A DNA stretch of 63,249 nt, taken from the IMG/VR virus record IMGVR_UViG_3300032050_000128, positions 1 through 63,249 of that record, one strand, 5' to 3'. The translations under genes were made by a program, and so were the position numbers. The notes beneath the pieces are model-generated. The model worked only from the letters and a program-made list of their open reading frames with translations. It did no database searches and had not been told where the DNA came from. Shown one piece after another: positions 1 to 63,249 of this stretch. How positions within the stretch are numbered: the first letter of the stretch is position 1; each line of letters starts with the position of its first letter. This DNA is from a virus. Lineage: Duplodnaviria > Caudoviricetes.

Positions 1-675
1 GTCTATCCACTTGCTGTGCAGCTGCTCCGCACTTAGCAGTGCCTCGGTCAGGGTGACCGTTCTAGTGCTCCGCTCTAGCCAGCCCTCTGGCAACAATTCG
101 TTGTCGTCCAGTACCCTGGGGTTGTGCTGCACTAGGGCGTCGTACTCTTTGTACGCAAAGCGCTTCTCTACGTTGCTCTCGCTCCAGAGCACGCTCGCGT
201 CCAGGTGCACGTCTCGTCCTTGCTTAGCTAGCTCTCGGTAGCACGGCACTGACGGTTCAATCAGCATGCCTGGCCAGTTCCACTTCTTTTCTAGCATGTA
301 CGTCGTGCTGCTCTTGCCGGGGCCAGCGCCGGCCTCTACGAAGTAACGTGGCTTTGAGCTGCACAGCGGCAGCAGCACCTCGAGCAGCGGCTCGGGCGGC
401 TCGTAGGCTCTCGAGAAAGTCAGCGTGGTGTCGTGCAGAGTCTGGCAGTGGTCGATCAGTATGCCGATGGCCATTTGGTTTGGTCCGCCGTTTCTTCCAA
501 GACGGTCCATGCGCTCCCACGCCGCGGCGACGCGCACGTGACTCGGCGCGCCTGGCAGCTCTGGGTACAGGTGCAGACGACGCGGGTCTTGGCGCCACAG
601 TAGGTGCTTCGGGTCGCGCAGCTCGAAGACTACCGGCGCGACCTCCTCGTGGTACTTGTCTGGGTCCTCGGTCAT
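1..675 (-). CDS. FkbM-family SAM-dependent methyltransferase (3' end beyond window edge)
   Basis: Own translation from ATG at 675, open to base 1: YFVEAGAGPGKSSTTYMLEKKWNWPGMLIEPS...TVTLTEAL...WID, typical FkbM motifs. Missing from the ORF track because it is truncated. Confidence 0.8.
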   Translation of the reverse strand, partial: MTEDPDKYHEEVAPVVFELRDPKHLLWRQDPRRLHLYPELPGAPSHVRVAAAWERMDRLGRNGGPNQMAIGILIDHCQTLHDTTLTFSRAYEPPEPLLEVLLPLCSSKPRYFVEAGAGPGKSSTTYMLEKKWNWPGMLIEPSVPCYRELAKQGRDVHLDASVLWSESNVEKRFAYKEYDALVQHNPRVLDDNELLPEGWLERSTRTVTLTEALLSAEQLHSKWID

Positions 676-704
676 GGGTGAAACGCTACCGCGTTTTTGC
701 GGTG

Positions 705-1732
705 TAATGAAAAGTCCCTCCGTCCGCGCGGCCAGTCAGGTGTAGGAGGCGGCGGTGGCGGGCGAAGGGGTGCGGTGGGGCGGGCGGTACGGTGTAATGG
801 AAAGTGGGGGAGAGTGGACGGCTGGTCAGGTAGCGAGCGAGGGGGACGAGGTGGAGAGGGGAAAAAAGAGGGACCTGTGGGGAGCGGCTGGCGTACGATT
901 TGCACGTGAGCGCACAACGCACCGCTGTAGCAACACTGATACGCGGCGGAGACAAGCCAGGCGACTACCTAAACCTGTGCCAGCGAACCGACGCGCTCAG
1001 CGAGCACTGCGACATGTATAGCGTAGACAACCTGGTCTTCTACGAAAAAGGCACCGTGCCGGACGAGATGATGCGCCTCGTGCCGGAGTGCACGTTCGTG
1101 CCCATCGAGCCGTTCAGACCGGTGGCCGGGATACAGCTTCGACACGCCGGCGCGTTCAGTTGGGGTTACCGACGCATGTGCGAGTTCTGGTTCTGCGAGT
1201 TCTGGAAGTACGTACAGGACTACGACAGGCTGATACGTGTGGACGACGACTGCATAGCGCAGACCGACCTGGTCAGCGCGCTGGCCGCGCCGATGGACGG
1301 ACAGACGCTGGTGACGTACGCGATGTGGCAGCGGGACACCGGCTGGGTCACCGAGGGACTGGCAGACTGGTTCAACAGGCACGTCGAGACGCAGCGGACA
1401 GTGTGGCCGTGCGGCTGCCACGAGCCGCAGCGCTCGCAGTGCTACTGCGGAGACTACGCCGGACCGTCGTCACAGGTGCTGGGGCTGGACCTAGCGGGAC
1501 TGCGCGAGGTGCCAATTTTGCGCAAGATCATCGACGAGCTGCAGCGCAGCAACAAGATCCTAGAGAACCGCTGGGGCGACCTGCCCCTGTGGGGCGAGCT
1601 GCTGCGGCGAGAGATGCCGGACCGCCACCGCGTGGCGCCGGGAGTGGGCTACGTGCACCGGAGCTGGGGAGGCCTGCAGGTCCGCTCGTGACATAATAAA
1701 AAGTGCCGCCGGTCGGACGGCCAGTCAGGTGT
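705..1732. repeat. Three copies of TAATRRAAAGT-N13-CGGCYRGTCAGGT (starting at 705, 795, 1694)
   Basis: Same bipartite motif with identical spacing on both sides of the glycosyltransferase gene. Confidence 0.7.
900..1691 (+). CDS. GT15/KRE2-like glycosyltransferase
   Basis: GYRRMCEFW, YDRLIRVDDDC (DxD) and RWGDLP motifs; start may be GTG 906. Confidence 0.75.
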   Translation: MHVSAQRTAVATLIRGGDKPGDYLNLCQRTDALSEHCDMYSVDNLVFYEKGTVPDEMMRLVPECTFVPIEPFRPVAGIQLRHAGAFSWGYRRMCEFWFCEFWKYVQDYDRLIRVDDDCIAQTDLVSALAAPMDGQTLVTYAMWQRDTGWVTEGLADWFNRHVETQRTVWPCGCHEPQRSQCYCGDYAGPSSQVLGLDLAGLREVPILRKIIDELQRSNKILENRWGDLPLWGELLRREMPDRHRVAPGVGYVHRSWGGLQVRS

Positions 1733-1854
1733 GAGGTGCAGGCGAGGCCGGGGGAGCCTGGAAAAAAGGTGGGGAGTTGTGGGGTGTCGCGCGGTCGCCG
1801 GTCTGCATAGGTGCTATGGTGCTCGTGTGAAACGAGGAAGGGAGACTAGCTCAC

Positions 1855-1995
1855 ATGGCCATAAAGAAACCGCAGCAGGCAACTGGCAGTAACGACCGCC
1901 GTCCAAACGGAAAAGCTTGGAAGAAGTACATCTGGGTTGCTAGCGAAGGAAAAAAGCGCAAACGTCTCGTAAGAGTTAAGAACCCTAACAAGTAG
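1855..1995 (+). CDS. small basic hypothetical protein (46 aa)
   Basis: GGAG RBS; MAIKKPQQ...KNPNK; below ORF-track size cutoff. Confidence 0.55.
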   Translation: MAIKKPQQATGSNDRRPNGKAWKKYIWVASEGKKRKRLVRVKNPNK

Positions 1996-1997
1996 CG

Positions 1998-2177
1998 ATG
2001 AGCAATGTTTGTGTCTGTGACCAGTCCAGGTTATTTCCCCGCTGTGATCGTTGTACGGACTACTGCACAAAGCTGAGACAAGACAGCGACATAGACTGGA
2101 AAAAGCAGAACGAAATGCGTAAAAAATGGCTAAAGGACAACCCAAACGCGAAGTATGAAGGGTGGATGTCAATATGA
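1998..2177 (+). CDS. Cys-rich hypothetical protein (59 aa)
   Basis: MSNVCVCD...CDRCTDYC; packed tightly between neighbours. Confidence 0.55.
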   Translation: MSNVCVCDQSRLFPRCDRCTDYCTKLRQDSDIDWKKQNEMRKKWLKDNPNAKYEGWMSI

Positions 2178-2255
2178 TCAGCACCGCCGAGGCAGTCTTT
2201 ATAGCGGTGCACGGCACTGTCACGCTCGTAGTCTGCATGTATATCTGGAGAAAAT

Positions 2256-2597
2256 ATGGAAAATAACACCAAAACAATTATTTGTCTAGACTTAGACACG
2301 GCGCTCTTTGAGCTGCTGGTGCTGAAGAACACAGACAAGGCGGTGCTAGTAGACTTCTGGGCACCGTGGTGTGCTCCCTGCGTGGCGATGGGTCCGATAC
2401 TGGACGAGATAGCTACGGAGCAACACGAAGCCCTAGACGTGTACAAGGTCAATGTCGACGAAGAGCCACTAATTGCGATAAAGTACAGCATAGCTTCAAT
2501 ACCCACTGCGGTGTTGTTTGTAGACGGAAAGCCGGTAAAAATTATGACAGGTGCGCGAAGCAAGCGAGCGCTGCTAGCAGAATTGTATCTAGACTGA
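2256..2597 (+). CDS. trxA: thioredoxin
   Basis: VLVDFWAPWCAPC active site, KVNVDE, SIPT. Confidence 0.93.
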   Translation: MENNTKTIICLDLDTALFELLVLKNTDKAVLVDFWAPWCAPCVAMGPILDEIATEQHEALDVYKVNVDEEPLIAIKYSIASIPTAVLFVDGKPVKIMTGARSKRALLAELYLD

Positions 2598-2896
2598 TGG
2601 GCAACCTAGGCGAAGAGCTAGAAGAGACTCCGGAGGCGCAGGCTGCTACCGACTTGCCAGAAGAAAACTTTGAAAAAGTAGAGCTGACGCAAGAGCAGTT
2701 GAAAGAAATGTTTATACAGCAAGACCCCGAGGCCTGGGAGACTGCGCAGCTAAAAATGCGCTACCTAGACGCACTCGGCAGAAAAATGTCTGGCCAGCGA
2801 CGTGCGGTTACACAGTCCGGGCAGGCGCGTCAAGTCATCTCTAGCAACTCTAGGGCAGCAAGACGCATGTTCAAGAGAAAGTCAGGTAAAGACTAA
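2597..2896 (+). CDS. hypothetical protein
   Basis: ATG overlaps the trx stop (TGATG); 3' part of track ORF 2366..2896. Confidence 0.7.
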   Translation: MGNLGEELEETPEAQAATDLPEENFEKVELTQEQLKEMFIQQDPEAWETAQLKMRYLDALGRKMSGQRRAVTQSGQARQVISSNSRAARRMFKRKSGKD

Positions 2897-3300
2897 TGCT
2901 GCAACACAAACATGTTTTAATCAACGCGCTAGTAGACAGTCCGCTGCAGACTGAAAACGAAGCTAAGGCGTTCTTAGAAAACCTAGTCGAGAGTATCGAC
3001 ATGAAGATTATCGCCGGGCCGTTTGCCAGCTACGTAGAAGCACCGGGCAACAGGGGTCTCACCGCGATAGTTATGATCGAAACCAGTCACATTGCTTTTC
3101 ACATCTGGGACGAAAAAAATCCAGCCGTGCTGCAGTTTGACCTGTACACCTGCGGAGAGCTGAACGTTGAGCTAGTGCTAGAGACCATCAAGCGTCAGTT
3201 TGACGTAGTTTCAATGGACTATCGCTTGTACGACAGAGAGACGGGCTTTGTTTTAGAAAAAGAGGGAAGCTACACGAGAGAGGAAACGTCAGATGAGTAG
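2896..3300 (+). CDS. speD: S-adenosylmethionine decarboxylase proenzyme
   Basis: GLTAIVMIETSHIAFHIW self-cleavage/pyruvoyl motif and DLYTCG. Confidence 0.88.
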   Translation: MLQHKHVLINALVDSPLQTENEAKAFLENLVESIDMKIIAGPFASYVEAPGNRGLTAIVMIETSHIAFHIWDEKNPAVLQFDLYTCGELNVELVLETIKRQFDVVSMDYRLYDRETGFVLEKEGSYTREETSDE

Positions 3301-3451
3301 AAGCAAAGAGTACCGTTTTGGAGAGTTTTGGTTTTACTTTGGCTTCAGTAAGCGATTTGGACTGGGCTTTAGTATTGACAAGTTTTCGATAAACATAGAC
3401 TTTATATGTTTCTGGGCAGCACTAGAGCTGCCTGCGTTTGACAAGAAATAA
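3293..3451 (+). CDS. Phe-rich hypothetical protein (52 aa)
   Basis: Own translation MSRSKEYRFGEFWFYFGF...; fills the operon gap. Confidence 0.5.
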   Translation: MSRSKEYRFGEFWFYFGFSKRFGLGFSIDKFSINIDFICFWAALELPAFDKK

Positions 3452-3454
3452 ACC

Positions 3455-3655
3455 GTGGAAAAAACGGTAGCAATACGCATGAAAGAGCTGTGCGAAGAGA
3501 TTGCACAAGAGGCCGAAAGTCTTGGCTACGACAGTCTAGCAGAAAAGATCCGTAACTGGAAAGTTATTCCTCCGGAGTCACAGAGCCTAGCGACAAACAT
3601 GTTCATAGAGAACGTCTGCTGTCAAAGCGGCTGTAGCTGCAGTCCTAACGCCTAA
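3455..3655 (+). CDS. hypothetical protein
   Basis: ORF track; last gene of the + operon. Confidence 0.6.
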   Translation: MEKTVAIRMKELCEEIAQEAESLGYDSLAEKIRNWKVIPPESQSLATNMFIENVCCQSGCSCSPNA

Positions 3656-3980
3656 ACCGTCTGTTCATCGCTCGCTGGCGCTCTTTCTCGGTGAGACCGC
3701 CCCAGATGCCGTACACCTCTACGTTTTCTAACGCAAACTGTGCACAGACGGCCAACACCGGGCAAGAGGCACAGACCTTCTTTGCGGCGACTTCTCTGCG
3801 CTTTCTAGCAGCACCGCGCTCGGAGTCTGGGTAGTAAAACAGCTCGGGATCAACTTTTCTGCACGCTGCTTGATTCTGCCACTCGTAGTTTTCTTGCAGG
3901 GGAGCAGTGTAGCCAGGCGCACCCATCATGCGATTGAGTACTTCTCTCGGTAGTTTTCTAGCGTCTTGTACCGTGCTCAT
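3645..3980 (-). CDS. whiB: WhiB-family Fe-S transcription factor
   Basis: WQNQAAC..DPELFY, AKKVCASCPVLAVC, GIWGGLTEKER. Confidence 0.96.
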   Translation of the reverse strand: MSTVQDARKLPREVLNRMMGAPGYTAPLQENYEWQNQAACRKVDPELFYYPDSERGAARKRREVAAKKVCASCPVLAVCAQFALENVEVYGIWGGLTEKERQRAMNRRFRR

Positions 3981-4219
3981 GCCGAGTCTGCTAGCTTTTC
4001 TGCCAACGCCGCGATCTTGTCTGGTCTAAAGCCAGACCAGTGCATAGTGCCATTTGTCACGACGGGAGCCGATTGGTATTTCAACGACTTAACCAGGTCG
4101 TACGCCTCTTGGCTTGTACTTATATCTACGGTGTCAAACTCTATGCCGTACTTGTCTAGGTACTTCTTGGTCGCGTTGCACTGAGGACAGTCTGGCATTG
4201 TGTATAGAACAGTTTTCAT
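3977..4219 (-). CDS. nrdH: glutaredoxin-like protein NrdH
   Basis: YTMPDCPQCNATK, APVV, HWSGFRPDKI. Confidence 0.95.
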   Translation of the reverse strand: MKTVLYTMPDCPQCNATKKYLDKYGIEFDTVDISTSQEAYDLVKSLKYQSAPVVTNGTMHWSGFRPDKIAALAEKLADSA

Positions 4220-6252
4220 GAGTTTTCCTTTATGAGCTTGATCTCGCAGGCGTCGGTGGTGCAGTAGGCTTCTCCGATTGCGTCGGCCGCCATTCCGGCA
4301 TAGACACCGGCAAAGTCTATCGGAAAAAGCTTTTTAGTCGCTTCTTCGTACTCTTCCTCAGTAATCTGTGTGTACGGCATCTGCGGGTACACAAAGTTAC
4401 CTGAAGGCAAGAAACTGACGGTCTTTAGCTGACCGTCGTACATGTGCAGCACTGTGCCAACGTGCTTTGCTTCCGTCTCTGGGTCAAAAGAAACCGTAAC
4501 AGACACGGAGTTGTCTGACCAGTAACGCTGTGCTGTCGCAGCTAAGGCCATCTTTTCAAAGATAGTTACGTCCTTCTCGGCCCTGCGAGCTAGAGACTTC
4601 ACTGGAAAAAACACCACGGAAGTTGCGTCTGGCGACTCTGAAGCTGGCTCTACTTTGTAGTTTGCCATCACAAACAGCGGCAACATCGGGTCTGAGTTGG
4701 CAAAACGAATTGCGCGGAGAAAGAAAGTACCGCCCGGTGTCCAGTGCACTCCTGGTGACTCGCCCGCAAGAATCGAGACTGTGCCAGACGGTTTGACGGT
4801 GGTAGTCTTGATTGACTCACGTACGCCGAGCCACTCCGAGTAGCTGTTGTCGTATTCCTTGATAACCTGGTACCCGCTGTCCATCCACTCGCGAAGAATT
4901 GGTAGTCCGTGTATGTCTGCAAAGTTTGCTACGCCGGACATAGAAGTGCCGATGCGACGGTTGCGCTGCATGATGGCGTTGGTCTCTTCCCAGTGGGTAG
5001 GAAGCAGTGTCACAGTCTTGGCGTATAGGTAGGCAAACTTAAGAGTACGCTTGTAGTCTTCGAGCGAGTCATGACGATTTAAGTAGGTCTCAACCAAGGT
5101 GCAGCACTCATAAGACTCTAGGCTCTGCTCAGCGCACGGGTTGTAGCCAGAGATGCGCCAGTCCTTGTTGTTCTCCGGGTCTGCCAAACGACCGTACTTC
5201 TTAGACACGTCCATCCAAAGTACGCCTGGTTCTCCGTTTAGCGCAATGCCTGAGACAATTTTGTCTAGGTCAGCGCCAACAGAAACGGCCACAGAGTTGT
5301 TCGACATCCAAGCCCAGCCTGGACTCTTAGCGTCGTAGGAGTTGCGCTCTGGAAACACCTCTGCGTTCTTTAGGTCTAAAAACTCTTGGTCGTCAATACT
5401 GCCGATGAGTAGCTCTGCAGAGCGTCTTACGTTTCCAGAAACTACGCACACACCGATTAAATTACCAATGTCTGCTATGTCTTTACGAGTTAAAAGTTCT
5501 CCAGCTCGGTTGGTAAACATATTTGTAATGTAGTTGTGCAGCCGCTCGAGCGAGGCGTGACCCGCCGCGGTTCCACCAAACGTCTTAATAGGAGTACCGG
5601 CAGGACGAACTAAACTATAGTCAAACTTGTACTTAAGTTGGTTTTGTTTTAGGTACGAGTTGATCAACAGTACTACTGACTCTACCCAGCCCTCTCTGCT
5701 GTCTTGCACTTGGTGCACTACTTCTTCGCCTGGAGCGTAGATGGTAAAAGACTTCTCTGCTCCTCTGTTATCAAAGCCTACGCCGACGCCGAGCATGCTT
5801 GCTTCCATGAGAAATCCAAACGGTTTGCCTGGATTGTTCTTAGTCATCTCTAGAGTAGAAACAAAGGCGCAATTCTGCAGCGCTGCTGAGTTACGGTGCT
5901 CATTTACAAGAGGAGTTCCCATCACCCACAGGCCGCGACCGGGCGGTGTCCACTTGAGGTTAAACAGACGATCAAAAGCTTCTCTGGCAGACGCCTGTGC
6001 CTTTGCGTCGTTCCATGGAAGACGCTGGCTCTTGCAGTGGTCTTTTTGTATTGAATACATGCCATTAACAACACGTTCGCAGACTTCGCTCCACGTTTCT
6101 TTTTTACCGTCTTCTTTTAGTCTAGAGTATGTACGAAGAAAAGTAATCTCTCCAACAGAGTTGCCGGCAGCGTCTGCGTAGCCAAACGGTGACTTTTTAT
6201 CTGTGTAAGGAGCTACAAAATCTTCAGCTAGACGAAAAGAAAACATAGTCAT
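4216..6252 (-). CDS. nrdJ: class II (B12-dependent) ribonucleoside-triphosphate reductase
   Basis: PPGRGLW, LQNCAF, GNVRRSA, NPCAEQ, TVKPSGT, C-terminal CxxxxC. Confidence 0.95.
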   Translation of the reverse strand: MTMFSFRLAEDFVAPYTDKKSPFGYADAAGNSVGEITFLRTYSRLKEDGKKETWSEVCERVVNGMYSIQKDHCKSQRLPWNDAKAQASAREAFDRLFNLKWTPPGRGLWVMGTPLVNEHRNSAALQNCAFVSTLEMTKNNPGKPFGFLMEASMLGVGVGFDNRGAEKSFTIYAPGEEVVHQVQDSREGWVESVVLLINSYLKQNQLKYKFDYSLVRPAGTPIKTFGGTAAGHASLERLHNYITNMFTNRAGELLTRKDIADIGNLIGVCVVSGNVRRSAELLIGSIDDQEFLDLKNAEVFPERNSYDAKSPGWAWMSNNSVAVSVGADLDKIVSGIALNGEPGVLWMDVSKKYGRLADPENNKDWRISGYNPCAEQSLESYECCTLVETYLNRHDSLEDYKRTLKFAYLYAKTVTLLPTHWEETNAIMQRNRRIGTSMSGVANFADIHGLPILREWMDSGYQVIKEYDNSYSEWLGVRESIKTTTVKPSGTVSILAGESPGVHWTPGGTFFLRAIRFANSDPMLPLFVMANYKVEPASESPDATSVVFFPVKSLARRAEKDVTIFEKMALAATAQRYWSDNSVSVTVSFDPETEAKHVGTVLHMYDGQLKTVSFLPSGNFVYPQMPYTQITEEEYEEATKKLFPIDFAGVYAGMAADAIGEAYCTTDACEIKLIKENS

Positions 6253-6379
6253 AGTGCATACTCCTACTTTTGTGTGTTAGTTAATTAAACTATTGCAACT
6301 ATTTTTAGCATAATACAGATGGCTAAAATGTGCATGGACGTACTCTATCAAAGTATTTAGTGTGCTAAAAACAATCTGA

Positions 6380-6775
6380 TTACACCGGCCAGCTGTCTTC
6401 TTTATCTTCTTCTGACATGCGATCCCAGACGACGTCCACCGCGTCGCTAAACTCAGCGTCTTCGTACCTAGCAACCCTGTCTGCCATCTCTTCTAATATA
6501 GACAAGCGCTCCCGTAATTGTCCATCGGAAAAGCCCGCGGCGTACGCGTCTTCCTCTGTTCCGTATATTGGACATTCATCTGTCTGTAACCAGTTTATCG
6601 GCTTTGCCGATAAAGCTTCAACCCAACGTTCACCGTTCCAGGTGTACGTACGTGCAAACTTATCACCGAAGACAGGAGGGATGCTGACATCAACCGTACC
6701 AGGCGGTGTTGTTTCTTCCGCGCCGTGAACCGTGACGGTAGTAGTTATTTTTGTCTTTGGTAGGCCAGAACTCAT
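6380..6775 (-). CDS. hypothetical protein
   Basis: ORF track; overlaps the stop of the upstream gene. Confidence 0.65.
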   Translation of the reverse strand: MSSGLPKTKITTTVTVHGAEETTPPGTVDVSIPPVFGDKFARTYTWNGERWVEALSAKPINWLQTDECPIYGTEEDAYAAGFSDGQLRERLSILEEMADRVARYEDAEFSDAVDVVWDRMSEEDKEDSWPV

Positions 6776-6984
6776 GAAAGCGGACCGCCAACTAGCACAC
6801 CGTCCTCACCGAGGCCAAGAAGCACAACTTGCTCTGCAACTAAGAGAGCAGCCAAGTACTGTGGGTCCATTTTTCTAAGTCCGGCTACCTCTGCGTACGT
6901 ACGTACGTCTGCCGCAATCTTTTCTCGCAACGCAGATTCAATTTCTATTCGACGTTGAAACTCGTTAGTCCAGTCTTGCTCCAT
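6772..6984 (-). CDS. hypothetical protein, probably leaderless
   Basis: TGcTAAACT extended -10 lies a few nt before the ATG on the minus strand. Confidence 0.65.
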   Translation of the reverse strand: MEQDWTNEFQRRIEIESALREKIAADVRTYAEVAGLRKMDPQYLAALLVAEQVVLLGLGEDGVLVGGPLS

Positions 6985-7010
6985 AGGTAGAGTTTAGCAC
7001 AACTGAGTGG

Positions 7011-7083
7011 GTTATCGTCGCAGGTACGCTGGTGCTTCTAGTTTTTAACGTGTGGGGACGTTTACTAGTCCTGCGACGACAAC
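7011..7083 (-). other. intergenic long stem-loop (terminator or small RNA)
   Basis: TCGTCGCAGG pairs with CCTGCGACGA; inner CTAGT/ACTAG and AACGT/ACGTT arms. Confidence 0.5.
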
Positions 7084-7085
7084 AT

Positions 7086-7334
7086 TTAGTTGAGCGGAAA
7101 GACCTTGTCTTTCGAGCCCAGTTCTTTTATCTTGCTGAATACCGCCAGGTACATCAAACTGTTTACGACGGCCATCACTAAAAACCCCCACTGGTGTGAC
7201 TGGTAGGCGTACAACGCCCACAACGTCTGGTGCACCGTCATAGTTACCCAGGCGCGACGAGGCAGTGAGCTCACGCTAAACAGAGAGACCAAAAAGGTAA
7301 CAAGTAGCACCCACGACCAGGTTGCATCAATCAC
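7086..7334 (-). CDS. small membrane protein, PnuC-like
   Basis: Three hydrophobic helices; WSWVL...LWALYA..QWGF pattern. Confidence 0.55.
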   Translation of the reverse strand: MIDATWSWVLLVTFLVSLFSVSSLPRRAWVTMTVHQTLWALYAYQSHQWGFLVMAVVNSLMYLAVFSKIKELGSKDKVFPLN

Positions 7335-7615
7335 AATGGAACCTCTATCGGTTCTTTTGCCGGCAACAGCGAACTCGCGTACGTGAATAAGTCTGACTTA
7401 AGTGTTGGACCGTAGTTAGCTTCCAGCTTCTCGATCGCGATTAACACGTCCGTGACCATGTCGCACATGAGACGGACCTGAGAGGTATTGTCCTCTAGGT
7501 TCCAGTCTTTCTCGTCTGGGGTGTCTTCTGGCGTGCCGAACCCCAACTCTGCCATGATCGTGCTGGCGACGCTGAGCACCGAGAGGTTGACGTCTGGTAT
7601 TGGAGGTATCTCCAT
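7331..7615 (-). CDS. hypothetical protein
   Basis: ORF track; operon packing. Confidence 0.65.
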   Translation of the reverse strand: MEIPPIPDVNLSVLSVASTIMAELGFGTPEDTPDEKDWNLEDNTSQVRLMCDMVTDVLIAIEKLEANYGPTLKSDLFTYASSLLPAKEPIEVPL

Positions 7616-7619
7616 CTGA

Positions 7620-7787
7620 CTACTTCTTCTTTGTCTTCTTCTTTGCTTTTTTCACGGCCGCTGAAACTGCAAGCGCCGTCACGGCGTTAATCTGCCTAGC
7701 TTTCTTCTTCTTATTGCGTTGATCGTTAACAACGTATGCAACAGCAATTACCGCAAGCGCGGCTATCACAATAATCAGGTTGTCCAC
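7620..7787 (-). CDS. small single-pass membrane protein (55 aa)
   Basis: Own translation VDNLIIVIAALAVIAVAYVV followed by a basic tail. Confidence 0.55.
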   Translation of the reverse strand: MDNLIIVIAALAVIAVAYVVNDQRNKKKKARQINAVTALAVSAAVKKAKKKTKKK

Positions 7788-7889
7788 TGTCGTCTCTTTC
7801 TAGTAGTTTTAAGGGTGCAGCTTACACGGCTACACTAGCACAAACCTGCCCTCGGAGGGCACAGACACACCTAGACGCCGTAAAAGCAG

Positions 7890-7928
7890 AACGGCGGTCT
7901 TCCCAGTGCAGACTGGAAAAACCGCCGT
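7890..7928 (-). terminator. intrinsic terminator after the surface-protein gene
   Basis: ACGGCGGT..CCAGT / ACTGG..ACCGCCGT stem, followed by TCTGCTTTT on the minus strand. Confidence 0.7.
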
Positions 7929-7942
7929 GTTTACTGCTGTTA

Positions 7943-8968
7943 CTAGCTAAGCAGTGCTACCTTTAGCTTAGGAAACTTCTTGTTCCACTTCTTGGCTAGA
8001 GCGTTGAACTTGGCCTTCAGGTCAGCGATTGCCTTGTCTGAAGAAGCCTTAGCAGTGGCCGTGGCGGAATCAGCTGCTGCCTTGTCGGCCGCACGTCCTG
8101 CCTTCTCAGCTGCTAGCGCAGCCTTCTCGGTCGCAAGCGCTGCATTCAGGGAAGCGATTGTCGCGTCCTTGGCTGCAAGCTCTGCTCCCATGTCGCGGGT
8201 AACGATCGTACCGACTACTGCACCGACTGGTGCTGCCAGCCCGGTCACCGCAGCCGCTACCGTAGCGGTCGCAACGACGGTCACAGTTCCAGCAGCAGGC
8301 ATTGTGATTACCTGCTCCTTGGTGCCGAAAGTCGCCGTGGCGGAGTCAGTGGTCAGGGTGGTCGACGTAGCCGCACCGTTCATGGAGACAAGCGTGCTGA
8401 TTGCAGCTCCGCTCTTTAGGTTGCCGAACACATCGTATCCAGCCACCTTGACAACCTGAGAGGTACCGGCTGCTGCTGACGCAGGGACGGTTAGAGTAAT
8501 TGAGTTTAGTGCACCGGCAGTACCTTGAACGTAGTAGACGGTGGTTGTGCCGGCGCGAGTGATGGACACTGAGCCAACAGCCGTACTCTTCGTGTAAACG
8601 TAGAAGTCAGCTGCAGTTCCTGTTCCGGTCGCGATAGACAAGCTGGCAGTTCCAGAAGAAGCGGTTACCGCTGCTGCAGTAGTTGCAAGTGCTGAAACAA
8701 TAGTTGCATTTACAGCCACGGCTGAAACTACAGTGCCGGTGTCAACACCGGTTACTGAGATCTTAAGCGCGTCCGCAGCGTCAATACTATTGTCTGCAGG
8801 GACTGGTAGTGCAACAGGTGTGGTGACAACGGTGCCTCCGGTTGCAGCAGAACCTGCTACAGTCAGAGTTACAGTACCGGCATTAGCCTTTGCCGCCGTA
8901 GGCAGCAAAACTGTGCTAGCCAGTGCAAGTGCAAAGGCAAGCGACATCTTTTTAGATTTTATTAGCAT
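7943..8968 (-). CDS. Ala/Thr-rich secreted surface (S-layer-like) protein
   Basis: Signal peptide, beta-rich body with DVFGN motif, coiled coil and basic tail LKAKFNALAKKWNKKFPKLKVALL. Confidence 0.75.
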   Translation of the reverse strand: MLIKSKKMSLAFALALASTVLLPTAAKANAGTVTLTVAGSAATGGTVVTTPVALPVPADNSIDAADALKISVTGVDTGTVVSAVAVNATIVSALATTAAAVTASSGTASLSIATGTGTAADFYVYTKSTAVGSVSITRAGTTTVYYVQGTAGALNSITLTVPASAAAGTSQVVKVAGYDVFGNLKSGAAISTLVSMNGAATSTTLTTDSATATFGTKEQVITMPAAGTVTVVATATVAAAVTGLAAPVGAVVGTIVTRDMGAELAAKDATIASLNAALATEKAALAAEKAGRAADKAAADSATATAKASSDKAIADLKAKFNALAKKWNKKFPKLKVALLS

Positions 8969-9094
8969 TATGTCAGTATTCCTTTTTCTTATTTGTAGTT
9001 AAAATAGGCATTAGGAACAGAGCTCTTCGCTCCTACTGCCTTTGGTCGTTATATTGTAAAGTACTAACTTTAGGTTTATACTTAGTATTTGCTA

Positions 9095-9340
9095 CTAGTC
9101 GAGCATGTCCTCTATGTTTGGAACTTCAGCTCCTGGACTGTCTAGATTAAGTATTTTGTCCATCTCGGCCTTGTCGTAGCTCTCCATCTCACCCATGGCG
9201 ACGCAGTAGGTCACGTGCGCGTTCAGCGCCTGTGACTTCATCTGGCGCATAAACATGTCAATTACATCTGGGGTTGGGTCTATGTCCGAGTCAAAGTTGA
9301 TCTCTATCTCACCGATACTGAAGCTAAGATGAAAAGCCAC
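9095..9340 (-). CDS. hypothetical protein
   Basis: GAGGAG RBS before GTG. Confidence 0.7.
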   Translation of the reverse strand: MAFHLSFSIGEIEINFDSDIDPTPDVIDMFMRQMKSQALNAHVTYCVAMGEMESYDKAEMDKILNLDSPGAEVPNIEDMLD

Positions 9341-9352
9341 GTATGCTCCTCG

Positions 9353-9763
9353 CTAGTTGTGCATAATCCTAGCGCTGGTGGAGTTGTACGTGTTGCTGTA
9401 AACGACACCGGTTGTCGGCCAAGCTGGACGATAAATCTTTGGATCAAAGCCAGTTATCCAAAGCACGTCTTCATAATTTAGTACGACCATGCCGCACTGA
9501 CGCGCAACTTCAATTTCTAAAAGTGCTCCTGGAGACAACTCGTATCCGTCGAGCAGACACACCGCGTGGCACTCGAGCATCTGCTTCAGGTCTTCTCGCA
9601 TGTACTCCTCGCGAGTTCGGTCTCCGTGGCCGCCGAGCGCCTCGTGGGGACTGACGACGTCTATGCCACGGTCGCGCAGGGAAGTAGCCGCCGCGGCGAA
9701 GGCAGGATAGTTAAAGTCCGGCAGTCCGGTCATCGGTCCAGACAAGTACATTTTGTAGCTCAT
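9353..9763 (-). CDS. DUF4406 / nucleoside 2-deoxyribosyltransferase-like protein
   Basis: YLSGPMTGLPDFNYPAF, SPGALLEIEVA. Confidence 0.85.
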   Translation of the reverse strand: MSYKMYLSGPMTGLPDFNYPAFAAAATSLRDRGIDVVSPHEALGGHGDRTREEYMREDLKQMLECHAVCLLDGYELSPGALLEIEVARQCGMVVLNYEDVLWITGFDPKIYRPAWPTTGVVYSNTYNSTSARIMHN

Positions 9764-9858
9764 ACGGGGTAACTCTACGCTACAGAGTCAAAATACAACT
9801 ACGCGAAACACTACTAAAACACCGCGCGAATTGTTTCTAAGTTAGGTTATAGTTAGGT

Positions 9859-9929
9859 TCCTCGATTGTGTAATGGCAGCACAGGTGCCTCTGGAGCACC
9901 CAGTCCTGGTTCGAGTCCAGGTCGAGGAG
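9859..9929 (+). tRNA. tRNA-Gln(CTG)
   Basis: Acceptor TCCTCGA/TCGAGGA; anticodon arm GGTGC-CTCTGGA-GCACC; T-loop TTCGAGT. Confidence 0.93.
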
Positions 9930-9960
9930 CAAGGCAACCTACAAAAACAGGAGGCAGACC

Positions 9961-10311
9961 GTGCCAAGACACTTCGCACGTATGCTGCAGGAAGATCCGC
10001 AGGCGGCACTAGCCAGGCACGAAAACAGACTACAAAACAAAAAGAGAACGGACAAAGCGATGCAAGAACAGTACGTACCAGTCCCCTCGCACGTGCAGGT
10101 AATAATCAAAACCAAGGACGAGCGCATGCTCAGAAGCCTAGTCAAGACCCTGACCTGGAACCTGCTAGACATGGGGGTGACGGTATCCATCGCATACTTC
10201 TTCACGCGCGACATAAAGGTAGCTCTAGCGATTGGAATAGCACAGCAAGCCTGGGAGTCGGTGCTGTACTTCTTCCACGAGCGACTCTGGGCCAAAGTAA
10301 AAAAGATCTAA
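9961..10311 (+). CDS. DUF2061-family membrane protein
   Basis: RSLVKTLTW...LYFFHERLW. Confidence 0.8.
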   Translation: MPRHFARMLQEDPQAALARHENRLQNKKRTDKAMQEQYVPVPSHVQVIIKTKDERMLRSLVKTLTWNLLDMGVTVSIAYFFTRDIKVALAIGIAQQAWESVLYFFHERLWAKVKKI

Positions 10312-11262
10312 GTGCAAAAGGTACTAATCGCCGGTCACCAGCCCGGAAACCCGATGGGACTGTTCGCTGAGACTCTAGAGGTGTTTCACCAGCTAATTCG
10401 CTCAAAACAAGTGCTAGGACACTACGACACGGACTTGGCCGTCGAGTGGGGTGCAGACTGCTGCTACTACCACGAAGCCTCCGGCAAGAACGTGTTCGAG
10501 TACTACTTCACGCCGCTGTTTGACAAGCCGGTGCTGCCTGGCGTAGACAGAAAGATTGGAGCAAAAATAGCTGGCTTCTACGACGAGTCAATGGTCAGCA
10601 AGTGCACCTGGGGTCCGCTTTCCGTGCACAGAAATGAAAAGTCAAGAGCCAGATTTGTAAAGCAGGCCAACGAAGAAATATGGGAAAAAATATTTGGATT
10701 TAGACCAGGGGTGCGCTACAAGCTAGAGGAGACAGCCGAACCAGTAATCCGCAACCGCAAGACGGTTGGAACGCACCGCAGGACGACGGACTGGGGTCAC
10801 GGGCCGGTACCACGGAGGACAGACGTGTTTAGCGTGCTGGACGCGTACGTTGCCAACGGGTATCACGTCTACCTGTCGACCGACAACGAGCAAGAGGTAA
10901 ACGAGTTCAAGGTCAGATACGGGGACAAGCTGCTCTACACCAACGTATGTCGAGGCACAAACGACAAGGGACAGCCAATGTTTGGGCACTGTGCTTCTCC
11001 AGCCTACCACGGTTACGAAGCAATACTAGACGCCTTCATACTCTCTAGGACCAACGTGCGTCTAGCCACCAGCAGCAACCTGTCGACCTTCGCCGAGATA
11101 CTAAACCCGAGCCAAGAGGTAGACGAGCAACTGCAGCCAACCGTGCACGCCCAGGAGTACGAGAACGGAAAGTACGCCGCCATATACACTACAAAGTACG
11201 AAGGCTGGCCAAACAAAGCGGGATGGGGCTGTGGACACAACCACGACACGCACATAGTGTAA
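10312..11262 (+). CDS. NodZ/GT23-like fucosyltransferase
   Basis: GTHRRTTD, VYLSTD, AILDAFILSR, SSNLS motifs. Confidence 0.72.
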   Translation: MQKVLIAGHQPGNPMGLFAETLEVFHQLIRSKQVLGHYDTDLAVEWGADCCYYHEASGKNVFEYYFTPLFDKPVLPGVDRKIGAKIAGFYDESMVSKCTWGPLSVHRNEKSRARFVKQANEEIWEKIFGFRPGVRYKLEETAEPVIRNRKTVGTHRRTTDWGHGPVPRRTDVFSVLDAYVANGYHVYLSTDNEQEVNEFKVRYGDKLLYTNVCRGTNDKGQPMFGHCASPAYHGYEAILDAFILSRTNVRLATSSNLSTFAEILNPSQEVDEQLQPTVHAQEYENGKYAAIYTTKYEGWPNKAGWGCGHNHDTHIV

Positions 11263-11271
11263 GATACAGGC

Positions 11272-11481
11272 ATGACCACACAAACGCCGATACAACAAAG
11301 ACCACCCCTCACCGGACTGGACCGCTGCGACAAGTGTGGAGCACAGGCCTACTTCAGGGCCATCATGTTGTCTGGGCTGGAGCTAACCTTCTGCCTGCAC
11401 CACGGAAGCAAGCTAGCCGGACCGCTGGTAGCCCACGGCATAGCGTTGTTCGAGGATTACACCAATCTGCTAGAGAAGTAG
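11272..11481 (+). CDS. conserved actinobacterial zinc-binding small protein
   Basis: LTGLDRCDKCGAQAY...FCLHHG. Confidence 0.8.
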   Translation: MTTQTPIQQRPPLTGLDRCDKCGAQAYFRAIMLSGLELTFCLHHGSKLAGPLVAHGIALFEDYTNLLEK

Positions 11482-11488
11482 CCATAAG

Positions 11489-11899
11489 ATGCAAAAACCA
11501 GAAGACTACTTCGTACAGACTCCGCACGACCAGGATGGAAACCCACTACCGCAAGAGCCGTTCTCAGTCGCAGAAAAAGACGCCATAAAAATGCGTGCCC
11601 TGCAGAAGGTCAAGCGCGACCAAGCACTCAGGACACTGCACCTAAACCCACCGATACCGCACATCCCTCGTGGAGGCCGCAAGGAAGCCGAGGAAGCCTT
11701 CATACTGGGAGAACAGGTCGAGAGCTTCTGTGGCGCACCCTGGCAACCAACCAAGATTATTCCAGAGATGCTGAACTCGGACTGGGGAGACCACAACTGC
11801 TGCACTGCCTGCCTAGCCGAGAGGTACGGCAGACCTGAGCACTACTTCAAGACCAAGTACTTTCCAAAACCATGGATAGAGCCGGTGCGGTATGAGTAG
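11489..11899 (+). CDS. divergent DUF3039-like zinc-binding protein
   Basis: AFILGEQVESFCGAPWQP...CCTAC parallels the next gene. Confidence 0.6.
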   Translation: MQKPEDYFVQTPHDQDGNPLPQEPFSVAEKDAIKMRALQKVKRDQALRTLHLNPPIPHIPRGGRKEAEEAFILGEQVESFCGAPWQPTKIIPEMLNSDWGDHNCCTACLAERYGRPEHYFKTKYFPKPWIEPVRYE

Positions 11900-12128
11900 C
11901 CAGACAGAGACAGAGACCACCACAAAGCCCAGCGCCGGTGACGGTGACCACGACCGGTTTGCACACTATGTAGACAAGAACGATTCGACCCGTGCGTACA
12001 TCACCGGTGAGCCGGTAAAAGCTTTGTGCGGAAAAGTTTGGGTGCCGTCCCGAGACCCCAAGAAGTACAAAGTTTGCCCCACCTGCGCCGAGATTTTTGC
12101 CTTCCTGCACGGGGTGTCCGACTCCTGA
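11892..12128 (+). CDS. DUF3039 protein
   Basis: GDHDRFAHYV, GEPVKALCGKVWVPSRDP, VCPTCAEI. Confidence 0.9.
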   Translation: MSSQTETETTTKPSAGDGDHDRFAHYVDKNDSTRAYITGEPVKALCGKVWVPSRDPKKYKVCPTCAEIFAFLHGVSDS

Positions 12129-12190
12129 TGGGGCAAAATACACTACCAAGAAACAACAAAAACAAAATGCAAAAGTACGGTAGCGATAGC

Positions 12191-12310
12191 TATAAAGTAG
12201 TTAACTATTAACTAATGCTAACTATTTATAGTATACGCGTATGCACATACACATAGGGGCTACCCAAATAATAGTTGATAATAGTTAATAGTTAACATCT
12301 AGTACTTAAG
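12191..12310. repeat. AT-rich mirror-symmetric element, candidate replication origin or operator
   Basis: 15-bp perfect inverted repeat 12200-12214 / 12282-12296; three AACTAWT facing three AATAGTT. Confidence 0.6.
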
Positions 12311-12405
12311 TCAAAAATAAGTCAAGAAACACCGGTGCACTAGTCGTACTTTTTCAGTTTTTAGCGGTACTGTTGCCCATCTACTCAGAGAGAGGTGGGC
12401 AGCAA

Positions 12406-12645
12406 ATGGACTGGAACGGTCCTATAAAACCAGTCACCGAGATCAAGCCAAAGTCTTTGGACGCGGCTATTGACCTGCGCGACGAGGATAACCCCTGCTC
12501 TGTCTGCGTGTGCGGAGCTGACCTGTGGATAGTGTACGCAAAGTTCGATGAGGGTGGAATGTCCGCATACTTCCTGGACATCCAATGCGCCAACTGCGGG
12601 TCTATGGCGACTGCGCCTACCCCAAAGGAGGACGTGGCTACATGA
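12406..12645 (+). CDS. zinc-ribbon hypothetical protein
   Basis: CVCG...CANCGS; GAGGTGG RBS. Confidence 0.7.
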   Translation: MDWNGPIKPVTEIKPKSLDAAIDLRDEDNPCSVCVCGADLWIVYAKFDEGGMSAYFLDIQCANCGSMATAPTPKEDVAT

Positions 12646-12779
12646 CCGAGCTTACCAGCATTGGTACGGACATGGCCATAAAGGACTGCAAGGTCTGCGG
12701 TCCGTATAAAACTTCAACCTGCAAGCTGGCGCATGCTACTTGCCCTTACCGAGACTTGGATACTAACAGCGATGGCTAG
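12642..12779 (+). CDS. small Cys-rich hypothetical protein
   Basis: AGGAGG RBS; ATGA overlap. Confidence 0.55.
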   Translation: MTELTSIGTDMAIKDCKVCGPYKTSTCKLAHATCPYRDLDTNSDG

Positions 12780-13266
12780 AAAGATAAAACAAGGGCTAGA
12801 GCCCGCGAAGTCGCTCTTCGACAAGCTAGGGCTGGACCCTGAGGACGTTCTCAAGGTAGACTACGAGCTGAACGCCAGACCGGCAAAAGCCAAGCGAGAT
12901 CACCGAATTAACATCTGCGGACATCCAGTCGCTAGGGTCACCAACGCCAACGGAATCGTGTACTGCAAGCCGACACGAATGGAGTGTCCGGCCAAGAAGC
13001 TGAGACCCATGCTAGAGGTGTCCGACCTAAGGTTCTTCCTACGTCGCACCGAGGGTGGCGGTGCACTACACGCCCTCACCCGTGGTCTAGCCGCGCTGGA
13101 AGAAGCTGGTGGCAGTGCTAAATGGCTGGAAGATCTCGTGTGCGACCGCTGTGGCAGAGCCGACGGCGGAGTAGTTCCAGTCCCAGTGACTATAAACGGA
13201 ATACAGGTAAGTCGAGCAACCGGGTTCGACGCCATGCTATGCAAAGACTGCAGAGAGGCAATTTAA
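12772..13266 (+). CDS. zinc-binding hypothetical protein
   Basis: ICGH, C..C pairs; start moved to MARKIK. Confidence 0.7.
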   Translation: MARKIKQGLEPAKSLFDKLGLDPEDVLKVDYELNARPAKAKRDHRINICGHPVARVTNANGIVYCKPTRMECPAKKLRPMLEVSDLRFFLRRTEGGGALHALTRGLAALEEAGGSAKWLEDLVCDRCGRADGGVVPVPVTINGIQVSRATGFDAMLCKDCREAI

Positions 13267-13562
13267 TGGAAGAAATAGACGAGTCTCTACTACGTAGACC
13301 AGAAGAGCTGGCCGAGAAAATCTCCAAAGCGCTAGCACCAGACCTACGAGTATTCACTACGGCTGACGGCAGAAATCCATACACGCAGGTCACACTACGG
13401 GAGATAGATGACCACCTGGCTCAGGTAACGGGCGTAATCAGGTCAATCGTAGACGAGTGGGAGTCCATGATGGGGGAAGACGATAAATCTCTCTACAGCT
13501 TAGGCCTAAGACACGCCATCGACATCATCTATGGCAGAAGTCCGACAGCAAAGCACAAATGA
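13266..13562 (+). CDS. hypothetical protein
   Basis: TAATG overlap; start moved to MEEID. Confidence 0.7.
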   Translation: MEEIDESLLRRPEELAEKISKALAPDLRVFTTADGRNPYTQVTLREIDDHLAQVTGVIRSIVDEWESMMGEDDKSLYSLGLRHAIDIIYGRSPTAKHK

Positions 13563-13690
13563 CCAGACCCGCCATCAGGTGTGTAATCTGTAAAGAACGT
13601 ATCAGAATTAGACTAAGACACCTCTGGTCCGCCGAGTTAAATGGCTACTACTGCTCACCGTGCTGGAACAAAACACTCACCGGAGAGTAG
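13559..13690 (+). CDS. small zinc-finger protein (43 aa)
   Basis: CVIC...CSPC; ATGA overlap. Confidence 0.5.
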   Translation: MTRPAIRCVICKERIRIRLRHLWSAELNGYYCSPCWNKTLTGE

Positions 13691-13923
13691 ATAACTTTCA
13701 CTAAATCAGAAGCACTTCGTACAGTTATTTAGCCTCCCGGCTACAGTCTCCCTTCGTGCGGCCAACAAGCACGGAGGGGCATTTCTATTATAGATATTGC
13801 TTAGTTTGACAAAAATCTGTTTATGAAAGCAGACGTCTCTCGCCACACACCCAAATAACTTTCCACGACAGCATGTCATCAGTGGGAGTCCAACCTACGC
13901 CCACAGAACAGAAGGAACCCTGC

Positions 13924-14208
13924 ATGAACAAAGCAGCCCTAGAGTCCTACGCACGCAACCTGCTCGGCCAGGTGATCGGCGCCACCATGATCGTCTCCCA
14001 GACGAGCGGCATCGCCTCTCCCCTCGAGTTCGGCTCCGGCGAGTGGCTCCTGGTGGCCAACGCGCTTTGGGCCTCCGTCATCCCGACCGCCCTCCGCTGG
14101 CTCAACAAGAAGGACCCCGCCTTCGGCAAGGTCGGCGAAGCCGTCGCCAAGGAGGCCGGCAAGAAGCTCGACGCCGCCGCCAAGGCCAAGGCCAAGAAGA
14201 AGAAGTAG
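13924..14208 (+). CDS. holin-like membrane protein
   Basis: AALESYAR..., two hydrophobic helices, LRWLNKKDPAFG, basic tail; AAGGA RBS. Confidence 0.6.
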   Translation: MNKAALESYARNLLGQVIGATMIVSQTSGIASPLEFGSGEWLLVANALWASVIPTALRWLNKKDPAFGKVGEAVAKEAGKKLDAAAKAKAKKKK

Positions 14209-14212
14209 CCCC

Positions 14213-14449
14213 GTGACCGCCCGTCCCCCGCGCGCCCTCGGCGTCGCCGCGCTGACCGCCCTCTCCGTCGTCCTCTCGGACGCGGCCCGGGTCGTCGACG
14301 CGTCGGCCGGCCAGGCGCTGCGGGTGGGCGCGGCGTCCGCCGCCCTCTACCTGCTGGGCGCGGCCGCCTACCGGTACCTTCGTCCCGCCCCCGTCCCGCC
14401 CCTGGTGGCGGTGTTCCGGTCCCGGAGAGTCCCGCGGAAGAAGAGCTAG
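14213..14449 (+). CDS. small membrane protein
   Basis: Two hydrophobic segments; operon packing. Confidence 0.5.
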   Translation: MTARPPRALGVAALTALSVVLSDAARVVDASAGQALRVGAASAALYLLGAAAYRYLRPAPVPPLVAVFRSRRVPRKKS

Positions 14450-14507
14450 CACGTCCCAGCGACGCACGACGGAACCAGACCCACTGACCCACTAGGAGCA
14501 CACCCCC

Positions 14508-15431
14508 TTGACCACCACCCCCGACGACTTCGGCCTCGCGCCGTCCGTCGTCGAGGTCGACCCCGTCGACCTCGAGCCACGCACCGAGACCCCGTCCGAC
14601 ATGCGGCCAGACCTGGCCGAGCTCGGGATCGTCGAGATCGAGCGCGGCGTCTGCGAGGACACCTTCGAGAACCGCTCCGCCCTGCGGCGCGGCAAGCTGA
14701 ACTGGGACCCCGTCTACGACGGCACCGGCAAGCCGACCGGCCTGATCGCGGCCCGCTCCCCCGAGTCCGCGCGCGAGCGGCGGCTCCTGTCCCTGGCGGA
14801 GAAGCGGCCCCTCCTGGCCGACCCGTCCAACCACAACTCCGACTACGTCACCGGCGTCGACCTGATCGTCGACGACCAGGCCATGCGGCTCGCCCCGCCG
14901 TGGGTGGTCGGCGCGACGCGGGCCTGGCTCGCCGAGCAGAACAACCCCCCGGCCGGAAAGGCACGGCCGGCCTCCCAGCCGACGCGGTGCCGCTCCGTCA
15001 AGGCGGACGGCGTGCGGTGCATGCTCTGGTCCAGCGGTCGTCCCAAGGACGACGGCCTGTGTCGACCACACCTCGGACAGGGTCGCAAGACCGGCGAGGA
15101 CGTCGAGCGGGCACGCAAGAAGCTGGTGCAGGCGGCGACCTACGCGGTCGACGTGCTGGAAGAACTGATGGAGGGGGCGGCGAGCGAGCCCGTGCGGCTG
15201 AAGGCCAGCACGGAGATACTCGACCGCGCCGGAGTGAGGGGCGGCGTGGAGGTAGACTCCAACGTGACCGTCCACGACTCACGGCCTCCCCACCTCGTGG
15301 TGGCGGAGAGACTGCAGCGGCTCGCCCTGGCGGCGGAGCAACGCGCGGCGGCCCTGGCACAGCAGAACATCCTGGAGGCCGAGCCCACGGAGCCGGCCCC
15401 CGACAAGCAGGAGGGTGGGCCCGCGGAGTGA
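14508..15431 (+). CDS. terminase small subunit-like protein
   Basis: RC....G.RC...LCRPHLG zinc knuckle followed by AVDVLEELM...VRLKASTEILDRAG helical motif; AGGAG RBS before TTG. Confidence 0.6.
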   Translation: MTTTPDDFGLAPSVVEVDPVDLEPRTETPSDMRPDLAELGIVEIERGVCEDTFENRSALRRGKLNWDPVYDGTGKPTGLIAARSPESARERRLLSLAEKRPLLADPSNHNSDYVTGVDLIVDDQAMRLAPPWVVGATRAWLAEQNNPPAGKARPASQPTRCRSVKADGVRCMLWSSGRPKDDGLCRPHLGQGRKTGEDVERARKKLVQAATYAVDVLEELMEGAASEPVRLKASTEILDRAGVRGGVEVDSNVTVHDSRPPHLVVAERLQRLALAAEQRAAALAQQNILEAEPTEPAPDKQEGGPAE

Positions 15432-15598
15432 GCGGAGAGCACCTGGAACAACTGAGAATTCTGGCGGAACAGATGCGGGCAGACATAGAGCTCTGCCGCA
15501 CCCGCGAGGAACACGTGCGCCAGACGGCGCGCGCCAACGAGGCGGCCCGGCTGTACGCCGAGCTGTCCGCTTTACATGAAGAGAGAAACACAGTATAA
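15428..15598 (+). CDS. hypothetical protein (56 aa)
   Basis: GTGA overlap; VSGEHLEQLR... Confidence 0.55.
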   Translation: MSGEHLEQLRILAEQMRADIELCRTREEHVRQTARANEAARLYAELSALHEERNTV

Positions 15599-15599
15599 T
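15571..15599 (+). promoter_or_regulatory. early promoter cassette
   Basis: TTTACA-17-TATAAT. Confidence 0.8.
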
Positions 15600-15605
15600 A
15601 GATGA

Positions 15606-15758
15606 ATGAACAAAGACAGAATTTACAGAGCGGCACGGTACGTGCCGGAGAAGCTGAGACGGATACAGGAGCTGAGACGCTCGTCCGCGAGCGGCCCGAC
15701 ACGGAACGCGAAGGCGTACCGGCGGCACCCAAAGCACAGGGATCGAGAAACGGACTGA
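15606..15758 (+). CDS. leaderless small basic protein (50 aa)
   Basis: ATG 6 nt after the -10; MNKDRIY...EKLRRIQELRRSSASGPTRNAKAYRRHPKH. Confidence 0.6.
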   Translation: MNKDRIYRAARYVPEKLRRIQELRRSSASGPTRNAKAYRRHPKHRDRETD

Positions 15759-15964
15759 CCGCCACGGCGGCGGCCTACTCGAACCACCACTACCACCACC
15801 ACCAGGCCTGGCGCCACCTCCGAGAGGCGGCCCGACACCTGTCCCTTTCCAAGGCGGGCGCGGTAGTCGAGGACGGCGTCGTGCCGGACTGGATGCTGGC
15901 GTTCGAGCCGATGCTGCGGCGTGCCCTGGAGCACAGACCGCTGATCGAGCAGCTGTCGGACTGA
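15755..15964 (+). CDS. hypothetical protein, possible CTG start
   Basis: 3' half of track ORF 15602..15964; CTGA overlap with the previous stop. Confidence 0.45.
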   Translation: MTATAAAYSNHHYHHHQAWRHLREAARHLSLSKAGAVVEDGVVPDWMLAFEPMLRRALEHRPLIEQLSD

Positions 15965-16092
15965 ACCACGACCGCGTAGTTCCGCGGAATCGTCTGTCAG
16001 CGTTGACCTAGATCTAAACGTCCCTGGGGACTTCTCGCGTGCGAGTACGCGCGAGCGGCCTCCCGGTCGTGATAGGCATCACTGTATTACAC

Positions 16093-16121
16093 TTTACTTC
16101 GGTGCTCCGCCGTGCCATAAT
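16093..16121 (+). promoter_or_regulatory. early promoter cassette (variant -10)
   Basis: TTTACT-17-CATAAT, then GTCGGCAC-G-GTGCCGAC hairpin. Confidence 0.75.
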
Positions 16122-16174
16122 GGTAAATGTCGGCACGGTGCCGACGATCATTTCTTCCCACTAAGGAGGGACAA

Positions 16175-16363
16175 ATGACGGAAACACAAATCGCAACTCG
16201 TGTGCGTAAGGCGGGGAAGCTTTATGCAGACAAGATGTCAGTCGAGACCGTGGCAGTTCGCTTAGGAGTCTCCTATCCGACCGCCAAGTCTTACATCATC
16301 CAGTCAGGCGAGCGTATTCGCAACCCGAAGACACGCATGCTGACGAAGAAGAACCTGGCCTAA
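16175..16363 (+). CDS. single-HTH DNA-binding protein
   Basis: LYADKMSVETVAVRLGVSYPTAK...GERIR; AAGGAGG RBS. Confidence 0.8.
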   Translation: MTETQIATRVRKAGKLYADKMSVETVAVRLGVSYPTAKSYIIQSGERIRNPKTRMLTKKNLA

Positions 16364-16378
16364 AGAAGCCGGTTTTAT

Positions 16379-16423
16379 ACAGGGGGCCTGGGATAAGCTA
16401 AAAGTTTATCCTGTGCCCCCTGT
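16379..16423 (+). terminator. hairpin terminator
   Basis: ACAGGGGGC...GCCCCCTGT stem followed by CCATTTTT. Confidence 0.65.
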
Positions 16424-16449
16424 CCATTTTTGCCCCCGCACGGTATAAT
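16421..16449 (+). promoter_or_regulatory. early promoter cassette
   Basis: ACGG-TATAAT-A; leaderless ATG at 16456. Confidence 0.7.
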
Positions 16450-16455
16450 AGTGAT

Positions 16456-16854
16456 ATGGGACTAATAACTGGCATACTTCTCTACGACATCGCCGACAAG
16501 GCGGCGTCGATAGAGTCACAGATTAAAGAGCCGTACTCGGACGAAGAAGAGGCGGCCTTGGGCTACGCCGTGCTCATCGGCGCCTTCGCCACGGTGTTCT
16601 GGCCCTTTGCCATCGCCTGGCCACTGGCCCTGCGCCGCAACCCCTGGTGCTTTGGTTACCTGGCCACCGGTGCGGTGATCCTGATCCTCTCCCCCTTCAA
16701 CTACCTGGCCACCGGCATCCTCTTCGGCCTGGCCTGGACCTTCGTGTTCTGCTGGTGGATCCAAAACCCACAGCACGTCCGCCCCATGACAAACTGGTAC
16801 TTCGACTCCAAGCCACGAACGGCACAGCCTGTCCAGATGGAGCTACCCCTATAG
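16456..16854 (+). CDS. membrane protein
   Basis: Three hydrophobic helices. Confidence 0.75.
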   Translation: MGLITGILLYDIADKAASIESQIKEPYSDEEEAALGYAVLIGAFATVFWPFAIAWPLALRRNPWCFGYLATGAVILILSPFNYLATGILFGLAWTFVFCWWIQNPQHVRPMTNWYFDSKPRTAQPVQMELPL

Positions 16855-16869
16855 ACCGGGAATAAAACG

Positions 16870-16898
16870 CACCGTTGTGGAGTTATACACGGTATAAT
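16870..16898 (+). promoter_or_regulatory. early promoter cassette
   Basis: TTGT...ACGG-TATAAT-ACA; weak -35. Confidence 0.7.
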
Positions 16899-16964
16899 AC
16901 ACTCTTCGGTCCCCACTTGGAGCCGGATACTAAAGACAAACTACTAAAAAAGAAAAAAGGACAA

Positions 16965-17951
16965 ATGACTACACAAACAAGTAATGAAGCACGGACCGAC
17001 GCCCAGGTAGCAGCCCAGGCGAAGGAGCTATACGAATGGGTGCTCCGCTTTGCACAGGTAAACAAGTGGGAGCTGACAACAAACGACGGCGTGTCCGGGT
17101 TCGAGGGTGAGCTCGTAATGCGCGGAGTCTGCACCAAGATTTGGCCACAGTACGCCGGCGAGATTCGCCGAGCCGAGCTGGACGCCTTTATACAACCTAT
17201 TTACAGATACTTGCGCGCCACCGGAAACGCGGCGTGCGTCTACAATCCCGCGCTCGAGCAGCGCAAGGCGGCACCGGTCTGGTTCATCGCACAGAAGTGG
17301 AACACGGCCAAGCCGGTACCAGTGCCGCATTTTACCAACCGCAACACAGTCGAAGTACCGTCTTCCTTCTCCAGCGGCGGCTCAGGCAACTCCATCGGAG
17401 ACCTCATGCGCCCCGACGCGGCGGCCAAGATGCTCGAAATCGCAAAGGCAGCTCAGGCAAAGGCCCGGGCGAAGCGCGGCACCGCGAGCACGATCGCGGA
17501 CTACATCGAGGTAGTGATGCTCGAATCCGAGCACCCGCTCACCGCGGAAGAGGTTCTCTTCTCGCTGCGGACAGAAAACGTACAGGCCAGCGACTGGTCG
17601 GTGCGACTCAACCTCAGCGCCCTTATCGAGGCCGGCTCGGTTTCTATCAGGACCGAGACCGAGGAAGAACGCATCCTACGCAACGGCGGTCCGGCTGGTC
17701 GGTTCGCCCAGCTGTACGCACACGGCGACCACGTTCCACCGCGCACGGTCGGCAAGCTATTTAACAACATGGTCACGGCGGCAGCCGACGGCGAGACGGA
17801 CAGAGTTCAGCCGGTTGTAAGCGCATCGGGCCTGGACCCCAGGGTCGAGCAGATCGGACAGCTGGTCACACAGCTCATCGAGGAGGCCACCGTGGAACTA
17901 CGTTCCGAGCTGGCGTCGCTCAAGGACAAGCTGAGGTCTCTCCTCGGCTAG
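16965..17951 (+). CDS. winged-helix domain protein
   Basis: PLTAEEVLFSL...SVRLNLSALIEAGSV...GRFAQLY wHTH pattern; AAAGGA RBS. Confidence 0.65.
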   Translation: MTTQTSNEARTDAQVAAQAKELYEWVLRFAQVNKWELTTNDGVSGFEGELVMRGVCTKIWPQYAGEIRRAELDAFIQPIYRYLRATGNAACVYNPALEQRKAAPVWFIAQKWNTAKPVPVPHFTNRNTVEVPSSFSSGGSGNSIGDLMRPDAAAKMLEIAKAAQAKARAKRGTASTIADYIEVVMLESEHPLTAEEVLFSLRTENVQASDWSVRLNLSALIEAGSVSIRTETEEERILRNGGPAGRFAQLYAHGDHVPPRTVGKLFNNMVTAAADGETDRVQPVVSASGLDPRVEQIGQLVTQLIEEATVELRSELASLKDKLRSLLG

Positions 17952-17958
17952 GCACCGG

Positions 17959-18032
17959 CGGGGTGTGGCGCAGCTTGGTAGCGCGGGTGGTTCGGGATCA
18001 CCAGGTCGCAGGTTCGAATCCTGTCACCCCGA
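17959..18032 (+). tRNA. tRNA-Pro(CGG)
   Basis: CGGGGTG/CACCCCG acceptor; GGTGG-TTCGGGA-TCACC; GGTTCGAATCC. Confidence 0.95.
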
Positions 18033-18043
18033 CACGGTATAAT
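18015..18043 (+). promoter_or_regulatory. early promoter overlapping the tRNA-Pro 3' end
   Basis: TGTCACCCCGACACGG-TATAAT-A. Confidence 0.7.
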
Positions 18044-18075
18044 AGAGCCAATGACGAAACGACGAAAGGAATCAA

Positions 18076-18315
18076 ATGGCACAAAAGACTAACCACGGAG
18101 AGGTAGTGGCACGGAATAGCCACGTCTTCGTATGCTGGGACGGATCGGCGCTGTTCGAGGTATGGAAGCTCGAGGCCGGCATCCCGGTAAAACACCTGTA
18201 CACATTCGAAGACACCGCGGTAGGCAACCTACAGGCGGCGAAAGACAGAGCTCAGGAGTGGATCGGCGTGTTCGGCGTGTCCACGGAAGTCCTGATCAAC
18301 GCGGGCATGCTGTGA
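18076..18315 (+). CDS. hypothetical protein
   Basis: ACGACGAAAGGA leader. Confidence 0.75.
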   Translation: MAQKTNHGEVVARNSHVFVCWDGSALFEVWKLEAGIPVKHLYTFEDTAVGNLQAAKDRAQEWIGVFGVSTEVLINAGML

Positions 18316-18596
18316 GGAGGGTCCATCTTCTAGGATCGGGCCTCGCGGTCCTAGCCACACTAGGCATCTCGGTAGGCCCGGTTTCCGCGGCCACCTGCAA
18401 GACTTGCACTCCTCCGCCGAAGAAGACTCCGATCACGGCGGCCTCACCGGCCTGGATCGAGCCACCGGCCTGGATGAACCTGCCTGCCAACGCGCAGTTC
18501 CTCGGCGTGGTGACCGGCGCGGACGGATCGAAGCGTCTCTGCTGGAAGTACGTACGTCGTACTCTCTGCGACGCCCCCGGAACCAGAGTTCCGTAA
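18312..18596 (+). CDS. secreted Pro/Cys-containing protein
   Basis: GTGA overlap; signal-peptide-like N-terminus. Confidence 0.55.
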   Translation: MRRVHLLGSGLAVLATLGISVGPVSAATCKTCTPPPKKTPITAASPAWIEPPAWMNLPANAQFLGVVTGADGSKRLCWKYVRRTLCDAPGTRVP

Positions 18597-18597
18597 A

Positions 18598-18849
18598 GTG
18601 GCGAGCAACTATCCACCCGGCGTGACCGGGTTCGAAACACAGATCGCCGGCGTGGACTCCGAGCTCACGGTCGACCATCGCGAGGCCTCGTGCCAGAACG
18701 ACGAGTGCGCCGAGTTCGACAAGACGGAAGAACGCCAGGTCGACTTGGAAACCTACTACGACCGCCACTCGGTATACGAGACCTGGTCTTGGTCCTGTCC
18801 GGTCTGCAACTCACGGGCGACCTTCGACCGGGAGTACGACCAGGACTAG
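18598..18849 (+). CDS. zinc-ribbon hypothetical protein
   Basis: SNYPPGVTG, CQNDEC, CPVC. Confidence 0.7.
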   Translation: MASNYPPGVTGFETQIAGVDSELTVDHREASCQNDECAEFDKTEERQVDLETYYDRHSVYETWSWSCPVCNSRATFDREYDQD

Positions 18850-18853
18850 TGCT

Positions 18854-18882
18854 TTTGCTTTGTCGCTCCCCTATGGTATAAT
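18854..18882 (+). promoter_or_regulatory. early promoter cassette
   Basis: TTTGCT-TTGTCGCTCCCCTATGG-TATAAT. Confidence 0.85.
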
Positions 18883-18904
18883 ACAATTACTCAACTAGAA
18901 AGGA

Positions 18905-19108
18905 GTGATTGTGCCAAGATACTCATTTAGGTTTGACGAAGTCTCAATGAACCAGGTGTGGTTCACCGCTGAGAACTTCGCTCACGCTGAAGAACTTCTT
19001 GAGAAGTGCCAAGACGAAGAGATGAACATCTCAGACCTGCCGGACGCAGAAGAGCGCAACCGCGGAATTCAACTTGACTTCAGCGTCTCAGTGCTTGAAG
19101 AGTTGTAG
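18905..19108 (+). CDS. acidic hypothetical protein
   Basis: AAAGGAG RBS; start GTG 18905 or 18911. Confidence 0.7.
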   Translation: MIVPRYSFRFDEVSMNQVWFTAENFAHAEELLEKCQDEEMNISDLPDAEERNRGIQLDFSVSVLEEL

Positions 19109-19133
19109 AAACGTCACTCCCCTATGGTATAAT
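19104..19133 (+). promoter_or_regulatory. early promoter cassette
   Basis: TGTAGA-AACGTCACTCCCCTATGG-TATAAT. Confidence 0.85.
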
Positions 19134-19139
19134 AGTTCA

Positions 19140-19219
19140 GTAGTCGGCGGAAACCCGTAGGGCGCCGAATAGAGATGAAGGCCACCGCGGTGGGAAACTG
19201 AGAATCTCGTTCCGACTAC
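19140..19219 (+). ncRNA. structured 5' leader RNA (multi-stem)
   Basis: GTAGTCGG/CCGACTAC closing stem with internal hairpins, starting at the predicted +1. Confidence 0.45.
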
Positions 19220-19242
19220 ACACAACGACGAAAGGACAAGCA

Positions 19243-19425
19243 ATGCCAATTCTGATAACTGATGGAAACGCTTTCGCAATCATCGGCGCTGGCCGCCGTG
19301 AGTTGGAGCGTACGGGACGTGGAGACGAAGTCTCAGCGTTCACTGCAGAGATGACTGCGGGCGACTACAACCATTTACTTCAAACTATGACGAAGTGGTT
19401 CCCCGACGCAGAGATTGCGGATTAA
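19243..19425 (+). CDS. conserved phage small protein (DGNAFAI family)
   Basis: DGNAFAIIG...GDYNHLL; ACGACGAAAGGAC leader. Confidence 0.8.
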   Translation: MPILITDGNAFAIIGAGRRELERTGRGDEVSAFTAEMTAGDYNHLLQTMTKWFPDAEIAD

Positions 19426-19427
19426 CG

Positions 19428-19709
19428 ATGACCCAGGCGACTATCTGGTGTAAGGGTCCGGCCACTCCGTGGTCGGGCCTAACCCCCCTTGAAAGATTTG
19501 CAATTATGTTTCGCCCAAACATCCTCAACGAGATTGGGTCCAAGTTTGGTTCGTGTGGTCCACAGACCGTGGAACTAGACACCTCAGACCCGAACGACGT
19601 ATGGCCGGACGACTGCCCCACCTGCGGGACAGACACACACTGGGATATGGATATGTTCTGGAGTATGCACCCAGAATACAAAGGACCAGACATAGAAGAG
19701 CTTATTTAA
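19428..19709 (+). CDS. hypothetical protein
   Basis: Start moved to MTQATIW; CPTC. Confidence 0.6.
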   Translation: MTQATIWCKGPATPWSGLTPLERFAIMFRPNILNEIGSKFGSCGPQTVELDTSDPNDVWPDDCPTCGTDTHWDMDMFWSMHPEYKGPDIEELI

Positions 19710-19735
19710 GGTTTGTCGCTGCCCTACGGTATAAT
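19707..19735 (+). promoter_or_regulatory. early promoter cassette
   Basis: TTGTCGCTGCCCTACGG-TATAAT-ACA, then GGTCAAA/TTTGACC hairpin. Confidence 0.8.
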
Positions 19736-19793
19736 ACATTCATAAGGTCAAAACAAAAGAGAGTTTGACCCCGGAACACGGAGAGGAGAAAAA

Positions 19794-20135
19794 GTGGATA
19801 AGCCAACCATTGTGACCACGAGCACGACCGTGTCTCGTACAGTCTCAAGTGTTGAACTTGACGGTGAAGGTGCTGCGCTGGTCGAGCGACTAGAAAACGC
19901 TCGCAAGCAGATTTCAGTTTACGAAGCCGAAAAAGACGAAGTGACAAAAGCGCTCAAAGAGCGAATTGGTGATGCAGACGCAGCAAGCGTCAATGGCGTC
20001 ACTCGAGTAGTTGTCCAGCACGTCGATTCAAGCAACATTGACCGGAAGATGCTTAGTGAGTTAGTTGCGCCAGAGATTGTCGCAAAAATCACAAAGCCAA
20101 ATCCTTACTCATACCTTAAGACCCTCAAGGCCTAA
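19794..20135 (+). CDS. coiled-coil protein, paralogue of 30144
   Basis: Shares NGV.RV...IDR..L....PE...Y..L with 30144..30473. Confidence 0.75.
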   Translation: MDKPTIVTTSTTVSRTVSSVELDGEGAALVERLENARKQISVYEAEKDEVTKALKERIGDADAASVNGVTRVVVQHVDSSNIDRKMLSELVAPEIVAKITKPNPYSYLKTLKA

Positions 20136-20146
20136 GGTTGCAAGCA

Positions 20147-20183
20147 GTGGAGTTCCGGGGGCTCATTGCCCCCGGACTTCACT
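20147..20183 (+). terminator. hairpin terminator
   Basis: TCCGGGGGC-TCATT-GCCCCCGGA with extended arms. Confidence 0.6.
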
Positions 20184-20217
20184 CTAAAATCCAACGACGA
20201 CAAAAATTGGAGTATCT

Positions 20218-20412
20218 ATGAGCAGCAAGTACAAAGACACAGAGTGGTACTGGCGCAAGCGCATTGCCACGGAGATTGAGCGCAAGGTCGCGTATGACGT
20301 AGAGTTCAAAGGCCTACACGACGCCGACGCCAGACTGATTCACGAGGAAATCGTGGACAAGGTAGTGCTCAAGGGGGCAGCAGAAGACGTTGGCTTTACA
20401 ACGTCAGCCTAA
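20218..20412 (+). CDS. hypothetical protein
   Basis: GGAG RBS. Confidence 0.65.
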   Translation: MSSKYKDTEWYWRKRIATEIERKVAYDVEFKGLHDADARLIHEEIVDKVVLKGAAEDVGFTTSA

Positions 20413-20423
20413 TACGATATAAT
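20395..20423 (+). promoter_or_regulatory. early promoter cassette
   Basis: TTTACA-ACGTCAGCCTAATACGA-TATAAT, then GCGGCT/AGCCGT hairpin. Confidence 0.85.
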
Positions 20424-20470
20424 AAGACTACTGCGGCTAACCCAGCCGTGGAAAACGACGAAAGGACAAA

Positions 20471-20950
20471 ATGGACAAAAAAGCTCATGTCCAGGGTCTG
20501 GCTCTCTACCTAGAGTACGAGAAGCCGTACGACACTGGCTTTGCAGTCCAACAGGTGCTGATAACACCTGATGGCTACAACAGCGAAGGTGTGCTCGTTC
20601 AGACGCACCTATACCGCCGACGTATGAAACCTGGCGAAGGCAAAAAGCAGTGGAAGGTCACTGCTACAAACGAAAAGATAGTAGCAGACGTACTCAGTGG
20701 TGAGGTTGCACAACTTGACGAAACCACCTGGGGTCAAAAAGCATTCATGCGTCTTGACTACGCAAATCCGCTATTCGACGCAATCGTCATTCAGCACTGG
20801 ACACTGCGTCAAAAGCCACTCGTGATGGAGGTCTCTCAAGTAGACCTAGATGACATCGCAAAAGGTAAGACTCCCTACAAACTTATGTACCGTATGCAGC
20901 AGTGCCGCCTAAAAGCCGGATTCCCTGCTGACGCGGTACCTGCAGCATAA
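20471..20950 (+). CDS. hypothetical protein
   Basis: ACGACGAAAGGAC leader. Confidence 0.8.
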   Translation: MDKKAHVQGLALYLEYEKPYDTGFAVQQVLITPDGYNSEGVLVQTHLYRRRMKPGEGKKQWKVTATNEKIVADVLSGEVAQLDETTWGQKAFMRLDYANPLFDAIVIQHWTLRQKPLVMEVSQVDLDDIAKGKTPYKLMYRMQQCRLKAGFPADAVPAA

Positions 20951-20959
20951 GGAGCCAAC

Positions 20960-22006
20960 GTGACTACAACATCTAATCCCTGGACTTCCAGGTACGACGA
21001 CAAACTTGGCACCTATGTCGAGCCAACAGGATTTCCACACACCGTGGCATCCCTGCTTGGGTTGGCAGCAGTGCAACAAGCGTATCCTGCTGGCAAAGAT
21101 ATACTCAACTCTCTAGTCTCAGACTCTGGTAGAGTAGTTATACGCGCCAACACTGTTATTGCTTCAAAGAAAGAGAGTGTAATGGAAAATGAAGTAGACT
21201 CTCTCGCTGGAGCAACAAAGTACACTCGCCCTAATGGTGAGGACTACTACACACGCAAGTGGGGTGAGCACGACGACGTAATGGTACTTCGTGAAGCTCG
21301 TGCAAGTAAACTTCACACTCTGCTCTATGGCGCTCCAGGCTGCGGCAAAACCGCTCTGCTAGAAGCAGCATTCTCCAACGAACCAGGTGGTATTGAAACC
21401 GTACTTGGTACCGGTGACACAGAACTTTCTGACTTCATTGGTGGCTACGTACAAGACAAAGACTCATTCAGATGGGTCGATGGACCACTCGTTCGTGCAC
21501 TCGAAAACGACTCAGTCTTCTTCATTGACGAAGTAGGTCTGATTGACCCTAAGGTCATGGCCGGTGTTTACGGAATCATGGACGGTCGTACAGAGTTGCT
21601 GATAACCGCAAACCCAGACCGCGGCGCAATAAAGGTGAAGGAAAACTTCTTCGTCGTCGCTGCGACAAACCCAAACGCTCCGGGAGTTCGTCTCTCTGAA
21701 GCACTCGTGTCTCGCTTTCGTCTGCAGTCAGAGATGACCACAGACTGGACGCTTGCACGTAAACTGGGCACACCTGTACAACTAGTTAATGCGGCGCAAA
21801 ATCTTGCACGCAAACAACAATCAAGTGAAGTGTCATGGGCACCTCAGATGCGAGAACTCCTCGCCTTCCGTGACATCTCATTAAAGTTCGGCACAAAGTT
21901 CGCATTAGCGAACCTCATCGCAAGTGCTCCCGAGCACGACCGCGCCGTCGTTGCGGACGTGTTAGGTCGAGTCTACGGTGAGGAGTGCCGACCAGCGAAG
22001 ATTTAA
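20960..22006 (+). CDS. MoxR/CbbQ/CobS-type AAA+ ATPase
   Basis: Walker A GAPGCGKT, WVDGPL, Walker B FFIDE, AATNP, ALVSRF. Confidence 0.92.
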   Translation: MTTTSNPWTSRYDDKLGTYVEPTGFPHTVASLLGLAAVQQAYPAGKDILNSLVSDSGRVVIRANTVIASKKESVMENEVDSLAGATKYTRPNGEDYYTRKWGEHDDVMVLREARASKLHTLLYGAPGCGKTALLEAAFSNEPGGIETVLGTGDTELSDFIGGYVQDKDSFRWVDGPLVRALENDSVFFIDEVGLIDPKVMAGVYGIMDGRTELLITANPDRGAIKVKENFFVVAATNPNAPGVRLSEALVSRFRLQSEMTTDWTLARKLGTPVQLVNAAQNLARKQQSSEVSWAPQMRELLAFRDISLKFGTKFALANLIASAPEHDRAVVADVLGRVYGEECRPAKI

Positions 22007-22062
22007 CTCTTCGTTGCTGGAGGAGGGGGAGGTACTGGGTCACCTCCCTCTCCACCCCTAAC

Positions 22063-22091
22063 TTTACTTATGGACCCCAACACGATATAAT
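22063..22091 (+). promoter_or_regulatory. early promoter cassette, preceded by terminator hairpin 22018-22054
   Basis: TTTACT-17-TATAAT-ACA. Confidence 0.85.
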
Positions 22092-22132
22092 ACATTCAAG
22101 AGTCTAAACCCTAAGAGAAGAGGACGTAAGAC

Positions 22133-23923
22133 ATGAACCACGTAGACTACACACCCGGTGTGCTTGGTCGGAAAAGTAGCACTCCTTCCGAGTGGCTACC
22201 TCTCAGTCGAGAGATTTCTGAACTGGTAAACACCTGGTCCAACCGCTCGGACATCGTTGCCTTCGTTGGTCCCGGTGCCGGTGGACAGACTGCCGCATTC
22301 TTCACTCCTGCTACTGCAGAGGTTGAAGTAAGCATTCCAATGGCATTTACCCCTTATGTCAAGCCAGAAGACATTGGCTCAATGCTCGACAAGAGCACTC
22401 AGTACGAATGGCCAAAAGCCACAGGTTGTATCTTTCACGAGGCAATGCACGCACGATACTCCTTGTGGGACCTAGCGAAAGCAGCAGAGGACCTTAATGA
22501 ATCCCAGCACCAGACACTCGTCCTGTTCGAAGAGTCCAGAGTCGAGTCTCGCGCCCTTACAATCGCGCCCGAGTACGTTAACTTCCTCCGTGCAAGTGCG
22601 CTCGAAATTGCGATTGACGACGCAGCCGAACAGTTTACAAAGAACTCTACAACTAGAAGTGCAGGTATGCTTGTCGCTCTCGTACACTCTAGAGTCGACG
22701 CAGGTATTCTCGACCAGCGTGACGTACAGGCTGTCTTCGACGTATGCAGTGACTGGCTCGGCGACGACCGAGTTTCTCGCCTTCGCGAAATCTTAAACAA
22801 GACTCGCACACACACAGACGACAAAAACATCACTGCGTTGTACCCTCTTGTCGACGAGTGGCTAGACATTCTAAAAGATGCAGCACAAGAGCATGGCGAG
22901 ACTTTGAACGACACACCTAGCAAAAGTTTAATCGCAGCACTGACTGAAGCATTGGCAGAAGCAGCCGACTGCGTAGCAGTGGGTGTCACTGCCTCTATCA
23001 ACGACGAACAGACTGAAGAAGAGCGTCGTCAATCAGTTGCAGCACGCTACAAAGCCTCTGCAGAGCAACATGACCACAAAGAGACATTCAGCAAAGTCTT
23101 TGGCAAATCAAGTGGTCCTGGTGCCTCAGACACAAGTTCAAGATTGATTGCTCACCGTCCACCAACTCCACAAGAGCGTGCAGCAGCAGTCTTGATTGGT
23201 AATGCACTGGAGAAGGCAAAGTACCGCGAGCGTGACATCACTGTCTCCGCTTCGCAGTTGCCTCCAGGACGTCTACACACTCGCACAGTAGTACAGGGTG
23301 CTGCCCAAAAGTCTGCAGGTGTACGTACGCCAGTGACTCCTTGGCGCAAGACCACACGCAAGCACACCGACGACCCCACACTATCAGTAGGTGTAATGGT
23401 AGACATCTCTGGCTCTATGGACTCAGCGATGCAACCAATGGCAACTACTGCGTGGGTAATGAGTGAGGCTGCACATCGCGTGCAGGGTCGCTATGCTCAG
23501 GTGTACTATGGCAACGACGTATTCTACTCAAGCAAGCCACTTGCAAGAGAGTACGAAGTAAACGTCTACACTGCGCACGATGGCACTGAAAAGTTTGAAA
23601 AAGCATTCAAGGCACTCGACGGCGCACTCAATCTGCTGCACGGTTCAGGTGCTCGCATGCTCGTTGTCGTAAGTGATGGTGAGTACACTCCAGACGAGCG
23701 CGCTCATACCGTCAAGTGGATGAAGGCTTGCAAAGATGCCGGCGTCGCCGTGCTGTGGGTACCGTTCGACAATTACGGTTCAGCACGTAGGTACGCCGAG
23801 CACGCAGACGGCGTAGTCATCGACACCAAGACATCGTCTGAAGTAGAACACGTCTCCAAAGAGATTGGCATGGCGGCGAGTAAATTACTGTCAAAGATTG
23901 GCATCAAGAATTCTGCGGCTTAA
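22133..23923 (+). CDS. CobT-like HExxH metallopeptidase plus vWA domain protein
   Basis: FHEAMHA, FEESRVE, MIDAS DISGSM, VVVSDG. Confidence 0.9.
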   Translation: MNHVDYTPGVLGRKSSTPSEWLPLSREISELVNTWSNRSDIVAFVGPGAGGQTAAFFTPATAEVEVSIPMAFTPYVKPEDIGSMLDKSTQYEWPKATGCIFHEAMHARYSLWDLAKAAEDLNESQHQTLVLFEESRVESRALTIAPEYVNFLRASALEIAIDDAAEQFTKNSTTRSAGMLVALVHSRVDAGILDQRDVQAVFDVCSDWLGDDRVSRLREILNKTRTHTDDKNITALYPLVDEWLDILKDAAQEHGETLNDTPSKSLIAALTEALAEAADCVAVGVTASINDEQTEEERRQSVAARYKASAEQHDHKETFSKVFGKSSGPGASDTSSRLIAHRPPTPQERAAAVLIGNALEKAKYRERDITVSASQLPPGRLHTRTVVQGAAQKSAGVRTPVTPWRKTTRKHTDDPTLSVGVMVDISGSMDSAMQPMATTAWVMSEAAHRVQGRYAQVYYGNDVFYSSKPLAREYEVNVYTAHDGTEKFEKAFKALDGALNLLHGSGARMLVVVSDGEYTPDERAHTVKWMKACKDAGVAVLWVPFDNYGSARRYAEHADGVVIDTKTSSEVEHVSKEIGMAASKLLSKIGIKNSAA

Positions 23924-24137
23924 GACCGACAGAACAAAATCCGCGCGGCACTCGTACACTTCTCTCGAGCGTCGCGCGGGCAAGACTCCAAGACGGCACG
24001 AGTACGTGTCGTCTACATTCACGTCGGACTACCGACCAAGCGGACTGGAACGAAGCAGCCTCCTCATGGGGCTGTGGTCGTACAGCCACTGGAGTCGGCA
24101 CATCTGGGCAGACCTGCGGAAGACCGGCACGAAGGAG

Positions 24138-24166
24138 TGTACTTTGTCGGCTAAACATGGTATAAT
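24138..24166 (+). promoter_or_regulatory. early promoter cassette
   Basis: TGTACT-TTGTCGGCTAAACATGG-TATAAT; leaderless ATG at 24173. Confidence 0.85.
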
Positions 24167-24172
24167 AGACTC

Positions 24173-24580
24173 ATGAATCAAACGACGATAGACGTACTAC
24201 AGATAACCGACCTGGTACATGCCGGCACCTTTGACGCGGACATAGACCAGCTCTCGACCGCAATCAACATGCGGCTCCAAGACCTTGGAAAGCTGCCGAA
24301 GACGGCGTCGAGCGGCCTCACGCCCTCGCGGACGTTCGCCAGTGCCCCATCCAAGAAGCTGGCCATCACCGACCTGTCGGTCGGCGACCGGGTGAAGTTC
24401 AACTCGGACTGCGGCACGAAGTACATGATTGGCCAGACCGGCACGGTCAAGTCGAAGCGGAGAACCAAAGTAGTGGTGACTCTCGATGACCCAGTCGGCC
24501 GGTTTGCACGGAGAGACTCGTCTGGCGCCGTGTACTCGGCACCGGTAGTGGCACCAGTCGGCATCCTGGAGAAGGTCTGA
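24173..24580 (+). CDS. SH3/KOW-like domain protein
   Basis: LSVGDRVKF...GQTGTVKSKRRTKVVV. Confidence 0.7.
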   Translation: MNQTTIDVLQITDLVHAGTFDADIDQLSTAINMRLQDLGKLPKTASSGLTPSRTFASAPSKKLAITDLSVGDRVKFNSDCGTKYMIGQTGTVKSKRRTKVVVTLDDPVGRFARRDSSGAVYSAPVVAPVGILEKV

Positions 24581-24816
24581 TGAGCGGCAAGAGTAGGCCG
24601 AAGAAGCGGCCAGGTCCAGTCTGGGTCGGTGAGAGACGGCAAGTAGTCATAGACCCGGTTCCACGGTGCGACTTCTGCTTGAGCAACGCCAAGTACGACG
24701 CGGCAAGCTTCACGGGCCCATGGGGCTACTTCTGCGAAGTACACTTCGCGTCGCTGGGCAACGGTAAACTAGGCGTAGGATACGGGCAAGAGATAGTCCA
24801 AACCAAGGGAGTGTAG
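24580..24816 (+). CDS. zinc-binding hypothetical protein
   Basis: CDFC..AKYDA...GPWGYFCEVHF...GVGYGQ. Confidence 0.75.
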   Translation: MSGKSRPKKRPGPVWVGERRQVVIDPVPRCDFCLSNAKYDAASFTGPWGYFCEVHFASLGNGKLGVGYGQEIVQTKGV

Positions 24817-24820
24817 CTTT

Positions 24821-25003
24821 ATGAGTCAACCATTCACAGTACGGGTAAACATCTGGGCAGACCTGTCCATAGAGGCCGAAACCATGGCCGAAGCGGTCGA
24901 GCAGGCCACTATGGCCGGAGTCTCGGTGAGCTGTCCGGTCGGCACGGCCACAGTCGACTCAGTCGCAGTATCGACCGAATCTGGAGACACCGGTCTGGCG
25001 TAG
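24821..25003 (+). CDS. hypothetical protein
   Basis: ORF track. Confidence 0.6.
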   Translation: MSQPFTVRVNIWADLSIEAETMAEAVEQATMAGVSVSCPVGTATVDSVAVSTESGDTGLA

Positions 25004-25032
25004 TTTACTTTGTCGCTCTATTATGGTATAAT
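25004..25032 (+). promoter_or_regulatory. early promoter cassette
   Basis: TTTACT-TTGTCGCTCTATTATGG-TATAAT, then GGTCAGAC-A-GTCTGACC hairpin. Confidence 0.88.
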
Positions 25033-25077
25033 ACATTTAATGGTCAGACAGTCTGACCGGAAAAGGACGAAAAGACG

Positions 25078-25317
25078 ATGGCAAGTACGGTCCAAGACCT
25101 GATTGACAGTCTCAACGAGATTGAGGACAAGACTCAGCACGTCTGCTTTCAGTACTACTTGAAAGAACACTTCGAGTACTGGAACGACGACATCTCAGAT
25201 GCGGCGTGGAAATACGCCTGCGAACGCGCACAGTCGGACGAATACTTCCCAAGTCCGGACGAACTCTTCACCTACGTGTCAGAGGGCGTCGACAACGAGA
25301 AAAAGGTGGAAGTCTGA
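25078..25317 (+). CDS. acidic hypothetical protein
   Basis: GGACGAAAAGACG leader. Confidence 0.75.
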   Translation: MASTVQDLIDSLNEIEDKTQHVCFQYYLKEHFEYWNDDISDAAWKYACERAQSDEYFPSPDELFTYVSEGVDNEKKVEV

Positions 25318-25571
25318 TGGCGACCAAATCTTTGTACCTGGCAAACGAGAACGGCGACTGGTGGGAGTTCAATCCCGACAGTGTCATCTACGTAATGCGG
25401 GCATCCGACATTCCAACAGACGTGGCAGCAGACCGTGAGTTGGACATCCGCGACGGCGTCATCTACGAGGCACCGGACAAGTTCGAGAAGACAATCTGGG
25501 AGTTCGGCACTCCGATAGAGGAGATGCACACCGACTTCATCAACATACTAGAGGGCGACGACTCGGTCTGA
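25317..25571 (+). CDS. acidic hypothetical protein
   Basis: TGATG overlap; MATKSLY. Confidence 0.7.
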   Translation: MATKSLYLANENGDWWEFNPDSVIYVMRASDIPTDVAADRELDIRDGVIYEAPDKFEKTIWEFGTPIEEMHTDFINILEGDDSV

Positions 25572-25580
25572 CACGCGTAG

Positions 25581-25609
25581 TTTACTTTGTCAATGCAATA
25601 CGGTATAAT
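25581..25609 (+). promoter_or_regulatory. early promoter cassette
   Basis: TTTACT-TTGTCAATGCAATACGG-TATAAT. Confidence 0.88.
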
Positions 25610-25616
25610 ACAATTA

Positions 25617-25697
25617 TTCAACACGGAGGACAGGCGCTGGTCAAACGAAAGACTGCTACTGCGCAGGGTCCGAAACAATACGCCGCTCCGTGTTGAA
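25617..25697 (+). ncRNA. structured 5' leader RNA
   Basis: 12-bp closing stem TTCAACACGGAG/CTCCGTGTTGAA; inner GGCG/CGCC. Confidence 0.5.
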
Positions 25698-25730
25698 CCT
25701 TAAACCCAGCGACGAAAAGGACGGCAAGAG

Positions 25731-25877
25731 ATGGACACACTGCAAGACCTGAAGAACTTCGTGAGTGAGAACATGCCCGGTGCAACCGTGGTGCTAGACG
25801 GCGAAGAAATCATAGTGCGGACTGGTCTCGGGTACGACATGGGAACCCTTCTGTACGTACTGAACGAGGAGGAGTAG
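25731..25877 (+). CDS. small hypothetical protein (48 aa)
   Basis: CGACGAAAAGGAC leader; MDTLQDLKNF... Confidence 0.65.
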   Translation: MDTLQDLKNFVSENMPGATVVLDGEEIIVRTGLGYDMGTLLYVLNEEE

Positions 25878-25880
25878 ACT

Positions 25881-26117
25881 ATGGAAGAGATGGAAACGCA
25901 AATCTCTCAAGCGGCGAAGTACCTGCTGCTCGCGGGTAAAGACCTAGTGCCGATAAAGCTGGAATACTCCAGCGAGGACATAGTCGACCAAATCTGCTAC
26001 ATGATGACATTCGGAGACGACGACTCCGTACTCGAAATCCCGTACGAGTCTGTTCCAAAACCACTCAAGAAACTGATGGTGATGATGCTCGAAGACGCAA
26101 GACAACGCGTCAATTAA
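25881..26117 (+). CDS. hypothetical protein
   Basis: GGAGGAG RBS. Confidence 0.7.
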   Translation: MEEMETQISQAAKYLLLAGKDLVPIKLEYSSEDIVDQICYMMTFGDDDSVLEIPYESVPKPLKKLMVMMLEDARQRVN

Positions 26118-26120
26118 GGG

Positions 26121-26150
26121 TGTACAAACGTCAGTCCTGCACGGTATAAT
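26121..26150 (+). promoter_or_regulatory. early promoter cassette
   Basis: TGTACA-AACGTCAGTCCTGCACGG-TATAAT. Confidence 0.88.
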
Positions 26151-26195
26151 ACATTTATTCAGTCGAACAAGAAGTAGACTGGGGATGGGAGAACC

Positions 26196-26450
26196 ATGGT
26201 AAACCTAAAGAAGATGGAAGCACCGACACCTTGTCGTTGGTACCAAAACTTCACGGTTGAGTTCGAGGGTAAAAACTACGTAATTCAACTACTGTCTGAC
26301 GACGAGGGTGTCGAAGACACGAACGTCAACTTCTGGTTAGAGGGAGACGAAGAGGAGATAGACCGGGACGAAGTTCCAGTCGAGGTCCTCGACTTCGTGG
26401 TCGAACTGACGTTCGACCCAACTACTGGAGAACACATCCAGTATCTATAA
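26196..26450 (+). CDS. highly acidic hypothetical protein
   Basis: D/E-rich; GGGAG RBS. Confidence 0.7.
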   Translation: MVNLKKMEAPTPCRWYQNFTVEFEGKNYVIQLLSDDEGVEDTNVNFWLEGDEEEIDRDEVPVEVLDFVVELTFDPTTGEHIQYL

Positions 26451-26467
26451 CATTAAACCGTGAGGGG

Positions 26468-26497
26468 TTGACAAACGTCATCCCCTTGCGGTATAAT
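26468..26497 (+). promoter_or_regulatory. early promoter cassette (consensus hexamers)
   Basis: TTGACA-AACGTCATCCCCTTGCGG-TATAAT. Confidence 0.92.
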
Positions 26498-26505
26498 AGT
26501 TCTAA

Positions 26506-26571
26506 GCGACCTGAGGGCGCGGGGAACACTGCTCACTCGAGCGGTCGTCCGCGGTAAGTCCTCCAGGACGC
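26506..26571 (+). ncRNA. structured 5' leader RNA
   Basis: Nested stems GCG/CGC, CCTG/CAGG, AGGGC/GTCCT, GCGG/CCGC, GCTC/GAGC. Confidence 0.45.
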
Positions 26572-26597
26572 CCACAACTAAAGACGAAAGGACAAAG

Positions 26598-27029
26598 ATG
26601 GGATACACCCACTATTGGAACATCAAGCAACCGCTAGAACCTGAAAAGTTCAAAGCGTTTGCGGAAGATGTCAAGAAGATAAAGTCGGCAACCAGCGTCA
26701 AGTGCGGGATAGTCGCGAATCAGTACGAGGTCGTAGTAAACGGTCCGTGCGAGTCGCTAGTAATCCAGCTCAACGACTCTGGCTTCGACTTCTGCAAGAC
26801 AAACCGCTACGACTACGACGTAGTCGTCACTGCGACACTCCTGCTGGCAAAGCGGCACTTCGCGGATGCAATCTTGCTGAGCTCTGACGGCGGCGAGACT
26901 GGCTTCGCGATGGCAAAGCCGCTGTACGAAAAAATCACCGGTGAAGAGTTCACGGGACGAGCGACTGAGACTGGCGGCGTACTCTCTGAAGAAGAGTTGT
27001 ACCACATGGCCAACACAAGACGCGCTTAA
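26598..27029 (+). CDS. conserved phage protein (MGYTHYW / FCKT family)
   Basis: MGYTHYW, FDFCKT..YD.VV, SSDG. Confidence 0.8.
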   Translation: MGYTHYWNIKQPLEPEKFKAFAEDVKKIKSATSVKCGIVANQYEVVVNGPCESLVIQLNDSGFDFCKTNRYDYDVVVTATLLLAKRHFADAILLSSDGGETGFAMAKPLYEKITGEEFTGRATETGGVLSEEELYHMANTRRA

Positions 27030-27163
27030 TGGAACTGTACCTGTACCTGGACTTCATTGGCATCTACGTCGAGTCAATCGGCCTAGACGCACTTATACCG
27101 ACCTGGACGCTGTTAATTCCAGTGGTAATCGTTGCGGCACGAAAGTGGCTTGCTCGACGATAA
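27029..27163 (+). CDS. small membrane protein (44 aa)
   Basis: TAATG overlap; hydrophobic body with basic end. Confidence 0.55.
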   Translation: MELYLYLDFIGIYVESIGLDALIPTWTLLIPVVIVAARKWLARR

Positions 27164-27275
27164 ATCTAAACTTCTTGCGCTCGCCCAACCCATCTCGGGC
27201 TAGTAGCGCGGGGGAGCCCTGGGCATGGCTTAAAACTGTCCACACATTTACTGACCGACACAACGAAAGGTTTAC

Positions 27276-27917
27276 ATGCAACAGGTAGTACATGAAGTCC
27301 CGCACGGCAAGTGGGGACAACTCGCGAAGAGCGGGCAAGTCTTGCCACCGGAGGTCTACGAGGCGTTCGAGAAAGACTTTGGCCTGAAGACCGACAAGTC
27401 TACCGGTCGTATGCGGAGTGCCTACATCTGGAAGCTCAAGGACTTGGGCTGGACTGCGAGCGCAATCTCTCGTGCGATGGGTGTGACTCGTGAGAGAGTG
27501 CGGCAACTTGGCCAAACTAGGCCGGAAGACAACTGGCTCGACTACGTACTGACTCACTTCCCGCTGCCACCTGCACCGGTCTATGCGGAGTTCCACGGCA
27601 GAAAGAAGTACGTCAGAGACACGCCTCAACCCAGCGACCGCGTCAGAAAGCGACTGCTGGAGCTACAGCCCTACGCCGAGATGATACGTGGGCACGGCCC
27701 GAGGTACCGTGCGGAGGCAGAGGAGTACGTGCGCCTGCTGGACTACGCGGTGAAGGTAGAGAAGGTACAGATTGCCACATTGGCAAAGTTGCTGGGAGTC
27801 ACGCACGCGGCCGTAGCAAACCGTATGATACGCTACGGCTTTAAGAAGACAACTGGAAAGAGCAGAGCGCTCCAAACAGTTTTAAGAAAGAACAGAGCGA
27901 AAGGACGCAGTAGATGA
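27276..27917 (+). CDS. double-HTH DNA-binding protein
   Basis: GWTASAISRAMGVTRERVRQ and IATLAKLLGVTHAAV. Confidence 0.82.
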   Translation: MQQVVHEVPHGKWGQLAKSGQVLPPEVYEAFEKDFGLKTDKSTGRMRSAYIWKLKDLGWTASAISRAMGVTRERVRQLGQTRPEDNWLDYVLTHFPLPPAPVYAEFHGRKKYVRDTPQPSDRVRKRLLELQPYAEMIRGHGPRYRAEAEEYVRLLDYAVKVEKVQIATLAKLLGVTHAAVANRMIRYGFKKTTGKSRALQTVLRKNRAKGRSR

Positions 27918-28156
27918 TAGTTGCAACGATGCTAAAGAACAAAGCGCCGCAGTCGGCGTGGTTGGTAGAGGTAAAAGACACGGACACGGACACATACCGT
28001 CGTGCCGCTTGCTCGACTCTCGGCGCTGCAAAGCGTGCGGCTGTTGAGTTCGCGAGTTCGATGCTAGACGCACCTAGACACCGTCTACCCTGGGTCCAAG
28101 ACGAGATGCAGAAGGCAGAGGGAATTCAGTACTACCGTGCGGAAGTTAAGAATTAA
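27914..28156 (+). CDS. hypothetical protein
   Basis: ORF track; overlap with upstream stop. Confidence 0.7.
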   Translation: MIVATMLKNKAPQSAWLVEVKDTDTDTYRRAACSTLGAAKRAAVEFASSMLDAPRHRLPWVQDEMQKAEGIQYYRAEVKN

Positions 28157-28300
28157 ATTTGGCTCGAGAAAAAATCAAGAGACCAAAAAAGTACTGAAGA
28201 GACAGGTGCGGTGTTCACACTGCGTTGCGGTTGTGTCTGTACCGCTCTCAGACCTTAGGACTCCTTACTTCTGTCTAGGCTGTAGAAAGTTCGACGCATG

Positions 28301-28331
28301 AAAAAACCCCCGCCTCATCAGCGGGGGTTTA
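28301..28331. terminator. terminator between convergent units
   Basis: AAAAAACCCCCGC-CTCATCA-GCGGGGGTTT. Confidence 0.8.
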
Positions 28332-28342
28332 GTCTTAGTCGT

Positions 28343-28600
28343 TTAGACCGAGTAGACCAACTCGTACCCGCGGTCTTGAATCTTCTCGCGGACTTTGCCT
28401 TGAGCAAACCACTTAGCAGCGAGTTCAGTACCGAAGACCATGGTCTTTGACTGGCGAGAATCTTTTTCTGCCATGCCCCAAATCATGCGGACTTTGTTGC
28501 CTTCGAGAATTACCTCGTAGACTTTCTTCTTACCGTTTTCCCCGCGACTTCCATCGCTGGTATTCATTAAGCACCATTTAGCGCTCATTAGTATCTCCAT
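28343..28600 (-). CDS. WGR-domain-like protein
   Basis: KVYEV...VRMIWG...A.......EKI..RGY. Confidence 0.7.
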   Translation of the reverse strand: MEILMSAKWCLMNTSDGSRGENGKKKVYEVILEGNKVRMIWGMAEKDSRQSKTMVFGTELAAKWFAQGKVREKIQDRGYELVYSV

Positions 28601-28637
28601 CTCTTTGTCGTTGGTTTCCGTATTAAGTTGTAGTCTT

Positions 28638-28668
28638 ATTATACCTTAGGGCACTGACATTTAGTCAA
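28638..28668 (-). promoter_or_regulatory. early promoter cassette (minus strand)
   Basis: TTGACT-AAATGTCAGTGCCCTAAGG-TATAAT. Confidence 0.85.
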
Positions 28669-28687
28669 TGCCCTTCTGGCATTTAGT

Positions 28688-28975
28688 TTAGTCGCACTCC
28701 TTGTAAGAATGCACTAGGTTGCAGTTTACACAAGCAGGCACTGAGACCTTCTTGCTCTTGCGGACATTGCGGTGTGGCTTTGCAATTCCAACCACTCTTG
28801 CTTGAGTAGTCACTGAGTAGACAGTGCGGTTTAACATCTTTGCTATTGCAAAGTAGTTTGTACCTGCTGCTCTTGCTTTGGCAAGAACATCAGTTTCAGT
28901 GCTTGTCCACTCTTCGCCCGCCTTGAATGCGGTCTCAAGTGAGAAGGACTGAAGTTCTTTCAGATTAGTATTCAC
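28688..28975 (-). CDS. Myb/SANT-like HTH protein with C-terminal Cys/His motif
   Basis: WTSTETDVL...IAKMLNRTVYSV; CVNCNLVH...C. Confidence 0.7.
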   Translation of the reverse strand: MNTNLKELQSFSLETAFKAGEEWTSTETDVLAKARAAGTNYFAIAKMLNRTVYSVTTQARVVGIAKPHRNVRKSKKVSVPACVNCNLVHSYKECD

Positions 28976-29033
28976 CTAATCCATCTCCATCTCGTTAAGA
29001 GAACCAAACCCGTCTGTTTGATTCAATAACTGT

Positions 29034-29063
29034 ATTATACCATTTAGCACTGACATTTGTACA
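29034..29063 (-). promoter_or_regulatory. early promoter cassette (minus strand)
   Basis: TGTACA-AATGTCAGTGCTAAATGG-TATAAT-ACA, then GAATCAAAC/GTTTGGTTC hairpin. Confidence 0.88.
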
Positions 29064-29132
29064 CCCTAAGGGAGCAGATTCTCAGAAAAGTTTTTGCGGT
29101 ACCCCTAGGCAAATCCCCGACTTAGAAAAGCT

Positions 29133-29166
29133 TGCTACCCATCGGTAACGTTACCGGCGAGTAGCA
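29133..29166. promoter_or_regulatory. 34-bp dyad between divergent promoters
   Basis: TGCTAC-N4-CGGTAACGTTACCG-N4-GTAGCA. Confidence 0.6.
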
Positions 29167-29182
29167 TGGACTTTCCTGGGGG

Positions 29183-29212
29183 CTTACACTTTAGCCTCCC
29201 TTGTGGTATAAT
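29183..29212 (+). promoter_or_regulatory. early promoter cassette
   Basis: CTTACA...TGTGG-TATAAT, then CGCGAA/TTCGCG hairpin. Confidence 0.8.
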
Positions 29213-29256
29213 AGGTCTAACGCGAAACCTATTCGCGAAACGACGGAAGGACTCGT

Positions 29257-29493
29257 ATGGCAGTACGTAAAGACTACGTGCAAGACGAGTGGGGACCACT
29301 GGTTGGTCGGACCATAAAGTCTGTGCGGGAGATGACCGAAGAAGAAGTAGAGAACATGGGTTGGTACCAAGGCGGCGGAAGTGTGCCGGTGGTGTTCACC
29401 CTAGATGATGGCACGGTGATGGTACCGAGTCAAGACCCAGAGGGCAATGGCCCAGGACACATCTACCGAATGGAGATGGAAGACCTATGGTAA
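29257..29493 (+). CDS. conserved phage small protein (DxEGNGPG family)
   Basis: LVGRTIKSVREM...SQDPEGNGPG. Confidence 0.8.
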   Translation: MAVRKDYVQDEWGPLVGRTIKSVREMTEEEVENMGWYQGGGSVPVVFTLDDGTVMVPSQDPEGNGPGHIYRMEMEDLW

Positions 29494-29708
29494 ACGACAA
29501 AGTAATCAGGTTTAGACTGGACAGCGACGGGACTCAGGACGTACTCATCCGCGTAGACGACTCTGAAGTCGTGCGGGGAGATGGGTCTAAGAACCCAGAA
29601 ACCTGTGAGCACGACAAGTTCGAGTGGCAGCACGAGTTCGACGAGACTTCCGTGCTCGGAGACTGGTACTGGTGTACCGGCTGCGGAGACCTGACTCAAG
29701 TAGGCTAA
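29487..29708 (+). CDS. zinc-binding hypothetical protein
   Basis: CEH...CTGCG. Confidence 0.7.
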   Translation: MVNDKVIRFRLDSDGTQDVLIRVDDSEVVRGDGSKNPETCEHDKFEWQHEFDETSVLGDWYWCTGCGDLTQVG

Positions 29709-29727
29709 TTGCGGTAGAGTAGCGGCC

Positions 29728-29976
29728 ATGACAACCAAGATAGAAGTCGTGGCCTCTGCTGTACATAAGAACGGTAAAGGCGGAAAGCCGTACACCGTGG
29801 CAATCTTCGACGACCCCGCCGAGAGCGACACCAAGCTCGCGGTGCTCTTCGACGAACCGGGATACTGCGCGGTGTTCTCGTTGGAGGACCTGTCCAACAA
29901 CGAAGACCTGTCAGGAGACTGGACTGCGTCAAGGTACGAAGAGCAGCTGCGTCTAATCCTGTTCCCCGAGGAATAG
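29728..29976 (+). CDS. hypothetical protein
   Basis: HKNGKGG..Y.V..F pattern; ORF track. Confidence 0.7.
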   Translation: MTTKIEVVASAVHKNGKGGKPYTVAIFDDPAESDTKLAVLFDEPGYCAVFSLEDLSNNEDLSGDWTASRYEEQLRLILFPEE

Positions 29977-29979
29977 CTC

Positions 29980-30052
29980 GCCGTCTTAGCTCAGTCGGCA
30001 GAGCGACGCTCTCGTAAAGCGTAGGCCTCGGGTTCAATTCCCGAAGACGGCT
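29980..30052 (+). tRNA. tRNA-Thr(CGT)
   Basis: GCCGTCT/AGACGGC acceptor; ACGCT-CTCGTAA-AGCGT; GGTTCAATTCC. Confidence 0.94.
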
Positions 30053-30059
30053 CAAATAC

Positions 30060-30088
30060 TTTACTTTGTCGCTCCACTATAGTATAAT
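30060..30088 (+). promoter_or_regulatory. early promoter cassette
   Basis: TTTACT-TTGTCGCTCCACTATAG-TATAAT, then CCAACCGGTTGG. Confidence 0.88.
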
Positions 30089-30143
30089 ACATCTATTCAA
30101 CCAACCGGTTGGATAAAGACGAAAGACGAAGGGAAGTGGTCGA

Positions 30144-30473
30144 ATGGCCAGCACCAAGATAGAGACCAAAGTAGTGGTCTCCACAACTACCGACTCGGTC
30201 GAGCTCGGTAAAGAAGTAGAGAAGCTAATCGTTAGCTTCAACAGCACCAAAGCCGCCCTGAAGGCTCTAGAAGCTCAAAAGCTAGAGGTCGAGGGTCAAA
30301 TCAGAGAGCTCCTAGGAGACGCGGAGACTGGAACCATCAACGGCGTAGAACGAGTACGCATTCTCAAGCGCAATCGCAGCGGCATTGACCGCGAGACCCT
30401 GCAAGTATCTTTCCCAGAGGCATACACTGCCTGCCTAACCGAGACAGCCTACACGGTCCTCCAGGCCAAGTAA
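30144..30473 (+). CDS. coiled-coil protein, paralogue of 19794
   Basis: See 19794; resembles the C-terminal extension of YqaJ-type nucleases. Confidence 0.75.
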   Translation: MASTKIETKVVVSTTTDSVELGKEVEKLIVSFNSTKAALKALEAQKLEVEGQIRELLGDAETGTINGVERVRILKRNRSGIDRETLQVSFPEAYTACLTETAYTVLQAK

Positions 30474-30486
30474 GCAGTTCTCCCCG

Positions 30487-30526
30487 AGGAACCCCCGGTT
30501 TCATCTCCCGGGGGTTTCTTCCTTTT
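30487..30526 (+). terminator. intrinsic terminator
   Basis: AACCCCCGG...CCGGGGGTT followed by TCTTCCTTTT. Confidence 0.8.
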
Positions 30527-30530
30527 AGGG

Positions 30531-30559
30531 TGTACTTTGTCGGTCCATTACGGTATAAT
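30531..30559 (+). promoter_or_regulatory. early promoter cassette
   Basis: TGTACT-TTGTCGGTCCATTACGG-TATAAT, then TCGAACC/GGTTCGA hairpin. Confidence 0.88.
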
Positions 30560-30599
30560 ACATCTATCGAACCAAAGCGGTTCGAGAGATGAGGACAAG

Positions 30600-30893
30600 A
30601 TGAAGTACGGACTACTGCCAGACTCAGCGGTTCTTACTACCGGTAAGAAACTGGTGCGGACGAAGAACAAGCCACTCCAAACGCCTGCTGAGCAAGCCTA
30701 CGAGGCAACAGTACTGGTCGGAATGTTCTGGTCGATGCTGACCTGGGTACGATTCGCAAAATTATTTGCGGTCGTAGTTCTAGTCGTTGGCTTCGTGCTA
30801 GACGGGTTCACCGGTCTTGTGGTAGCGTACGTTCTTGCAAGTCCAATCGGTGGTCTTGTGTACTTGTCTCGCAAGTCAAAAGAGAGATGGTAA
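30600..30893 (+). CDS. membrane protein
   Basis: GAGGAC RBS; start moved to MKYGLL. Confidence 0.7.
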   Translation: MKYGLLPDSAVLTTGKKLVRTKNKPLQTPAEQAYEATVLVGMFWSMLTWVRFAKLFAVVVLVVGFVLDGFTGLVVAYVLASPIGGLVYLSRKSKERW

Positions 30894-30899
30894 TAAAAG

Positions 30900-31064
30900 A
30901 TGACGCTGTTGACAACTGACATTCTAGCAATCATCATTGCGCTCCTTGGAGCCTGCACTGTCATGATAATCAGCATCCGTGCCTACGGACGTCTGATGAA
31001 CGAGCACATCCAACTGGAGCGTGCACACGCCGAGTTGCTACACAAGAGCAAGGTCTCTTCGTGA
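30900..31064 (+). CDS. small membrane-anchored protein (54 aa)
   Basis: MTLLTTDILAIIIALLGA... Confidence 0.6.
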   Translation: MTLLTTDILAIIIALLGACTVMIISIRAYGRLMNEHIQLERAHAELLHKSKVSS

Positions 31065-31252
31065 AGCAGTGCAAGACTTTCAACTGCGAGAGCACTGACC
31101 TCGTCTACTCAGGAGTAGCCGCCTTCACGCTCGGAGGTATCCCCACCGAGACGTACTGCTACCGGTGCGGAAACGCATACGCGATGATTAAAAAAGACAT
31201 AGAAGAGATGGCCGAAGCGTACAGAGCGGCAGAAGCAGCCAAAGCTCAGTAG
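31061..31252 (+). CDS. zinc-binding hypothetical protein
   Basis: CKTFNC...CYRC. Confidence 0.7.
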   Translation: MKQCKTFNCESTDLVYSGVAAFTLGGIPTETYCYRCGNAYAMIKKDIEEMAEAYRAAEAAKAQ

Positions 31253-31253
31253 C

Positions 31254-31544
31254 ATGGCAAAGATAGAAGACCCGTACAACACTCCAATCGACTACATCGT
31301 GCGGAGTGCCGGTACTCTCTGTGGCTGGTGCATGATGGGTGAGCACGACAAGTGCAAGCCTTCCATCCGCTACTACCACCGTCTCTACGTCTGCAGCTGC
31401 AAGCTCGGCTGCGCGGACGAGAGCTTCGTGCAGCTGCACAAGAAGCACCCGACCAAAGACGAGTACGAGAACGGAACCAAAAAGAAATCCGGGCAGACAT
31501 CTCAGGAGCCCGCAGGGGCAAGCAGCTTGACTGCCGAAGGCTAG
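31254..31544 (+). CDS. Cys/His-rich hypothetical protein
   Basis: CGWCMMGEHDKC...CSC. Confidence 0.7.
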   Translation: MAKIEDPYNTPIDYIVRSAGTLCGWCMMGEHDKCKPSIRYYHRLYVCSCKLGCADESFVQLHKKHPTKDEYENGTKKKSGQTSQEPAGASSLTAEG

Positions 31545-31711
31545 TATTCCCGGGTAAGCCTTAGAAACCTGTGCAAACGAGACAAGGTGTGCGTGACGTG
31601 TTGTCGAACTAGTCTCGTCCCTGCAGTGAGCGATGGGGCAGCTTCGGGCTGCCTATACGAAGCATCGGACTAGCGCACACCAACCTTTTTAGAAACACCT
31701 GCCGGCTAGGG

Positions 31712-31740
31712 TGTACTTTGTCACCTTCCTGCGCTATAAT
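31712..31740 (+). promoter_or_regulatory. early promoter cassette
   Basis: TGTACT-TTGTCACCTTCCTGCGC-TATAAT-ACA. Confidence 0.88.
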
Positions 31741-31747
31741 ACATCTA

Positions 31748-31832
31748 TACAGTTCACCAGGAGTTCGGTGGCCAAACTGAGGGGTCGAAATCCTAGGAGC
31801 CCCGGCAAACAACTCCGACCTGGTGGACTGTA
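31748..31832 (+). ncRNA. structured 5' leader RNA
   Basis: 14-bp closing stem TACAGTTCACCAGG/CCTGGTGGACTGTA; inner GGGG/CCCC and TCCTAGGA. Confidence 0.5.
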
Positions 31833-31853
31833 CCTAACAAGGAGGAACGACAC

Positions 31854-32165
31854 ATGATGCTGCTCACCAAGGAGCTGCGGACCAAGCTGCCCAAGCTGTA
31901 CTCACAAGAGGACAAGGGCCTAGACGCCAAGGCGCTGGTCAAGTTTTTCACGCCGTACTCAAGCTGGACTTGGTACGCGTCCGAGTTCGACGGAGAAGAC
32001 CTGTTCTTCGGACTGGTCGATGGACTGGAGCGAGAGCTGGGCTACTTCTCCCTCAAGGAGCTGGAGAGCCTGACCGCCAGCTTCGGCGCGGTCGAGGTGC
32101 CAGGAGTCGAGCGAGACCGCAATTGGGAACCAAAGACCCTGCGAGAACTGCTGGACAAAGCCTAG
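31854..32165 (+). CDS. DUF2958-family protein
   Basis: VKFFTP...WTWYASE.D..DLFFGLV...ELGYFSLKEL...VERD. Confidence 0.88.
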   Translation: MMLLTKELRTKLPKLYSQEDKGLDAKALVKFFTPYSSWTWYASEFDGEDLFFGLVDGLERELGYFSLKELESLTASFGAVEVPGVERDRNWEPKTLRELLDKA

Positions 32166-32175
32166 ACCAGCCTGC

Positions 32176-32204
32176 TGTACTTGGGCAGGGAGATACGGTA
32201 TAAT
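32176..32204 (+). promoter_or_regulatory. early promoter cassette
   Basis: TGTACT-17-TATAAT, then GCCGGAC-A-GTCCGGC hairpin. Confidence 0.85.
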
Positions 32205-32252
32205 AATCCTAGTGCCGGACAGTCCGGCCAAATGACAAAAGACGGAGCAACC

Positions 32253-32504
32253 ATGACAAAAGTGTATCAGTCCCCGATACGCGAGGCAGAGACCAAGCCT
32301 GAGACCACCTGGCGCGTGACCACACGCGGTTGGGTAGTGCTGGGCATGGCGATGCTGCTTGTAGCCATCGGGATTAACCACGTAATTGCAGACAGACACG
32401 TAATCTGTGACTGGAGACAAGGCGTGACCCCATGCCAAATCATGACAACAGACGAGCTACTGGAATCAGTGTTCCCTGAATCTGTCGGAACGGAGAAGCC
32501 ATAA
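32253..32504 (+). CDS. single-pass membrane protein
   Basis: WRVTTRGWVV followed by a TM helix; GGAG RBS. Confidence 0.7.
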   Translation: MTKVYQSPIREAETKPETTWRVTTRGWVVLGMAMLLVAIGINHVIADRHVICDWRQGVTPCQIMTTDELLESVFPESVGTEKP

Positions 32505-32521
32505 AAGAAGACATAAGAGTA

Positions 32522-32917
32522 ATGAACACGCCCGACCTTCAGCGTCTGTGCAAGCAGGCAGAGGAGCTGGGCTTCAACAGATACCCTTCTGCGGTAGACC
32601 TAGGCGCAATGCGCCTGGACCCAGACGGTTTTCACATAGCCAAACTCGTGCTGTTCAATCACGAGGGGCTTACTAATAGGGACATAGTCCATCACCGCAT
32701 CAACGTACTCGCAAAAAAGTGGGAGAACCTAGAGCCACACCAAGACCCGACGCCGGTAGAGTTCACGCTCGACATGCGCGCCGAGGAGTGGGAGAGTCTG
32801 CAGGACGTAGAGTCCTTCAACCGGGCCCTCATCCTGATTGCGGACAGAGTGCCAAAAGAGACGCGCGACCGTGGGCCCATGGGCAGACGGGCACGAAAAC
32901 TCTTCTTGAACGCATAG
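32522..32917 (+). CDS. hypothetical protein
   Basis: ORF track. Confidence 0.7.
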   Translation: MNTPDLQRLCKQAEELGFNRYPSAVDLGAMRLDPDGFHIAKLVLFNHEGLTNRDIVHHRINVLAKKWENLEPHQDPTPVEFTLDMRAEEWESLQDVESFNRALILIADRVPKETRDRGPMGRRARKLFLNA

Positions 32918-33064
32918 ATTTACCGGTCAGTGAGCCGGTAAGTTGCGGGTCGACTTGGTTGCTTCGTCTCCCCGCAGCAGCTTTCCTGCGTCTCAGCCTG
33001 TACCTCGACATGGCAGGCTGGGCCAGGAAGTCGCGAAATCAGTAAGAAACACCGGGAGTCAGGT

Positions 33065-33093
33065 TTTACTTTCTGACGAAAACGGTGCATCCT
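33065..33093 (+). promoter_or_regulatory. variant early promoter
   Basis: TTTACT-17-CATCCT-ATACA, then TGCCC/GGGCA hairpin. Confidence 0.55.
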
Positions 33094-33153
33094 ATACACC
33101 ACCTTGCCCCGCAGCGGGCACAAAGACAGACTACACAGAACAGGAAAAGACAC

Positions 33154-33345
33154 ATGGCAACAGCAGTAGACTTATCAACACAAGCAGGACAGCTTTACAC
33201 ATCCGGTCTCGCGGTCGAGGCAATCGCGAAGGAACTCAGCGTCACCTATCGCACAGCTCGCAAGGCAGTGCAGCTCTCCGGCGTAGAGCTACGCGACCCA
33301 TCCGAGCGTCTCAAGGGTCGCACAAGAAAGTCTCCGCTAGCGTGA
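33154..33345 (+). CDS. single-HTH DNA-binding protein, paralogue of 16175
   Basis: LYTSGLAVEAIAKELSVTYRTARKAVQLSGVELR. Confidence 0.8.
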   Translation: MATAVDLSTQAGQLYTSGLAVEAIAKELSVTYRTARKAVQLSGVELRDPSERLKGRTRKSPLA

Positions 33346-33506
33346 ACGGACTCAAGTTCAAGGACGTAGTCTGGTCCGCAGTCCTGGCCGTGGTGCTCAG
33401 CGCAGCCGCGCTCGTGGCAGCAGCTGTGGGAACCGACCGTGCGGTGTTGGCCCTGGGCCTCAGCGCCATCGCAGCCGCAGTGCTGTCAATCCGAGAGCGA
33501 GTCTAG
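33342..33506 (+). CDS. two-helix membrane protein
   Basis: GTGA overlap; hydrophobic. Confidence 0.6.
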   Translation: MNGLKFKDVVWSAVLAVVLSAAALVAAAVGTDRAVLALGLSAIAAAVLSIRERV

Positions 33507-33617
33507 GGTGTACTTCAGAGTCATGCTCGCGTTGAACACGTGGACGCTCAGGCGCCTCCAGCGTGCAATGAAGAAGAGATACCCAACCAGGCAGCTGGAG
33601 CTGCCGAAGCGCTAGAC

Positions 33618-33646
33618 TTTACTTTCCAGCGCAGGTATGGTATAAT
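33618..33646 (+). promoter_or_regulatory. early promoter cassette
   Basis: TTTACT-17-TATAAT, then GGAGTAGA-CCA-TCTACTCC hairpin. Confidence 0.88.
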
Positions 33647-33687
33647 AGTACAGGGAGTAGACCATCTACTCCAGTACGGAGGACAGA

Positions 33688-34137
33688 ATGACGACAGTAG
33701 CAGAGCAGCTCACCCTGTTCGGCCCTGGACCCAAGCCGGCGGACAAACCGGTCTCAAAGGGCGCCTGGCTGGACACAAGAGAGGCACTTTCTCGCATTCC
33801 AGTTTCTAAGTATGCGGTGCCGAGTGAGACGGTCGCACACGTGTTGAACAGTCCAGAGTCTAACGACCTGGTCTTCTTCGAGGTGCGAGTCTACATGGGA
33901 ACCACGTACATGCGGCAGCTACACGGTGCACCAGGACACTTCAACAGGTCCAAGATGACGCCGGCGCAGCAGCAGGCACTCGTGAACGTAGTCGTCCACG
34001 ACCCGTACAAGTACGCCAGGCTGTTCGGCGAGCACCACCGGTGCTGCGCCAGATGCGGTGCACAACTCACAGACCAAAAGAGTCGAGAGCGACTGCTTGG
34101 TCCCGAGTGTGTCAAGTACTTCCCCTCAGTCGCCTAA
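33688..34137 (+). CDS. DUF6011-type zinc-finger protein
   Basis: CARCGAQLTDQKSRERLLGPEC. Confidence 0.8.
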   Translation: MTTVAEQLTLFGPGPKPADKPVSKGAWLDTREALSRIPVSKYAVPSETVAHVLNSPESNDLVFFEVRVYMGTTYMRQLHGAPGHFNRSKMTPAQQQALVNVVVHDPYKYARLFGEHHRCCARCGAQLTDQKSRERLLGPECVKYFPSVA

Positions 34138-34169
34138 CCGCGACGAAACAAGACGAAAGGACGTATAAA

Positions 34170-34589
34170 GTGTGGATTTTTACAGAAACCGGCTTCGTGT
34201 CTGCGGTCTCAGACCGCGAGATACCAGGCCAGCTAGTCGTGCGCGCTCGTGACCGAGCAGCACTAGAGCCGCTCCAGGTGGCCATCTTCGCCATGCAGGA
34301 GCAGGAGGTCGCTATCCTGAACACTCCGGAGGCAGACTATCCGTACAGACTGTACGTAGACCAGAACATCTTCGCTCGCTGGGCTGCACACTCAGTCCGC
34401 GACATCACCTACTCCAACTTCAAGGGCAGGTGCGCCAGCACCCTGCCGGTCGAGTACTCAGACGCACTGCACGACGTCTGGTCCGCGATGCACCAGGTCG
34501 AAGATGCAGACGCACGACCGGACTACGAAGAAAACACGTCGTTAGGGAGTGTTTCTTATCTTCCTACGGCACATGACGTGCTAAACTAG
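34170..34589 (+). CDS. conserved hypothetical protein
   Basis: WIFTETGFVSAV...VVRAR...DYPYR...YSNFK; GACGAAAGGAC leader. Confidence 0.78.
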   Translation: MWIFTETGFVSAVSDREIPGQLVVRARDRAALEPLQVAIFAMQEQEVAILNTPEADYPYRLYVDQNIFARWAAHSVRDITYSNFKGRCASTLPVEYSDALHDVWSAMHQVEDADARPDYEENTSLGSVSYLPTAHDVLN

Positions 34590-34617
34590 GCAGAGGAAAA
34601 GACTAGGAGAACCACAA

Positions 34618-34677
34618 ATGAACCACCTGTCCCATCCATCTAACCTGTTGAACTTGGTCGGAGACCAGTCAGCATAG
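34618..34677 (+). CDS. 19-aa candidate leader peptide
   Basis: TGcTAAACT -10, AGGAG RBS, MNHLSHPSNLLNLVGDQSA. Confidence 0.4.
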   Translation: MNHLSHPSNLLNLVGDQSA

Positions 34678-34697
34678 CCAACTCAAAGTCGGCCTAA

Positions 34698-34769
34698 GCA
34701 GAGGAGACGTCGCCATCGACGTCCCAAGAGCCGCAGAATCCAAACCATAACAGGACTGCGTCCGTCTGC
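34698..34769 (+). ncRNA. three-way-junction RNA upstream of the cell-wall hydrolase
   Basis: P1 GCAGA-GGA/TCC-G-TCTGC; P2 GACGTCG/CGACGTC; P3 CGCAG..TCC/GGA-CTGCG. Confidence 0.5.
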
Positions 34770-34791
34770 CCACCCCTACATCGGAGGAAAC

Positions 34792-35427
34792 TTGCGAAAC
34801 ATCCTGAACAAGAAGCCAAAGCCAGCGGTGATACTGTTGGTACAAGTAATGCTTTGCCTGGCCATCTGGAACCCGAGCATCACGGTGCTGCGGTCAGAGG
34901 CCGAAGTAAAGACAGAGAACGAGTCGAGTGCACGCCTGCTGATGCCGGCTGACTTCGTCCGCGACATACTACACAAGCTGGCACCGAAGGCGGACGCAGA
35001 GCGTCTGGCCCAGTTCAAAGACAGAACCGAACCGCTGACCGACGTACAGCTGCGGCAGCTGCTCGAGGCCGTGGGCTTCGAGGGCAAGAGCCTGAAGACC
35101 GCCTGGGCGATAGCCAAGGCCGAGTCGAACGGCAGACCGCTGGCCTGGAACAAGAACGCGCTCAGTGGCGACAACTCCATGGGAGTCTTTCAGATAAACA
35201 TGATTGGCGACCTGGGTGCGGACCGAGTCAAGAAGTTCAACCTGGACCACCCGAGAGAGCTGCTGGACCCTGTGACCAACGCAGCTATCACATACTACAT
35301 GAGCAAGGCTGGCACCAACTGGAGCGCCTGGTCCACATACGGTGGCAACCGTGCGGCCGAGTGGGCAGCCAAGTTCCCGTCCAGTCCTGGCCAGTGTGCC
35401 GTGGACAAGCAAGCAAAGAAGGTGTAG
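34792..35427 (+). CDS. membrane-anchored lytic transglycosylase (SLT/lysozyme-like)
   Basis: N-terminal TM; AIAKAES catalytic Glu, GVFQIN, DPVTNA, WSAW; GGAGG RBS before TTG. Confidence 0.87.
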   Translation: MRNILNKKPKPAVILLVQVMLCLAIWNPSITVLRSEAEVKTENESSARLLMPADFVRDILHKLAPKADAERLAQFKDRTEPLTDVQLRQLLEAVGFEGKSLKTAWAIAKAESNGRPLAWNKNALSGDNSMGVFQINMIGDLGADRVKKFNLDHPRELLDPVTNAAITYYMSKAGTNWSAWSTYGGNRAAEWAAKFPSSPGQCAVDKQAKKV

Positions 35428-35436
35428 GATACACAC

Positions 35437-36039
35437 ATGACTGAAGAATGGTACAACCCCAATGCGGTCGACACCGACGGTGACGGCCTAGTACAAGACG
35501 GAACAGCGTTCCAGCGTCCAGCCAAGCGTAGCCAAGCGGGCAAGGGCGAAGAGACAGTGTTCGAAGCGCCTGAGCTCGTCGCCGAGGAACCAGCTGTCGA
35601 ACCAGCTGCGGAACCAGCTGCGGAGCCAGTCCAGGTCGCAGAGGTCGCAGCCGTGGAAGAGCCACCAGCTGCAGAGCCTGAGCTCGCGCCTGCGCCAGAA
35701 CCAGAGCCAGAGCCAGTCCAGGTCGTAGCCGAGCCACCAGCTGCGGTCGCCCCAGTCGAGCGTGTCGTAGACGCAGATGCGGTAGACGTAGTGTTGGCAG
35801 CGCTGACGTACCCAGGCGTAAACAAGAACTCAGCCTCAGTCCGACGTGTACAGTACCAGCTCTACCACGCCGGGTATGCGGACGTGACTGCGGACCAAGA
35901 CGGCCACTACGCCGAGGGAACCTTTAATGCGGTGTCCAAGTTTCAAGCTACCCAGGGTCTGGACGTCACAGGCATCCTCGACAGAACCACGCTCGAGAAA
36001 CTATTTGCAAACCAGCCTGGAGTACGAATCGTACTCTAG
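35437..36039 (+). CDS. peptidoglycan-binding domain protein with Pro/Glu/Ala linker
   Basis: DTDGDGLVQDGT N-terminus; VRRVQYQL...DGHY...T.NAVSKFQ..QGLDVTG. Confidence 0.82.
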   Translation: MTEEWYNPNAVDTDGDGLVQDGTAFQRPAKRSQAGKGEETVFEAPELVAEEPAVEPAAEPAAEPVQVAEVAAVEEPPAAEPELAPAPEPEPEPVQVVAEPPAAVAPVERVVDADAVDVVLAALTYPGVNKNSASVRRVQYQLYHAGYADVTADQDGHYAEGTFNAVSKFQATQGLDVTGILDRTTLEKLFANQPGVRIVL

Positions 36040-36600
36040 ACCGTGTCGCCTACGCGTACGCGTCGCAGCTGCACAGCACGACAGCGCACACAGCTCGCAA
36101 GCTAGCTGGCTAGGCGCACACACATCGTAGGACCAGTCGACAGCCTGGCCTGGACTTTCCCCCGTGGAAAGCTGGGACCAGGCTTTCTTCATGTCAGAGC
36201 ACAGGCCAGCTCGAGCTCAGCGCTCACAGCTCGTAGGCCCATCCCTAGCCACGTCTCCGAGGCAGACAGCTTGTCAGCTCGTCAGCTCGTCAGCAAGCTA
36301 CAACTTCCAAGGCACAGGCAACAAGCTCGCTCGTCAATAACATTCTCGACAAAGCCCAGCTCAGCACATGTCCTAGTCACATAGGTTACCCGCCTGCCTC
36401 ATGCCCCCGCCCCTATGCCTAGGCACTAGGCACTAAGCTCAGCTGCACATTCGCAGTTCCACGATACAGGAACAAAGCTAGACAAGCAAGCCTAGCCCCT
36501 TAAGGGGGCGGAGACGTTTCGAAGCTTCGCGCACAGTAAGTACGGCCTTCTGTCGCGGCAAAGTCATTTTTACTTAAGCTTCACTTTTTTAGCTTAATCG
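36040..36600. repeat. non-coding AGCT-dense repeat tract
   Basis: About 20 AGCT by hand count; tandem GTCAGCTC and CTAGGCA units; no credible ORF. Confidence 0.65.
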
Positions 36601-36660
36601 TACAAATAGTGCCGCACCTCGATCTGCACAGAAGTCTCAAACAGGTGTACGATACTAAAC

Positions 36661-37182
36661 ATGACAAGCAGAACCAGGCCTCCAGCGAGAAAAGCGGTAC
36701 TACCGACCGCCGAGTGTGATTACTTGGCCACTCTAGAGGACGAAGAGCTGTACTTGCGCGTGGACGCGCTGTACAGAGCAGGCTGGTCTTTGTCCAGCAT
36801 TGCAGCTGCCTTTGTCCCCAAAAGAGCACGTACGACAGTTCGTTCCTGGATAAAAAGAGCCGACCCGACAGCGAGCAACGCGACTCTAGTACCTATGCCA
36901 GCGTCACCGTCTCCTGTTCGTACTGCCTCGATAGCCATAAAACGTCGTCCGATGTCCCCAGGAGTCCCACCAGAGCTAGTAGAGACACTAGCCCAGCTTT
37001 CAGCACTCGCGAGGCGTTATCGTTCTAAGACACGTTCGGACTCCCCCTACGCAGAGGCAAATGAGCAACTGACCGAGATAGTAAAGGACCTGCACAAACG
37101 TGGCGTCCCGCTGCGTGAGGTAGCCGTGGCGATGGGCGTCTCCTACCGCGCCGTGATAAGAAGAGCGCAGGCGTCGACTTGA
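36661..37182 (+). CDS. double-HTH DNA-binding protein, paralogue of 27276; leaderless
   Basis: GWSLSSIA and GVPLREVAVAMGVSYRAV; TG.TACGAT -10 just upstream. Confidence 0.82.
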   Translation: MTSRTRPPARKAVLPTAECDYLATLEDEELYLRVDALYRAGWSLSSIAAAFVPKRARTTVRSWIKRADPTASNATLVPMPASPSPVRTASIAIKRRPMSPGVPPELVETLAQLSALARRYRSKTRSDSPYAEANEQLTEIVKDLHKRGVPLREVAVAMGVSYRAVIRRAQAST

Positions 37183-37466
37183 GCAAGGACTACATGGTCA
37201 CGGTTTGGATAAACAAGCCAAACTCCAAACACCCACGTGCACGAACTCTGTCCACGGTGACTAACGCCACTTCACAGGTCCCCCTGGCACGTCCGCTCAG
37301 TATCCTCCTCTCAGACCCTGCGTACTCGGACTGCCTGCTGGCCAACTCAGACGAGGAAGCCAGAAACATACTAGACAGCGCCCCCGTGGAGCAGACCATA
37401 GTTTTACCACTCGCAGTGGCCAAAAGTGTGCTAGGGTGGGCACACTACGAGTTCACACAGAAATAG
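37179..37466 (+). CDS. hypothetical protein
   Basis: TTGA overlap. Confidence 0.65.
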   Translation: MSKDYMVTVWINKPNSKHPRARTLSTVTNATSQVPLARPLSILLSDPAYSDCLLANSDEEARNILDSAPVEQTIVLPLAVAKSVLGWAHYEFTQK

Positions 37467-37481
37467 AGACGGACAACTTAA

Positions 37482-37847
37482 ATGCGCATAGTCAGCGACA
37501 CCTTTCCAGCCAACTGCGTCTTGGCGGACAACACCTACACACAGCGTCTAGGCACTCTAGAGCTAAACGACAACGCCCTGCCGCAGGGTGTGTACCGGGT
37601 GTCTCGTGCCCGCGTGTTCGTCACGGACACGACGGTAGCTATTGCCGTAGACTCTCTACAGGGTCCAGAACTAATTTTTAGAGAAGACTACAAGCACAGG
37701 ATTGCGCCGATGGACAAGAACAAGGGTGTGCACCACATCAAGACTGTCAGCGGTAAGTCGCTGGCCTGGATGCGGGACGACAACTGCGGCTGCGGCAGCC
37801 GTCTCAGGAGCTGGGACCCATACAAGATAGTGACGTCTAATAGGTAG
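37482..37847 (+). CDS. hypothetical protein
   Basis: CGCGSRLRSW C-terminal motif. Confidence 0.72.
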   Translation: MRIVSDTFPANCVLADNTYTQRLGTLELNDNALPQGVYRVSRARVFVTDTTVAIAVDSLQGPELIFREDYKHRIAPMDKNKGVHHIKTVSGKSLAWMRDDNCGCGSRLRSWDPYKIVTSNR

Positions 37848-37862
37848 AGAGCCGGTACAAAA

Positions 37863-37991
37863 TTGAACGAAGCAGTTTGGTTTTTTGCAGGCCTTTTCTT
37901 GGGTCTAGCCCTAGATTTTTTACTAGTCCTGCACATGCTCAGCCCCATCAAGAGACGTATATCTGAACTAGAGTCAAAACAAAAGAGCTAG
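37863..37991 (+). CDS. small membrane protein (42 aa)
   Basis: Own translation; TM helix plus coiled tail. Confidence 0.5.
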   Translation: MNEAVWFFAGLFLGLALDFLLVLHMLSPIKRRISELESKQKS

Positions 37992-37998
37992 AGAACAA

Positions 37999-38109
37999 AT
38001 GAAACGCAAAAGACTACTGCTAGTTTTACTGGTTCTAATGGCCGGTGGAGTGACGTTTGCTCTAGCCATCTGGAACGCGCTCAAGGAACAGGAAGACTTA
38101 GAGATTTAG
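37999..38109 (+). CDS. small membrane protein (36 aa)
   Basis: MKRKRLLLVLLVLMAGG... Confidence 0.5.
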   Translation: MKRKRLLLVLLVLMAGGVTFALAIWNALKEQEDLEI

Positions 38110-38705
38110 CTTTTTGCTTTTTTACTTACCGCAGCTTTCTTTTTTCTCTTTTTACGGGCAGTCGGCACGCTCTCGTAGAAGTAGTCTATCGGTCCTCGGC
38201 AAGAAGGACTGAACTCGATGGCAGCCTCGACGGCGTACCTCAAACGAATCTTCGGATCTTTTATGTGCCTGGTGGAGTAGAGCGAGCCCAGGGCGTAGGA
38301 GCCACCGGAACCGATAGCCAGCTCCTTGTACTCGACCATCTGAAAGTCCGCAGTGTCACACTCGTATATTCTTCCGGCCACACCGAAGAGCAGAGAGCAC
38401 CCGTCGTCGTCTTTCGGGTCCCCGCTCCAAGTAATGTCGTTGTCCTTGAAGAACTGGCGCATAGCTGGAACAACTACGCTGATCATGTGCCCGCTGATGT
38501 TTTTCTTGTTTTTTATCGGCGGTATCGTAAATCCGTACTGAACGGCCTGTCCCACTCCAGTGTTGCCAGAGTAGCCAAAAAGAAACTCTCCACGAGTAAC
38601 TATCTTTGGGTCTAAAGACGATACTATAAGACTGTCATCGCTGTTGCCTCGCTCTGCCGCCATAAAGACTCGGCCAGCTGCAACAACTGCGACTATACAT
38701 GTCAT
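38106..38705 (-). CDS. HslV/proteasome-beta-like Ntn threonine protease
   Basis: M-T-C-I-V start (Thr1), FGYSG, AIGSGGSYALG; leaderless behind TGgTATTAT. Confidence 0.82.
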   Translation of the reverse strand: MTCIVAVVAAGRVFMAAERGNSDDSLIVSSLDPKIVTRGEFLFGYSGNTGVGQAVQYGFTIPPIKNKKNISGHMISVVVPAMRQFFKDNDITWSGDPKDDDGCSLLFGVAGRIYECDTADFQMVEYKELAIGSGGSYALGSLYSTRHIKDPKIRLRYAVEAAIEFSPSCRGPIDYFYESVPTARKKRKKKAAVSKKAKS

Positions 38706-38759
38706 ACTAGAATAATACCACCTAGTAGCCAAAAACCTAGGAGAAAACGGAGACCAGCT

Positions 38760-39047
38760 GTGCACCCCAACGATGCCTGGGACCACGACCAGCCGGAAAG
38801 CATAGAGGACATGAAGCTCAGACTGGAGCAGATTGAGCTTTCCATGGCCTTCGTACGAGAAAACCTAGCCAGGGTGCTGGAAGAAATGCAGCGGTTTCTC
38901 TGCCAAAGAACCGGCCTAAGCCGGGAGGAACTGTCTCCCCTACTGGACCAAATAGAGGAAATGGCCGGACCAGACACGGCACTCACCCTCTCACTCGAGG
39001 ACATCGCCGATCTAGCGAAGACACTGTACCAAGTTCAAAAACTGTAG
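38760..39047 (+). CDS. hypothetical protein
   Basis: GGAG RBS. Confidence 0.65.
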   Translation: MHPNDAWDHDQPESIEDMKLRLEQIELSMAFVRENLARVLEEMQRFLCQRTGLSREELSPLLDQIEEMAGPDTALTLSLEDIADLAKTLYQVQKL

Positions 39048-39156
39048 TAACACTTATTCAATATGTGTGTATGATTTACCACACCACCGCGTATGAAAAT
39101 TGTCCTCTAAGACAGACGTCATACTCCGTGTCCAAACGACTGTGTAGGAGAAAACC

Positions 39157-40941
39157 TTGAGCGTATTCAGACGTACTCCAAGCTCTAACGAGCCCACTGC
39201 GCCAGCTAATTCTTTGCGTGCATCTTCCGCAGCCAACAAAACTATCTCTGACACGGCCGTCTCTACCGCAAGAGGACTGTCATCTATCTTCCTTTCTCCC
39301 GCAACTGCAGTGCCTTTCAGTACGCCTCGCGTAATGACCGCGGCCGCGGCTCAGGTAAAGATGAACAACCGAGATGAGTATGAACAATTTAGACTTCGCC
39401 GTAACTCCGCGAGCTCTGCCTGGCAGAGAGAGGCCTGGGAGTACTACGACGCCATAGGCGAGATCAAGTACGCCTTCAATTTAGTCGCCTCTGTAATTTC
39501 ACGCATTCGTCTTTTTCCCGCAGTCATTGACGATCCCTCCGAGGCGCCCAAGTCAGTAAGAGACGTGCAGAGCGTAGACAAAAATTTAGCCATGGCAGCA
39601 GAGCGTGCAATTCTGCGTCTCGACTCTGCGTACGGCGGTCAGGCCGGTCTCCTACGAGACGCGGCGCTAAACCTCAGCGTATGCGGTGAGTGCTACCTAG
39701 TACAAATACCAGCCAGACCCGGTTCCGGCATTCCAGAGTCTTGGGACATCAAGAGTACTGACGAAGTAGTCGCCGTCACCAACAAGAACAACTCGTTTTC
39801 AATCATCAGCCGTCGCGAGCAAATGGGCGGCGGACAAGCTGGATCTAGACAGGGTGGCTACGAGCTACCTAACAAGGCGTTTGTCGGACGTATCTGGAGA
39901 GCGCATCCTCGTTTCTCAGACGAGGCAGACTCAAGCCTGCGCGGCATGCTCGACCTCTGCGCCGAGCTGCTGCTGCTCAACAGAACATTTCGTGCCACTG
40001 CCCGATCACGTCTAAACGCAGGAGCGCTGTACCTACCAGACGGTTTGTCCGTCGCAGCCAGCGGTGACCCCGACGTAATCGACGATGACTTGTTGAACCC
40101 GGGCGCAGTCACGCAAGAAGCAGAAGACGAGTTTGAAGATCAACTCATCGACGCGATGACCACGCCGATCCGCGACGAAGATTCTGCCAGTGCAGTTGTT
40201 CCACTCATCATTCGCGGACCTGCAGAACTCGGTGACAAGATTAAGCAGTTTAAGTTCGAGCGCTCTTTTGATCCTGCGCTTGCACAGCGTGCCGACAGAG
40301 TACTAGAGCGTATCTTGCAGGGTATCGACATTCCTAAAGACGTAGTCACCGGTATGGCGAACATCAAGTACTCAAACGCACTACAGATCGACGAGTCTAT
40401 GTACAAGGCGCACATCGAGCCACTGATGCTACTGATAGTAGACGCACTCACCGTGGTGTACTTCAGACCGTACTTAATTAGCAACGGCTACACTCCGTCA
40501 GAAGTAGACAGACTAACTATTTGGTACGACCCAAGCGCCGTGTCTACAAGAAACGACCGAGCACAAGACGCCGATCTAGGCTACGACCGACACATTATCT
40601 CCGGAGACGCTTGGCGTAGAACACACGGTTTTTCTTCTGCCGACGCGCCGAGTGAGACCGAGATTGCACTCCGCGTACTAGTTGAAAAGGGTCAAGTCAC
40701 CCCCGAGCTGACCGAAGCAATGCTTCAGGTGTTTACGCCTGACACCATGGCCAGGGTTCGCGGCAACGCCACTGAAAGTCTGCCTGCGGACGTACAGCGA
40801 GTAATGGAACTTGCAAAAGGAGCACAACCTACAACGACAGAAACGACAGAGGAGCCGACAAAAGACGTAGCACCACCAGCAGAGACGGAGCCAGCACAGG
40901 CGCCCGATCCAGGTGAACTACCAGTTGAACCAGAGGCGTAA
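39157..40941 (+). CDS. portal protein
   Basis: WQREAWEYYDAIGEIKY, IWRAHPR...ADS, SRLNAGALYLP, SAVVPLII of actinophage portals; position at head of the module. Confidence 0.88.
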   Translation: MSVFRRTPSSNEPTAPANSLRASSAANKTISDTAVSTARGLSSIFLSPATAVPFSTPRVMTAAAAQVKMNNRDEYEQFRLRRNSASSAWQREAWEYYDAIGEIKYAFNLVASVISRIRLFPAVIDDPSEAPKSVRDVQSVDKNLAMAAERAILRLDSAYGGQAGLLRDAALNLSVCGECYLVQIPARPGSGIPESWDIKSTDEVVAVTNKNNSFSIISRREQMGGGQAGSRQGGYELPNKAFVGRIWRAHPRFSDEADSSLRGMLDLCAELLLLNRTFRATARSRLNAGALYLPDGLSVAASGDPDVIDDDLLNPGAVTQEAEDEFEDQLIDAMTTPIRDEDSASAVVPLIIRGPAELGDKIKQFKFERSFDPALAQRADRVLERILQGIDIPKDVVTGMANIKYSNALQIDESMYKAHIEPLMLLIVDALTVVYFRPYLISNGYTPSEVDRLTIWYDPSAVSTRNDRAQDADLGYDRHIISGDAWRRTHGFSSADAPSETEIALRVLVEKGQVTPELTEAMLQVFTPDTMARVRGNATESLPADVQRVMELAKGAQPTTTETTEEPTKDVAPPAETEPAQAPDPGELPVEPEA

Positions 40942-40943
40942 AC

Positions 40944-41762
40944 GTGTCGTACGAAGAAGAGATAGTCGCCACAACCGAGAGCATCGTGAGCGCGGCACGA
41001 CCATGCTGGGACGGCTACAAGCAGGTCGGAATGAAAAAGAAAAACGGAAAAATGGTTCCTAACTGCGTGCCAGACGAGGCCGCAAACATTGAAGAACTAG
41101 CCGCCGGTAAGCGTCATCCAAAAGCAAAACCAAACGAGCGCGTCCGTGGTTCTGACAAAAACAAACCAAAGTCTGCCACCGCAAAAAAGTCAAAGACTAT
41201 TAAGTTTTCAAAGCGCACCGAGGCCATGCTAGCCGAAAAAGTACGCAAGCACAATGAGAAGGCACCAGAGGGACGCAAGGCGTCTAGCGCCATGCTCAAG
41301 GCGGTGTACAGGCGCGGCGCAGGAGCTTTCTCCGGCAGCCATCGTCCAGGCATGTCTCGCGACCAGTGGGCCGCAGCCAGAGTTAACGCTTTTCTAAAAC
41401 TGCTCAAGAGCGGTAAACCAAAAAACGCAAACTACACCACAGACAACGACCTGCTTCCTGCGTCGCACCCGCGCTCAACTAAGAAAGACAACGCTATACT
41501 GGCTTCAGCCGATGTAATTTGGGCTGACGAACTTTCCGTCGTGCTGCTAGAACCGAGCGAGTATGAAAATTCGGAGCAGGCAGTTTTTGCTCTGACAGAG
41601 TTCTCTGGTCTAGGCTACCACGCCGAGCCAGCCTTCAGAGCAGCCTGGCTGCGAGCCGTGCGAGACGGAGAGTCTCCGTTTGAACGTGCGCTGGCGTTGG
41701 CTGAACTGAGCAGCACCTCTAAAGATCTAGACTTGCTACCAAAAGAAGAGGCGTCGCTATGA
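40944..41762 (+). CDS. head-associated modular protein
   Basis: PCWDGYKQVGMKKKNGKMVPNCVP and LKAVYRRG.GA...QWAAARVNAF modules seen in phage head proteins. Confidence 0.7.
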   Translation: MSYEEEIVATTESIVSAARPCWDGYKQVGMKKKNGKMVPNCVPDEAANIEELAAGKRHPKAKPNERVRGSDKNKPKSATAKKSKTIKFSKRTEAMLAEKVRKHNEKAPEGRKASSAMLKAVYRRGAGAFSGSHRPGMSRDQWAAARVNAFLKLLKSGKPKNANYTTDNDLLPASHPRSTKKDNAILASADVIWADELSVVLLEPSEYENSEQAVFALTEFSGLGYHAEPAFRAAWLRAVRDGESPFERALALAELSSTSKDLDLLPKEEASL

Positions 41763-44700
41763 GCAGCAGCATACTAAACAAGCTTGTAAACGCAATAGAT
41801 AAAAAAGCCGCCGTAGCAAAGAGACCGCAGCGCCTAAACGTACAAAAGCAGGCGCAGCTGCTGTACAACAGCGTTATAGCGTACTTAGCCAACGAGAATC
41901 CAAAAGTACTGCCAGAGCGTCGTGTCACAAAGCGTGCAGCTCTGACTGTGGTGCGCAGGTCACTAGACCGTACTCGAGGGCTTTCTTTCTCTATCAGAGA
42001 GTACCAGGCCTTGCGCGACCTAGGCACGTTTATTTCTCTAAGCCAGAATCCAAACAACAAGACAGCGACGTTTGCCGACAACACCGACTTGCTGCCGCTG
42101 TCTCACCCGCTCTGCAGTCGTAGACACTCGATGACCGCCTCGGCGCTGCGCCAGGCTCGCGGCCGATGGATGTCTGCTGATCCAAGGCTAGAAGACGACC
42201 TTCGTCCAGTGGTTGCGTCTGCTTTTGGCGCTCCGGTCGGAGCGCCTGCGCAGGTTCACGCCGTCGCACAGCTGCAGTCAGTGATTGGTCGATTTGTGCC
42301 AGACGACGTACTTGGCGCAGATGCACCTGCGCTTGTCGCAGCCATAGGTGACGGCAACTCTTCAGCCGCTCGCAGAGCTCGTGCGATGCTACAACGCCGT
42401 GACTCAGAAGGACAGTTTGCCGAGATGGGCGGCGGACGCAGGTGGCTACAAAAGGGACTAGACGGACTAGTTAGTTGGATGACTGGACGCACCATAGCGG
42501 CGGACCCAGACACGGACACCTTTGACGTACAAACATCCGACGGCTCAGTCTACAGAGTACCAGCTAACGCTACCAGCGGCGTGAAGGCGGTACTAAAGAC
42601 AGACACAGACGTAGAAAAAGGTGAAGCACGCTACAGCTCTAAAGACATCGTGCTCAATGAGTCAGACGTCAAACGTATAGACGCGCCTGCAGGTTTTAGA
42701 AAGTACAAAGACACTCTACAAGGCCGTACCGTATACGTAAGCACAGACGACGAGTACGTAGTAACCAAGGTAGAAAAACCAGATCAAAGTCTAAGAGACA
42801 CCATCGCAGGAATACGTAAACACAACGAATTGCAGGAGAGCCTAGAGCCAGACAAGCGCGAGCTGCGCGAACTAGTCGGGGCCGGCGAAAACGGCGCATG
42901 GGACAAAGAAAAGCCTTTTTACATTGCAACTAGAAGAGACGAAGATTCCAGCGGTAAGCCAAAGCTAACTGCAATTGGTGTCTCGCAGGACTGGGCAGAG
43001 ACGCAGAAAATTATCAAGACCGACGAGCCAAGGCTAGACAAGAGCGTAGAAGAGCGCCAGGTAAAGGCTAAACTAAAGAACAACACGTGGGAAGCCTGGC
43101 AAGAAAAAGTAAAGAAGTTCAACGAGCAAGTTAAGGCAAACCATGCCGAACACGTGGCAGAGCGCACCGCCATGCTGAAAAAGCAGGCTGCTGACCGCGT
43201 AGACAGCCAGGGCAACCCGCTCGAGCCAGGCTGGTCAGCTGTACCGCAGGACGAGAAGAGCATTCGTCCACCAAAAGAAGTCAACAACGTTCCAGGAATG
43301 TACAAAGAAGGCGGCCTAGGCAAAGAGCTAAACCCGCTTGACCCTGACCAGGGAGAACTGTTTAACGCAGACCCTACACCTGAAAAGTACGACGTCAATG
43401 ACACGGAGTACGTGAAGAACAACTCGTTACAGCTGACTGACGGCAACGGCGATGTAGTCGCTCGACTAGAACAAAACGATGACGGCTCGTTCCGCGCTCC
43501 GTGGATACTAGGTGAGTCACGTGGCATGGAGTTCAAGACTTTCAAAGACAGAGCAGAGTTTGTCGAAGCACTGAAAGAGAATGCAGTTAAAAACAGAACT
43601 TCCCTAGCCAAGGCCCTAGAAGAAGCTGGCGCAGAGCAAGAAACTATAGACGCAGTAAAGGCAGAGAACGCCACACGAGCAGACATAGCGGCCGCGCTCG
43701 ACAAGGATCCAGCCGTAAACTCAGTCAGAGAGCGCGCAGCAGACGCAGCTTGGGCAGACATGCAGAGTCCTGCAGAAAAAGCAGTGGTAAAGCTTTCAGA
43801 AAGACTATACGCAGGAAACGTGTGGAACCCCACCGAACTAGACGAGATGGTTGCCGGTAAGACCAAGAGCAAGGCGAGACTAGACAGTCCAGACGAAGTC
43901 GAAGAGCCTTCAGTGCCTGCGACACAGCAGAAGAAGGCGGTACTAGACGAGGCTAAGCCATTTGCGTACAGCGCACCTAGCAGCGCCTACAAGATGGACC
44001 TAGACGCGTTTTCTCCAGAGGGACCAGTAGAGGGGCAAGAAAGCTCTGACTACACTGACGACCCAGTAGAGCTGAGCAACCGCTACACTGAGGCAGAGCT
44101 ACGCGAGAGCCTGGCCAAGGCGCTCATAAACAAGCAGAGTGCGTACGACGCAGTTGTGGACGAAGACTTTGACTCTGAGATAGACGACTTTGACCCAGAC
44201 GAGATCGTCGACGAGGACGCGCCGAAAAAGCCAGGACCAAAACCAAAGAGTCAAAAGAAACAGGCGGCCGACTCCGGCGTCAAGACCATGGAAAAAGACG
44301 CAGCGCCAGCCTCTGGCTTTGGCATGCTCGAGTTCAACGCGGGCTCGGAGTACGTACCGGCTGAGGCGCTCTACAAGGCGCTCGAGGAGCAGGGCGTGGA
44401 CGCAGAGCTCTACACAGCGCAGCTGTACGACGCAAAGCTCGGCGAGAATAAAAACGTACAAGCGCTGCTAGATTCTCGCAAGGGCGAGGAGGGCATCGGC
44501 GCGGCGACACCAGACCTAGCCGACGTATTCCCTACGCAGGCGGACCTAGACGAGATGGACTCTATCGAAGTTCCGAGCGAAGGTACCGATAAGCTGCAGA
44601 TAGACGAGACAGACGAGGGACAGGCGAAGACGTTCGAGCTTGCCAAAGCCATGAACGACTACAAGAAACAGTACAACGAAAAAATAGCTGCCGGTGAAGT

Positions 44701-47700
44701 AGATGAGGCAACCGAGTCAGTCTACAACGACTTCATGGACGTAGACTCTGGCGACAAGGACTATTTGTCCCTCGTAGAAAAACACTTTGACCAGGACAAG
44801 TTTGGCACCGCCGACGACCCGTTCCGCGCACTGTGGGGCGCGTGGATGATGGAGGGCCCGGACAACGGACAAAAGAACGTAACACCCGCGCTGTACCAGT
44901 ACGCGCAGGACACTCTCGGCATGGACGATGAGGAAGCCGGCAAGTTCTCAGAAAACATCGTAGACTCCTACGGCAACCCAGCCGAGCTAGAAGAGGCAGT
45001 GGTCGCGATAGAGGCAGAACCAGAACTGTTCAACTCCGAAGACCCTAAGTACGCGACCGCCCAGGCGCTGCTAAAGATGTCGGCAGTAAACTCAGGCACC
45101 AATGCTACTAAGGTTTGGAAGTCGTACGACCTCTCAGAGGACCAGGGCTTTGCAGACGCACTGTCCGAAGAGGGCAACGTAGTCTCGTTTCCACCAGACT
45201 CCTGGAGAAAAGCCACCGGAGACATTGACGACGTACTAGAGGGTAAGACCGGAGAAAACACTTTCGTGGTAGTTCTCGACGAGGGCAACGGTACCACCAC
45301 ACCAATAGGACAAGACCGAGAGCTGGTCTGGGGTCAGTACGTGGTCGAAGATGTGACTGACAAAGACGGCAACACAATTGTTCGGCTTCGTAAGCTGACG
45401 CCGGCAGAGAACATAGGTATAAACGAAGAGGGCAACTACACGCCTTACTTGATACCAAACGAAAACATAGACCTGCCAGAAGGCTACAACCTGCCAGACA
45501 CCGACGCCTACGCCTCCGAGTACAACGGAGCAGACGGCAACGAGGTCGCAGCCGGCTTCCCAGAGGGCTTCACAGACAGTCCACTGTACATCGCAGAGAA
45601 CTGGGAAACTGAGACGCTGCTAGACTCACTGCGCATTGCAGTCGAGCCAGACCTAGAAGAAGAGAGCGCCGGGTACGCGATACTGGAGTATCCGCTTGAC
45701 GGCGGCACCGACATCCTGGTCAGCGGTCAAGCCATTCGTGACGCACTGCAGATACAGGGTGTCAACACAAACCTATTTTTCCGCGACCTAGCAGGCACCG
45801 GAGACGAGACCGTTCCACCGTCCGAGGCAGACGTAGCACGACAGAACAAGTCGGCGCTCAGCAAGTCTCAGAACCCGACGGACGCGATCGGAACCAGCAT
45901 TGGTAACTCGTTTGACATCACGGAGTGGAAGAAGATCGGCAACCAGCTCGGCTCCAACGAGGGCGGCACCTACGAGGCTCCTGACGGCAGCAAGTACTAT
46001 GTAAAGACACCAAAGAGTCCGCTGCACGCCGGCAACGAGGTACTGGCCTCAGCGCTCTACCGCCGCGCCGGCGTAGACGGCGCCGACACGTTCTTTGGCG
46101 TGGACGAGGCAGACAACATGGTCACCGTCTCACCGATACTGCCGGACGCAAAGCCAGACATGGCGCAGAAAATTGAAGAGCCTAGCTACAAGAAGGCGCT
46201 GCAAGAGGGCTTTGCCATAGACGCCTGGCTAGCCAACTGGGACGTCGCCGGTCTTGCCATGGACAACGTAGTCTCAGTAGACGGCAAGCCAAACCGCGTA
46301 GACACCGGAGGAGCACTGCTCATGCGCGCCATGGGCAAGCCAAAGGGCGCGTTGTTCGGCGACAAGGCCGACGAGTGGGAGACGCTTCGCGACCCAGACA
46401 TGAATCCACAGTCCGCAAAGATTTTTGCAGACATGACCGACGTAGACCTAAAGACCAGCGCCTCCAAGCTGCTAGACGTAACCAGAGCAGACATCGACAG
46501 CCTCGTGGCAGCCGCGTTTCCAGACGAACCAGTACTGCAAAAGACCGTCGCAGACAAGCTAGAGATGCGCAGAATGGACATCCTCGAGCGCGCTGGACTC
46601 ACTGACAAAGACACCACAGTTACTGCCAACAACCTAAAGAACGTACAGGCGCATACACAGACTATCATGGACATTACCGGACTGGACGAGGAAAATGCCA
46701 ACAAGGTGCGCAACGTCATTGACGACGAGTACGGACTAGACTGGTCAGAAGCGACCGCGTCTGAGACCGGAGAAGCCATCAAGGAGGCGTTGAACAGCGA
46801 CGCCTACGACGGACCCCTACCAGAGGGCTTTAAGTCTACAAACAAGAACAAAAAAACAGAGACAAAAGCTCCGTCTGAGCCACCTCTAGACACTGCAGAA
46901 GAGGAAGAAGAAGACGAACTCAAGCCTGAAGACGCGTACGTCATAGCCAACGACTTTGCAGACGAGACACTGGATGCAATTAAACTGTACAGGGAGCAGA
47001 CCGACCTGCCGGTAGAAGACCTGGACCTGAAAGAAAAATTAGACGAGCTAGAGAAGACAGTACAACAAAAACAGCCAGTCGATAATCCAGACGACATTGC
47101 AGAGCTACAGGGCGAAGTAGAAAAAATTGCAGACTACATGCAAGAAAAGCACGGCAAAGGCGGAGAGTTTAAGAGCATCGCAGAAAATCTACGCATAGCA
47201 GGCGACGTAGCCAAGAAAGACAAGATAGACGTAGTGAAGTCACCAATTATCACGGCCGAAGAGGTGGACGCAAGTAAGTACGCAAAGAACGCCGGAGCCA
47301 CGCAGTGGTTTGACGACGCCAACCCACCCAAGCTGTCAGACGACGGTAACTTTGTAGAGGTAACGCTGAACGACATCGGCGGCGACATGCCAAAGTTTGG
47401 CGGCGACGAGGGACCAGTAGACCTGGCCGATCTCGGCGTGCCGTACATTGTCATCGAGGGAGAAGCGCAAGACAACACCTACGACGTACAGCTACGCGTG
47501 CCACTAGACAAGATGGACGAGTTTACCGAAACCTGGAACGAGCTAAAACAAGCTGACCTAGGTCCGTTCATACAAGCACCCGCTGGCTACTACGAGAAGC
47601 CAGAAAACTTCTTTGGCGACGTCTACAGAGACGCCAAAGCCGACGTGTCTGTACCCGAGCCAGAAAAAACCGTAGTCGAAGCTCCAGCCGAAGACAGTAG

Positions 47701-50700
47701 TCCGGTTGGTAAGAGTCTCTCCGCCGACGGCAAGACACCAATCGCGGCCGGCATGAAGGTAAAGTCTACAAAGACTGGCGAAGTCGGCGTAGTCTCTAAG
47801 TTAGATGTGTACAAGAAGAAAGGCGTTGTGTTCCCTGACTACGCCTGGGTAAAATTTGAAGGCAAGAAAGACAAGCAGCTGAAAACAACCAAGACGCTGC
47901 AAATTGTAGACGACGGAGGTTTCCCAGAGGGGGGACCTGGAGGAGGTGAACCAGACGCACCGGCTCCGACAGAGCCAACACCGAGCAGTGAGCCTGCCGT
48001 CCCTTTATCCCCTGAGCCGACAGCGGCTGACGACACAGTAGTACTGAAAACTTCTGAAACACTAGAGGCGCTGCACGACCAGATAGACAAGGCCATCAAG
48101 GACAAGAAGCTGTTGAAGTTCGTGTACAACGGCAAGGAACGCACCGTGCGCCCGCTCAACACCTGGGACAACCCAAAAACAAAAACTAAAAACCTGGTTG
48201 CAGAAGACCTAGGAGACGGCGGAAAGAAGAAAAACTTTTCTACGCACGTAATAGAGTCAACCACGAGCGCGTCCGCAGACCCAGTCAAGCCAAAGCCCGC
48301 CGATCTTCCGGCAGAACAAAAGTACACCGCACCGCCGGAGCCGCAGTTCGGCGCGACAGACTCGTACAAAGTTACAAACATAAACGACACGACGACGTTC
48401 GTGTCTGGCACCTATTTTCTCAACGAGACCGTGGAGTACACTCCGAAGGAGCTAGCTGAGCTCCTAGGCAAGCCGTACGAGTACGGCTCTGGCGGCAAAG
48501 TGCAGCAAGAGTGGTCAATGCGCTTTGAGAGCCCGGACGGCGCAGTTGTATTTGCCAGGCTGTACGACTGGAAAACACTAGACTCGCTTGACCCAGACAA
48601 GAAGTACGACTGGCACATCGGTGGAAACAACGCCAAGGCGACGGAGCTAGTCAAGAACCTACTCGAAGCAAAGAAGAAAGAAAAGAGCAGCGCAGCCGAG
48701 TCTAAGAGCGCGACCACGGACACGCCTGTCGGCAATCCAGCGTTGGCCCTAGACAAGAAAGACTTAGACAACCCAGAGTTGTACGAAAAGAAAGACGTCA
48801 AGGTAGAAAATCTTAAAGTTGGAGACTACATTCCGTACGGCTCCGGCTGGGCGCGTGTGGCGTCGCACGGTGCTGCCTACAACAAAGGAAAGAAGACGCA
48901 CAAGTTTCGCATGTTTCTACAGCACACTAACGGAAATCAACAGTATGTAGAGTACAGTGGAAAGACAGTAATAAAGAGCACTCGTTCACCGAAGAGCGGC
49001 ACCGGAATAAACACACCGCCGCCGACCGTACCTAATCCGCCGCCGCCGCCGTCTTCGTCCAGCAGCACTGGGTCTCCGCTAAAGGCGTACACTCCAGACG
49101 AGTGGGCAGACGCCGCCAAGAAAACAGTAGCCAACAACGAGATTGACTTTGGTCCATTTGACACAAACACCTCGCTTAAAAACGGCGCACTTGCTACAAA
49201 AAATTGGATACAATTTTGGAAAGAAAATAATAATCAACCGATAGACTTTGTAACTTACTCTCCTTACAGTGGTGTTTTTATAGTCGGCATAAAAGACCAG
49301 TCAATTCCAAGAATGATTACGAGCGATGGCAAAAATACGCAAGCGCCAGCGTCCAACGAGTACTACAAAGATAATCCAAGCCTTAAGCACGTACAGCCAG
49401 ACAGTCCGCACTCGGTCTGGCTGGGCGTAGACTTTGAGAAGGACGATCTCGCCCCAATCAAAGACGATGTCGCACCGCCACCAGGCGCAAATCAAAAGTT
49501 TAAGAAGGACAGATTTGGTAACTGGTTGTACAAAGGCGTAACCGTGACCGACGCAAATGGCGACGAAGGTGTGATCTACGGTTTTCCAGGTGCAAAGGGC
49601 TACGAGAACTACGTACAGGTAGAGTTCCTAGACGGAAGCAAGAAAGTCCGCTCCGTCGACAAAGTAACGGGTGGCAGGCTATTTGACCAGACAAAACTGA
49701 CAGAGGCGGGTCCTGGAGTAAACGTACCAGAGGTAGACGACCCAGATTTGGCTAGCGTAGACTGGTCACAGAGCGAGATCACTGGCGCAGGGGTCAAGTC
49801 TCTAGTAGACGCAATTGCACACGTGCAGAGCAGCCCGGCTGCCGGAGCACGCGGTCGGTCAGCTGCAGTAGACGCAGGAGACGTTGAAGACCTAGACGTG
49901 CACATGATGACTGTAGTAGACGGCGACAAGACCTACACACGTGCCAGCTTCAAGCTCACGTCTTGGGCTGGAGACGCTCTGGTAGCTGAACTTCTCAAAA
50001 AAGTGCCAAACACAGAAGAGTACGATCTATTCATAAACCAAGGTATAAAAATGCCGAAGCTGCGAAGAGACGTAGATGGCAACATGGCAATACTAAAGTC
50101 TGGTACTCAGACTGAGTGGGAGTACACCTCTTCCTACAGTGAAACAACTACATACGTAATAACAGACAAAGTTACCGGTGCAACTATCAGAGTATACAGA
50201 GCAAATAGAGACGCAAAGCCAGTAAGCAGTATGAGTGCGCAACGAGACGGACTTGCTTTTCACAATAGAGTAGAAATACTAGTGCCAGAGCAGCAGGACG
50301 CAAACTCTACCGCCAACGTAATTGCAAGAGGCATGAAGCTGGGCGGAGTGCGCGCTCCAAGACCGGCAAAGAAAGAGGACGTAAGAGTTTTAACTGAAAA
50401 TCGTCTGATGAGCATCTTTGGCAAAGAAACTGATCCGTCAAAAAACGTAGTTGGAGCTGCCCGCGTACAGAAGCTTAAGGCGATAGAAAAGATGCTGGGA
50501 CTGCCGTTTGAACAGATGTGGCTAAACTTAGACACTCCGGCCTACGACCTAAACGACAGACTGTCGTACAGAACGAGCAAGGCAATAGCAGAGTACATGG
50601 TTAAAAAAACAGAGACTGGCGCCATAACTCACTCGTTTGGAATCAAGAGCTCGTCTAGTCCAGACGCAGCGGCCCAGGCTATGTTCAACCTGCTCATGAT

Positions 50701-51166
50701 GGAAGACGGCCTAAAAGCTACGTCAGTTCGCTGGACAGAGGGAATCGGCGGTCACGGCGACTCAAGCGAGGCAGACATAAAAACAGGAGGAGCAGACTAC
50801 CTGTTCACAAAGCCTAAGGCAACCATGAAGCCCTACTCTGTAGCAACAGACAACCACGCGTACTTTCACTTTGACCCGATTAAGCTGTACTCACGGCTGG
50901 ACTTCTGGGCTAACTTCAAGGACCAGTACGGAAAGCGCATGAAGGAGACCGACCCGATCGGCGAGATAAAACCAGCCAAGCCCACTTCGGGAAGCGGCAC
51001 CTACGAACTGATGTTTAAGAACGGAATATCGTGGGCAGACCTGTCCATCATAAGTGTGTCCCCGGCGGTGCGTGAACGTCTAGTTAAAATGCTACTCGAC
51101 AATGGGGTACCGCCAGAGAAGTACGGCGCCTCATCGTGGGACGACCTTATACCGGTGAAGAAGTAA
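41759..51166 (+). CDS. giant multidomain head-region (probable internal/ejected) protein, 3135 aa
   Basis: Uninterrupted ORF between portal and protease; PI3/4K-HipA-like kinase motifs (YYVK, NEVLAS, DAWLANWD, RVDTG); WYL-like, SH3-like and ART-like segments. Confidence 0.85.
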   Translation: MSSSILNKLVNAIDKKAAVAKRPQRLNVQKQAQLLYNSVIAYLANENPKVLPERRVTKRAALTVVRRSLDRTRGLSFSIREYQALRDLGTFISLSQNPNNKTATFADNTDLLPLSHPLCSRRHSMTASALRQARGRWMSADPRLEDDLRPVVASAFGAPVGAPAQVHAVAQLQSVIGRFVPDDVLGADAPALVAAIGDGNSSAARRARAMLQRRDSEGQFAEMGGGRRWLQKGLDGLVSWMTGRTIAADPDTDTFDVQTSDGSVYRVPANATSGVKAVLKTDTDVEKGEARYSSKDIVLNESDVKRIDAPAGFRKYKDTLQGRTVYVSTDDEYVVTKVEKPDQSLRDTIAGIRKHNELQESLEPDKRELRELVGAGENGAWDKEKPFYIATRRDEDSSGKPKLTAIGVSQDWAETQKIIKTDEPRLDKSVEERQVKAKLKNNTWEAWQEKVKKFNEQVKANHAEHVAERTAMLKKQAADRVDSQGNPLEPGWSAVPQDEKSIRPPKEVNNVPGMYKEGGLGKELNPLDPDQGELFNADPTPEKYDVNDTEYVKNNSLQLTDGNGDVVARLEQNDDGSFRAPWILGESRGMEFKTFKDRAEFVEALKENAVKNRTSLAKALEEAGAEQETIDAVKAENATRADIAAALDKDPAVNSVRERAADAAWADMQSPAEKAVVKLSERLYAGNVWNPTELDEMVAGKTKSKARLDSPDEVEEPSVPATQQKKAVLDEAKPFAYSAPSSAYKMDLDAFSPEGPVEGQESSDYTDDPVELSNRYTEAELRESLAKALINKQSAYDAVVDEDFDSEIDDFDPDEIVDEDAPKKPGPKPKSQKKQAADSGVKTMEKDAAPASGFGMLEFNAGSEYVPAEALYKALEEQGVDAELYTAQLYDAKLGENKNVQALLDSRKGEEGIGAATPDLADVFPTQADLDEMDSIEVPSEGTDKLQIDETDEGQAKTFELAKAMNDYKKQYNEKIAAGEVDEATESVYNDFMDVDSGDKDYLSLVEKHFDQDKFGTADDPFRALWGAWMMEGPDNGQKNVTPALYQYAQDTLGMDDEEAGKFSENIVDSYGNPAELEEAVVAIEAEPELFNSEDPKYATAQALLKMSAVNSGTNATKVWKSYDLSEDQGFADALSEEGNVVSFPPDSWRKATGDIDDVLEGKTGENTFVVVLDEGNGTTTPIGQDRELVWGQYVVEDVTDKDGNTIVRLRKLTPAENIGINEEGNYTPYLIPNENIDLPEGYNLPDTDAYASEYNGADGNEVAAGFPEGFTDSPLYIAENWETETLLDSLRIAVEPDLEEESAGYAILEYPLDGGTDILVSGQAIRDALQIQGVNTNLFFRDLAGTGDETVPPSEADVARQNKSALSKSQNPTDAIGTSIGNSFDITEWKKIGNQLGSNEGGTYEAPDGSKYYVKTPKSPLHAGNEVLASALYRRAGVDGADTFFGVDEADNMVTVSPILPDAKPDMAQKIEEPSYKKALQEGFAIDAWLANWDVAGLAMDNVVSVDGKPNRVDTGGALLMRAMGKPKGALFGDKADEWETLRDPDMNPQSAKIFADMTDVDLKTSASKLLDVTRADIDSLVAAAFPDEPVLQKTVADKLEMRRMDILERAGLTDKDTTVTANNLKNVQAHTQTIMDITGLDEENANKVRNVIDDEYGLDWSEATASETGEAIKEALNSDAYDGPLPEGFKSTNKNKKTETKAPSEPPLDTAEEEEEDELKPEDAYVIANDFADETLDAIKLYREQTDLPVEDLDLKEKLDELEKTVQQKQPVDNPDDIAELQGEVEKIADYMQEKHGKGGEFKSIAENLRIAGDVAKKDKIDVVKSPIITAEEVDASKYAKNAGATQWFDDANPPKLSDDGNFVEVTLNDIGGDMPKFGGDEGPVDLADLGVPYIVIEGEAQDNTYDVQLRVPLDKMDEFTETWNELKQADLGPFIQAPAGYYEKPENFFGDVYRDAKADVSVPEPEKTVVEAPAEDSSPVGKSLSADGKTPIAAGMKVKSTKTGEVGVVSKLDVYKKKGVVFPDYAWVKFEGKKDKQLKTTKTLQIVDDGGFPEGGPGGGEPDAPAPTEPTPSSEPAVPLSPEPTAADDTVVLKTSETLEALHDQIDKAIKDKKLLKFVYNGKERTVRPLNTWDNPKTKTKNLVAEDLGDGGKKKNFSTHVIESTTSASADPVKPKPADLPAEQKYTAPPEPQFGATDSYKVTNINDTTTFVSGTYFLNETVEYTPKELAELLGKPYEYGSGGKVQQEWSMRFESPDGAVVFARLYDWKTLDSLDPDKKYDWHIGGNNAKATELVKNLLEAKKKEKSSAAESKSATTDTPVGNPALALDKKDLDNPELYEKKDVKVENLKVGDYIPYGSGWARVASHGAAYNKGKKTHKFRMFLQHTNGNQQYVEYSGKTVIKSTRSPKSGTGINTPPPTVPNPPPPPSSSSSTGSPLKAYTPDEWADAAKKTVANNEIDFGPFDTNTSLKNGALATKNWIQFWKENNNQPIDFVTYSPYSGVFIVGIKDQSIPRMITSDGKNTQAPASNEYYKDNPSLKHVQPDSPHSVWLGVDFEKDDLAPIKDDVAPPPGANQKFKKDRFGNWLYKGVTVTDANGDEGVIYGFPGAKGYENYVQVEFLDGSKKVRSVDKVTGGRLFDQTKLTEAGPGVNVPEVDDPDLASVDWSQSEITGAGVKSLVDAIAHVQSSPAAGARGRSAAVDAGDVEDLDVHMMTVVDGDKTYTRASFKLTSWAGDALVAELLKKVPNTEEYDLFINQGIKMPKLRRDVDGNMAILKSGTQTEWEYTSSYSETTTYVITDKVTGATIRVYRANRDAKPVSSMSAQRDGLAFHNRVEILVPEQQDANSTANVIARGMKLGGVRAPRPAKKEDVRVLTENRLMSIFGKETDPSKNVVGAARVQKLKAIEKMLGLPFEQMWLNLDTPAYDLNDRLSYRTSKAIAEYMVKKTETGAITHSFGIKSSSSPDAAAQAMFNLLMMEDGLKATSVRWTEGIGGHGDSSEADIKTGGADYLFTKPKATMKPYSVATDNHAYFHFDPIKLYSRLDFWANFKDQYGKRMKETDPIGEIKPAKPTSGSGTYELMFKNGISWADLSIISVSPAVRERLVKMLLDNGVPPEKYGASSWDDLIPVKK

Positions 51167-51182
51167 AGAGACAGAGGCAACC

Positions 51183-52226
51183 ATGACCGAGCAGAGAAAA
51201 CTTACCATACCGGAAGATTACACGACTGGCTACGTCGGTCCTGCCGTAGTTGAAACTCTAGACAAGCCGAGAGAGACTTTCGCCGTGTCGGAGGTTGCCT
51301 GGTTTGACCACGACGAGGACGGTCCAGTAATGGCGCTATTTACTCTATCTGAGGTGCTAGAGTATCCTCTAGGGAGCAAAAACGACGTAACAGTAGACAG
51401 AAGTAGTGGCACAATAACGTTCAATAGCTACGGCAAGGCGTACACTGTTAGGGCGTTTCAAGACTCGGACGGGTCTTGGTCATCGACTCTTCGAGTGCCA
51501 GTTCCAGCCGAAGCCCTAGAGGGTATGTACATGAGGGAGACTATTATGGCGTTCAGTCCGGGAGACCCGGGTGACGGAGAGTCACTAATCGCCCTACTAG
51601 ATGAGAGCGCACAAGACGTGCAGGAACTAATTTACACCTCCGACGCTGGAATGTTTAGCCGCAATAATTTAGCCTGGTTCAGGGTCCCGCCCGAGCACAC
51701 TGAGTTCGACGGCATGATTATCGTAGAGGTCTCTCCTGACTTTATAGAGACGTTTGACAAAGCAGAAAAAAGTGGAAAGCCACTCTCCCGCGAGGAAGTA
51801 GAACGTCCAGCAAAAGAAAAAGCAATTAAAGCCGCCGGAGAGTTTGTCTGTCCGCCAGCAACACAGGACGTTGCGCTAAACCTAGAAAATCGTCAAAATG
51901 CAATCGACGACATCGGATACGGTCCGATGAATCCAGACGAACCAAACGAAGAGTTTTGGCAGAAAAAGGCTGAAAAGTGGTCGGTCACCATTGAAGAGGC
52001 AAAGACTAGTCGCTGCGGCAACTGCGCTGCTTTTATTAAGACTTCAGAGATGAAAGAGTGCATAGTAAACGGACTAGCAGCTTCAGCAGGCTGGGACACG
52101 GTAGAGGCTGCCGACTTAGGCTACTGTGAGGCGTTAGACTTTAAGTGCGCTTCAGCTCGTACGTGCGACGCATGGATTTCAGGTGGACCAGTTACAGACG
52201 AGAGCAAGATGGGAGAGTCTCAGTGA
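51183..52226 (+). CDS. head-region protein with Cys-rich C-terminal module
   Basis: CPPATQD...RCGNCAAF...GYCEALDFKCASARTCDAW. Confidence 0.75.
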   Translation: MTEQRKLTIPEDYTTGYVGPAVVETLDKPRETFAVSEVAWFDHDEDGPVMALFTLSEVLEYPLGSKNDVTVDRSSGTITFNSYGKAYTVRAFQDSDGSWSSTLRVPVPAEALEGMYMRETIMAFSPGDPGDGESLIALLDESAQDVQELIYTSDAGMFSRNNLAWFRVPPEHTEFDGMIIVEVSPDFIETFDKAEKSGKPLSREEVERPAKEKAIKAAGEFVCPPATQDVALNLENRQNAIDDIGYGPMNPDEPNEEFWQKKAEKWSVTIEEAKTSRCGNCAAFIKTSEMKECIVNGLAASAGWDTVEAADLGYCEALDFKCASARTCDAWISGGPVTDESKMGESQ

Positions 52227-54115
52227 GAGTAGCCGGCCGGTATGGAAGTTTGTATCTATTTGTAGAAGAAAATCGTGCAGCTGTGCTAGACACGGAGACT
52301 AATACAATTGTGCGTACTGGAACCAGCAGTGTCTTGTTAGCAAGCGCAAATTGGCAAAAACCAGGCATTAAGCCAACAAGAGCGATGACAGACCTAGCAC
52401 TCGGTGCCCTAACTGACTTGGACATTCGCATAGTCGCAAGCGGAGACCGCATGTACACGGTGCCAAAAGCCGCGCAGGCAGAGGCAAAACGAGGACTAGA
52501 GTGGCGAGCAAAGCACAATCGTGGCGGAACTCCGGTGGGCGTAAACAGTGCAAGAACGTTAGCTCGCGGCGGACAGATTGGCATCAGAAAGATTAGACAC
52601 ATTGCAAAGTACTTTCCACGTCATGAAGTAGACAAGAAGGGCAAGGGCTGGAGTCCAGGAGAAGACGGCTATCCTAGCAGAGGTCGTATTGCCTGGGCGC
52701 TTTGGGGTGGAGACCCTGCTTGGCGCTGGGCTAGAGCAATTGTCGAACGAGAAAACAAGAAAAAGAAGGGCGTACGCGCAGACGCCTACTCCGGTATGCC
52801 AGACGCAGAATACGATTTGTTTGGCGATAATACTGAAGACCTCAGAGAATTTTTTGACGCCGAGCTGCTAGACGTAGAGCAGGCTGCAGAGTTCGTAGTT
52901 CGCATAAACTTAGAAGACGGTGGCATAGACCGTCTGTACAAGGTGCAACCAGAAGGAGAAGTATTCGTCTGGGACGGCAGCGGATGGGAAGACCTAGGAC
53001 ACACCGCACACGACTTCAACACATACGATAAGTCTCTAGACGAACCGTACGACAAGGCGCCTAGAGCACACGTCTCGATAGACGCTATGTCCGCCATGAA
53101 AGTTTCTGCATTTTTACAACAAAATCCGTACTCGAGCATCGGACCGTCCATGCTGGAACCTGAAGAAGCTATACTAATGGCAGACGCAGCAGATGAAATA
53201 GACTGGGAACTCATAGACAGGGCCGCAGTCACTGCCGCCGGAGAAGAGGGCCTGAGCAAAGACGACACCCCGGGAGTGTACACCCCAGAAGAGAGATCAG
53301 AAAAAGCCAGCGGTCAAGTTAGAGATGCAGCCGGAAAGTTTGCGGCGGCCGGCACAAAAGTATTCATAGGCGGAGACAGGGCAGCTGTTGGCACAGTCAA
53401 GTCAGTAGACAGCAAGACTGGTCAAGTCAGCGTAGAACTGTCAGACGGCAAATTAGTCACAGTTGGAGCGCAGTTCACACAAGGTGTAGACGACGCGACG
53501 CCGGTGCAGACTTCACCTGAAAGATTTGATGGAGGCAGGCTAGACACCACCGGTCTACTGGCCAAGCCTAGAGTGCCGCAAGGGAGCTCGTTGGCAACGC
53601 TGCCTGGACTGCTACCGGCCCTGACTGAAAACGACGTGTCACTGCTGATGAGAGACTGGGGAGCTTGGGCAGCTGCCCAACGTGTAAGCCCAGAGGTAGC
53701 ACCTAACGTACAGTCATCACCTGCCCAGGGCAGCAACTTAAAGATTGGAAACACAGATTCAGTGCAGAGTCCAACATCGGCACCAGCGCCTGCACCGGCA
53801 ACACCAGTAACCTACGGAATAGTGCAGTCCGCGCCAAATGCCTACAATGATCCCATGCTACGCAGTTGGCTAGATCAAAAGTACAAGGGTAAAGATGGAG
53901 TAGAGCGTTTTGTAAACAGAGGTTGGTACAACCCTATAGTTAAACCGGGTCTAGAGGGAATGATCGAGAAACCAGAAGAAGACGCGTCTAAGATTACTGC
54001 AAAACGCAACAGACCAGGCGAGCAGCGAGCAGCAGTTGGAAAAGGACCAAACGTCTACTACCAACCAAATAAGATTCCAACCGCCACTCCTTCAGTAGTG
54101 CCTAAGGGTAAATAA
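52223..54115 (+). CDS. head-region modular protein
   Basis: GTGA overlap; GGTPVG..AR..YFPRH..IAWALWGGD module; QVRDAAGKF. Confidence 0.75.
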   Translation: MRVAGRYGSLYLFVEENRAAVLDTETNTIVRTGTSSVLLASANWQKPGIKPTRAMTDLALGALTDLDIRIVASGDRMYTVPKAAQAEAKRGLEWRAKHNRGGTPVGVNSARTLARGGQIGIRKIRHIAKYFPRHEVDKKGKGWSPGEDGYPSRGRIAWALWGGDPAWRWARAIVERENKKKKGVRADAYSGMPDAEYDLFGDNTEDLREFFDAELLDVEQAAEFVVRINLEDGGIDRLYKVQPEGEVFVWDGSGWEDLGHTAHDFNTYDKSLDEPYDKAPRAHVSIDAMSAMKVSAFLQQNPYSSIGPSMLEPEEAILMADAADEIDWELIDRAAVTAAGEEGLSKDDTPGVYTPEERSEKASGQVRDAAGKFAAAGTKVFIGGDRAAVGTVKSVDSKTGQVSVELSDGKLVTVGAQFTQGVDDATPVQTSPERFDGGRLDTTGLLAKPRVPQGSSLATLPGLLPALTENDVSLLMRDWGAWAAAQRVSPEVAPNVQSSPAQGSNLKIGNTDSVQSPTSAPAPAPATPVTYGIVQSAPNAYNDPMLRSWLDQKYKGKDGVERFVNRGWYNPIVKPGLEGMIEKPEEDASKITAKRNRPGEQRAAVGKGPNVYYQPNKIPTATPSVVPKGK

Positions 54116-57021
54116 TGAGCAAAAAAGAACTAACACCAGAGACTTCAGACATGGCAGCGGTGTACATGGCCATAGTCGCGCCTGACGACCCGCTGGCAGT
54201 TCTAGACTTAGTAGCGCTTATTCCAGCCTCCTCTGACTCTACCAAGCCGACTACGTTTACGCGTAAACCCGGCAAGTGGGAAAAAAACGAAAGAATACTT
54301 GCCGATCTAAACTCACCCACACCTCCTCCCTTGGTAGTGCTAGACGACCAGGCGCTGACCGAGGTACTGGAGCAGATCGACGGTGCAGCAGTGACTGCAG
54401 CGGCGTACGCATGGGTGGAGCCTGTAGACTGTCGGCTAACTGCCATTTATAGCTCTAGCACCGGTGACTTGGTCGCAGTGTCAGCTGCAGGAGGACTTGA
54501 TCGAAACAGAGGCAATGCCGAAAAGTTAAGACGGTACTGGCTCTATGGCAAAGGCGCTGCAAAAATTCGTTGGAACACTCCCGGTGACTGGACTAGGTGC
54601 TTTAGACAACTGTCAAAGTACATGGGACCGCGCGCCAAAGGCTACTGCGCCCTACGGCACAAAGAGGCCACTGGAATGTGGACAGGAGACAAACGCCACC
54701 GCCAGCTGCACGGAAGAAGGGGTGGAAAGTCTTTTTCTACCGCTGACTTTTTAGTAGACAGCGACACGTACATGTCTAGAAGCGTTCTGGCTGCTAGGCA
54801 TAAAGAAGCAGTTCAAAGATTTACTGCAAACTTAGTTGCATCAGGCACAGTGGAGCTAGAGGCAACAGAGCCAGGTGCATTCAAGATTCCTCTGGTGATA
54901 CCGGAAGGTATAGAGTCTGGTGACGGAAGAATTTTTGAAGAGGGTGCAATAAGCATGAGAGACCTTCCTCTTCCTTTGTTATGGCAGATAAAGACTGGCG
55001 AAGGCCATGCTGGTTCTGTAGTAGTGGGTCGAATAGATCAAATGGAGCGGGTAGAAGGCGGTATTGGTAACGCAATAGGCGTATTCGACAGAGGCGCTTA
55101 TGGTGCAGAGGCAGAAAGACTGGTGCGCAGTGGTTTTATCAGAGGCGTCTCTGCAGACCTAGATCAGTTTGAAGCAAAGGAAGAAAAACAGCAAAAAGAC
55201 GACCCGGAAGAGGCAAGCCAAGACCTCGGTGGGGGTAAAATTACAATCAACAAAGCTAGAGTTATGGCAGTTACGTTAGTGTCAAAACCGGCGTTTCAAG
55301 AATGCCGTATTTACCTCGACGACCAAGTTGAGACAGAGCAGGAGAGCCAAGTGAGCATACCAGACGGAGTGTACGCAGAAGAAATGGACCCGATGGAGGC
55401 GTCCGCGCTTGTCGCGTGCGGTCTAATAGCAGGTTCAATACCAGTAGTCCCACCGGCAACGTGGTTTTCTGACCAAGGTCTGTCCAAGCCAACCCCGCTG
55501 ACAGTGACTGACGAGGGACAGGTGTTCGGGCACATCGCGGCTTGGCATGTAGACCACATTGGAATGTCCTACGGCACTAAACCGCCTAAGAGCAAGAGCA
55601 AGTATGCGTATTTCCACACTGGAGTAGTTCGTACAGACGACAGCAAAGATGTTCCTGTCGGACAACTGACACTGGCAGGCGGACACGCCTCGCTGAGTGC
55701 CACGGCGGCAGAGGCTGCCCGTCACTACGACGACACCGCGTCCGCAGTTGCAGACGTACACGCCGGAGAAGACGCTTTTGGCATCTGGGTAGCAGGTGCA
55801 GTACGTCCAGGCACCACTCCAGAGCAGGTCAGAGCCCTTCGTGCATCGGCACCGTCAGGTGACTGGAGACCGATAAAGGGTGGACTAGAGCTAGTAGCAG
55901 TGTGCCAAGTAAACGTACCAGGATTTCCAATTGCTAGGGCACGAGTTGCTTCTGGCCAGGTTATGGCACTGGTCGCCGCCGGTGCAGGTGTGCTGGCACG
56001 TCTGAAATCAGACCCAGTCACCGAATTGGCACAAAGAATTGAAAAGTTGGAACAGTTAGAAAAGCAACCACTTATAGCTGCTAGCGCTGCCGCAACCGCG
56101 AGAATTGCCGCAGCCAGAGCAGAGCGAAACGAGCGACTAAGGTCTCGCGCAGCTGAACTCGCCATTCGGGTAGACGGCGAAGAAGCCACCTGGGACGACA
56201 ACATGAACGAGTTTGGGTTCATCTCACGCAGGGTCAGAAAAAAGCTGGCTGCAGAGAAAAAAGCAATGCCAGACGGCTCGTTCCCGATTAGAAACATACA
56301 AGACCTGAAGAACGCTATTCAGTCGTACGGACTGGCCAAAGACAGCAGAAAAGCTGCAGTAAAACGACACATCATGCGTCGTGCTAGAGGGCTGGACGCG
56401 CCTGATCTAATTCCAGATAAGTGGAAAAGCAACTCCGCCGAGCTAGCCGCAGAAACCGCAGACCTAAAAGCCAGAGTAGCCGCCGCAGCCGCACCACTGA
56501 AGTACGAAGGTGGAAAGTACACCCCGGACACCCAACCACGCGACGAAGTGGGAAAGTTTAGAGACGTACTCGCCCGGCTGAAGTCTGACCTAGGTCAAAG
56601 CGGAAACCAGGGAGTGGTAGAAGACATTCAAGAGGCAGATCGCCTGGCACAGGCCGGAGACTATGATGAAGCGGCCAAGGCAGCCGGAAAGCTGATCAAC
56701 GTAGTGGAGCGCATTGACACGGGCGCCCTGAACCCAAAGGCGCTCGAGAACGTCCGCGAGGGCGCAAGACAGCTGGGTGAGGTCCTGGCCAACCTGCCGC
56801 TACCGTTCGGAAATGAAACAGCAAAGTTAAAGTACTCGGAGCTGCCGCCGGCCCTGAGAGACCTGGTCAAAGATATGATCGACCGGGTAGTAGACAAGAT
56901 TGGCAAGGAAGACGCCAAGGAGGCAATCGCCGGACTGGAGTCTTTCATGTCAGGAGGAGACGTACTCACACAGAGTGAGGTCTCTTCCGAGATGAGCAAG
57001 CTACTGAGGTTACTGACCTGA
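54115..57021 (+). CDS. capsid maturation (prohead) protease with accessory modules
   Basis: ESGDGRIF, LPLPLLWQ...GH..SVVVGRI, GVSADLD, VTLVSKPAF, SGDWR; extra KIRWNTPGD and MPDGSFPI modules. Confidence 0.85.
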   Translation: MSKKELTPETSDMAAVYMAIVAPDDPLAVLDLVALIPASSDSTKPTTFTRKPGKWEKNERILADLNSPTPPPLVVLDDQALTEVLEQIDGAAVTAAAYAWVEPVDCRLTAIYSSSTGDLVAVSAAGGLDRNRGNAEKLRRYWLYGKGAAKIRWNTPGDWTRCFRQLSKYMGPRAKGYCALRHKEATGMWTGDKRHRQLHGRRGGKSFSTADFLVDSDTYMSRSVLAARHKEAVQRFTANLVASGTVELEATEPGAFKIPLVIPEGIESGDGRIFEEGAISMRDLPLPLLWQIKTGEGHAGSVVVGRIDQMERVEGGIGNAIGVFDRGAYGAEAERLVRSGFIRGVSADLDQFEAKEEKQQKDDPEEASQDLGGGKITINKARVMAVTLVSKPAFQECRIYLDDQVETEQESQVSIPDGVYAEEMDPMEASALVACGLIAGSIPVVPPATWFSDQGLSKPTPLTVTDEGQVFGHIAAWHVDHIGMSYGTKPPKSKSKYAYFHTGVVRTDDSKDVPVGQLTLAGGHASLSATAAEAARHYDDTASAVADVHAGEDAFGIWVAGAVRPGTTPEQVRALRASAPSGDWRPIKGGLELVAVCQVNVPGFPIARARVASGQVMALVAAGAGVLARLKSDPVTELAQRIEKLEQLEKQPLIAASAAATARIAAARAERNERLRSRAAELAIRVDGEEATWDDNMNEFGFISRRVRKKLAAEKKAMPDGSFPIRNIQDLKNAIQSYGLAKDSRKAAVKRHIMRRARGLDAPDLIPDKWKSNSAELAAETADLKARVAAAAAPLKYEGGKYTPDTQPRDEVGKFRDVLARLKSDLGQSGNQGVVEDIQEADRLAQAGDYDEAAKAAGKLINVVERIDTGALNPKALENVREGARQLGEVLANLPLPFGNETAKLKYSELPPALRDLVKDMIDRVVDKIGKEDAKEAIAGLESFMSGGDVLTQSEVSSEMSKLLRLLT

Positions 57022-57069
57022 GTGCGCAAAATCTCACAGATTGACCTGATAAACCCAAAGTAATATACA

Positions 57070-57179
57070 GATCAGGTAGAGTGCCTCTGGCCCAAGTGGT
57101 TTTTAAGAGTCCCTCCACCTCGACTGATCAGCGAGACAGGCTAAAAATTAGCTTGTCGTGACTGGCCCGGAGGAGGGAC
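57070..57179 (+). promoter_or_regulatory. structured capsid-gene leader with anti-SD
   Basis: GTCCCTCC 57109-57116 is complementary to SD GGAGGGAC 57172-57179; two further stems. Confidence 0.5.
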
Positions 57180-57184
57180 AGTAA

Positions 57185-59200
57185 GTGGACCGTATCAAAG
57201 AAATGCTAGACAAGCTGTCTGAGCTAAGTGAGGAACAACTCACTGAGCTACAGAGTGAAATTGTTAGCGAGTTTGAGTCGGTTGAAAGCGAAGATCCATC
57301 TCCACAGACAGTCGACGCGATGACGTCGCTTGCCGACATGCTCGACACGGTTCGCTCAGAAGTAACTCGCCGCGAGGCAGAGATTTCAGAGCTAGCTGCG
57401 CGTGCAGCAGAAGCTGCAGCACGAGTACGTGGTAATGCTGACGACACGGAACAAGCCGTTCACGAAGATAAAGAACCGGCCAAAGCCGAAGGCGAAGCAG
57501 AGATGCCAGCCGAGGAAGAGACCGACAAAGAGAAAGAAGAACCGGCAATGACCGAAGCGTCAACTGCAACAGAGAAGGCCGCAGAGCTTTCATCCGAACA
57601 ACCAGAACAACCAGCAACAGCAATTGAACCAGTAGTCGAAGCAGCACCAGCCACGGAAGCAGCAGCAACCGAGGCAGCAGCTGAAGAGAAGACTGAAGAA
57701 GCAGCTCCAGCGGAGGAAGCTCCAGCTGAAGAGGCAAAAGAAGAAGAAAAAGAAAAAACCGAGGCCTCGACCGAGGTCACGGAGCTAGCGACAGCTGCAA
57801 CTGCGGAAGCAGTAGCAGAACCGGCAAAAGAAGCCGAAGCCGCAGCAACCAGCAACGAGACTGTGGCAGAAACCGCAGTAGAAACCCAGGAGGCAACAAC
57901 AGTGACAGCCGCCGTAAACGAGTCAGAGAGCTTGGAAATCCAGGCACCAGCTGACCGCCGCCCTACAGACAGGACGACAGAAGCCGCACCCGTGGCAATC
58001 ACGGCAGGCGCTGACATTCCTGGCTACACAGCGGGAGCACCGATGAACACCATGACAGATGTAGCAGACGCTTTCGTCAAGCGCCTACACGGCCTACGCC
58101 GTGTAAACGGTGGCGACGGAGAACAGCACATCGTCGCATCTCTGGCAACAACATACCCAGAGGATCGTCAATTAACTCAGGATGCAGAAGCAAACTGGGC
58201 AAAGGTACAGGCAGTAGCCGGACCTGAGGCACTCGTTGCTTCCGGCGGCCACGCTGCACCATTCGAGGTACGTTACGACATCTTCGGCTTTGGTACAACA
58301 AGCCGTCCGGTGCGTGACTCACTTCCTAAGTTCCAGGCTGACCGTGGCGGTATTCGCTTCATCACGCCTCCAACACTATCCGGTGCAGCTAACGCTGTAG
58401 GAACTTGGACAAACGCAACAGACATCACCCCAGAATCAAACGTAAAGGCAAGCTTGACCGTAGCAGCAGCCGGTGAAAACACCGTTGCAACTGACGCGAT
58501 CACGATGCAGATGCAGTTTGGTAACTTGATGTCCCGTGCGTATCCAGAGCTTGTAGCTCGACACAACGAGCTAGGTCTGATCCAGCACGCACGTGCTGCA
58601 GAGCAGTACCTACTTGGCAAGATCGACTCAGCTTCAACAGCTGTTACGTCTACCAACGTAATCGGTGTAGCCCGTGACTTCCTTGTACAGGTTGGTCGCG
58701 CCGCAGCCGCTTACCGCTCACGTCACCGCCTAGAGGCAGACGCACCACTTGCAGCGATCGTGCCTGCATGGGTACGCGACGCCATGATCGCTGACCTGGC
58801 ACTAACCATGCCTGGCGACGACAAACTCGGCGCAACATACGCCGAGATCGAAGGCTACCTTGCAAGCCGTGGCGTGAACATCACGTTCACGACTGACCAG
58901 GGTGTATTCGGTGCACAGTCCGCAGCCGCAATGCTAGAGTTCCCAGACACATTCGTCTGGCGAATCTTCGCAGAGGGAACATTCTTGTTCCTAGACGGCG
59001 GAACTCTGGACCTAGGTATCATCCGCGACTCCACGCTTGTCGGAACCAACGACTACAAGATGTTCGTTGAGACCTTCGAGGGTATCGCAAAGGTCGGTAT
59101 CGAGAGCCTCTCAGTTACGTCCACAATCCAGATCAACGGTGCAGCAGCAGCTCTCCGCGACACTCTGGGCGGCGTAGCAGCATCAACAGTTGAGCTCTAA
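57185..59200 (+). CDS. major capsid protein with N-terminal scaffold region
   Basis: E/A-rich coiled N-terminus, AGADIPG, ALVASGG..AP, RGGIRF, LDLGIIRDSTL..TNDY. Confidence 0.92.
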   Translation: MDRIKEMLDKLSELSEEQLTELQSEIVSEFESVESEDPSPQTVDAMTSLADMLDTVRSEVTRREAEISELAARAAEAAARVRGNADDTEQAVHEDKEPAKAEGEAEMPAEEETDKEKEEPAMTEASTATEKAAELSSEQPEQPATAIEPVVEAAPATEAAATEAAAEEKTEEAAPAEEAPAEEAKEEEKEKTEASTEVTELATAATAEAVAEPAKEAEAAATSNETVAETAVETQEATTVTAAVNESESLEIQAPADRRPTDRTTEAAPVAITAGADIPGYTAGAPMNTMTDVADAFVKRLHGLRRVNGGDGEQHIVASLATTYPEDRQLTQDAEANWAKVQAVAGPEALVASGGHAAPFEVRYDIFGFGTTSRPVRDSLPKFQADRGGIRFITPPTLSGAANAVGTWTNATDITPESNVKASLTVAAAGENTVATDAITMQMQFGNLMSRAYPELVARHNELGLIQHARAAEQYLLGKIDSASTAVTSTNVIGVARDFLVQVGRAAAAYRSRHRLEADAPLAAIVPAWVRDAMIADLALTMPGDDKLGATYAEIEGYLASRGVNITFTTDQGVFGAQSAAAMLEFPDTFVWRIFAEGTFLFLDGGTLDLGIIRDSTLVGTNDYKMFVETFEGIAKVGIESLSVTSTIQINGAAAALRDTLGGVAASTVEL

Positions 59201-59267
59201 GATAGAACTCAGCTAGTCAAGCAGTAACTTAAGCGAACACTCAGAAGCACAAAGGAGAAACATAAAG

Positions 59268-60146
59268 ATGCCGTTCACAGGAGTAGTAAAAGCTCCAGAG
59301 CTGATTCCGAACCCTTTTGGGCTTCTGAGTGTCGCCAAGGTACACAACCACAGCACCTCAGAAGACGGAGAACGCTGGATTCGAGGCTTTGACCAGGAAG
59401 ACGAGTCAAATCCGACGATTCGCATTCTCAACAAGAATGACGAAGCTGTCAGTGATAATCCACTGGCAGATCAGTCAGGTACAGCGCGCTTTCAGCGTAT
59501 TGTTCCGTTCTTCATCGAGACCGAAGACTTTATCTCGATGTTCGGCGTGCTAGGTGAAGATCGTTTTGCCCGCGTGCTGCGTCAACTAGAGGCAGCCACG
59601 CAAAAAGCGCTAGAAAAAGAATTGTGGGACGGAGTAGCTGTTCGCGGCGACACTGGAAGCGGTGCAGCAGCAAACACTACAGCCTACCTGACTAAGACTG
59701 GTGGAGCTACAGTAATCTCCAACGCTAACAACGTAAAAGCAGATCTTTGTCTGGCCAAGCTAGAACAAAGTATTGCCGGTTCTCCATGCGGTGAGCAGGC
59801 AGTAATCCACATGACACGCGACGTCGCTTCTATCCTAGGAAACAAGTTAATAATGGCCGAAGACAAGATTACGACGCGTTTAGGCACACCTGTAGTAGTC
59901 GGCTCCGGATACACCGGAAGCGGTCCTATAGGAAACGCCCAGGCAGCTGCAGACGCTACCCACAAGTGGATGTATGCCACTGGTGGTGTCGAGGTACACC
60001 TCGGCAAGTCAGAAGTAATAAACGAGTCGCTGGCCCAGGGTGCCGCCGCCAGCACTAATGATATGAGAATAAAGGCGACACGTGCCGCTGGTATCTACTT
60101 TGATACCTCGATCTTTCAAACTATCAGGGTCGACATAACGGCGTAA
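59268..60146 (+). CDS. minor capsid / decoration-type structural protein
   Basis: Follows MCP; PFGLLSVA, TRLGTPVVVGSGY, WMYATG. Confidence 0.7.
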   Translation: MPFTGVVKAPELIPNPFGLLSVAKVHNHSTSEDGERWIRGFDQEDESNPTIRILNKNDEAVSDNPLADQSGTARFQRIVPFFIETEDFISMFGVLGEDRFARVLRQLEAATQKALEKELWDGVAVRGDTGSGAAANTTAYLTKTGGATVISNANNVKADLCLAKLEQSIAGSPCGEQAVIHMTRDVASILGNKLIMAEDKITTRLGTPVVVGSGYTGSGPIGNAQAAADATHKWMYATGGVEVHLGKSEVINESLAQGAAASTNDMRIKATRAAGIYFDTSIFQTIRVDITA

Positions 60147-60188
60147 GATAACCCCAGGTCAAACAACCAAAATCAAGGAGACAGCTAA

Positions 60189-61229
60189 ATGGCTACCCAG
60201 GACTACGCAGCGAGCATCCAAGGTGTGTCTATACGGGTAACCCGCTTAGACGCAAACGGAGCTCTACTAAACGGTGAAAACGACGTATACACGACATCCG
60301 CATTCATCCGTGCCTCTTTCACTCCAGAATACGAAGCTGGCGATGAAATCACAGAGAAGGCCGCAGACGGAACAGTGTGCGTAGCCTACCAGGCACCAGA
60401 CACGTTAAAGCGTGTCACCATGGAAATTGCAATCTGCGAGCCAGACCCAGAGCTTTCACAGCTGCTGTCCGGCGGACTATTGCTGCGCAAAAATTTAGGC
60501 ACCTATGCCTCACCTGACGTGAAGAGCGTCGGCTGGGCAGCACCTTCAGTAGGTGACGACCCACAGGCAAACGGAGTAGCCGTAGAAGTTTGGTCACTGG
60601 CAATCAAAGATGGAAAGAAAGCACTAACACTGCCTTACTTCCACTGGATCTTCCCGTACGTCAAGCTACGTCAGTCTGGCGACCGTGTAATTGAGAACGG
60701 CTTGCTTGCAAACACATTTGAAGGCTACGGTCTTGGAAACGCTACATTCGGTTCCGGTCTAGACGACCGCTGGGAGTTCCCAGTCGCGTCAGACCGTCCG
60801 TACGCCTACGCACGCACAACTTGGGCACCTACCGGATACAAGGGCTTCCACACATGGCACCCACAGCTATCCGCTTCAGTCACCAACAAGCAACTTACAA
60901 ATAACGTAGTTACCCTGACTACAGCCGCTGCCCACGGATACTTAGCGGGCGACCGTGTGACAGTAAGCAACCTGGACCCAGCAATCGACGGTACTTACAC
61001 CATCACTGCTGCTCCAACCAGCACAACGTTTACCTACAGCAAGACAGGAGCAAACATTCCTTCTACTGCAGACACCGGAAGTGCAGTTGTTCCAGCTGCA
61101 GGACGCGCAGTCACCAGCTTCACCGACACAGCGTCTACGACAGCCTACAACATCCCGGGCAACGAGAACTACAACCCAGAGGCACCGTCCGACTACATCA
61201 TTGCCTCAACCGAAGACCCAACACCGTAA
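60189..61229 (+). CDS. major tail protein with C-terminal accessory beta domain
   Basis: IRVTRLD..G, EITEKAADG..C, YFHWIFPY; C-terminal AHGYLAGDRVTV...DGTYTIT. Confidence 0.85.
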   Translation: MATQDYAASIQGVSIRVTRLDANGALLNGENDVYTTSAFIRASFTPEYEAGDEITEKAADGTVCVAYQAPDTLKRVTMEIAICEPDPELSQLLSGGLLLRKNLGTYASPDVKSVGWAAPSVGDDPQANGVAVEVWSLAIKDGKKALTLPYFHWIFPYVKLRQSGDRVIENGLLANTFEGYGLGNATFGSGLDDRWEFPVASDRPYAYARTTWAPTGYKGFHTWHPQLSASVTNKQLTNNVVTLTTAAAHGYLAGDRVTVSNLDPAIDGTYTITAAPTSTTFTYSKTGANIPSTADTGSAVVPAAGRAVTSFTDTASTTAYNIPGNENYNPEAPSDYIIASTEDPTP

Positions 61230-61242
61230 CAGGTCTAAGAAC

Positions 61243-61296
61243 GGGGCGGCGTACCAACTGTGTCAAAATGTAGACACAGGTACGTCGCCCTCTTTT
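61243..61296 (+). terminator. intrinsic terminator
   Basis: GGGCGGCGTACC...GGTACGTCGCCC followed by TCTTTT. Confidence 0.8.
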
Positions 61297-61329
61297 ATCG
61301 GTAGAGCAAGCTAAGCAAAGGACACAGGT

Positions 61330-62469
61330 ATGGCAACGAACTTATGGACAAACGTTGAAGAGCTAGGTGAGTACGCCGGCTCTACACACTCGTATGAGGC
61401 GTGCAAAACCGCGTCTTACATGCTGTGGGCCTTGTCTGGTCGAAAGTTTACGGGCATCACTACAGTCACAGAGAGATATGTGTGCGCCAGCAACATTCGT
61501 CTGCTCGGAGCTTCAGCTCAGACCTTTACTCCAGCGCTGCTAGAGGGTACGATATTTAACATTCCAGTTGGAGACATAGACCGATTTGGCACGGAGTTTT
61601 CTTCCGAGGCAAACTCAGCCAGGTCCAGGCTTCGCCTGCGCGGTCGCAGAGTTGTAGAAGTACACAACGTAAGAACTCTAAAGGGAGACCTAGTAGATCC
61701 CATGAACTACAGGCTGGTAGAGCACTCGACTCTAGAGGCCACCTACGGTAAAAATTTTTTTCCTTGCAACGTAGAAGTAACCTACACGTACGGAGCCCCG
61801 CCTCCGGCAGCAGGTCGACTAGCGGCTAGAACTCTTGCCCTAGAACTAGTCAAGCTGTATGAAAACTCAGACGACTGCGCGTTGCCAAACCGCGTCACGT
61901 CTGTCGCACGTCAGGGCGTAACTTACACTGTACTAGACAACCAAGACTTTATTGACGAGCTACGCTCTGGTATCTACGCAGTAGACTTATTCTTACGTGC
62001 TACAAACCCAGACAGGGCCAGAGCACGCGCCAGAGTATTTTCACCGGACGTACCTAGAGCGCGTCGAGTAAATCCAAAGCCATTTGTACTGCCTCAGAGC
62101 ACATTTGACATCGCCACTAAGCCTAGCCAGGTCGGCGCACGAGTAATACAGCTAGAAGACGTAAGTGGACAGTTCCTGCTGGACGACAACAGTTGGAACC
62201 TAGAAGTCCGCATAACTAACTGGGCTGGAACTTCTACTACCGCGCTGACAAATGCGGCAACCTTAGACGTAGCAGGAGAACGAGTAACTGTAACTGTCTC
62301 CTACGCAGAAGCAAAGTCAATTCTAGGACTACACGACCCGGGCACGTGGGACCTTTACGTGTCGCGTCCAACTCCAGACAACCCAAGCGTAGACGAAGTA
62401 ATCAACTTAGTCTCGGGCAACCTCTCAATCCAGTTGGCCGAGCCTACCGAACCGGTATACACCCTGTAA
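61330..62469 (+). CDS. head-to-tail adaptor
   Basis: LWALSGRKF, VTYTYG..PP, CALPNRVTSVARQGV, NP..ARVFSPD. Confidence 0.8.
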   Translation: MATNLWTNVEELGEYAGSTHSYEACKTASYMLWALSGRKFTGITTVTERYVCASNIRLLGASAQTFTPALLEGTIFNIPVGDIDRFGTEFSSEANSARSRLRLRGRRVVEVHNVRTLKGDLVDPMNYRLVEHSTLEATYGKNFFPCNVEVTYTYGAPPPAAGRLAARTLALELVKLYENSDDCALPNRVTSVARQGVTYTVLDNQDFIDELRSGIYAVDLFLRATNPDRARARARVFSPDVPRARRVNPKPFVLPQSTFDIATKPSQVGARVIQLEDVSGQFLLDDNSWNLEVRITNWAGTSTTALTNAATLDVAGERVTVTVSYAEAKSILGLHDPGTWDLYVSRPTPDNPSVDEVINLVSGNLSIQLAEPTEPVYTL

Positions 62470-62503
62470 ACCGGACTAGACAAGAAAAGGAAAAAGAAAA
62501 AAG

Positions 62504-62653
62504 ATGAGAAACTTTAGATCAGTAGACATGGGAAGATTGGCTAAGCCAGCGCGAGGCAGAGTAAAGAAGGCGCAAGCTGCTCCAGTAGTAGCTCAGACGT
62601 ACGTCGAACCAGAGAAGACAGAAGTACTAGAGCAAGACACAGATAAGGAATAA
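62504..62653 (+). CDS. small hypothetical protein (49 aa)
   Basis: MRNFRSVDM... Confidence 0.5.
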   Translation: MRNFRSVDMGRLAKPARGRVKKAQAAPVVAQTYVEPEKTEVLEQDTDKE

Positions 62654-62655
62654 CA

Positions 62656-62838
62656 GTGAGAAAAATACACAGAGACATACCAGACGAGTACGCCCACCTG
62701 GCACCGTTAGAGCAAATGCGCGTGCTACGCTCGATACGTGCAGCACAGGCGCCGAGGAGCGGCAGAACTCCAGAGCAAATTGAAGCGGACAGACAAGCAA
62801 ATTTGCTTATTAGTCCGCCAGAAACAGAGTCACCATGA
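62656..62838 (+). CDS. hypothetical protein
   Basis: AAGGA RBS before GTG. Confidence 0.55.
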   Translation: MRKIHRDIPDEYAHLAPLEQMRVLRSIRAAQAPRSGRTPEQIEADRQANLLISPPETESP

Positions 62839-63249
62839 CTTACGCCCCCGGAAGCATTCCCTCATTTGACGAAGAAGTCTCGGACGACGCAAAGCGCCTA
62901 AAAATATTTTTAGAGAGAGTGCTTGACACAATCGTTGCCCAGTACGAGGCCTACAACATGCCAGTTCCAACGCGCAGGTACTGGACTATCGGGCTTCCGC
63001 CGGTAGACTGCGAGCAGCTCGTGGTCTCGTTCCAACAGATGTACTTAGGTGCACCGGGTGCGCAGGTCTCTTCACCGCAAAAATGCGAGGCTCCACGGAC
63101 GGCTACCTTCAGCGTCTCAGTGGCACGTCCAGTACCAAGTGGCGGACAAAATGGAGGTGCTCCCAGCACTGCTAGCCTAACAAAGGCAGCAACAGTGGCG
63201 GCGTACGACGCCTGGATTTTGATGGAGTCAGCCGCAGCGCTAGACCAGT
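62835..63249 (+). CDS. neck/tail-completion protein (runs off the window)
   Basis: ATGA overlap; MTYAPG...PVDCEQLVV...VSVARPVP; synteny after the adaptor. Confidence 0.65.
   Translation, partial: MTYAPGSIPSFDEEVSDDAKRLKIFLERVLDTIVAQYEAYNMPVPTRRYWTIGLPPVDCEQLVVSFQQMYLGAPGAQVSSPQKCEAPRTATFSVSVARPVPSGGQNGGAPSTASLTKAATVAAYDAWILMESAAALDQ

Follow-up and report, generated by a model that had tools for sequence, protein, structure and literature searches.

Why should a phage genome contain an 18-kb stretch devoid of one tetranucleotide that is found at ordinary frequency on both sides? The window analysed here, 63,249 bp in length, is a fragment of a genome of about 118 kb or more belonging to an uncultured freshwater actinophage. 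It holds 109 GATC sites, none of which falls within the 17,975 bp that separate the sites at 18642 and 36621 (Table 1). The original observation of a GATC-free segment at this place is borne out, since a maximal-order Markov model calls for 38.4 sites there; outside the block the 109 sites match an expectation of 109.2, a neutral frequency that holds throughout the coding DNA. An unbiased largest-gap scan of 569 motifs puts GATC at rank 1 (approximate P 1.6e-14). It is also the top outlier among all 4- to 6-mers, and no other 4-mer is similarly depleted in the block. The remaining 15 four-base palindromes occur there near expectation, with the exception of ATAT (5 vs 17.9 expected). AATC and CATC, which are one-off neighbours of GATC, are enriched in it; block and flanks are alike in other tetranucleotides, and the GC content is 0.537 inside and 0.540 outside. 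An assembly chimera was considered as the cause of the block and rejected, because independent assemblies cross both of its edges: in run X14 a single 39,181-bp contig extends from 18003 to beyond 37000, and run X6 has contigs over 18004-21685 and 32920-37000+.

Table 1. Coordinates of the block and of the genes and elements in and around it
Feature	Position	Strand	Basis or remark
23 promoter-like cassettes (TTTACTTTGTCG...GGTATAATA)	13786..33647	20 on +, 3 on - (13786, 28637, 29033)	consensus match
GC-rich (63%) left flank with early-type promoters (predicted)	13786..18645	+	GATC 24 vs 18.9 expected (local expectation)
Homolog of the first terminal-repeat gene of Pumpernickel and Atuin	14508..15431	+	tblastn
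tRNA-Pro (CGG)	17959..18033	+	ARAGORN, Rfam; 0.6 kb left of block edge
GATC-free block	18646..36620	.	0 GATC vs 38.4 expected; homologous holes in G001, L107, L110, L016
AAA+ ATPase (MoxR/CobS-like)	20960..22006	+	phrog_16448, E 2.4e-50
vWA/CobT-like protein	22133..23923	+	VWA_CoxE weak match; synteny: outside block in G003, G006
HTH DNA-binding protein, homolog of Pumpernickel terminal-repeat gp49	27276..27917	+	Pfam HTH_50; tblastn 36% identity
tRNA-Thr (CGT), in block	29980..30053	+	ARAGORN, Rfam
DUF6011 protein, homolog of Pumpernickel terminal-repeat gp40	33688..34137	+	Pfam; tblastn
SLT lysozyme-like and peptidoglycan-binding protein, last two block genes	34792..36039	+	SLT_3 E 3.4e-17; PG_binding_1 E 1.5e-14
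Non-coding tract with short repeats, right block edge	36040..36660	.	620 bp; ORF-free 36193-36580
HTH protein and next ORF, first right of block	36661..37847	+	tblastn 42%, 34% to Pumpernickel packaging-module gp76, gp77
Portal protein, landmark for aligning relatives	39157..40941	+	phrog_776 E 2.3e-103; 877 phage records matched

The block is kept free of GATC by selection, and this avoidance works via synonymous, context-dependent codon choice. In block genes, isoleucine is never encoded by ATC after a G (0/41), against 68/109 in other contexts, and aspartate is never encoded by GAT before a C (0/51); the corresponding figures in late genes are 22/65 and 28/121. A boundary shared with related genomes had been named as a further test of the prediction, and the edges of the hole are indeed nearly identical in four relatives. 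G001, which is collinear with the whole window at 75-92% nucleotide identity, has a 16.6-kb GATC hole at the homologous place. L110 (about 66-77% nucleotide identity) has 3 GATC in its first 898 bp, directly after which the hole starts, with 0 GATC over 16.0 kb vs 38.5 expected. L107 has 2 vs 23.3 expected in its part of the block and 12 vs 9.9 to the left of it, and L016 has 0 vs 8.0, followed by 11 vs 11.3. The window block contains 826 4-mers that are one change away from GATC; at the observed substitution rates 19.5 of these should read GATC in G001, and 3 do. Selection along the short branch that leads to the window itself is weakly shown, with no new GATC vs 3.0 expected in the 8.2 kb that could be polarised (P 0.05).

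In more distant relatives the same region is purged of other palindromes. G002, G003, G004 and G006 each have a block of 18-23 kb at the same position, its right end 1.6-6 kb before the portal gene. The median observed/expected ratio of palindromes in these blocks is 0.38, 0.50, 0.15 and 0.34, respectively, compared with 0.57-0.83 in the remainder of the genomes. Ratios below 0.25 are found for 5, 6, 9 and 8 of the 16 four-base palindromes, and for 0 of 120 non-palindromic 4-mers in any block (median 1.02-1.04). Measured against a composition-aware null, the depletion is specific to short palindromes. The motifs purged vary with the lineage (GTAC; CATG/TGCA; ATAT/TTAA; TGCA/CATG), and their depletion is milder outside the block of the same genomes. 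The right block edge is marked in all four by the homolog of the window's 36661 gene, and an ORF-free tract of at least 400 bp lies at this edge in 4 of 5 genomes. The left edge differs by gene: the block of the window, G002 and G004 takes in the AAA and vWA genes, whereas that of G003 and G006 leaves them out. A block was searched for in G005 and DSL-LC01 and found absent.

Region-specific selection against restriction sites is thus very probably what formed the block. The idea that it is exposed to a GATC-targeting defence is well supported by the specificity for palindromes, the conservation in diverged relatives, the codon footprint and the purges in the relatives. Because those relatives have lost other restriction sites from the same stretch, this DNA appears to meet host enzymes before protection extends to the remaining genome. 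It is likely that the cause lies in the order of entry or in an early window of exposure.

Such an exposure has a precedent. In T5 and BF23 a terminal repeat of about 10 kb enters first, with pre-early genes under host-RNAP promoters; at its end lies a large untranslated region rich in repeats, and once the pre-early genes are expressed the remainder of the genome is protected, as these phages are described in PMC10644984 and in the preprint 10.1101/866236. According to the account in PMC10644984, restriction-modification (R-M) acts on T5-like phages only if sites lie in this first-step-transfer (FST) repeat. Like the T5 FST DNA, the block is a site-free segment with predicted early-type promoters, sites being present elsewhere; the non-coding tract at its end may correspond to the untranslated region of T5, the injection stop signal. 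Unlike it, the block belongs to an unrelated phage group, is about twice as long, and falls short of the region that gene homology equates with the terminal repeat. Moreover, two-step transfer and defined termini are putative for this phage. Of the 42 candidate block ORFs, 25 were scanned (all but 17 small ones); they gave no PHROG or Pfam match to T5 A1 or A2, nor to a known anti-restriction family or nuclease inhibitor.

Two other patterns are less close. In Autographiviridae, as presented in PMC12455610, sensitivity depends on the location of R-M motifs in the leading region, which also houses anti-defence genes; this leading region is described as short, with type I motifs and transcription-driven entry. 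The window family differs in having 18-23 kb, 4-bp type II-like palindromes and promoters that face the presumed terminus. Since the promoters point to the proposed terminus, a T7-style entry driven by transcription from there is not indicated. Genome-wide avoidance is a different matter again: Rusinov and colleagues are said to have found in 2018 that phages avoid restriction sites, short palindromes being depleted relative to composition. In contrast, avoidance in the window is confined to a sharply bounded block and the remainder is neutral. The genome-wide pattern resembles that of G003, G004 and G006, which lack GATC entirely (0 vs 324, 329 and 207 expected).

Taken together, the block is probably a terminal segment that enters first and is exposed to type II restriction by the host, in the manner of the T5 FST DNA. 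It is a positionally defined segment of about 18 kb, ending at the non-coding tract just upstream of the packaging/portal module, from which strong purifying selection has very probably removed host type II sites, in this lineage essentially GATC alone. Its DNA would be in the cell, unprotected, while host restriction is still active, as the terminal, first-entering part of the genome and the counterpart of the direct terminal repeats (17-20 kb) that cultured relatives carry. It would carry strong host-type early promoters (predicted), and its products, or the delay that they create, would then protect the remaining ~100 kb, where GATC stays neutral. We infer a terminal or first-entering position of the block in this phage, a stepwise or slow entry, and a gene within the block that neutralises restriction. 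A bolder and quite tentative proposal is that these phages form a large, abundant environmental actinophage family with two-stage entry, a leading terminus of 18-23 kb defined by length, and an unknown broad type II inhibitor encoded in the ORFan-rich block. If so, the block would be a 'restriction shadow', from which the 4-bp palindromes cut by local hosts, whichever these are, have been removed. Entry polarity and the length of the first step could then be read from metagenomic contigs by the shadow alone, and the inhibitor would allow such sites to persist in the other ~100 kb.

The comparison with cultured actinophages bears on the terminal position. The portal protein of the window is nearest to those of Microbacterium, Arthrobacter and Gordonia phages (58.6% identity to Pumpernickel, 47.9% to Atuin). 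Perfect direct terminal repeats are present in Pumpernickel (19,963 bp), Atuin (17,312 bp), Phendrix (7,752 bp) and Sixama (1,702 bp). That of Pumpernickel consists of 52 small rightward genes, including homologs of the window genes at 14508, 27276, 33688 and 35437, and terminates in a repeat-rich non-coding tract of ~700 bp, similar to the one at the end of the block. The latter, noted earlier as a repeat tract at 36040-36600, is a real and largely ORF-free non-coding element. It has 72% identity to its counterpart in G001; in its full extent of 36040-36660 it includes the first GATC to the right of the block, 40 bp upstream of the next gene. The Pumpernickel and Atuin repeats consist of small rightward genes, four with homologs in or beside the block, and their first gene is conserved. 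They differ from the block in excluding the AAA and vWA genes, which in the cultured phages lie outside the terminal repeats, and in lacking a repeat-specific palindrome avoidance; the repeat of the window, moreover, is putative. Repeat-specific avoidance was absent in 3 of 3 cultured relatives tested (median observed/expected 0.95-0.99), the best single words reaching P 0.005-0.03 before multiple-test correction.

The homolog of the first repeat gene (36% identity, E 1e-40, to Pumpernickel 110-832; 31% identity to Atuin 94-489; tblastn) lies ~3.2-4 kb to the left of the block, and the intervening DNA has 24 GATC and 5 of the 23 cassettes. Since this gene maps outside, in GATC-rich DNA with promoters, the block cannot simply be equated with the terminal repeat or with the early region. 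The chance that it makes up a direct terminal repeat, or part of one, appears somewhat below even. The prediction of a first-entering segment or long terminal repeat has indirect support from the repeats of homologous early genes (17.3-20.0 kb) in the cultured relatives. For contig depth, about 2x coverage had been proposed as a sign. The block is deeper than the left flank, by 1.15x in run X14 (29.7 vs 34.1) and 1.45x in run X6 (166 vs 238-246), with no clean 2x step; in run X6 the right-hand drop is near 32.4-32.9 kb, not 36.6 kb. These values are contig depths, the phage being absent from the two raw-read runs examined.

The block was also predicted to coincide with an early-promoter region. 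TATAATA occurs 23 times vs 1.13 expected, always within 13786-33647 and nowhere else in the window, and GGTATAATA 17 times vs 0.16 expected. The sigma-70-like cassettes to which these belong fall into families D1-D6 and, by consensus match only, would be early-type promoters for host RNAP. Overlap with the block is clear, as 18 of the 23 are inside it; coincidence of the edges is not, as the other 5 lie to the left in GATC-rich DNA and the array begins ~5 kb before the block and stops ~3 kb short of its right end, a stretch that holds no cassette. Directly left of the block there are 10 GATC in 846 bp vs 7.1 expected, and 12 vs 11.9 in the G002 counterpart.

The overlap with a host-type promoter array would also suit a one-step entry with differential exposure, the rest of the genome being modified or protein-bound, or only transcribed early DNA being accessible. 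This would likewise yield position-limited avoidance, and DSL-LC01 does encode thymidylate synthase, dCMP deaminase, glycosyltransferases and methyltransferases of the nucleotide-modification type. However, the block edges depart from the array, as just described, and are independent of gene identity across lineages. In addition, a search of G001 for Dam-type, D12-class and N6/N4 methyltransferases found none, and we know of no mechanism that modifies a genome except for a fixed ~20 kb. We regard this alternative as unlikely.

Less likely still is self-avoidance, by which the block has to withstand an early phage nuclease that is specific for GATC and breaks down host DNA, the rest of the genome being absent or protected. 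The idea was put forward for T5 FST DNA in the preprint 10.1101/866236, where A1 is presented as the proposed restriction enzyme, and the window block does avoid essentially one site, as a single nuclease predicts. Yet the relatives have lost 5-9 different palindromes from this block, a pattern better explained by diverse host R-M systems than by one nuclease. The scanned block ORFs contain no nuclease family, two small paralogs matching only the C-terminal part of phrog_434. Stepwise entry or a protected remainder would still be required.

A mosaic origin, in which the block was acquired whole from a GATC-avoiding relative and the hole is historical baggage, is already disfavoured and very improbable. 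Possible donors do exist: besides the three GATC-free genomes, 15 of 55 loci lack any GATC, a count restricted to loci of at least 9 kb (shorter ones were dropped) and including some duplicates. The block is also closer to G001 (10% divergence) than the flanks are (15-19%), and GC content shifts at its left edge. However, the same boundary is kept in L110 at ~70% identity, GATC gains are fewer than expected, and the codon footprint depends on context. Neither would such an origin account for five lineages with blocks at the same position, different motifs and milder depletion elsewhere, or for the likeness of block and flanks in other tetranucleotides. Finally, a regulatory role of GATC, such as Dam-type methylation for packaging or late promoters that would exclude the site from early DNA, is likewise disfavoured and scarcely credible: the dense sites just left of the block, which could be taken to favour it, match local expectation, GATC outside the block is neutral throughout coding DNA, G001 yielded none of the methyltransferases named above, and unrelated palindromes are purged from the same block in relatives.

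The GATC-free block of the window is real, highly significant and evolutionarily maintained. The window contains 109 GATC sites, none of them between the sites at 18642 and 36621. A maximal-order Markov model based on the block's own trinucleotides predicts 38.4 sites in the block, against none observed, while 109 are found outside it where 109.2 are expected. The GC content is 0.537 in the block and 0.540 outside. The remaining 4-bp palindromes occur in the block at about the expected frequency, save ATAT (5 versus 17.9 expected). In an unbiased scan of all 4-, 5- and 6-mers, GATC is the most depleted word of the block (z -6.2), and AATC and CATC, which differ from it by one base, are over-represented. 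When 569 motifs are scanned for their largest gap, GATC again comes out on top (approximate P 1.6e-14). The absence of GATC, noticed in the original prediction by reading the sequence, is thus confirmed by two unbiased word scans. Both edges are spanned by independent public assemblies, indicating that the block is not an assembly chimera.

The block had also been equated with the promoter region, which is correct in part. The 23 promoter-like TATAATA cassettes, recognised by consensus match only, far exceed the 1.13 expected by chance and all lie within 13786-33647. Eighteen of them are inside the block, but five lie to its left, in GATC-rich DNA. Other words show local deficits of their own. 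ATAT has a hole (0 versus 12.7 expected) that runs past the right edge, all five block ATAT sites being confined to the first 3.5 kb. AGCTG, AGCTA and AGCT are missing over shorter stretches towards the left end of the block, and comparable holes exist in the related contig G001; how significant these holes are is uncertain, since strong clustering of the words elsewhere makes a uniform null unsafe. GTWAC is rarer than expected across a zone wider than the GATC block (6 versus 17.7 expected; rest of the window, 55 versus 45.3). The same is seen in G001 (G001rc 18001-46000; 7 versus 22.6, rest 132 versus 131.8) and in two shorter related loci, L107 (0 versus 9.6) and L110 (0 versus 4.5). A second restriction specificity, directed at the early region as a whole, may underlie this depletion.

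The window is an entire IMG/VR record but covers only part of a larger genome: from end to end it is collinear with G001, a 117,837-bp IMG/VR contig, at 75-92% nucleotide identity. G001 carries 147 GATC sites and a GATC hole at the homologous place, whose left edge lies 1.7 kb further right because of two sites without counterpart in the window. In L107 (82-88% identity), 12 sites are found left of the boundary for 9.9 expected, against 2 for 23.3 in 11.0 kb of block. In L110 (~66-77% identity), whose vWA protein is 63% identical, 3 sites in the first 898 bp are followed by 16.0 kb with none, where 38.5 are expected. Across the right edge, the locus L016 (96% identity) passes from 0 versus 8.0 expected to 11 versus 11.3. 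The shared boundary that the original prediction would have relatives display is present in G001 and in all three loci.

Substitution and codon patterns tell how the hole persists. From 826 one-off words in the window block, 19.5 GATC would be expected in G001 at the observed substitution rates; 3 are found. The flanks of G001 also gain too few (6 versus 22.8 and 18 versus 28.6 expected), so that some GATC selection acts on all of this genome. For the short branch leading to the window itself, a polarised test is underpowered (no new GATC, 3.0 expected, P 0.05). The codons, by contrast, bear a clear footprint: in block genes ATC, the main Ile codon, is used at 0 of 41 positions directly after G, but at 68 of 109 elsewhere, and none of 51 Asp codons before C is GAT. 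The corresponding figures for late genes are 22 of 65 (ATC after G) and 28 of 121 (GAT before C). The GATC hole is kept by selection at a conserved position.

Relatives differ widely in their treatment of GATC. In the Actinomycetia phage DSL-LC01, a metagenome assembly, 880 sites occur without a gap, and the genome G005 has 446 for 555 expected, also with no gap. GATC is entirely absent from G003, G004 and G006 (324, 329 and 207 expected). Throughout G002 it is depleted about fourfold, with only 4 sites left in the 19.4 kb before the portal gene, where 16.9 are expected at the depleted rate of this genome (P 2e-4). A largest-gap palindrome scan of these genomes reveals holes of 16-23 kb in motifs other than GATC, each of which ends a short distance before the portal gene (see table). 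Markov expectations agree with these holes and show that many palindromes are affected. In G004, ATAT occurs 0 times in the block for 72.3 expected (rest, 444 versus 468.6) and TTAA once for 86.9 (rest, 209 versus 441.4); in G003, CATG occurs 0 times for 47.4 (rest, 259 versus 387.7).

Composite palindrome counts per kilobase place step-like block edges in G002, G003, G004 and G006. Block boundaries in G002-G006 were taken from the data, and only the location directly upstream of the portal gene had been predicted a priori. The median observed/expected ratio of palindromic 4-mers in these four blocks is 0.38, 0.50, 0.15 and 0.34, respectively, with 5, 6, 9 and 8 of the 16 palindromes below 0.25. 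Non-palindromic 4-mers in the same blocks have medians of 1.02-1.04, and 0 of 120 fall below 0.25; in the rest of these genomes the palindrome medians are 0.57-0.83. The window and G001 carry a one-motif version (1 of 16 palindromes) and G005 none. Altogether, a block is present in 5 of 11 relatives examined as whole or near-whole genomes (G001, G002, G003, G004 and G006) and absent in G005, DSL-LC01 and the four cultured phages Pumpernickel, Atuin, Phendrix and Sixama. Some palindromes are missing genome-wide: AGCT in G004 and G006, TCGA in G004, ATAT and TTAA in DSL-LC01. Within the 50 kb of Pumpernickel that was sampled, CGATCG, CCGCGG, CTCGAG and GCCGGC do not occur. G002 (160,704 bp) has two non-identical portal genes about 136 kb apart, each 66-67% identical to that of the window; this contig may be a concatenation of two related genomes.

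Features of the window and its relatives, with site-free holes, depleted blocks and terminal repeats
Genome	Feature	Position	Size
Window	GATC-free block	18646-36620	
Window	GTWAC-poor zone	10001-38000	
Window	GC-rich segment	13001-18645	
Window	Homolog of first terminal-repeat gene	14508-15431	
Window	AGCTG, AGCTA and AGCT holes	17971-24814	3-7 kb
Window	Acidic ORF at left block edge	18598-18849	83 aa
Window	Segment missing in G001	18602-18862	~260 bp
Window	Paralogous small block genes	19794-20135; 30144-30473	
Window	ATAT hole	22089-37958	15.9 kb
Window	Portal, major capsid, protease, tail and adaptor genes	right of block	
Window	Giant ORF	41759-51166	3,135 aa
G001	GATC hole		16.6 kb
G002	Depleted block	~122-140 kb	
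G002	GTAC hole		20.7 kb
G003	Depleted block	~80-102 kb	
G003	CATG hole		21.1 kb
G004	Depleted block	~96-119 kb	
G004	ATAT hole		23.2 kb
G006	Depleted block	~15-36 kb	
G006	TGCA hole		16.7 kb
G006	CATG hole		16.9 kb
Pumpernickel	Terminal repeat		19,963 bp
Atuin	Terminal repeat		17,312 bp
Phendrix	Terminal repeat		7,752 bp
Sixama	Terminal repeat		1,702 bp

The right edge of all blocks is an ORF-free tract (at least 400 bp in four of five genomes) just before the homolog of the HTH gene at window 36661, which starts the packaging/portal module. The left edge differs in gene: the blocks of the window, G002 and G004 include an AAA-vWA pair, which those of G003 and G006 leave out. That the segment is set by position and length, and not by the genes it carries, suggests that some physical feature of the DNA molecule is responsible. 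Neither the window nor G001 (88% complete) yielded a large terminase gene (TerL). G003, G005 and G006 have TerL within the block region; in G002 and G004 it is distant and on the opposite strand. In the two genomes whose depleted block contains TerL (G003, G006), the gene has an intermediate palindrome density, as if it were a recent arrival not yet purged.

Differential modification or accessibility of the block, with no ordered entry, would likewise confine avoidance to one position; we regard this as unlikely. That the block avoids an early nuclease of the phage itself is improbable, and is disfavoured because relatives purge 5-9 palindromes. A mosaic origin of the block is more doubtful still, given a boundary conserved at ~70% identity, the codon footprint and the occurrence of blocks that share a position but differ in motif. 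That GATC serves in Dam-type regulation is hardly credible; no Dam or N6/N4 methyltransferase was found in G001.

The alternative reading in the original prediction, a long terminal repeat, can be compared with the four cultured relatives examined, all of which have perfect direct terminal repeats. The Pumpernickel repeat comprises 52 small rightward genes. Its first gene, like that of Atuin, is homologous to a window gene left of the block, and three more match window genes 27276, 33688 and 35437; the packaging-module genes gp76 and gp77 match genes just right of the block. This homology suggests that window ~14.4-36.6 kb is the terminal-repeat equivalent, the block being its right-hand 18 kb. 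The Pumpernickel repeat stops ~60 bp short of the next gene, within a ~700-bp non-coding tract rich in repeats; the window block ends in a 620-bp non-coding tract, with the first GATC 40 bp before the next gene. If the right end of the repeat is the physical terminus, the purged 18-23 kb would in every lineage be the DNA nearest to it. Counting against a simple repeat reading, GATC-rich DNA to the left of the block holds the homolog of the first repeat gene and five of the cassettes. No convincing repeat-specific palindrome avoidance was detected in Pumpernickel, Atuin, Phendrix or Sixama, a 15.5-kb TATA gap within the Atuin repeat being not significant against the Markov null. Logan contigs, which give mean depths only, show no twofold step over the block, and the raw-read runs X23 and X24 matched only the tRNA, not the phage; these depth data speak neither for nor against a terminal repeat.

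We propose that the block DNA would lack protection inside the cell at a time when type II restriction by the host is active. It would probably enter first, the remainder then being protected by early functions or by its delayed entry. The relatives form a graded series, with avoidance in the block alone, in the block together with mild genome-wide depletion, or over the entire genome; such a series fits protection that varies by lineage from strong to leaky or absent. In kind, the block would belong to the T5-type class of first-exposed, restriction-site-avoiding DNA, here in an unrelated, abundant actinophage group. The original prediction of T5-like first-entering DNA was on the right track, and stronger than its reader could know, because the signal generalises across the family.

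To our knowledge, stepwise delivery with a restriction-naive leading segment has been proven experimentally essentially only in T5-like coliphages. The leading region of T7-like phages follows a related rule. The evolutionary signature is the same as in T5-like coliphages but far stronger in these unrelated, widespread freshwater actinophages. Experiments show that R-M systems are effective against T5-like phages only with sites in the first-step-transfer terminal repeat (PMC10644984); a similar rule is given for the Autographiviridae leading region (PMC12455610). A preprint places the T5 injection stop signal in a stretch of the terminal repeat that is untranslated and rich in repeats (10.1101/866236). 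No account of block-limited palindrome avoidance in this phage group was found in literature outside subscription journals and supplements. In some lineages up to 9 of 16 four-base palindromes are purged from one ~20-kb block, unlike the rest of the genome. The signature is legible from sequence alone and offers a computational way to recognise which DNA of an uncultured phage is exposed first. It also yields a testable prediction for the cultured phages Pumpernickel (on Microbacterium) and Atuin (on Arthrobacter), namely which genome end enters first.

The block is, moreover, a compact ORFan set in which to seek new anti-restriction proteins. It holds about 42 candidate small ORFs, nearly all rightward and many acidic, with small acidic ORFans at 18905, 25078, 26196 and 29257-29976; named products are AAA+ ATPase, vWA, HTH, DUF6011, SLT lysozyme-like and peptidoglycan-binding proteins, together with tRNA-Thr. 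Known anti-restriction, nuclease or methylase families were not found among 25 scanned ORFs of the ~42, and megablast of the block against 50,697 phage records gave no match. Nearly identical block DNA occurs in 20 runs from 16 studies, almost all freshwater-labelled, 13 of the runs being flagged as possible sources. Two paralogous small block genes match the C-terminal part of phrog_434 ('RecE-like exonuclease') and also phrog_1956 (unknown function).

At the left edge, the segment missing in G001 encodes most of an acidic ORF that holds the boundary GATC at 18642. The GC-rich segment adjoining the block on the left (60-70% GC versus 54% overall) is where the homolog of the first terminal-repeat gene lies. 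A comparable segment, neutral for GATC, occurs at the equivalent place in G002 (50.6% versus 43.5% GC). GATC clusters left of the boundary were rejected as a functional site, there being no enrichment over local expectation, and the left (13.5-19 kb) and right (35.9-36.9 kb) edges share only chance-level matches of 10-13 nt. The portal protein matched 877 actinophage records, DSL-LC01 being the best (67%), followed by 186-194 kb Microbacterium and Arthrobacter phages (48-59%); by portal gene, the family has at least 593 members. Directly past the portal region lies a giant ORF with no Pfam or PHROG match. Its DSL-LC01 counterpart, annotated as hypothetical, is ~3,289 aa long and 44% identical over 286 aa.

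Follow-up and report, generated by a model that had tools for sequence, protein, structure and literature searches.

How does a protein of 3135 amino acids come to be encoded among the head genes of a phage, and what might it do there? The window, that is the whole stretch of 63,249 nucleotides that was analysed, belongs to a freshwater actinobacterial phage and contains an open reading frame of about 9.4 kb with an ATG start (41759..51166, plus strand). On balance, we favour the reading that this gene belongs to an extensive, as yet unnamed family of giant polyvalent proteins of the head-morphogenesis modules of actinobacterial phages, and that its product would act as a packaged effector.

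The gene and its surroundings

The portal gene lies upstream at 39157-40941 (phrog_776, E 2.3e-103) and is followed, at 40944-41762, by the gene of a DUF5824 protein of 272 aa (Pfam E 2.6e-9), whose TGA is overlapped by the ATG of the giant gene (ATGA), with AAGAAGAGG just 5′ of the start; the giant gene is translationally coupled to this neighbor. Downstream, two unknowns of 347 aa and 656 aa precede a 968-aa protease-like protein and the major capsid gene (phrog_777, E 1.6e-84). The protease-like protein is 58% identical over its aa 417-646 to gp84 of Gordonia phage Forza, annotated as 'head maturation protease', and also matches phrog_18402 (E 6.9e-57). The first-pass annotation had placed the gene between portal and protease, which is correct as to the interval, but one gene intervenes on the portal side and two on the protease side. 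Its description of a giant acidic multidomain protein of the head module agrees with these flanking genes and with a pI of 4.71: the 343-kDa product contains 536 Asp and Glu versus 373 Lys and Arg, along with long acidic and proline-rich linkers. The portal-to-capsid order is retained in related IMG/VR loci. Specifically, a portal match occurs in 58 of 79 such loci and, as read from the locus table, lies in all 58 upstream of the kinase-like domain (KIN) described below, on the same strand.

The open reading frame is real and intact. Each of the 30 bins is covered by contigs from three freshwater runs that carry no source flag; the differences are all substitutions, with zero indels. Other contigs encode full-length homologues that are 56-84% identical. 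These observations confirm the 3135-aa gene as first annotated. In comparison with the L004 orthologue, every module is under purifying selection, dN/dS being 0.18 overall and 0.02-0.45 per module (KIN 0.10; ART-like module 0.09). An artefact, either a chimeric assembly or several genes joined through sequencing errors, would account for the unusual length and the zero database-family matches, but the chance of it is negligible in view of the indel-free coverage of the whole stretch by three independent runs, of homologues of 2376-7256 aa on many contigs and of the overall dN/dS. As for distribution, a word search of public runs returned 19 in which the fraction of sampled words present was 0.93 or more, and ten of these 19 possibly represent the source sample. 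The 20 holders of sampled words are drawn from 16 studies, and the phage occurs widely in metagenomes from lakes.

Modules of the giant protein

The following features were delineated along the gene, all on the plus strand:

41759..51166, +: whole gene, 3135 aa, with the ATGA coupling, intact in independent assemblies
41759..43048, +: N-terminal frame (aa 1-430), from a BLAST map and alignment A4 of 30 sequences, in most family members
41837..42133, +: DUF5824-like sub-module (about aa 27-125)
42356..42643, +: 'RD' sub-module (about aa 200-295), motif RDxxGxF, also present in the 656-aa head-module protein encoded downstream
43961..44488, +: conserved module M1 (aa 735-910), including a repeat unit of about 50 aa (aa 851-905)
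45056..45403, +: ART-like module (aa 1100-1215), from hhalign (Prob 96.8%) and residue counts
45656..45793, +: the repeat of about 50 aa again (aa 1300-1345), reciprocal HMM matches E 3.7e-8 and 1.2e-8
45911..46603, +: kinase-like domain KIN (aa 1385-1615), from alignment A2, tblastn to cultured phages and HMM matches
47717..47914, +: small module 'SH3a' (aa 1987-2052), of one family with SH3c
48056..48298, +: WYL-like module (aa 2100-2180)
48422..48694, +: 'YDWK...WHIGG' module (aa 2222-2312), lineage-specific
48776..49003, +: 'SH3b', a small module (aa 2340-2415)
49496..49693, +: small module 'SH3c' (aa 2580-2645), which in almost every relative stands immediately before the C-terminal frame
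49706..51163, +: C-terminal frame (aa 2650-3135), from alignment A3 of 36 sequences

The two ends have no Pfam or PDB match. Positions 22-117 of the N-terminal profile match the upstream 272-aa protein (E 1.4e-9), the DUF5824-like sub-module being paralogous to it, as is also the case in phage DSL-LC01. The C-terminal frame is invariant in all 36 aligned sequences at D2705, E2710, T2734, E2880, N2881, R2902, H2958, R2991, D3006, Y3014, R3046, D3055, E3083 and K3087, and appears enzyme-like because about 16 charged or polar residues are invariant in that alignment. An ART fold had been proposed for this end; the H, Y and E of the quoted region do not vary, but profile support for the fold is nil (Pfam, PDB, hhalign 0.1%). 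Both frames might also be structural.

The ART-like module is, by profile comparison, homologous to R-S-E ARTs of the PF03496 type, the hhalign probability being 95.2% (E 2.6e-8) with the bridging sequence removed; as controls, KIN and the C-terminus gave 0.3% and 0.1%, respectively, against ART. The module is catalytically degenerate, in that K1121 replaces the Arg, S1148 is retained and Q1185 and R1187 occupy the ExE columns, and it is probably non-catalytic for want of the catalytic Arg and ExE. The degenerate VIP2/ART-like stretch suspected from the outset is thus borne out by both the alignment and these losses. The only clear effector homology of the present member, the ART, is in fact the degenerate one.

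All motifs quoted in the first-pass annotation were found in the translation at the places given for them, and the kinase-like ones proved to mark the invariant core shared by a domain of wide distribution. In particular, the 66 sequences of alignment A2 share 15 invariant columns, in which the kinase-like motifs fall, with a GSNxGG loop and K1416, E1427, D1488, N1493, D1495, N1503, R1513 and D1515 unchanged in 66/66. KIN is probably active because every family-invariant polar residue is retained. The assignment as a kinase by sequence profile is weak: KIN has no significant Pfam, NCBIfam, PADLOC or PHROG family and its profile no PDB sequence match, an LPD22 trace inside it reaches E 0.07, and sub-threshold Pfam matches are to HipA_C (11/66) and HipA_2 (6/66), the best at E 0.017. 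An hhalign alignment with HipA gives a probability of 6% over 30 columns, the extended alignment being collinear. The residue pattern is, as we take it, reminiscent of atypical kinases of the HipA/PI4K type, and the catalytic roles of the motif residues are presumably those of the HipA and PI3-PI4-kinase-like scheme: a Gly-rich loop, a Lys, an N-E helix, an Asp/Asn-rich catalytic segment and DxG follow each other in the same order. This likeness stops short of establishing membership, and KIN, with about 230 aa, is half the length of HipA.

The WYL-like domain reported initially is upheld by transitive homology, since the module is 48% identical to aa 1022-1082 of a relative (P0027), belongs to the same HMM family, and that segment scores 39.5 bits with Pfam WYL against a cut-off of 21.8. 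WYL-like modules are known to serve as ligand or nucleic-acid sensors in regulators. SH3a and SH3c found each other (E 2.1e-4 and 3.3e-5) with models built without the opposite copy; profile comparison gave no link of SH3b to these two or to WYL, and the label 'SH3/KOW-like' has no significant family match for any of these modules. The YDWK...WHIGG module, with no Pfam match, occurs in only eight close relatives among the sequences collected.

Relatives and known systems

The combination of domains had been called unrecognised; this claim is not supported, as the architecture is common to a large family. Among 149 proteins of at least 1500 aa, a set chosen by likeness to the query, 115 carry the N-terminal frame, KIN and the C-terminal frame, 14 KIN and the C-terminal frame, ten the C-terminal frame only, six both frames, three the N-terminal frame only and one the N-terminal frame and KIN. 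The C-terminal profile matches 2145, 1359 and 289 cluster representatives at E<=1e-3, 1e-10 and 1e-30, respectively, mostly at the C-terminal end of proteins of 2-7 kaa (best 150 of the 2145). The family consists of metagenomic proteins of this size, with a constant N-terminal frame, a variable effector middle, and a constant SH3-like module plus C-terminal frame of about 490 aa. Domains of RNase_T, NUDIX, ART, UvrD, WYL, GNAT and ArdcN/MPTase-PolyVal types are found among 39 giant relatives. KIN and an ART or ART-like module occur together in 143 of 212 distinct KIN-bearing polypeptides and, at the examined loci without the C-terminal frame, ART occurs in 21 of 23 KIN-bearing ORFs.

A named counterpart is WJZ48510 (3289 aa; OQ999401) of the Actinomycetia phage DSL-LC01, whose major capsid protein is 74.6% identical to that of the present phage. 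It occupies the same slot, after a portal, a DUF3626 protein, a small ORF and a DUF5824 protein, and has the same N-terminal frame, ART-like, KIN, SH3, WYL and C-terminal modules, with about 34% identity over the aligned 32%. Unlike the giant protein, it carries three WYL-like copies near its N-terminus. It is annotated merely as hypothetical, and no mention of it was found in the passages of PMC10611076 that were covered, 12 of the 19 places naming the phage.

Smaller KIN proteins occur in other lineages. In Gordonia phages they directly follow the portal (Forza gp78, then gp80 with an ART domain; Phendrix gp66), and the Pseudomonas juntendi replicon p2463-1 encodes, in order, a DUF935 portal, a 'phage minor head protein', a 1466-aa protein with KIN and ART, an XkdF-like protease and the capsid. 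These two Gordonia proteins, Pseudomonas phage Dolphis gp117 and the p2463-1 protein match the KIN HMM at E 1.8e-54 to 3e-78, and all of them are encoded immediately behind a portal or minor head protein. They measure 734-1479 aa, as against 3135, and lack both frames. In Forza, Dolphis and p2463-1 a PF03496-type ART, degenerate in the giant protein, lies in the same gene as KIN or the next but one; Pfam itself picks up the one in Dolphis gp117 and the one in Forza gp80. Phendrix gp66 yielded no ART. KIN is also present in an open frame of >4232 aa on a Streptomyces MOBP megaplasmid.

Polyvalent proteins, as described by Iyer, Burroughs, Anand, de Souza and Aravind in 2017 (PMC5512222), are likewise giant polypeptides that combine many effector-type domains, and their genes adjoin those of the virion head; among enzymatic partners ART is the commonest, and RNase_T, NUDIX, UvrD, GNAT and ArdcN/MPTase-PolyVal recur in the relatives of the giant protein. 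Differently from the proteins in the cited parts of that account, neither of its frames has a Pfam match, even among the LPD families, and the gene is without MuF or portal fusion. The kinase clade described there is ePK-derived, has His/Asp hallmarks and comes from Verrucomicrobia/Chlamydia and Bacteroidetes; the hallmarks of KIN (D-x4-N-x-D...DN...DxG) are different and set it apart from the clade as there described.

Packaging and possible roles

Virion-embedded polyvalent effectors and head-packaged ARTs are a published concept in the portions of PMC5512222 and PMC9503650 cited. The packaged toolkit proposed in the first-pass annotation fits this concept through its ART-, NUDIX-, RNase_T-, UvrD-, GNAT- and ArdcN/MPTase-bearing relatives, while for packaging itself the argument is gene position, from which we infer that the giant protein is packed in the capsid and delivered with the DNA. 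The MuF-position fusion invoked for this purpose finds no counterpart, as the MuF domain that usually anchors such fusions to the head is absent from the gene and from the rest of the 63-kb contig. T4 Alt and MuF-fused ARTs, which are head-packaged, also place an ART-fold module of the R-S-E type in a product of the head-gene region; the giant protein lacks the Arg, the ExE and MuF. The literature search returned no virion proteomics for family members. Overall, the gene, the motifs, the degenerate ART and the WYL-like module of the first reading stand; MuF and the unrecognised combination do not.

Among the alternatives, a mainly structural or ejection protein (internal head, 'inner body' or trans-envelope ejection), with essential frames and enzyme-like modules as accessories or relics, is the most serious, though we consider it unlikely. 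It would explain why the family's ends are constant and its middle variable, why an ART-like module that appears catalytically dead is conserved at so low a dN/dS, and the linkers, the N-terminal sub-modules shared with neighboring head-module proteins and the repeated SH3-like modules, which may serve in binding. It is harder to reconcile with the enzyme-typical invariance of the C-terminal residues and of the KIN polar residues, with the many bona fide enzymes in relatives, and with KIN and ART proteins of other lineages that have neither frame.

Less probable still is an unpackaged late enzyme complex, acting in the cytoplasm of the producing cell for takeover, counter-defence or assembly and encoded in the head module by co-regulation. 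Position alone does not prove packaging, MuF or another known capsid-targeting domain is missing, and the WYL-like module would suit a regulatory sensor; however, the slot after the portal, or after portal and minor head protein, is kept across unrelated phage lineages, the start is coupled to a head-module gene and N-terminal modules are common to head-module proteins.

A 'Trojan horse' toxin, in which ART-type modules of freshwater actinophages hit eukaryotic grazers ingesting infected cells, was proposed in PMC6802176 for VIP2-like ARTs, which that paper, in the part cited, reports in 24 freshwater phages, some predicted to infect Actinobacteria. The lake distribution would suit it, and yet it is very improbable here: the module has neither catalytic Arg nor ExE, the domain searches revealed no component for translocation or receptor binding, the pairing of KIN and ART extends to soil Gordonia, enterobacterial and Pseudomonas phages, and the head-module context favors delivery into the bacterial host.

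In the favored reading of a packaged effector, the family is laid out as an N-terminal frame (DUF5824-like plus 'RD'), a phage-specific middle, and a C-terminal frame of an SH3-like module and an enzyme-like domain of about 490 aa; in the present member the middle comprises the degenerate ART-fold module, the kinase-like domain, the WYL-like module and lineage-specific modules, separated by acidic and proline-rich linkers. The protein would be made late, alongside portal and protease, either of its fixed frames might carry it into the procapsid, and it would leave the capsid together with the DNA. In the early phase of infection that follows, KIN and the conserved C-terminal domain may modify targets of the host, in the service of takeover or counter-defence.

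The giant gene and its genomic setting

The open reading frame at 41759-51166 (+) is uninterrupted and encodes a protein of 3135 amino acids (P0001, hereafter the giant protein), which is acidic (pI 4.71), has a mass of 343 kDa and contains a single cysteine. The ATG of the gene overlaps the stop codon of the upstream gene (ATGA), and a purine-rich stretch lies 5′ of it. The window is an entire IMG/VR record, for which CheckV gives a completeness of 37%. The giant gene is not an assembly artefact, as three sequencing runs not flagged as the source sample have contigs that cover 30 of 30 bins of the gene with substitutions only and no indels; moreover, at least 0.93 of its sampled words are present in 19 public runs, 10 of which are possibly the source sample.

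All modules of the giant protein are under purifying selection, as measured against the orthologue encoded in the relative locus L004. In the same comparison, synonymous divergence falls along 41759-51166, with dS values of 0.94 in the fixed N-terminal part (aa 1-430, the N-frame) and of 0.07-0.2 in the last third, and this decrease within a single gene suggests recombination between lineages. Three short contigs of the giant gene were found in one metatranscriptome run; these may be carried-over DNA and are not taken as evidence of transcription.

The features of the head module and of the rest of the window that are relevant to this analysis are listed below.

Features of the window around and outside the giant gene
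Upstream of the giant gene: portal (phrog_776, E 2.3e-103)
40944-41762: DUF5824 protein, 272 aa, between the portal and the giant gene
41837-42133: DUF5824 paralogue inside the giant gene, within its first ~125 residues
42398-42418: motif R-D-x-x-G-[KRQ]-[FW] in the giant protein, aa 214
Downstream of the giant gene: two proteins of 347 aa and 656 aa
53321-53341: the same motif in the 656-aa protein, aa 393
Downstream of the 656-aa protein: protease-like protein of 968 aa, its middle sharing 58% identity with the protein annotated as head maturation protease in Gordonia phage Forza
56539-56559: the same motif in the protease-like protein, about aa 809
After the 968-aa protein: major capsid protein
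3672-3881 (-): WhiB-family gene (PF02467, 84 bits, E 5.7e-25)
9859-9930: tRNA Gln-CTG
17959-18033: tRNA Pro-CGG
29980-30053: tRNA Thr-CGT

The WhiB gene, of a family that marks actinobacteria and their phages, is in keeping with an actinobacterial host. In its capsid protein, the phage shares 74.6% identity with the uncultured Actinomycetia phage DSL-LC01 and roughly 50-58% with large phages of Microbacterium, Arthrobacter and Gordonia. As a separate observation, the contig, with an overall G+C content of ~52%, contains an island of ~70% G+C at 13900-15800 with long open reading frames in several frames, the most protein-like of which encodes 307 aa (14508-15431, +). A search of this island for tandem repeats found none, and the island may have been acquired recently from a host of high G+C content.

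The first-pass annotation had assigned the giant protein to the minor-head slot. The positional part of this assignment stands, given that the gene follows the portal with one small DUF5824 gene in between, as in a MuF-like arrangement. The family part does not, as the Phage_Mu_F profile (PF04233) has no match at E<=1 in the giant protein or in the whole contig, under conditions in which control genomes were matched. Searches of the PDB with the neighbouring proteins of 968 aa and 656 aa gave no match either. The gene order portal, DUF5824, giant gene, 347-aa gene, 656-aa gene, protease-like gene and capsid recurs in related IMG/VR loci, which were collected by a pattern scan that returned 233 relatives among 300 matched stretches and from which 79 loci were kept. 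A portal match is present in 58 of these 79 loci and, as read from the table of matches, precedes the kinase-like domain in 58 of 58, both lying on one strand. In addition, the corresponding slot of DSL-LC01 is occupied by a 'hypothetical protein' of 3289 aa, of which no mention was found in the accessible portion of the paper describing this phage (PMC10611076). The position of the gene in the head module is conserved in several phage lineages. One locus (L030) has the C-terminal frame match (9786) before those of the N-frame (12109) and of the kinase-like domain (14638), unlike all other loci, which may reflect a rearrangement, two genes or a misassembly.

A further feature of the head module is the motif R-D-x-x-G-[KRQ]-[FW]. 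Outside the three listed sites it occurs only once in 56,070 residues of six-frame open reading frames, in a doubtful reverse-strand frame, and all three sites are also present in L004. The motif may be a common docking, targeting or processing signal.

Fixed frames and a variable middle

Searches of the whole giant protein and of ten overlapping 400-aa pieces against Pfam, PHROGs, NCBIfam and PADLOC returned nothing significant, and the same holds for PDB sequence searches with the protein and its domain profiles. The sole PDB match (E 0.026), to a repeat protein, was rejected as spurious. A search of 5.8 billion proteins retrieved 39 relatives of 2376-5348 aa, whose precomputed Pfam domains include RNase_T, NUDIX, ADPrib_exo_Tox, ADP-ribosyltransferase (ART), UvrD helicase, WYL, KTSC, GNAT, ArdcN and MPTase-PolyVal. 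When mapped by BLAST, the parts common to relatives are aa 5-430, 735-910, 1210-1350, 1385-1615 and 2590-3117, together with small modules within aa 1970-2200. By contrast, the 'YDWK...WHIGG' module (aa 2222-2312, with an HMM based on close relatives alone), aa 2430-2575, the acidic linker at 1630-1960 and aa 440-730 are confined to the closest relatives.

A census of 149 proteins of at least 1500 aa, a set chosen by likeness to the query and including truncated genes, gave 115 with the N-frame, the kinase-like domain and the fixed C-terminal part (aa 2650-3135, the C-frame), 14 with the kinase-like domain and C-frame, 10 with the C-frame only, 6 with both frames, 3 with the N-frame only and 1 with the N-frame and kinase-like domain. 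Among 1.84 billion cluster representatives, the C-frame profile matches 2145, 1359 and 289 at E<=1e-3, 1e-10 and 1e-30, respectively; in the best 150 of the 2145 matches, the C-frame is mostly located at the C-terminal end of proteins of 2-7 kaa. Cluster members bear generic source names, which describe accessory domains only. Either domain seldom stands alone: 6 short proteins were found with the kinase-like domain and 1 with the C-frame, and most of them look like fragments. Fixed frames enclosing a variable middle are a family-wide architecture. At the upper end of the size range, four members (P0070, P0191, P0192 and P0205) reach 7004-7256 aa, a single polypeptide combining up to four copies of the WYL-like module with two kinase-like domains and 5-6 modules of the ART or ART-like type.

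The N-frame matched no known family. Within the head module, however, the DUF5824 protein encoded upstream is matched by positions 22-117 of the N-frame profile (E 1.4e-9), and the 656-aa downstream protein by positions 197-286, with an E-value that goes from 9.4e-5 to 1.2e-13 on iteration. The same sharing between N-frame and neighbouring proteins is observed in DSL-LC01.

Several small modules are distributed along the protein. In particular, a unit of ~50 aa occurs twice (aa 851-905 and 1300-1345), aa 1987-2052 and 2580-2645 are repeats of one family, the latter always abutting the C-frame, and aa 2340-2415 form a separate small module. With regard to the SH3/KOW-like character proposed for such modules in the first reading, profile searches across 36 members gave no significant match to an SH3, KOW or Tudor family; the weak hits were to KOW (E 0.096, 1 of 36), to MSSS SH3 (E 0.11, 1 of 36) and to Tudor_2 (2 of 36).

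The C-frame has about 16 polar residues that are invariant in 36 of 36 sequences, namely H2958, Y3014, E3083 and 13 others. Its profile has no match in Pfam or PDB. Judged from these residues, of which His, Tyr and Glu come in that order, the C-frame is compatible with an H-Y-E ART, in line with the first reading, and equally with other enzymes; hhalign scored it at 0.1-0.2% with the profiles of R-S-E ARTs and of the ART-like module, values that say nothing on H-Y-E ARTs.

The kinase-like domain and its ADP-ribosyltransferase partners

The kinase-like domain (aa 1385-1615, KIN) was analyzed in an alignment of 66 sequences of 36-91% identity, in which fifteen columns are invariant in 66 of 66: K1416, E1427, D1488, N1493, D1495, G1498, N1503, R1513, D1515, G1517, G1518, R1523, G1526, K1529 and R1604. 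A GSNxGG loop is nearly invariant as well. KIN and the C-frame both have invariant polar cores. The elements of KIN follow each other as glycine loop, lysine, N-E helix, Asp/Asn-rich segment and DxG, an order which we take to match that of HipA and type II PI4-kinases, with the residue roles presumably corresponding. On this view, K1416, E1427, D1488, N1493, D1495, N1503 and D1515 would be candidates for an ATP-binding Lys/Glu pair, catalytic Asp/Asn and a metal-binding Asp.

Profile searches with the 66 members gave no significant match to HipA_C, HipA_2 or PI3_PI4_kinase. Specifically, HipA_C was weakly matched by 11 members (best E 0.017), HipA_2 by 6 (E 0.031), LPD22 by 1 and PI3_PI4_kinase by none. 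In hhalign, KIN scored Prob 0.5% against E. coli HipA alone; when the target was an alignment of 40 HipA sequences with low diversity, Prob was 6% (E 0.006) for 30 columns at the N-E helix. When extended, this alignment stays collinear without reaching significance, and neither comparison demonstrates homology. Taken together, 'kinase-like' would be the best reading of this domain at the sequence level.

KIN is also found in other replicons. In Gordonia phages Forza (gp78) and Phendrix (gp66) it is encoded directly after the portal. It is further present in gp117 of Pseudomonas phage Dolphis, in similar proteins of enterobacterial phages, and in the phage-like replicon p2463-1 of P. juntendi, between a separate 'minor head protein' and the protease. 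Among 72,556 plasmid records, 6 contain it. One such case is the linear plasmid of Streptomyces sp. NBC_01340, a MOBP megaplasmid, in which the stretch 570615-595232 (L129) holds an open frame that lacks annotation, exceeds 4232 aa and continues past the examined stretch, with a kinase-like domain at its end (HMM E 3e-83). Phage head genes had no match nearby, and the frame probably encodes a polyvalent protein that belongs to a conjugative megaplasmid.

Between the N-frame and KIN, the giant protein contains a module (aa 1100-1215) in which a degenerate VIP2/ART-like stretch had been perceived at first reading, correctly so. A Pfam search of this segment gave no ART match. In hhalign, the ART-like profile and a PF03496-type ART profile, both built from the same protein set, align with Prob 96.8%, and still with Prob 95.2% (E 2.6e-8, 104 columns) after removal of the single sequence that both profiles retrieved; Arg, Ser-x-Ser and ExE columns line up, and control comparisons of KIN and of the C-frame with the ART profile gave 0.3% and 0.1%, respectively. 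R, S and [EQ]xE are kept in 34 of 54 ART-family segments, and relatives such as P0010-P0015 retain R-S-ExE, versus K1121, S1148, Q1185 and R1187 at these columns of the giant protein, where Arg and [QE]xE are absent; an alternative alignment shifted by one residue gives D-R-E. Profile comparison thus identifies the module as a homologue of R-S-E ARTs that has lost catalytic residues and is probably not catalytic. Even so, it is under purifying selection, with a dN/dS of 0.09 against the L004 orthologue.

The WYL-like domain of the first-pass annotation was recovered by an indirect route. The Pfam WYL profile (PF13280) matches neither the giant protein nor its 400-aa pieces; nevertheless, aa 2105-2166 are 48% identical (E 2e-9) to aa 1022-1082 of a relative, P0027, whose segment passes Pfam WYL with 39.5 bits against a cut-off of 21.8, and the module at aa 2100-2180 falls with that segment into one HMM family. 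Homology to a bona fide WYL domain is thereby established via P0027.

The association of KIN with ARTs extends beyond the giant family. An ART is present in 21 of 23 KIN-bearing open reading frames in the examined loci that lack the C-frame, and an ART or ART-like module in 143 of the 212 distinct KIN-bearing polypeptides collected. In loci devoid of both frames (L024-L082, for example L026, L049 and L060, as well as L002, L084 and L130), a PF03496-type ART nearly always lies C-terminal to KIN in one polypeptide; in Forza, it is encoded two genes away from KIN and not in the same polypeptide. Because KIN is almost always accompanied by an ART in lineages lacking both frames, domain co-occurrence points to a functional pair. 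Nothing specific on a head protein combining the two was found in the open-access literature that was searched.

A polyvalent protein family and its possible role in infection

Polyvalent proteins, a kind already known, are described in the accessible part of Iyer et al. (2017; PMC5512222) as single large polypeptides combining 2-15 distinct domains, and a later survey by the same group, as far as its accessible text goes, stresses head-packaged ARTs (PMC9503650). Their domains come from an effector repertoire that includes ART, NUDIX, nucleases, helicases, MPTase and ArdcN; the genes lie in phages next to virion or packaging genes, or in conjugative elements, and the products would be packaged in the virion and enter the host together with the DNA. 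The giant protein has at least 10 separable modules in 3135 aa and is phage-encoded beside virion genes. Its relatives carry many effector domains, whereas the giant protein itself has only the degenerate ART-like and the WYL-like modules from this repertoire. In terms of predicted domains, the architecture of the family is that of polyvalent proteins in the sense of these authors. No description of the fixed frames, of the kinase-like domain or of the KIN-ART pairing in head modules was found in the open-access literature that was searched.

A mechanism can be proposed in which the giant protein would be synthesized late, incorporated into the procapsid via one of the fixed frames and released from the capsid with the DNA, after which KIN and the C-terminal domain would modify host targets. 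Alternatively, and less probably, the protein might have a structural or ejection role, it might be a late enzyme that is not packaged, or it might act as a 'Trojan horse' toxin of the type presented in the available part of PMC6802176. Searches of the open-access literature for virion proteomics or for descriptions of cultured carriers found none. The most far-reaching form of the delivery reading holds that the ~230-aa KIN domains form a new family of atypical kinases delivered by virions, distantly similar to HipA and PI4-kinases and functionally paired with ARTs across unrelated lineages, and that the C-frame, of ~490 aa, is a second new enzyme; taken as a whole, we regard this combination as a tentative and rather unlikely one.

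Polyvalent proteins are predicted to act in the host before other phage proteins, and bench studies of them are nearly absent; for one putative example, encoded by an E. coli phage, a requirement for fitness was recently demonstrated, according to the portion of PMC11879866 that was available. The family described here is large (2145 C-frame representatives) and widespread in lakes, and its kinase-like domain recurs beside ARTs in head modules of actinobacterial and proteobacterial phages. As Forza and Phendrix are cultured on G. terrae 3612, direct tests of packaging, processing, kinase activity and host targets are possible. If the combined reading were true, KIN and ART might, for example, share a host target or both address defence signals derived from NAD or ADP-ribose, and the C-frame, possibly an H-Y-E ART and present in more than 2000 sequence clusters, would be delivered by every member of the giant family.
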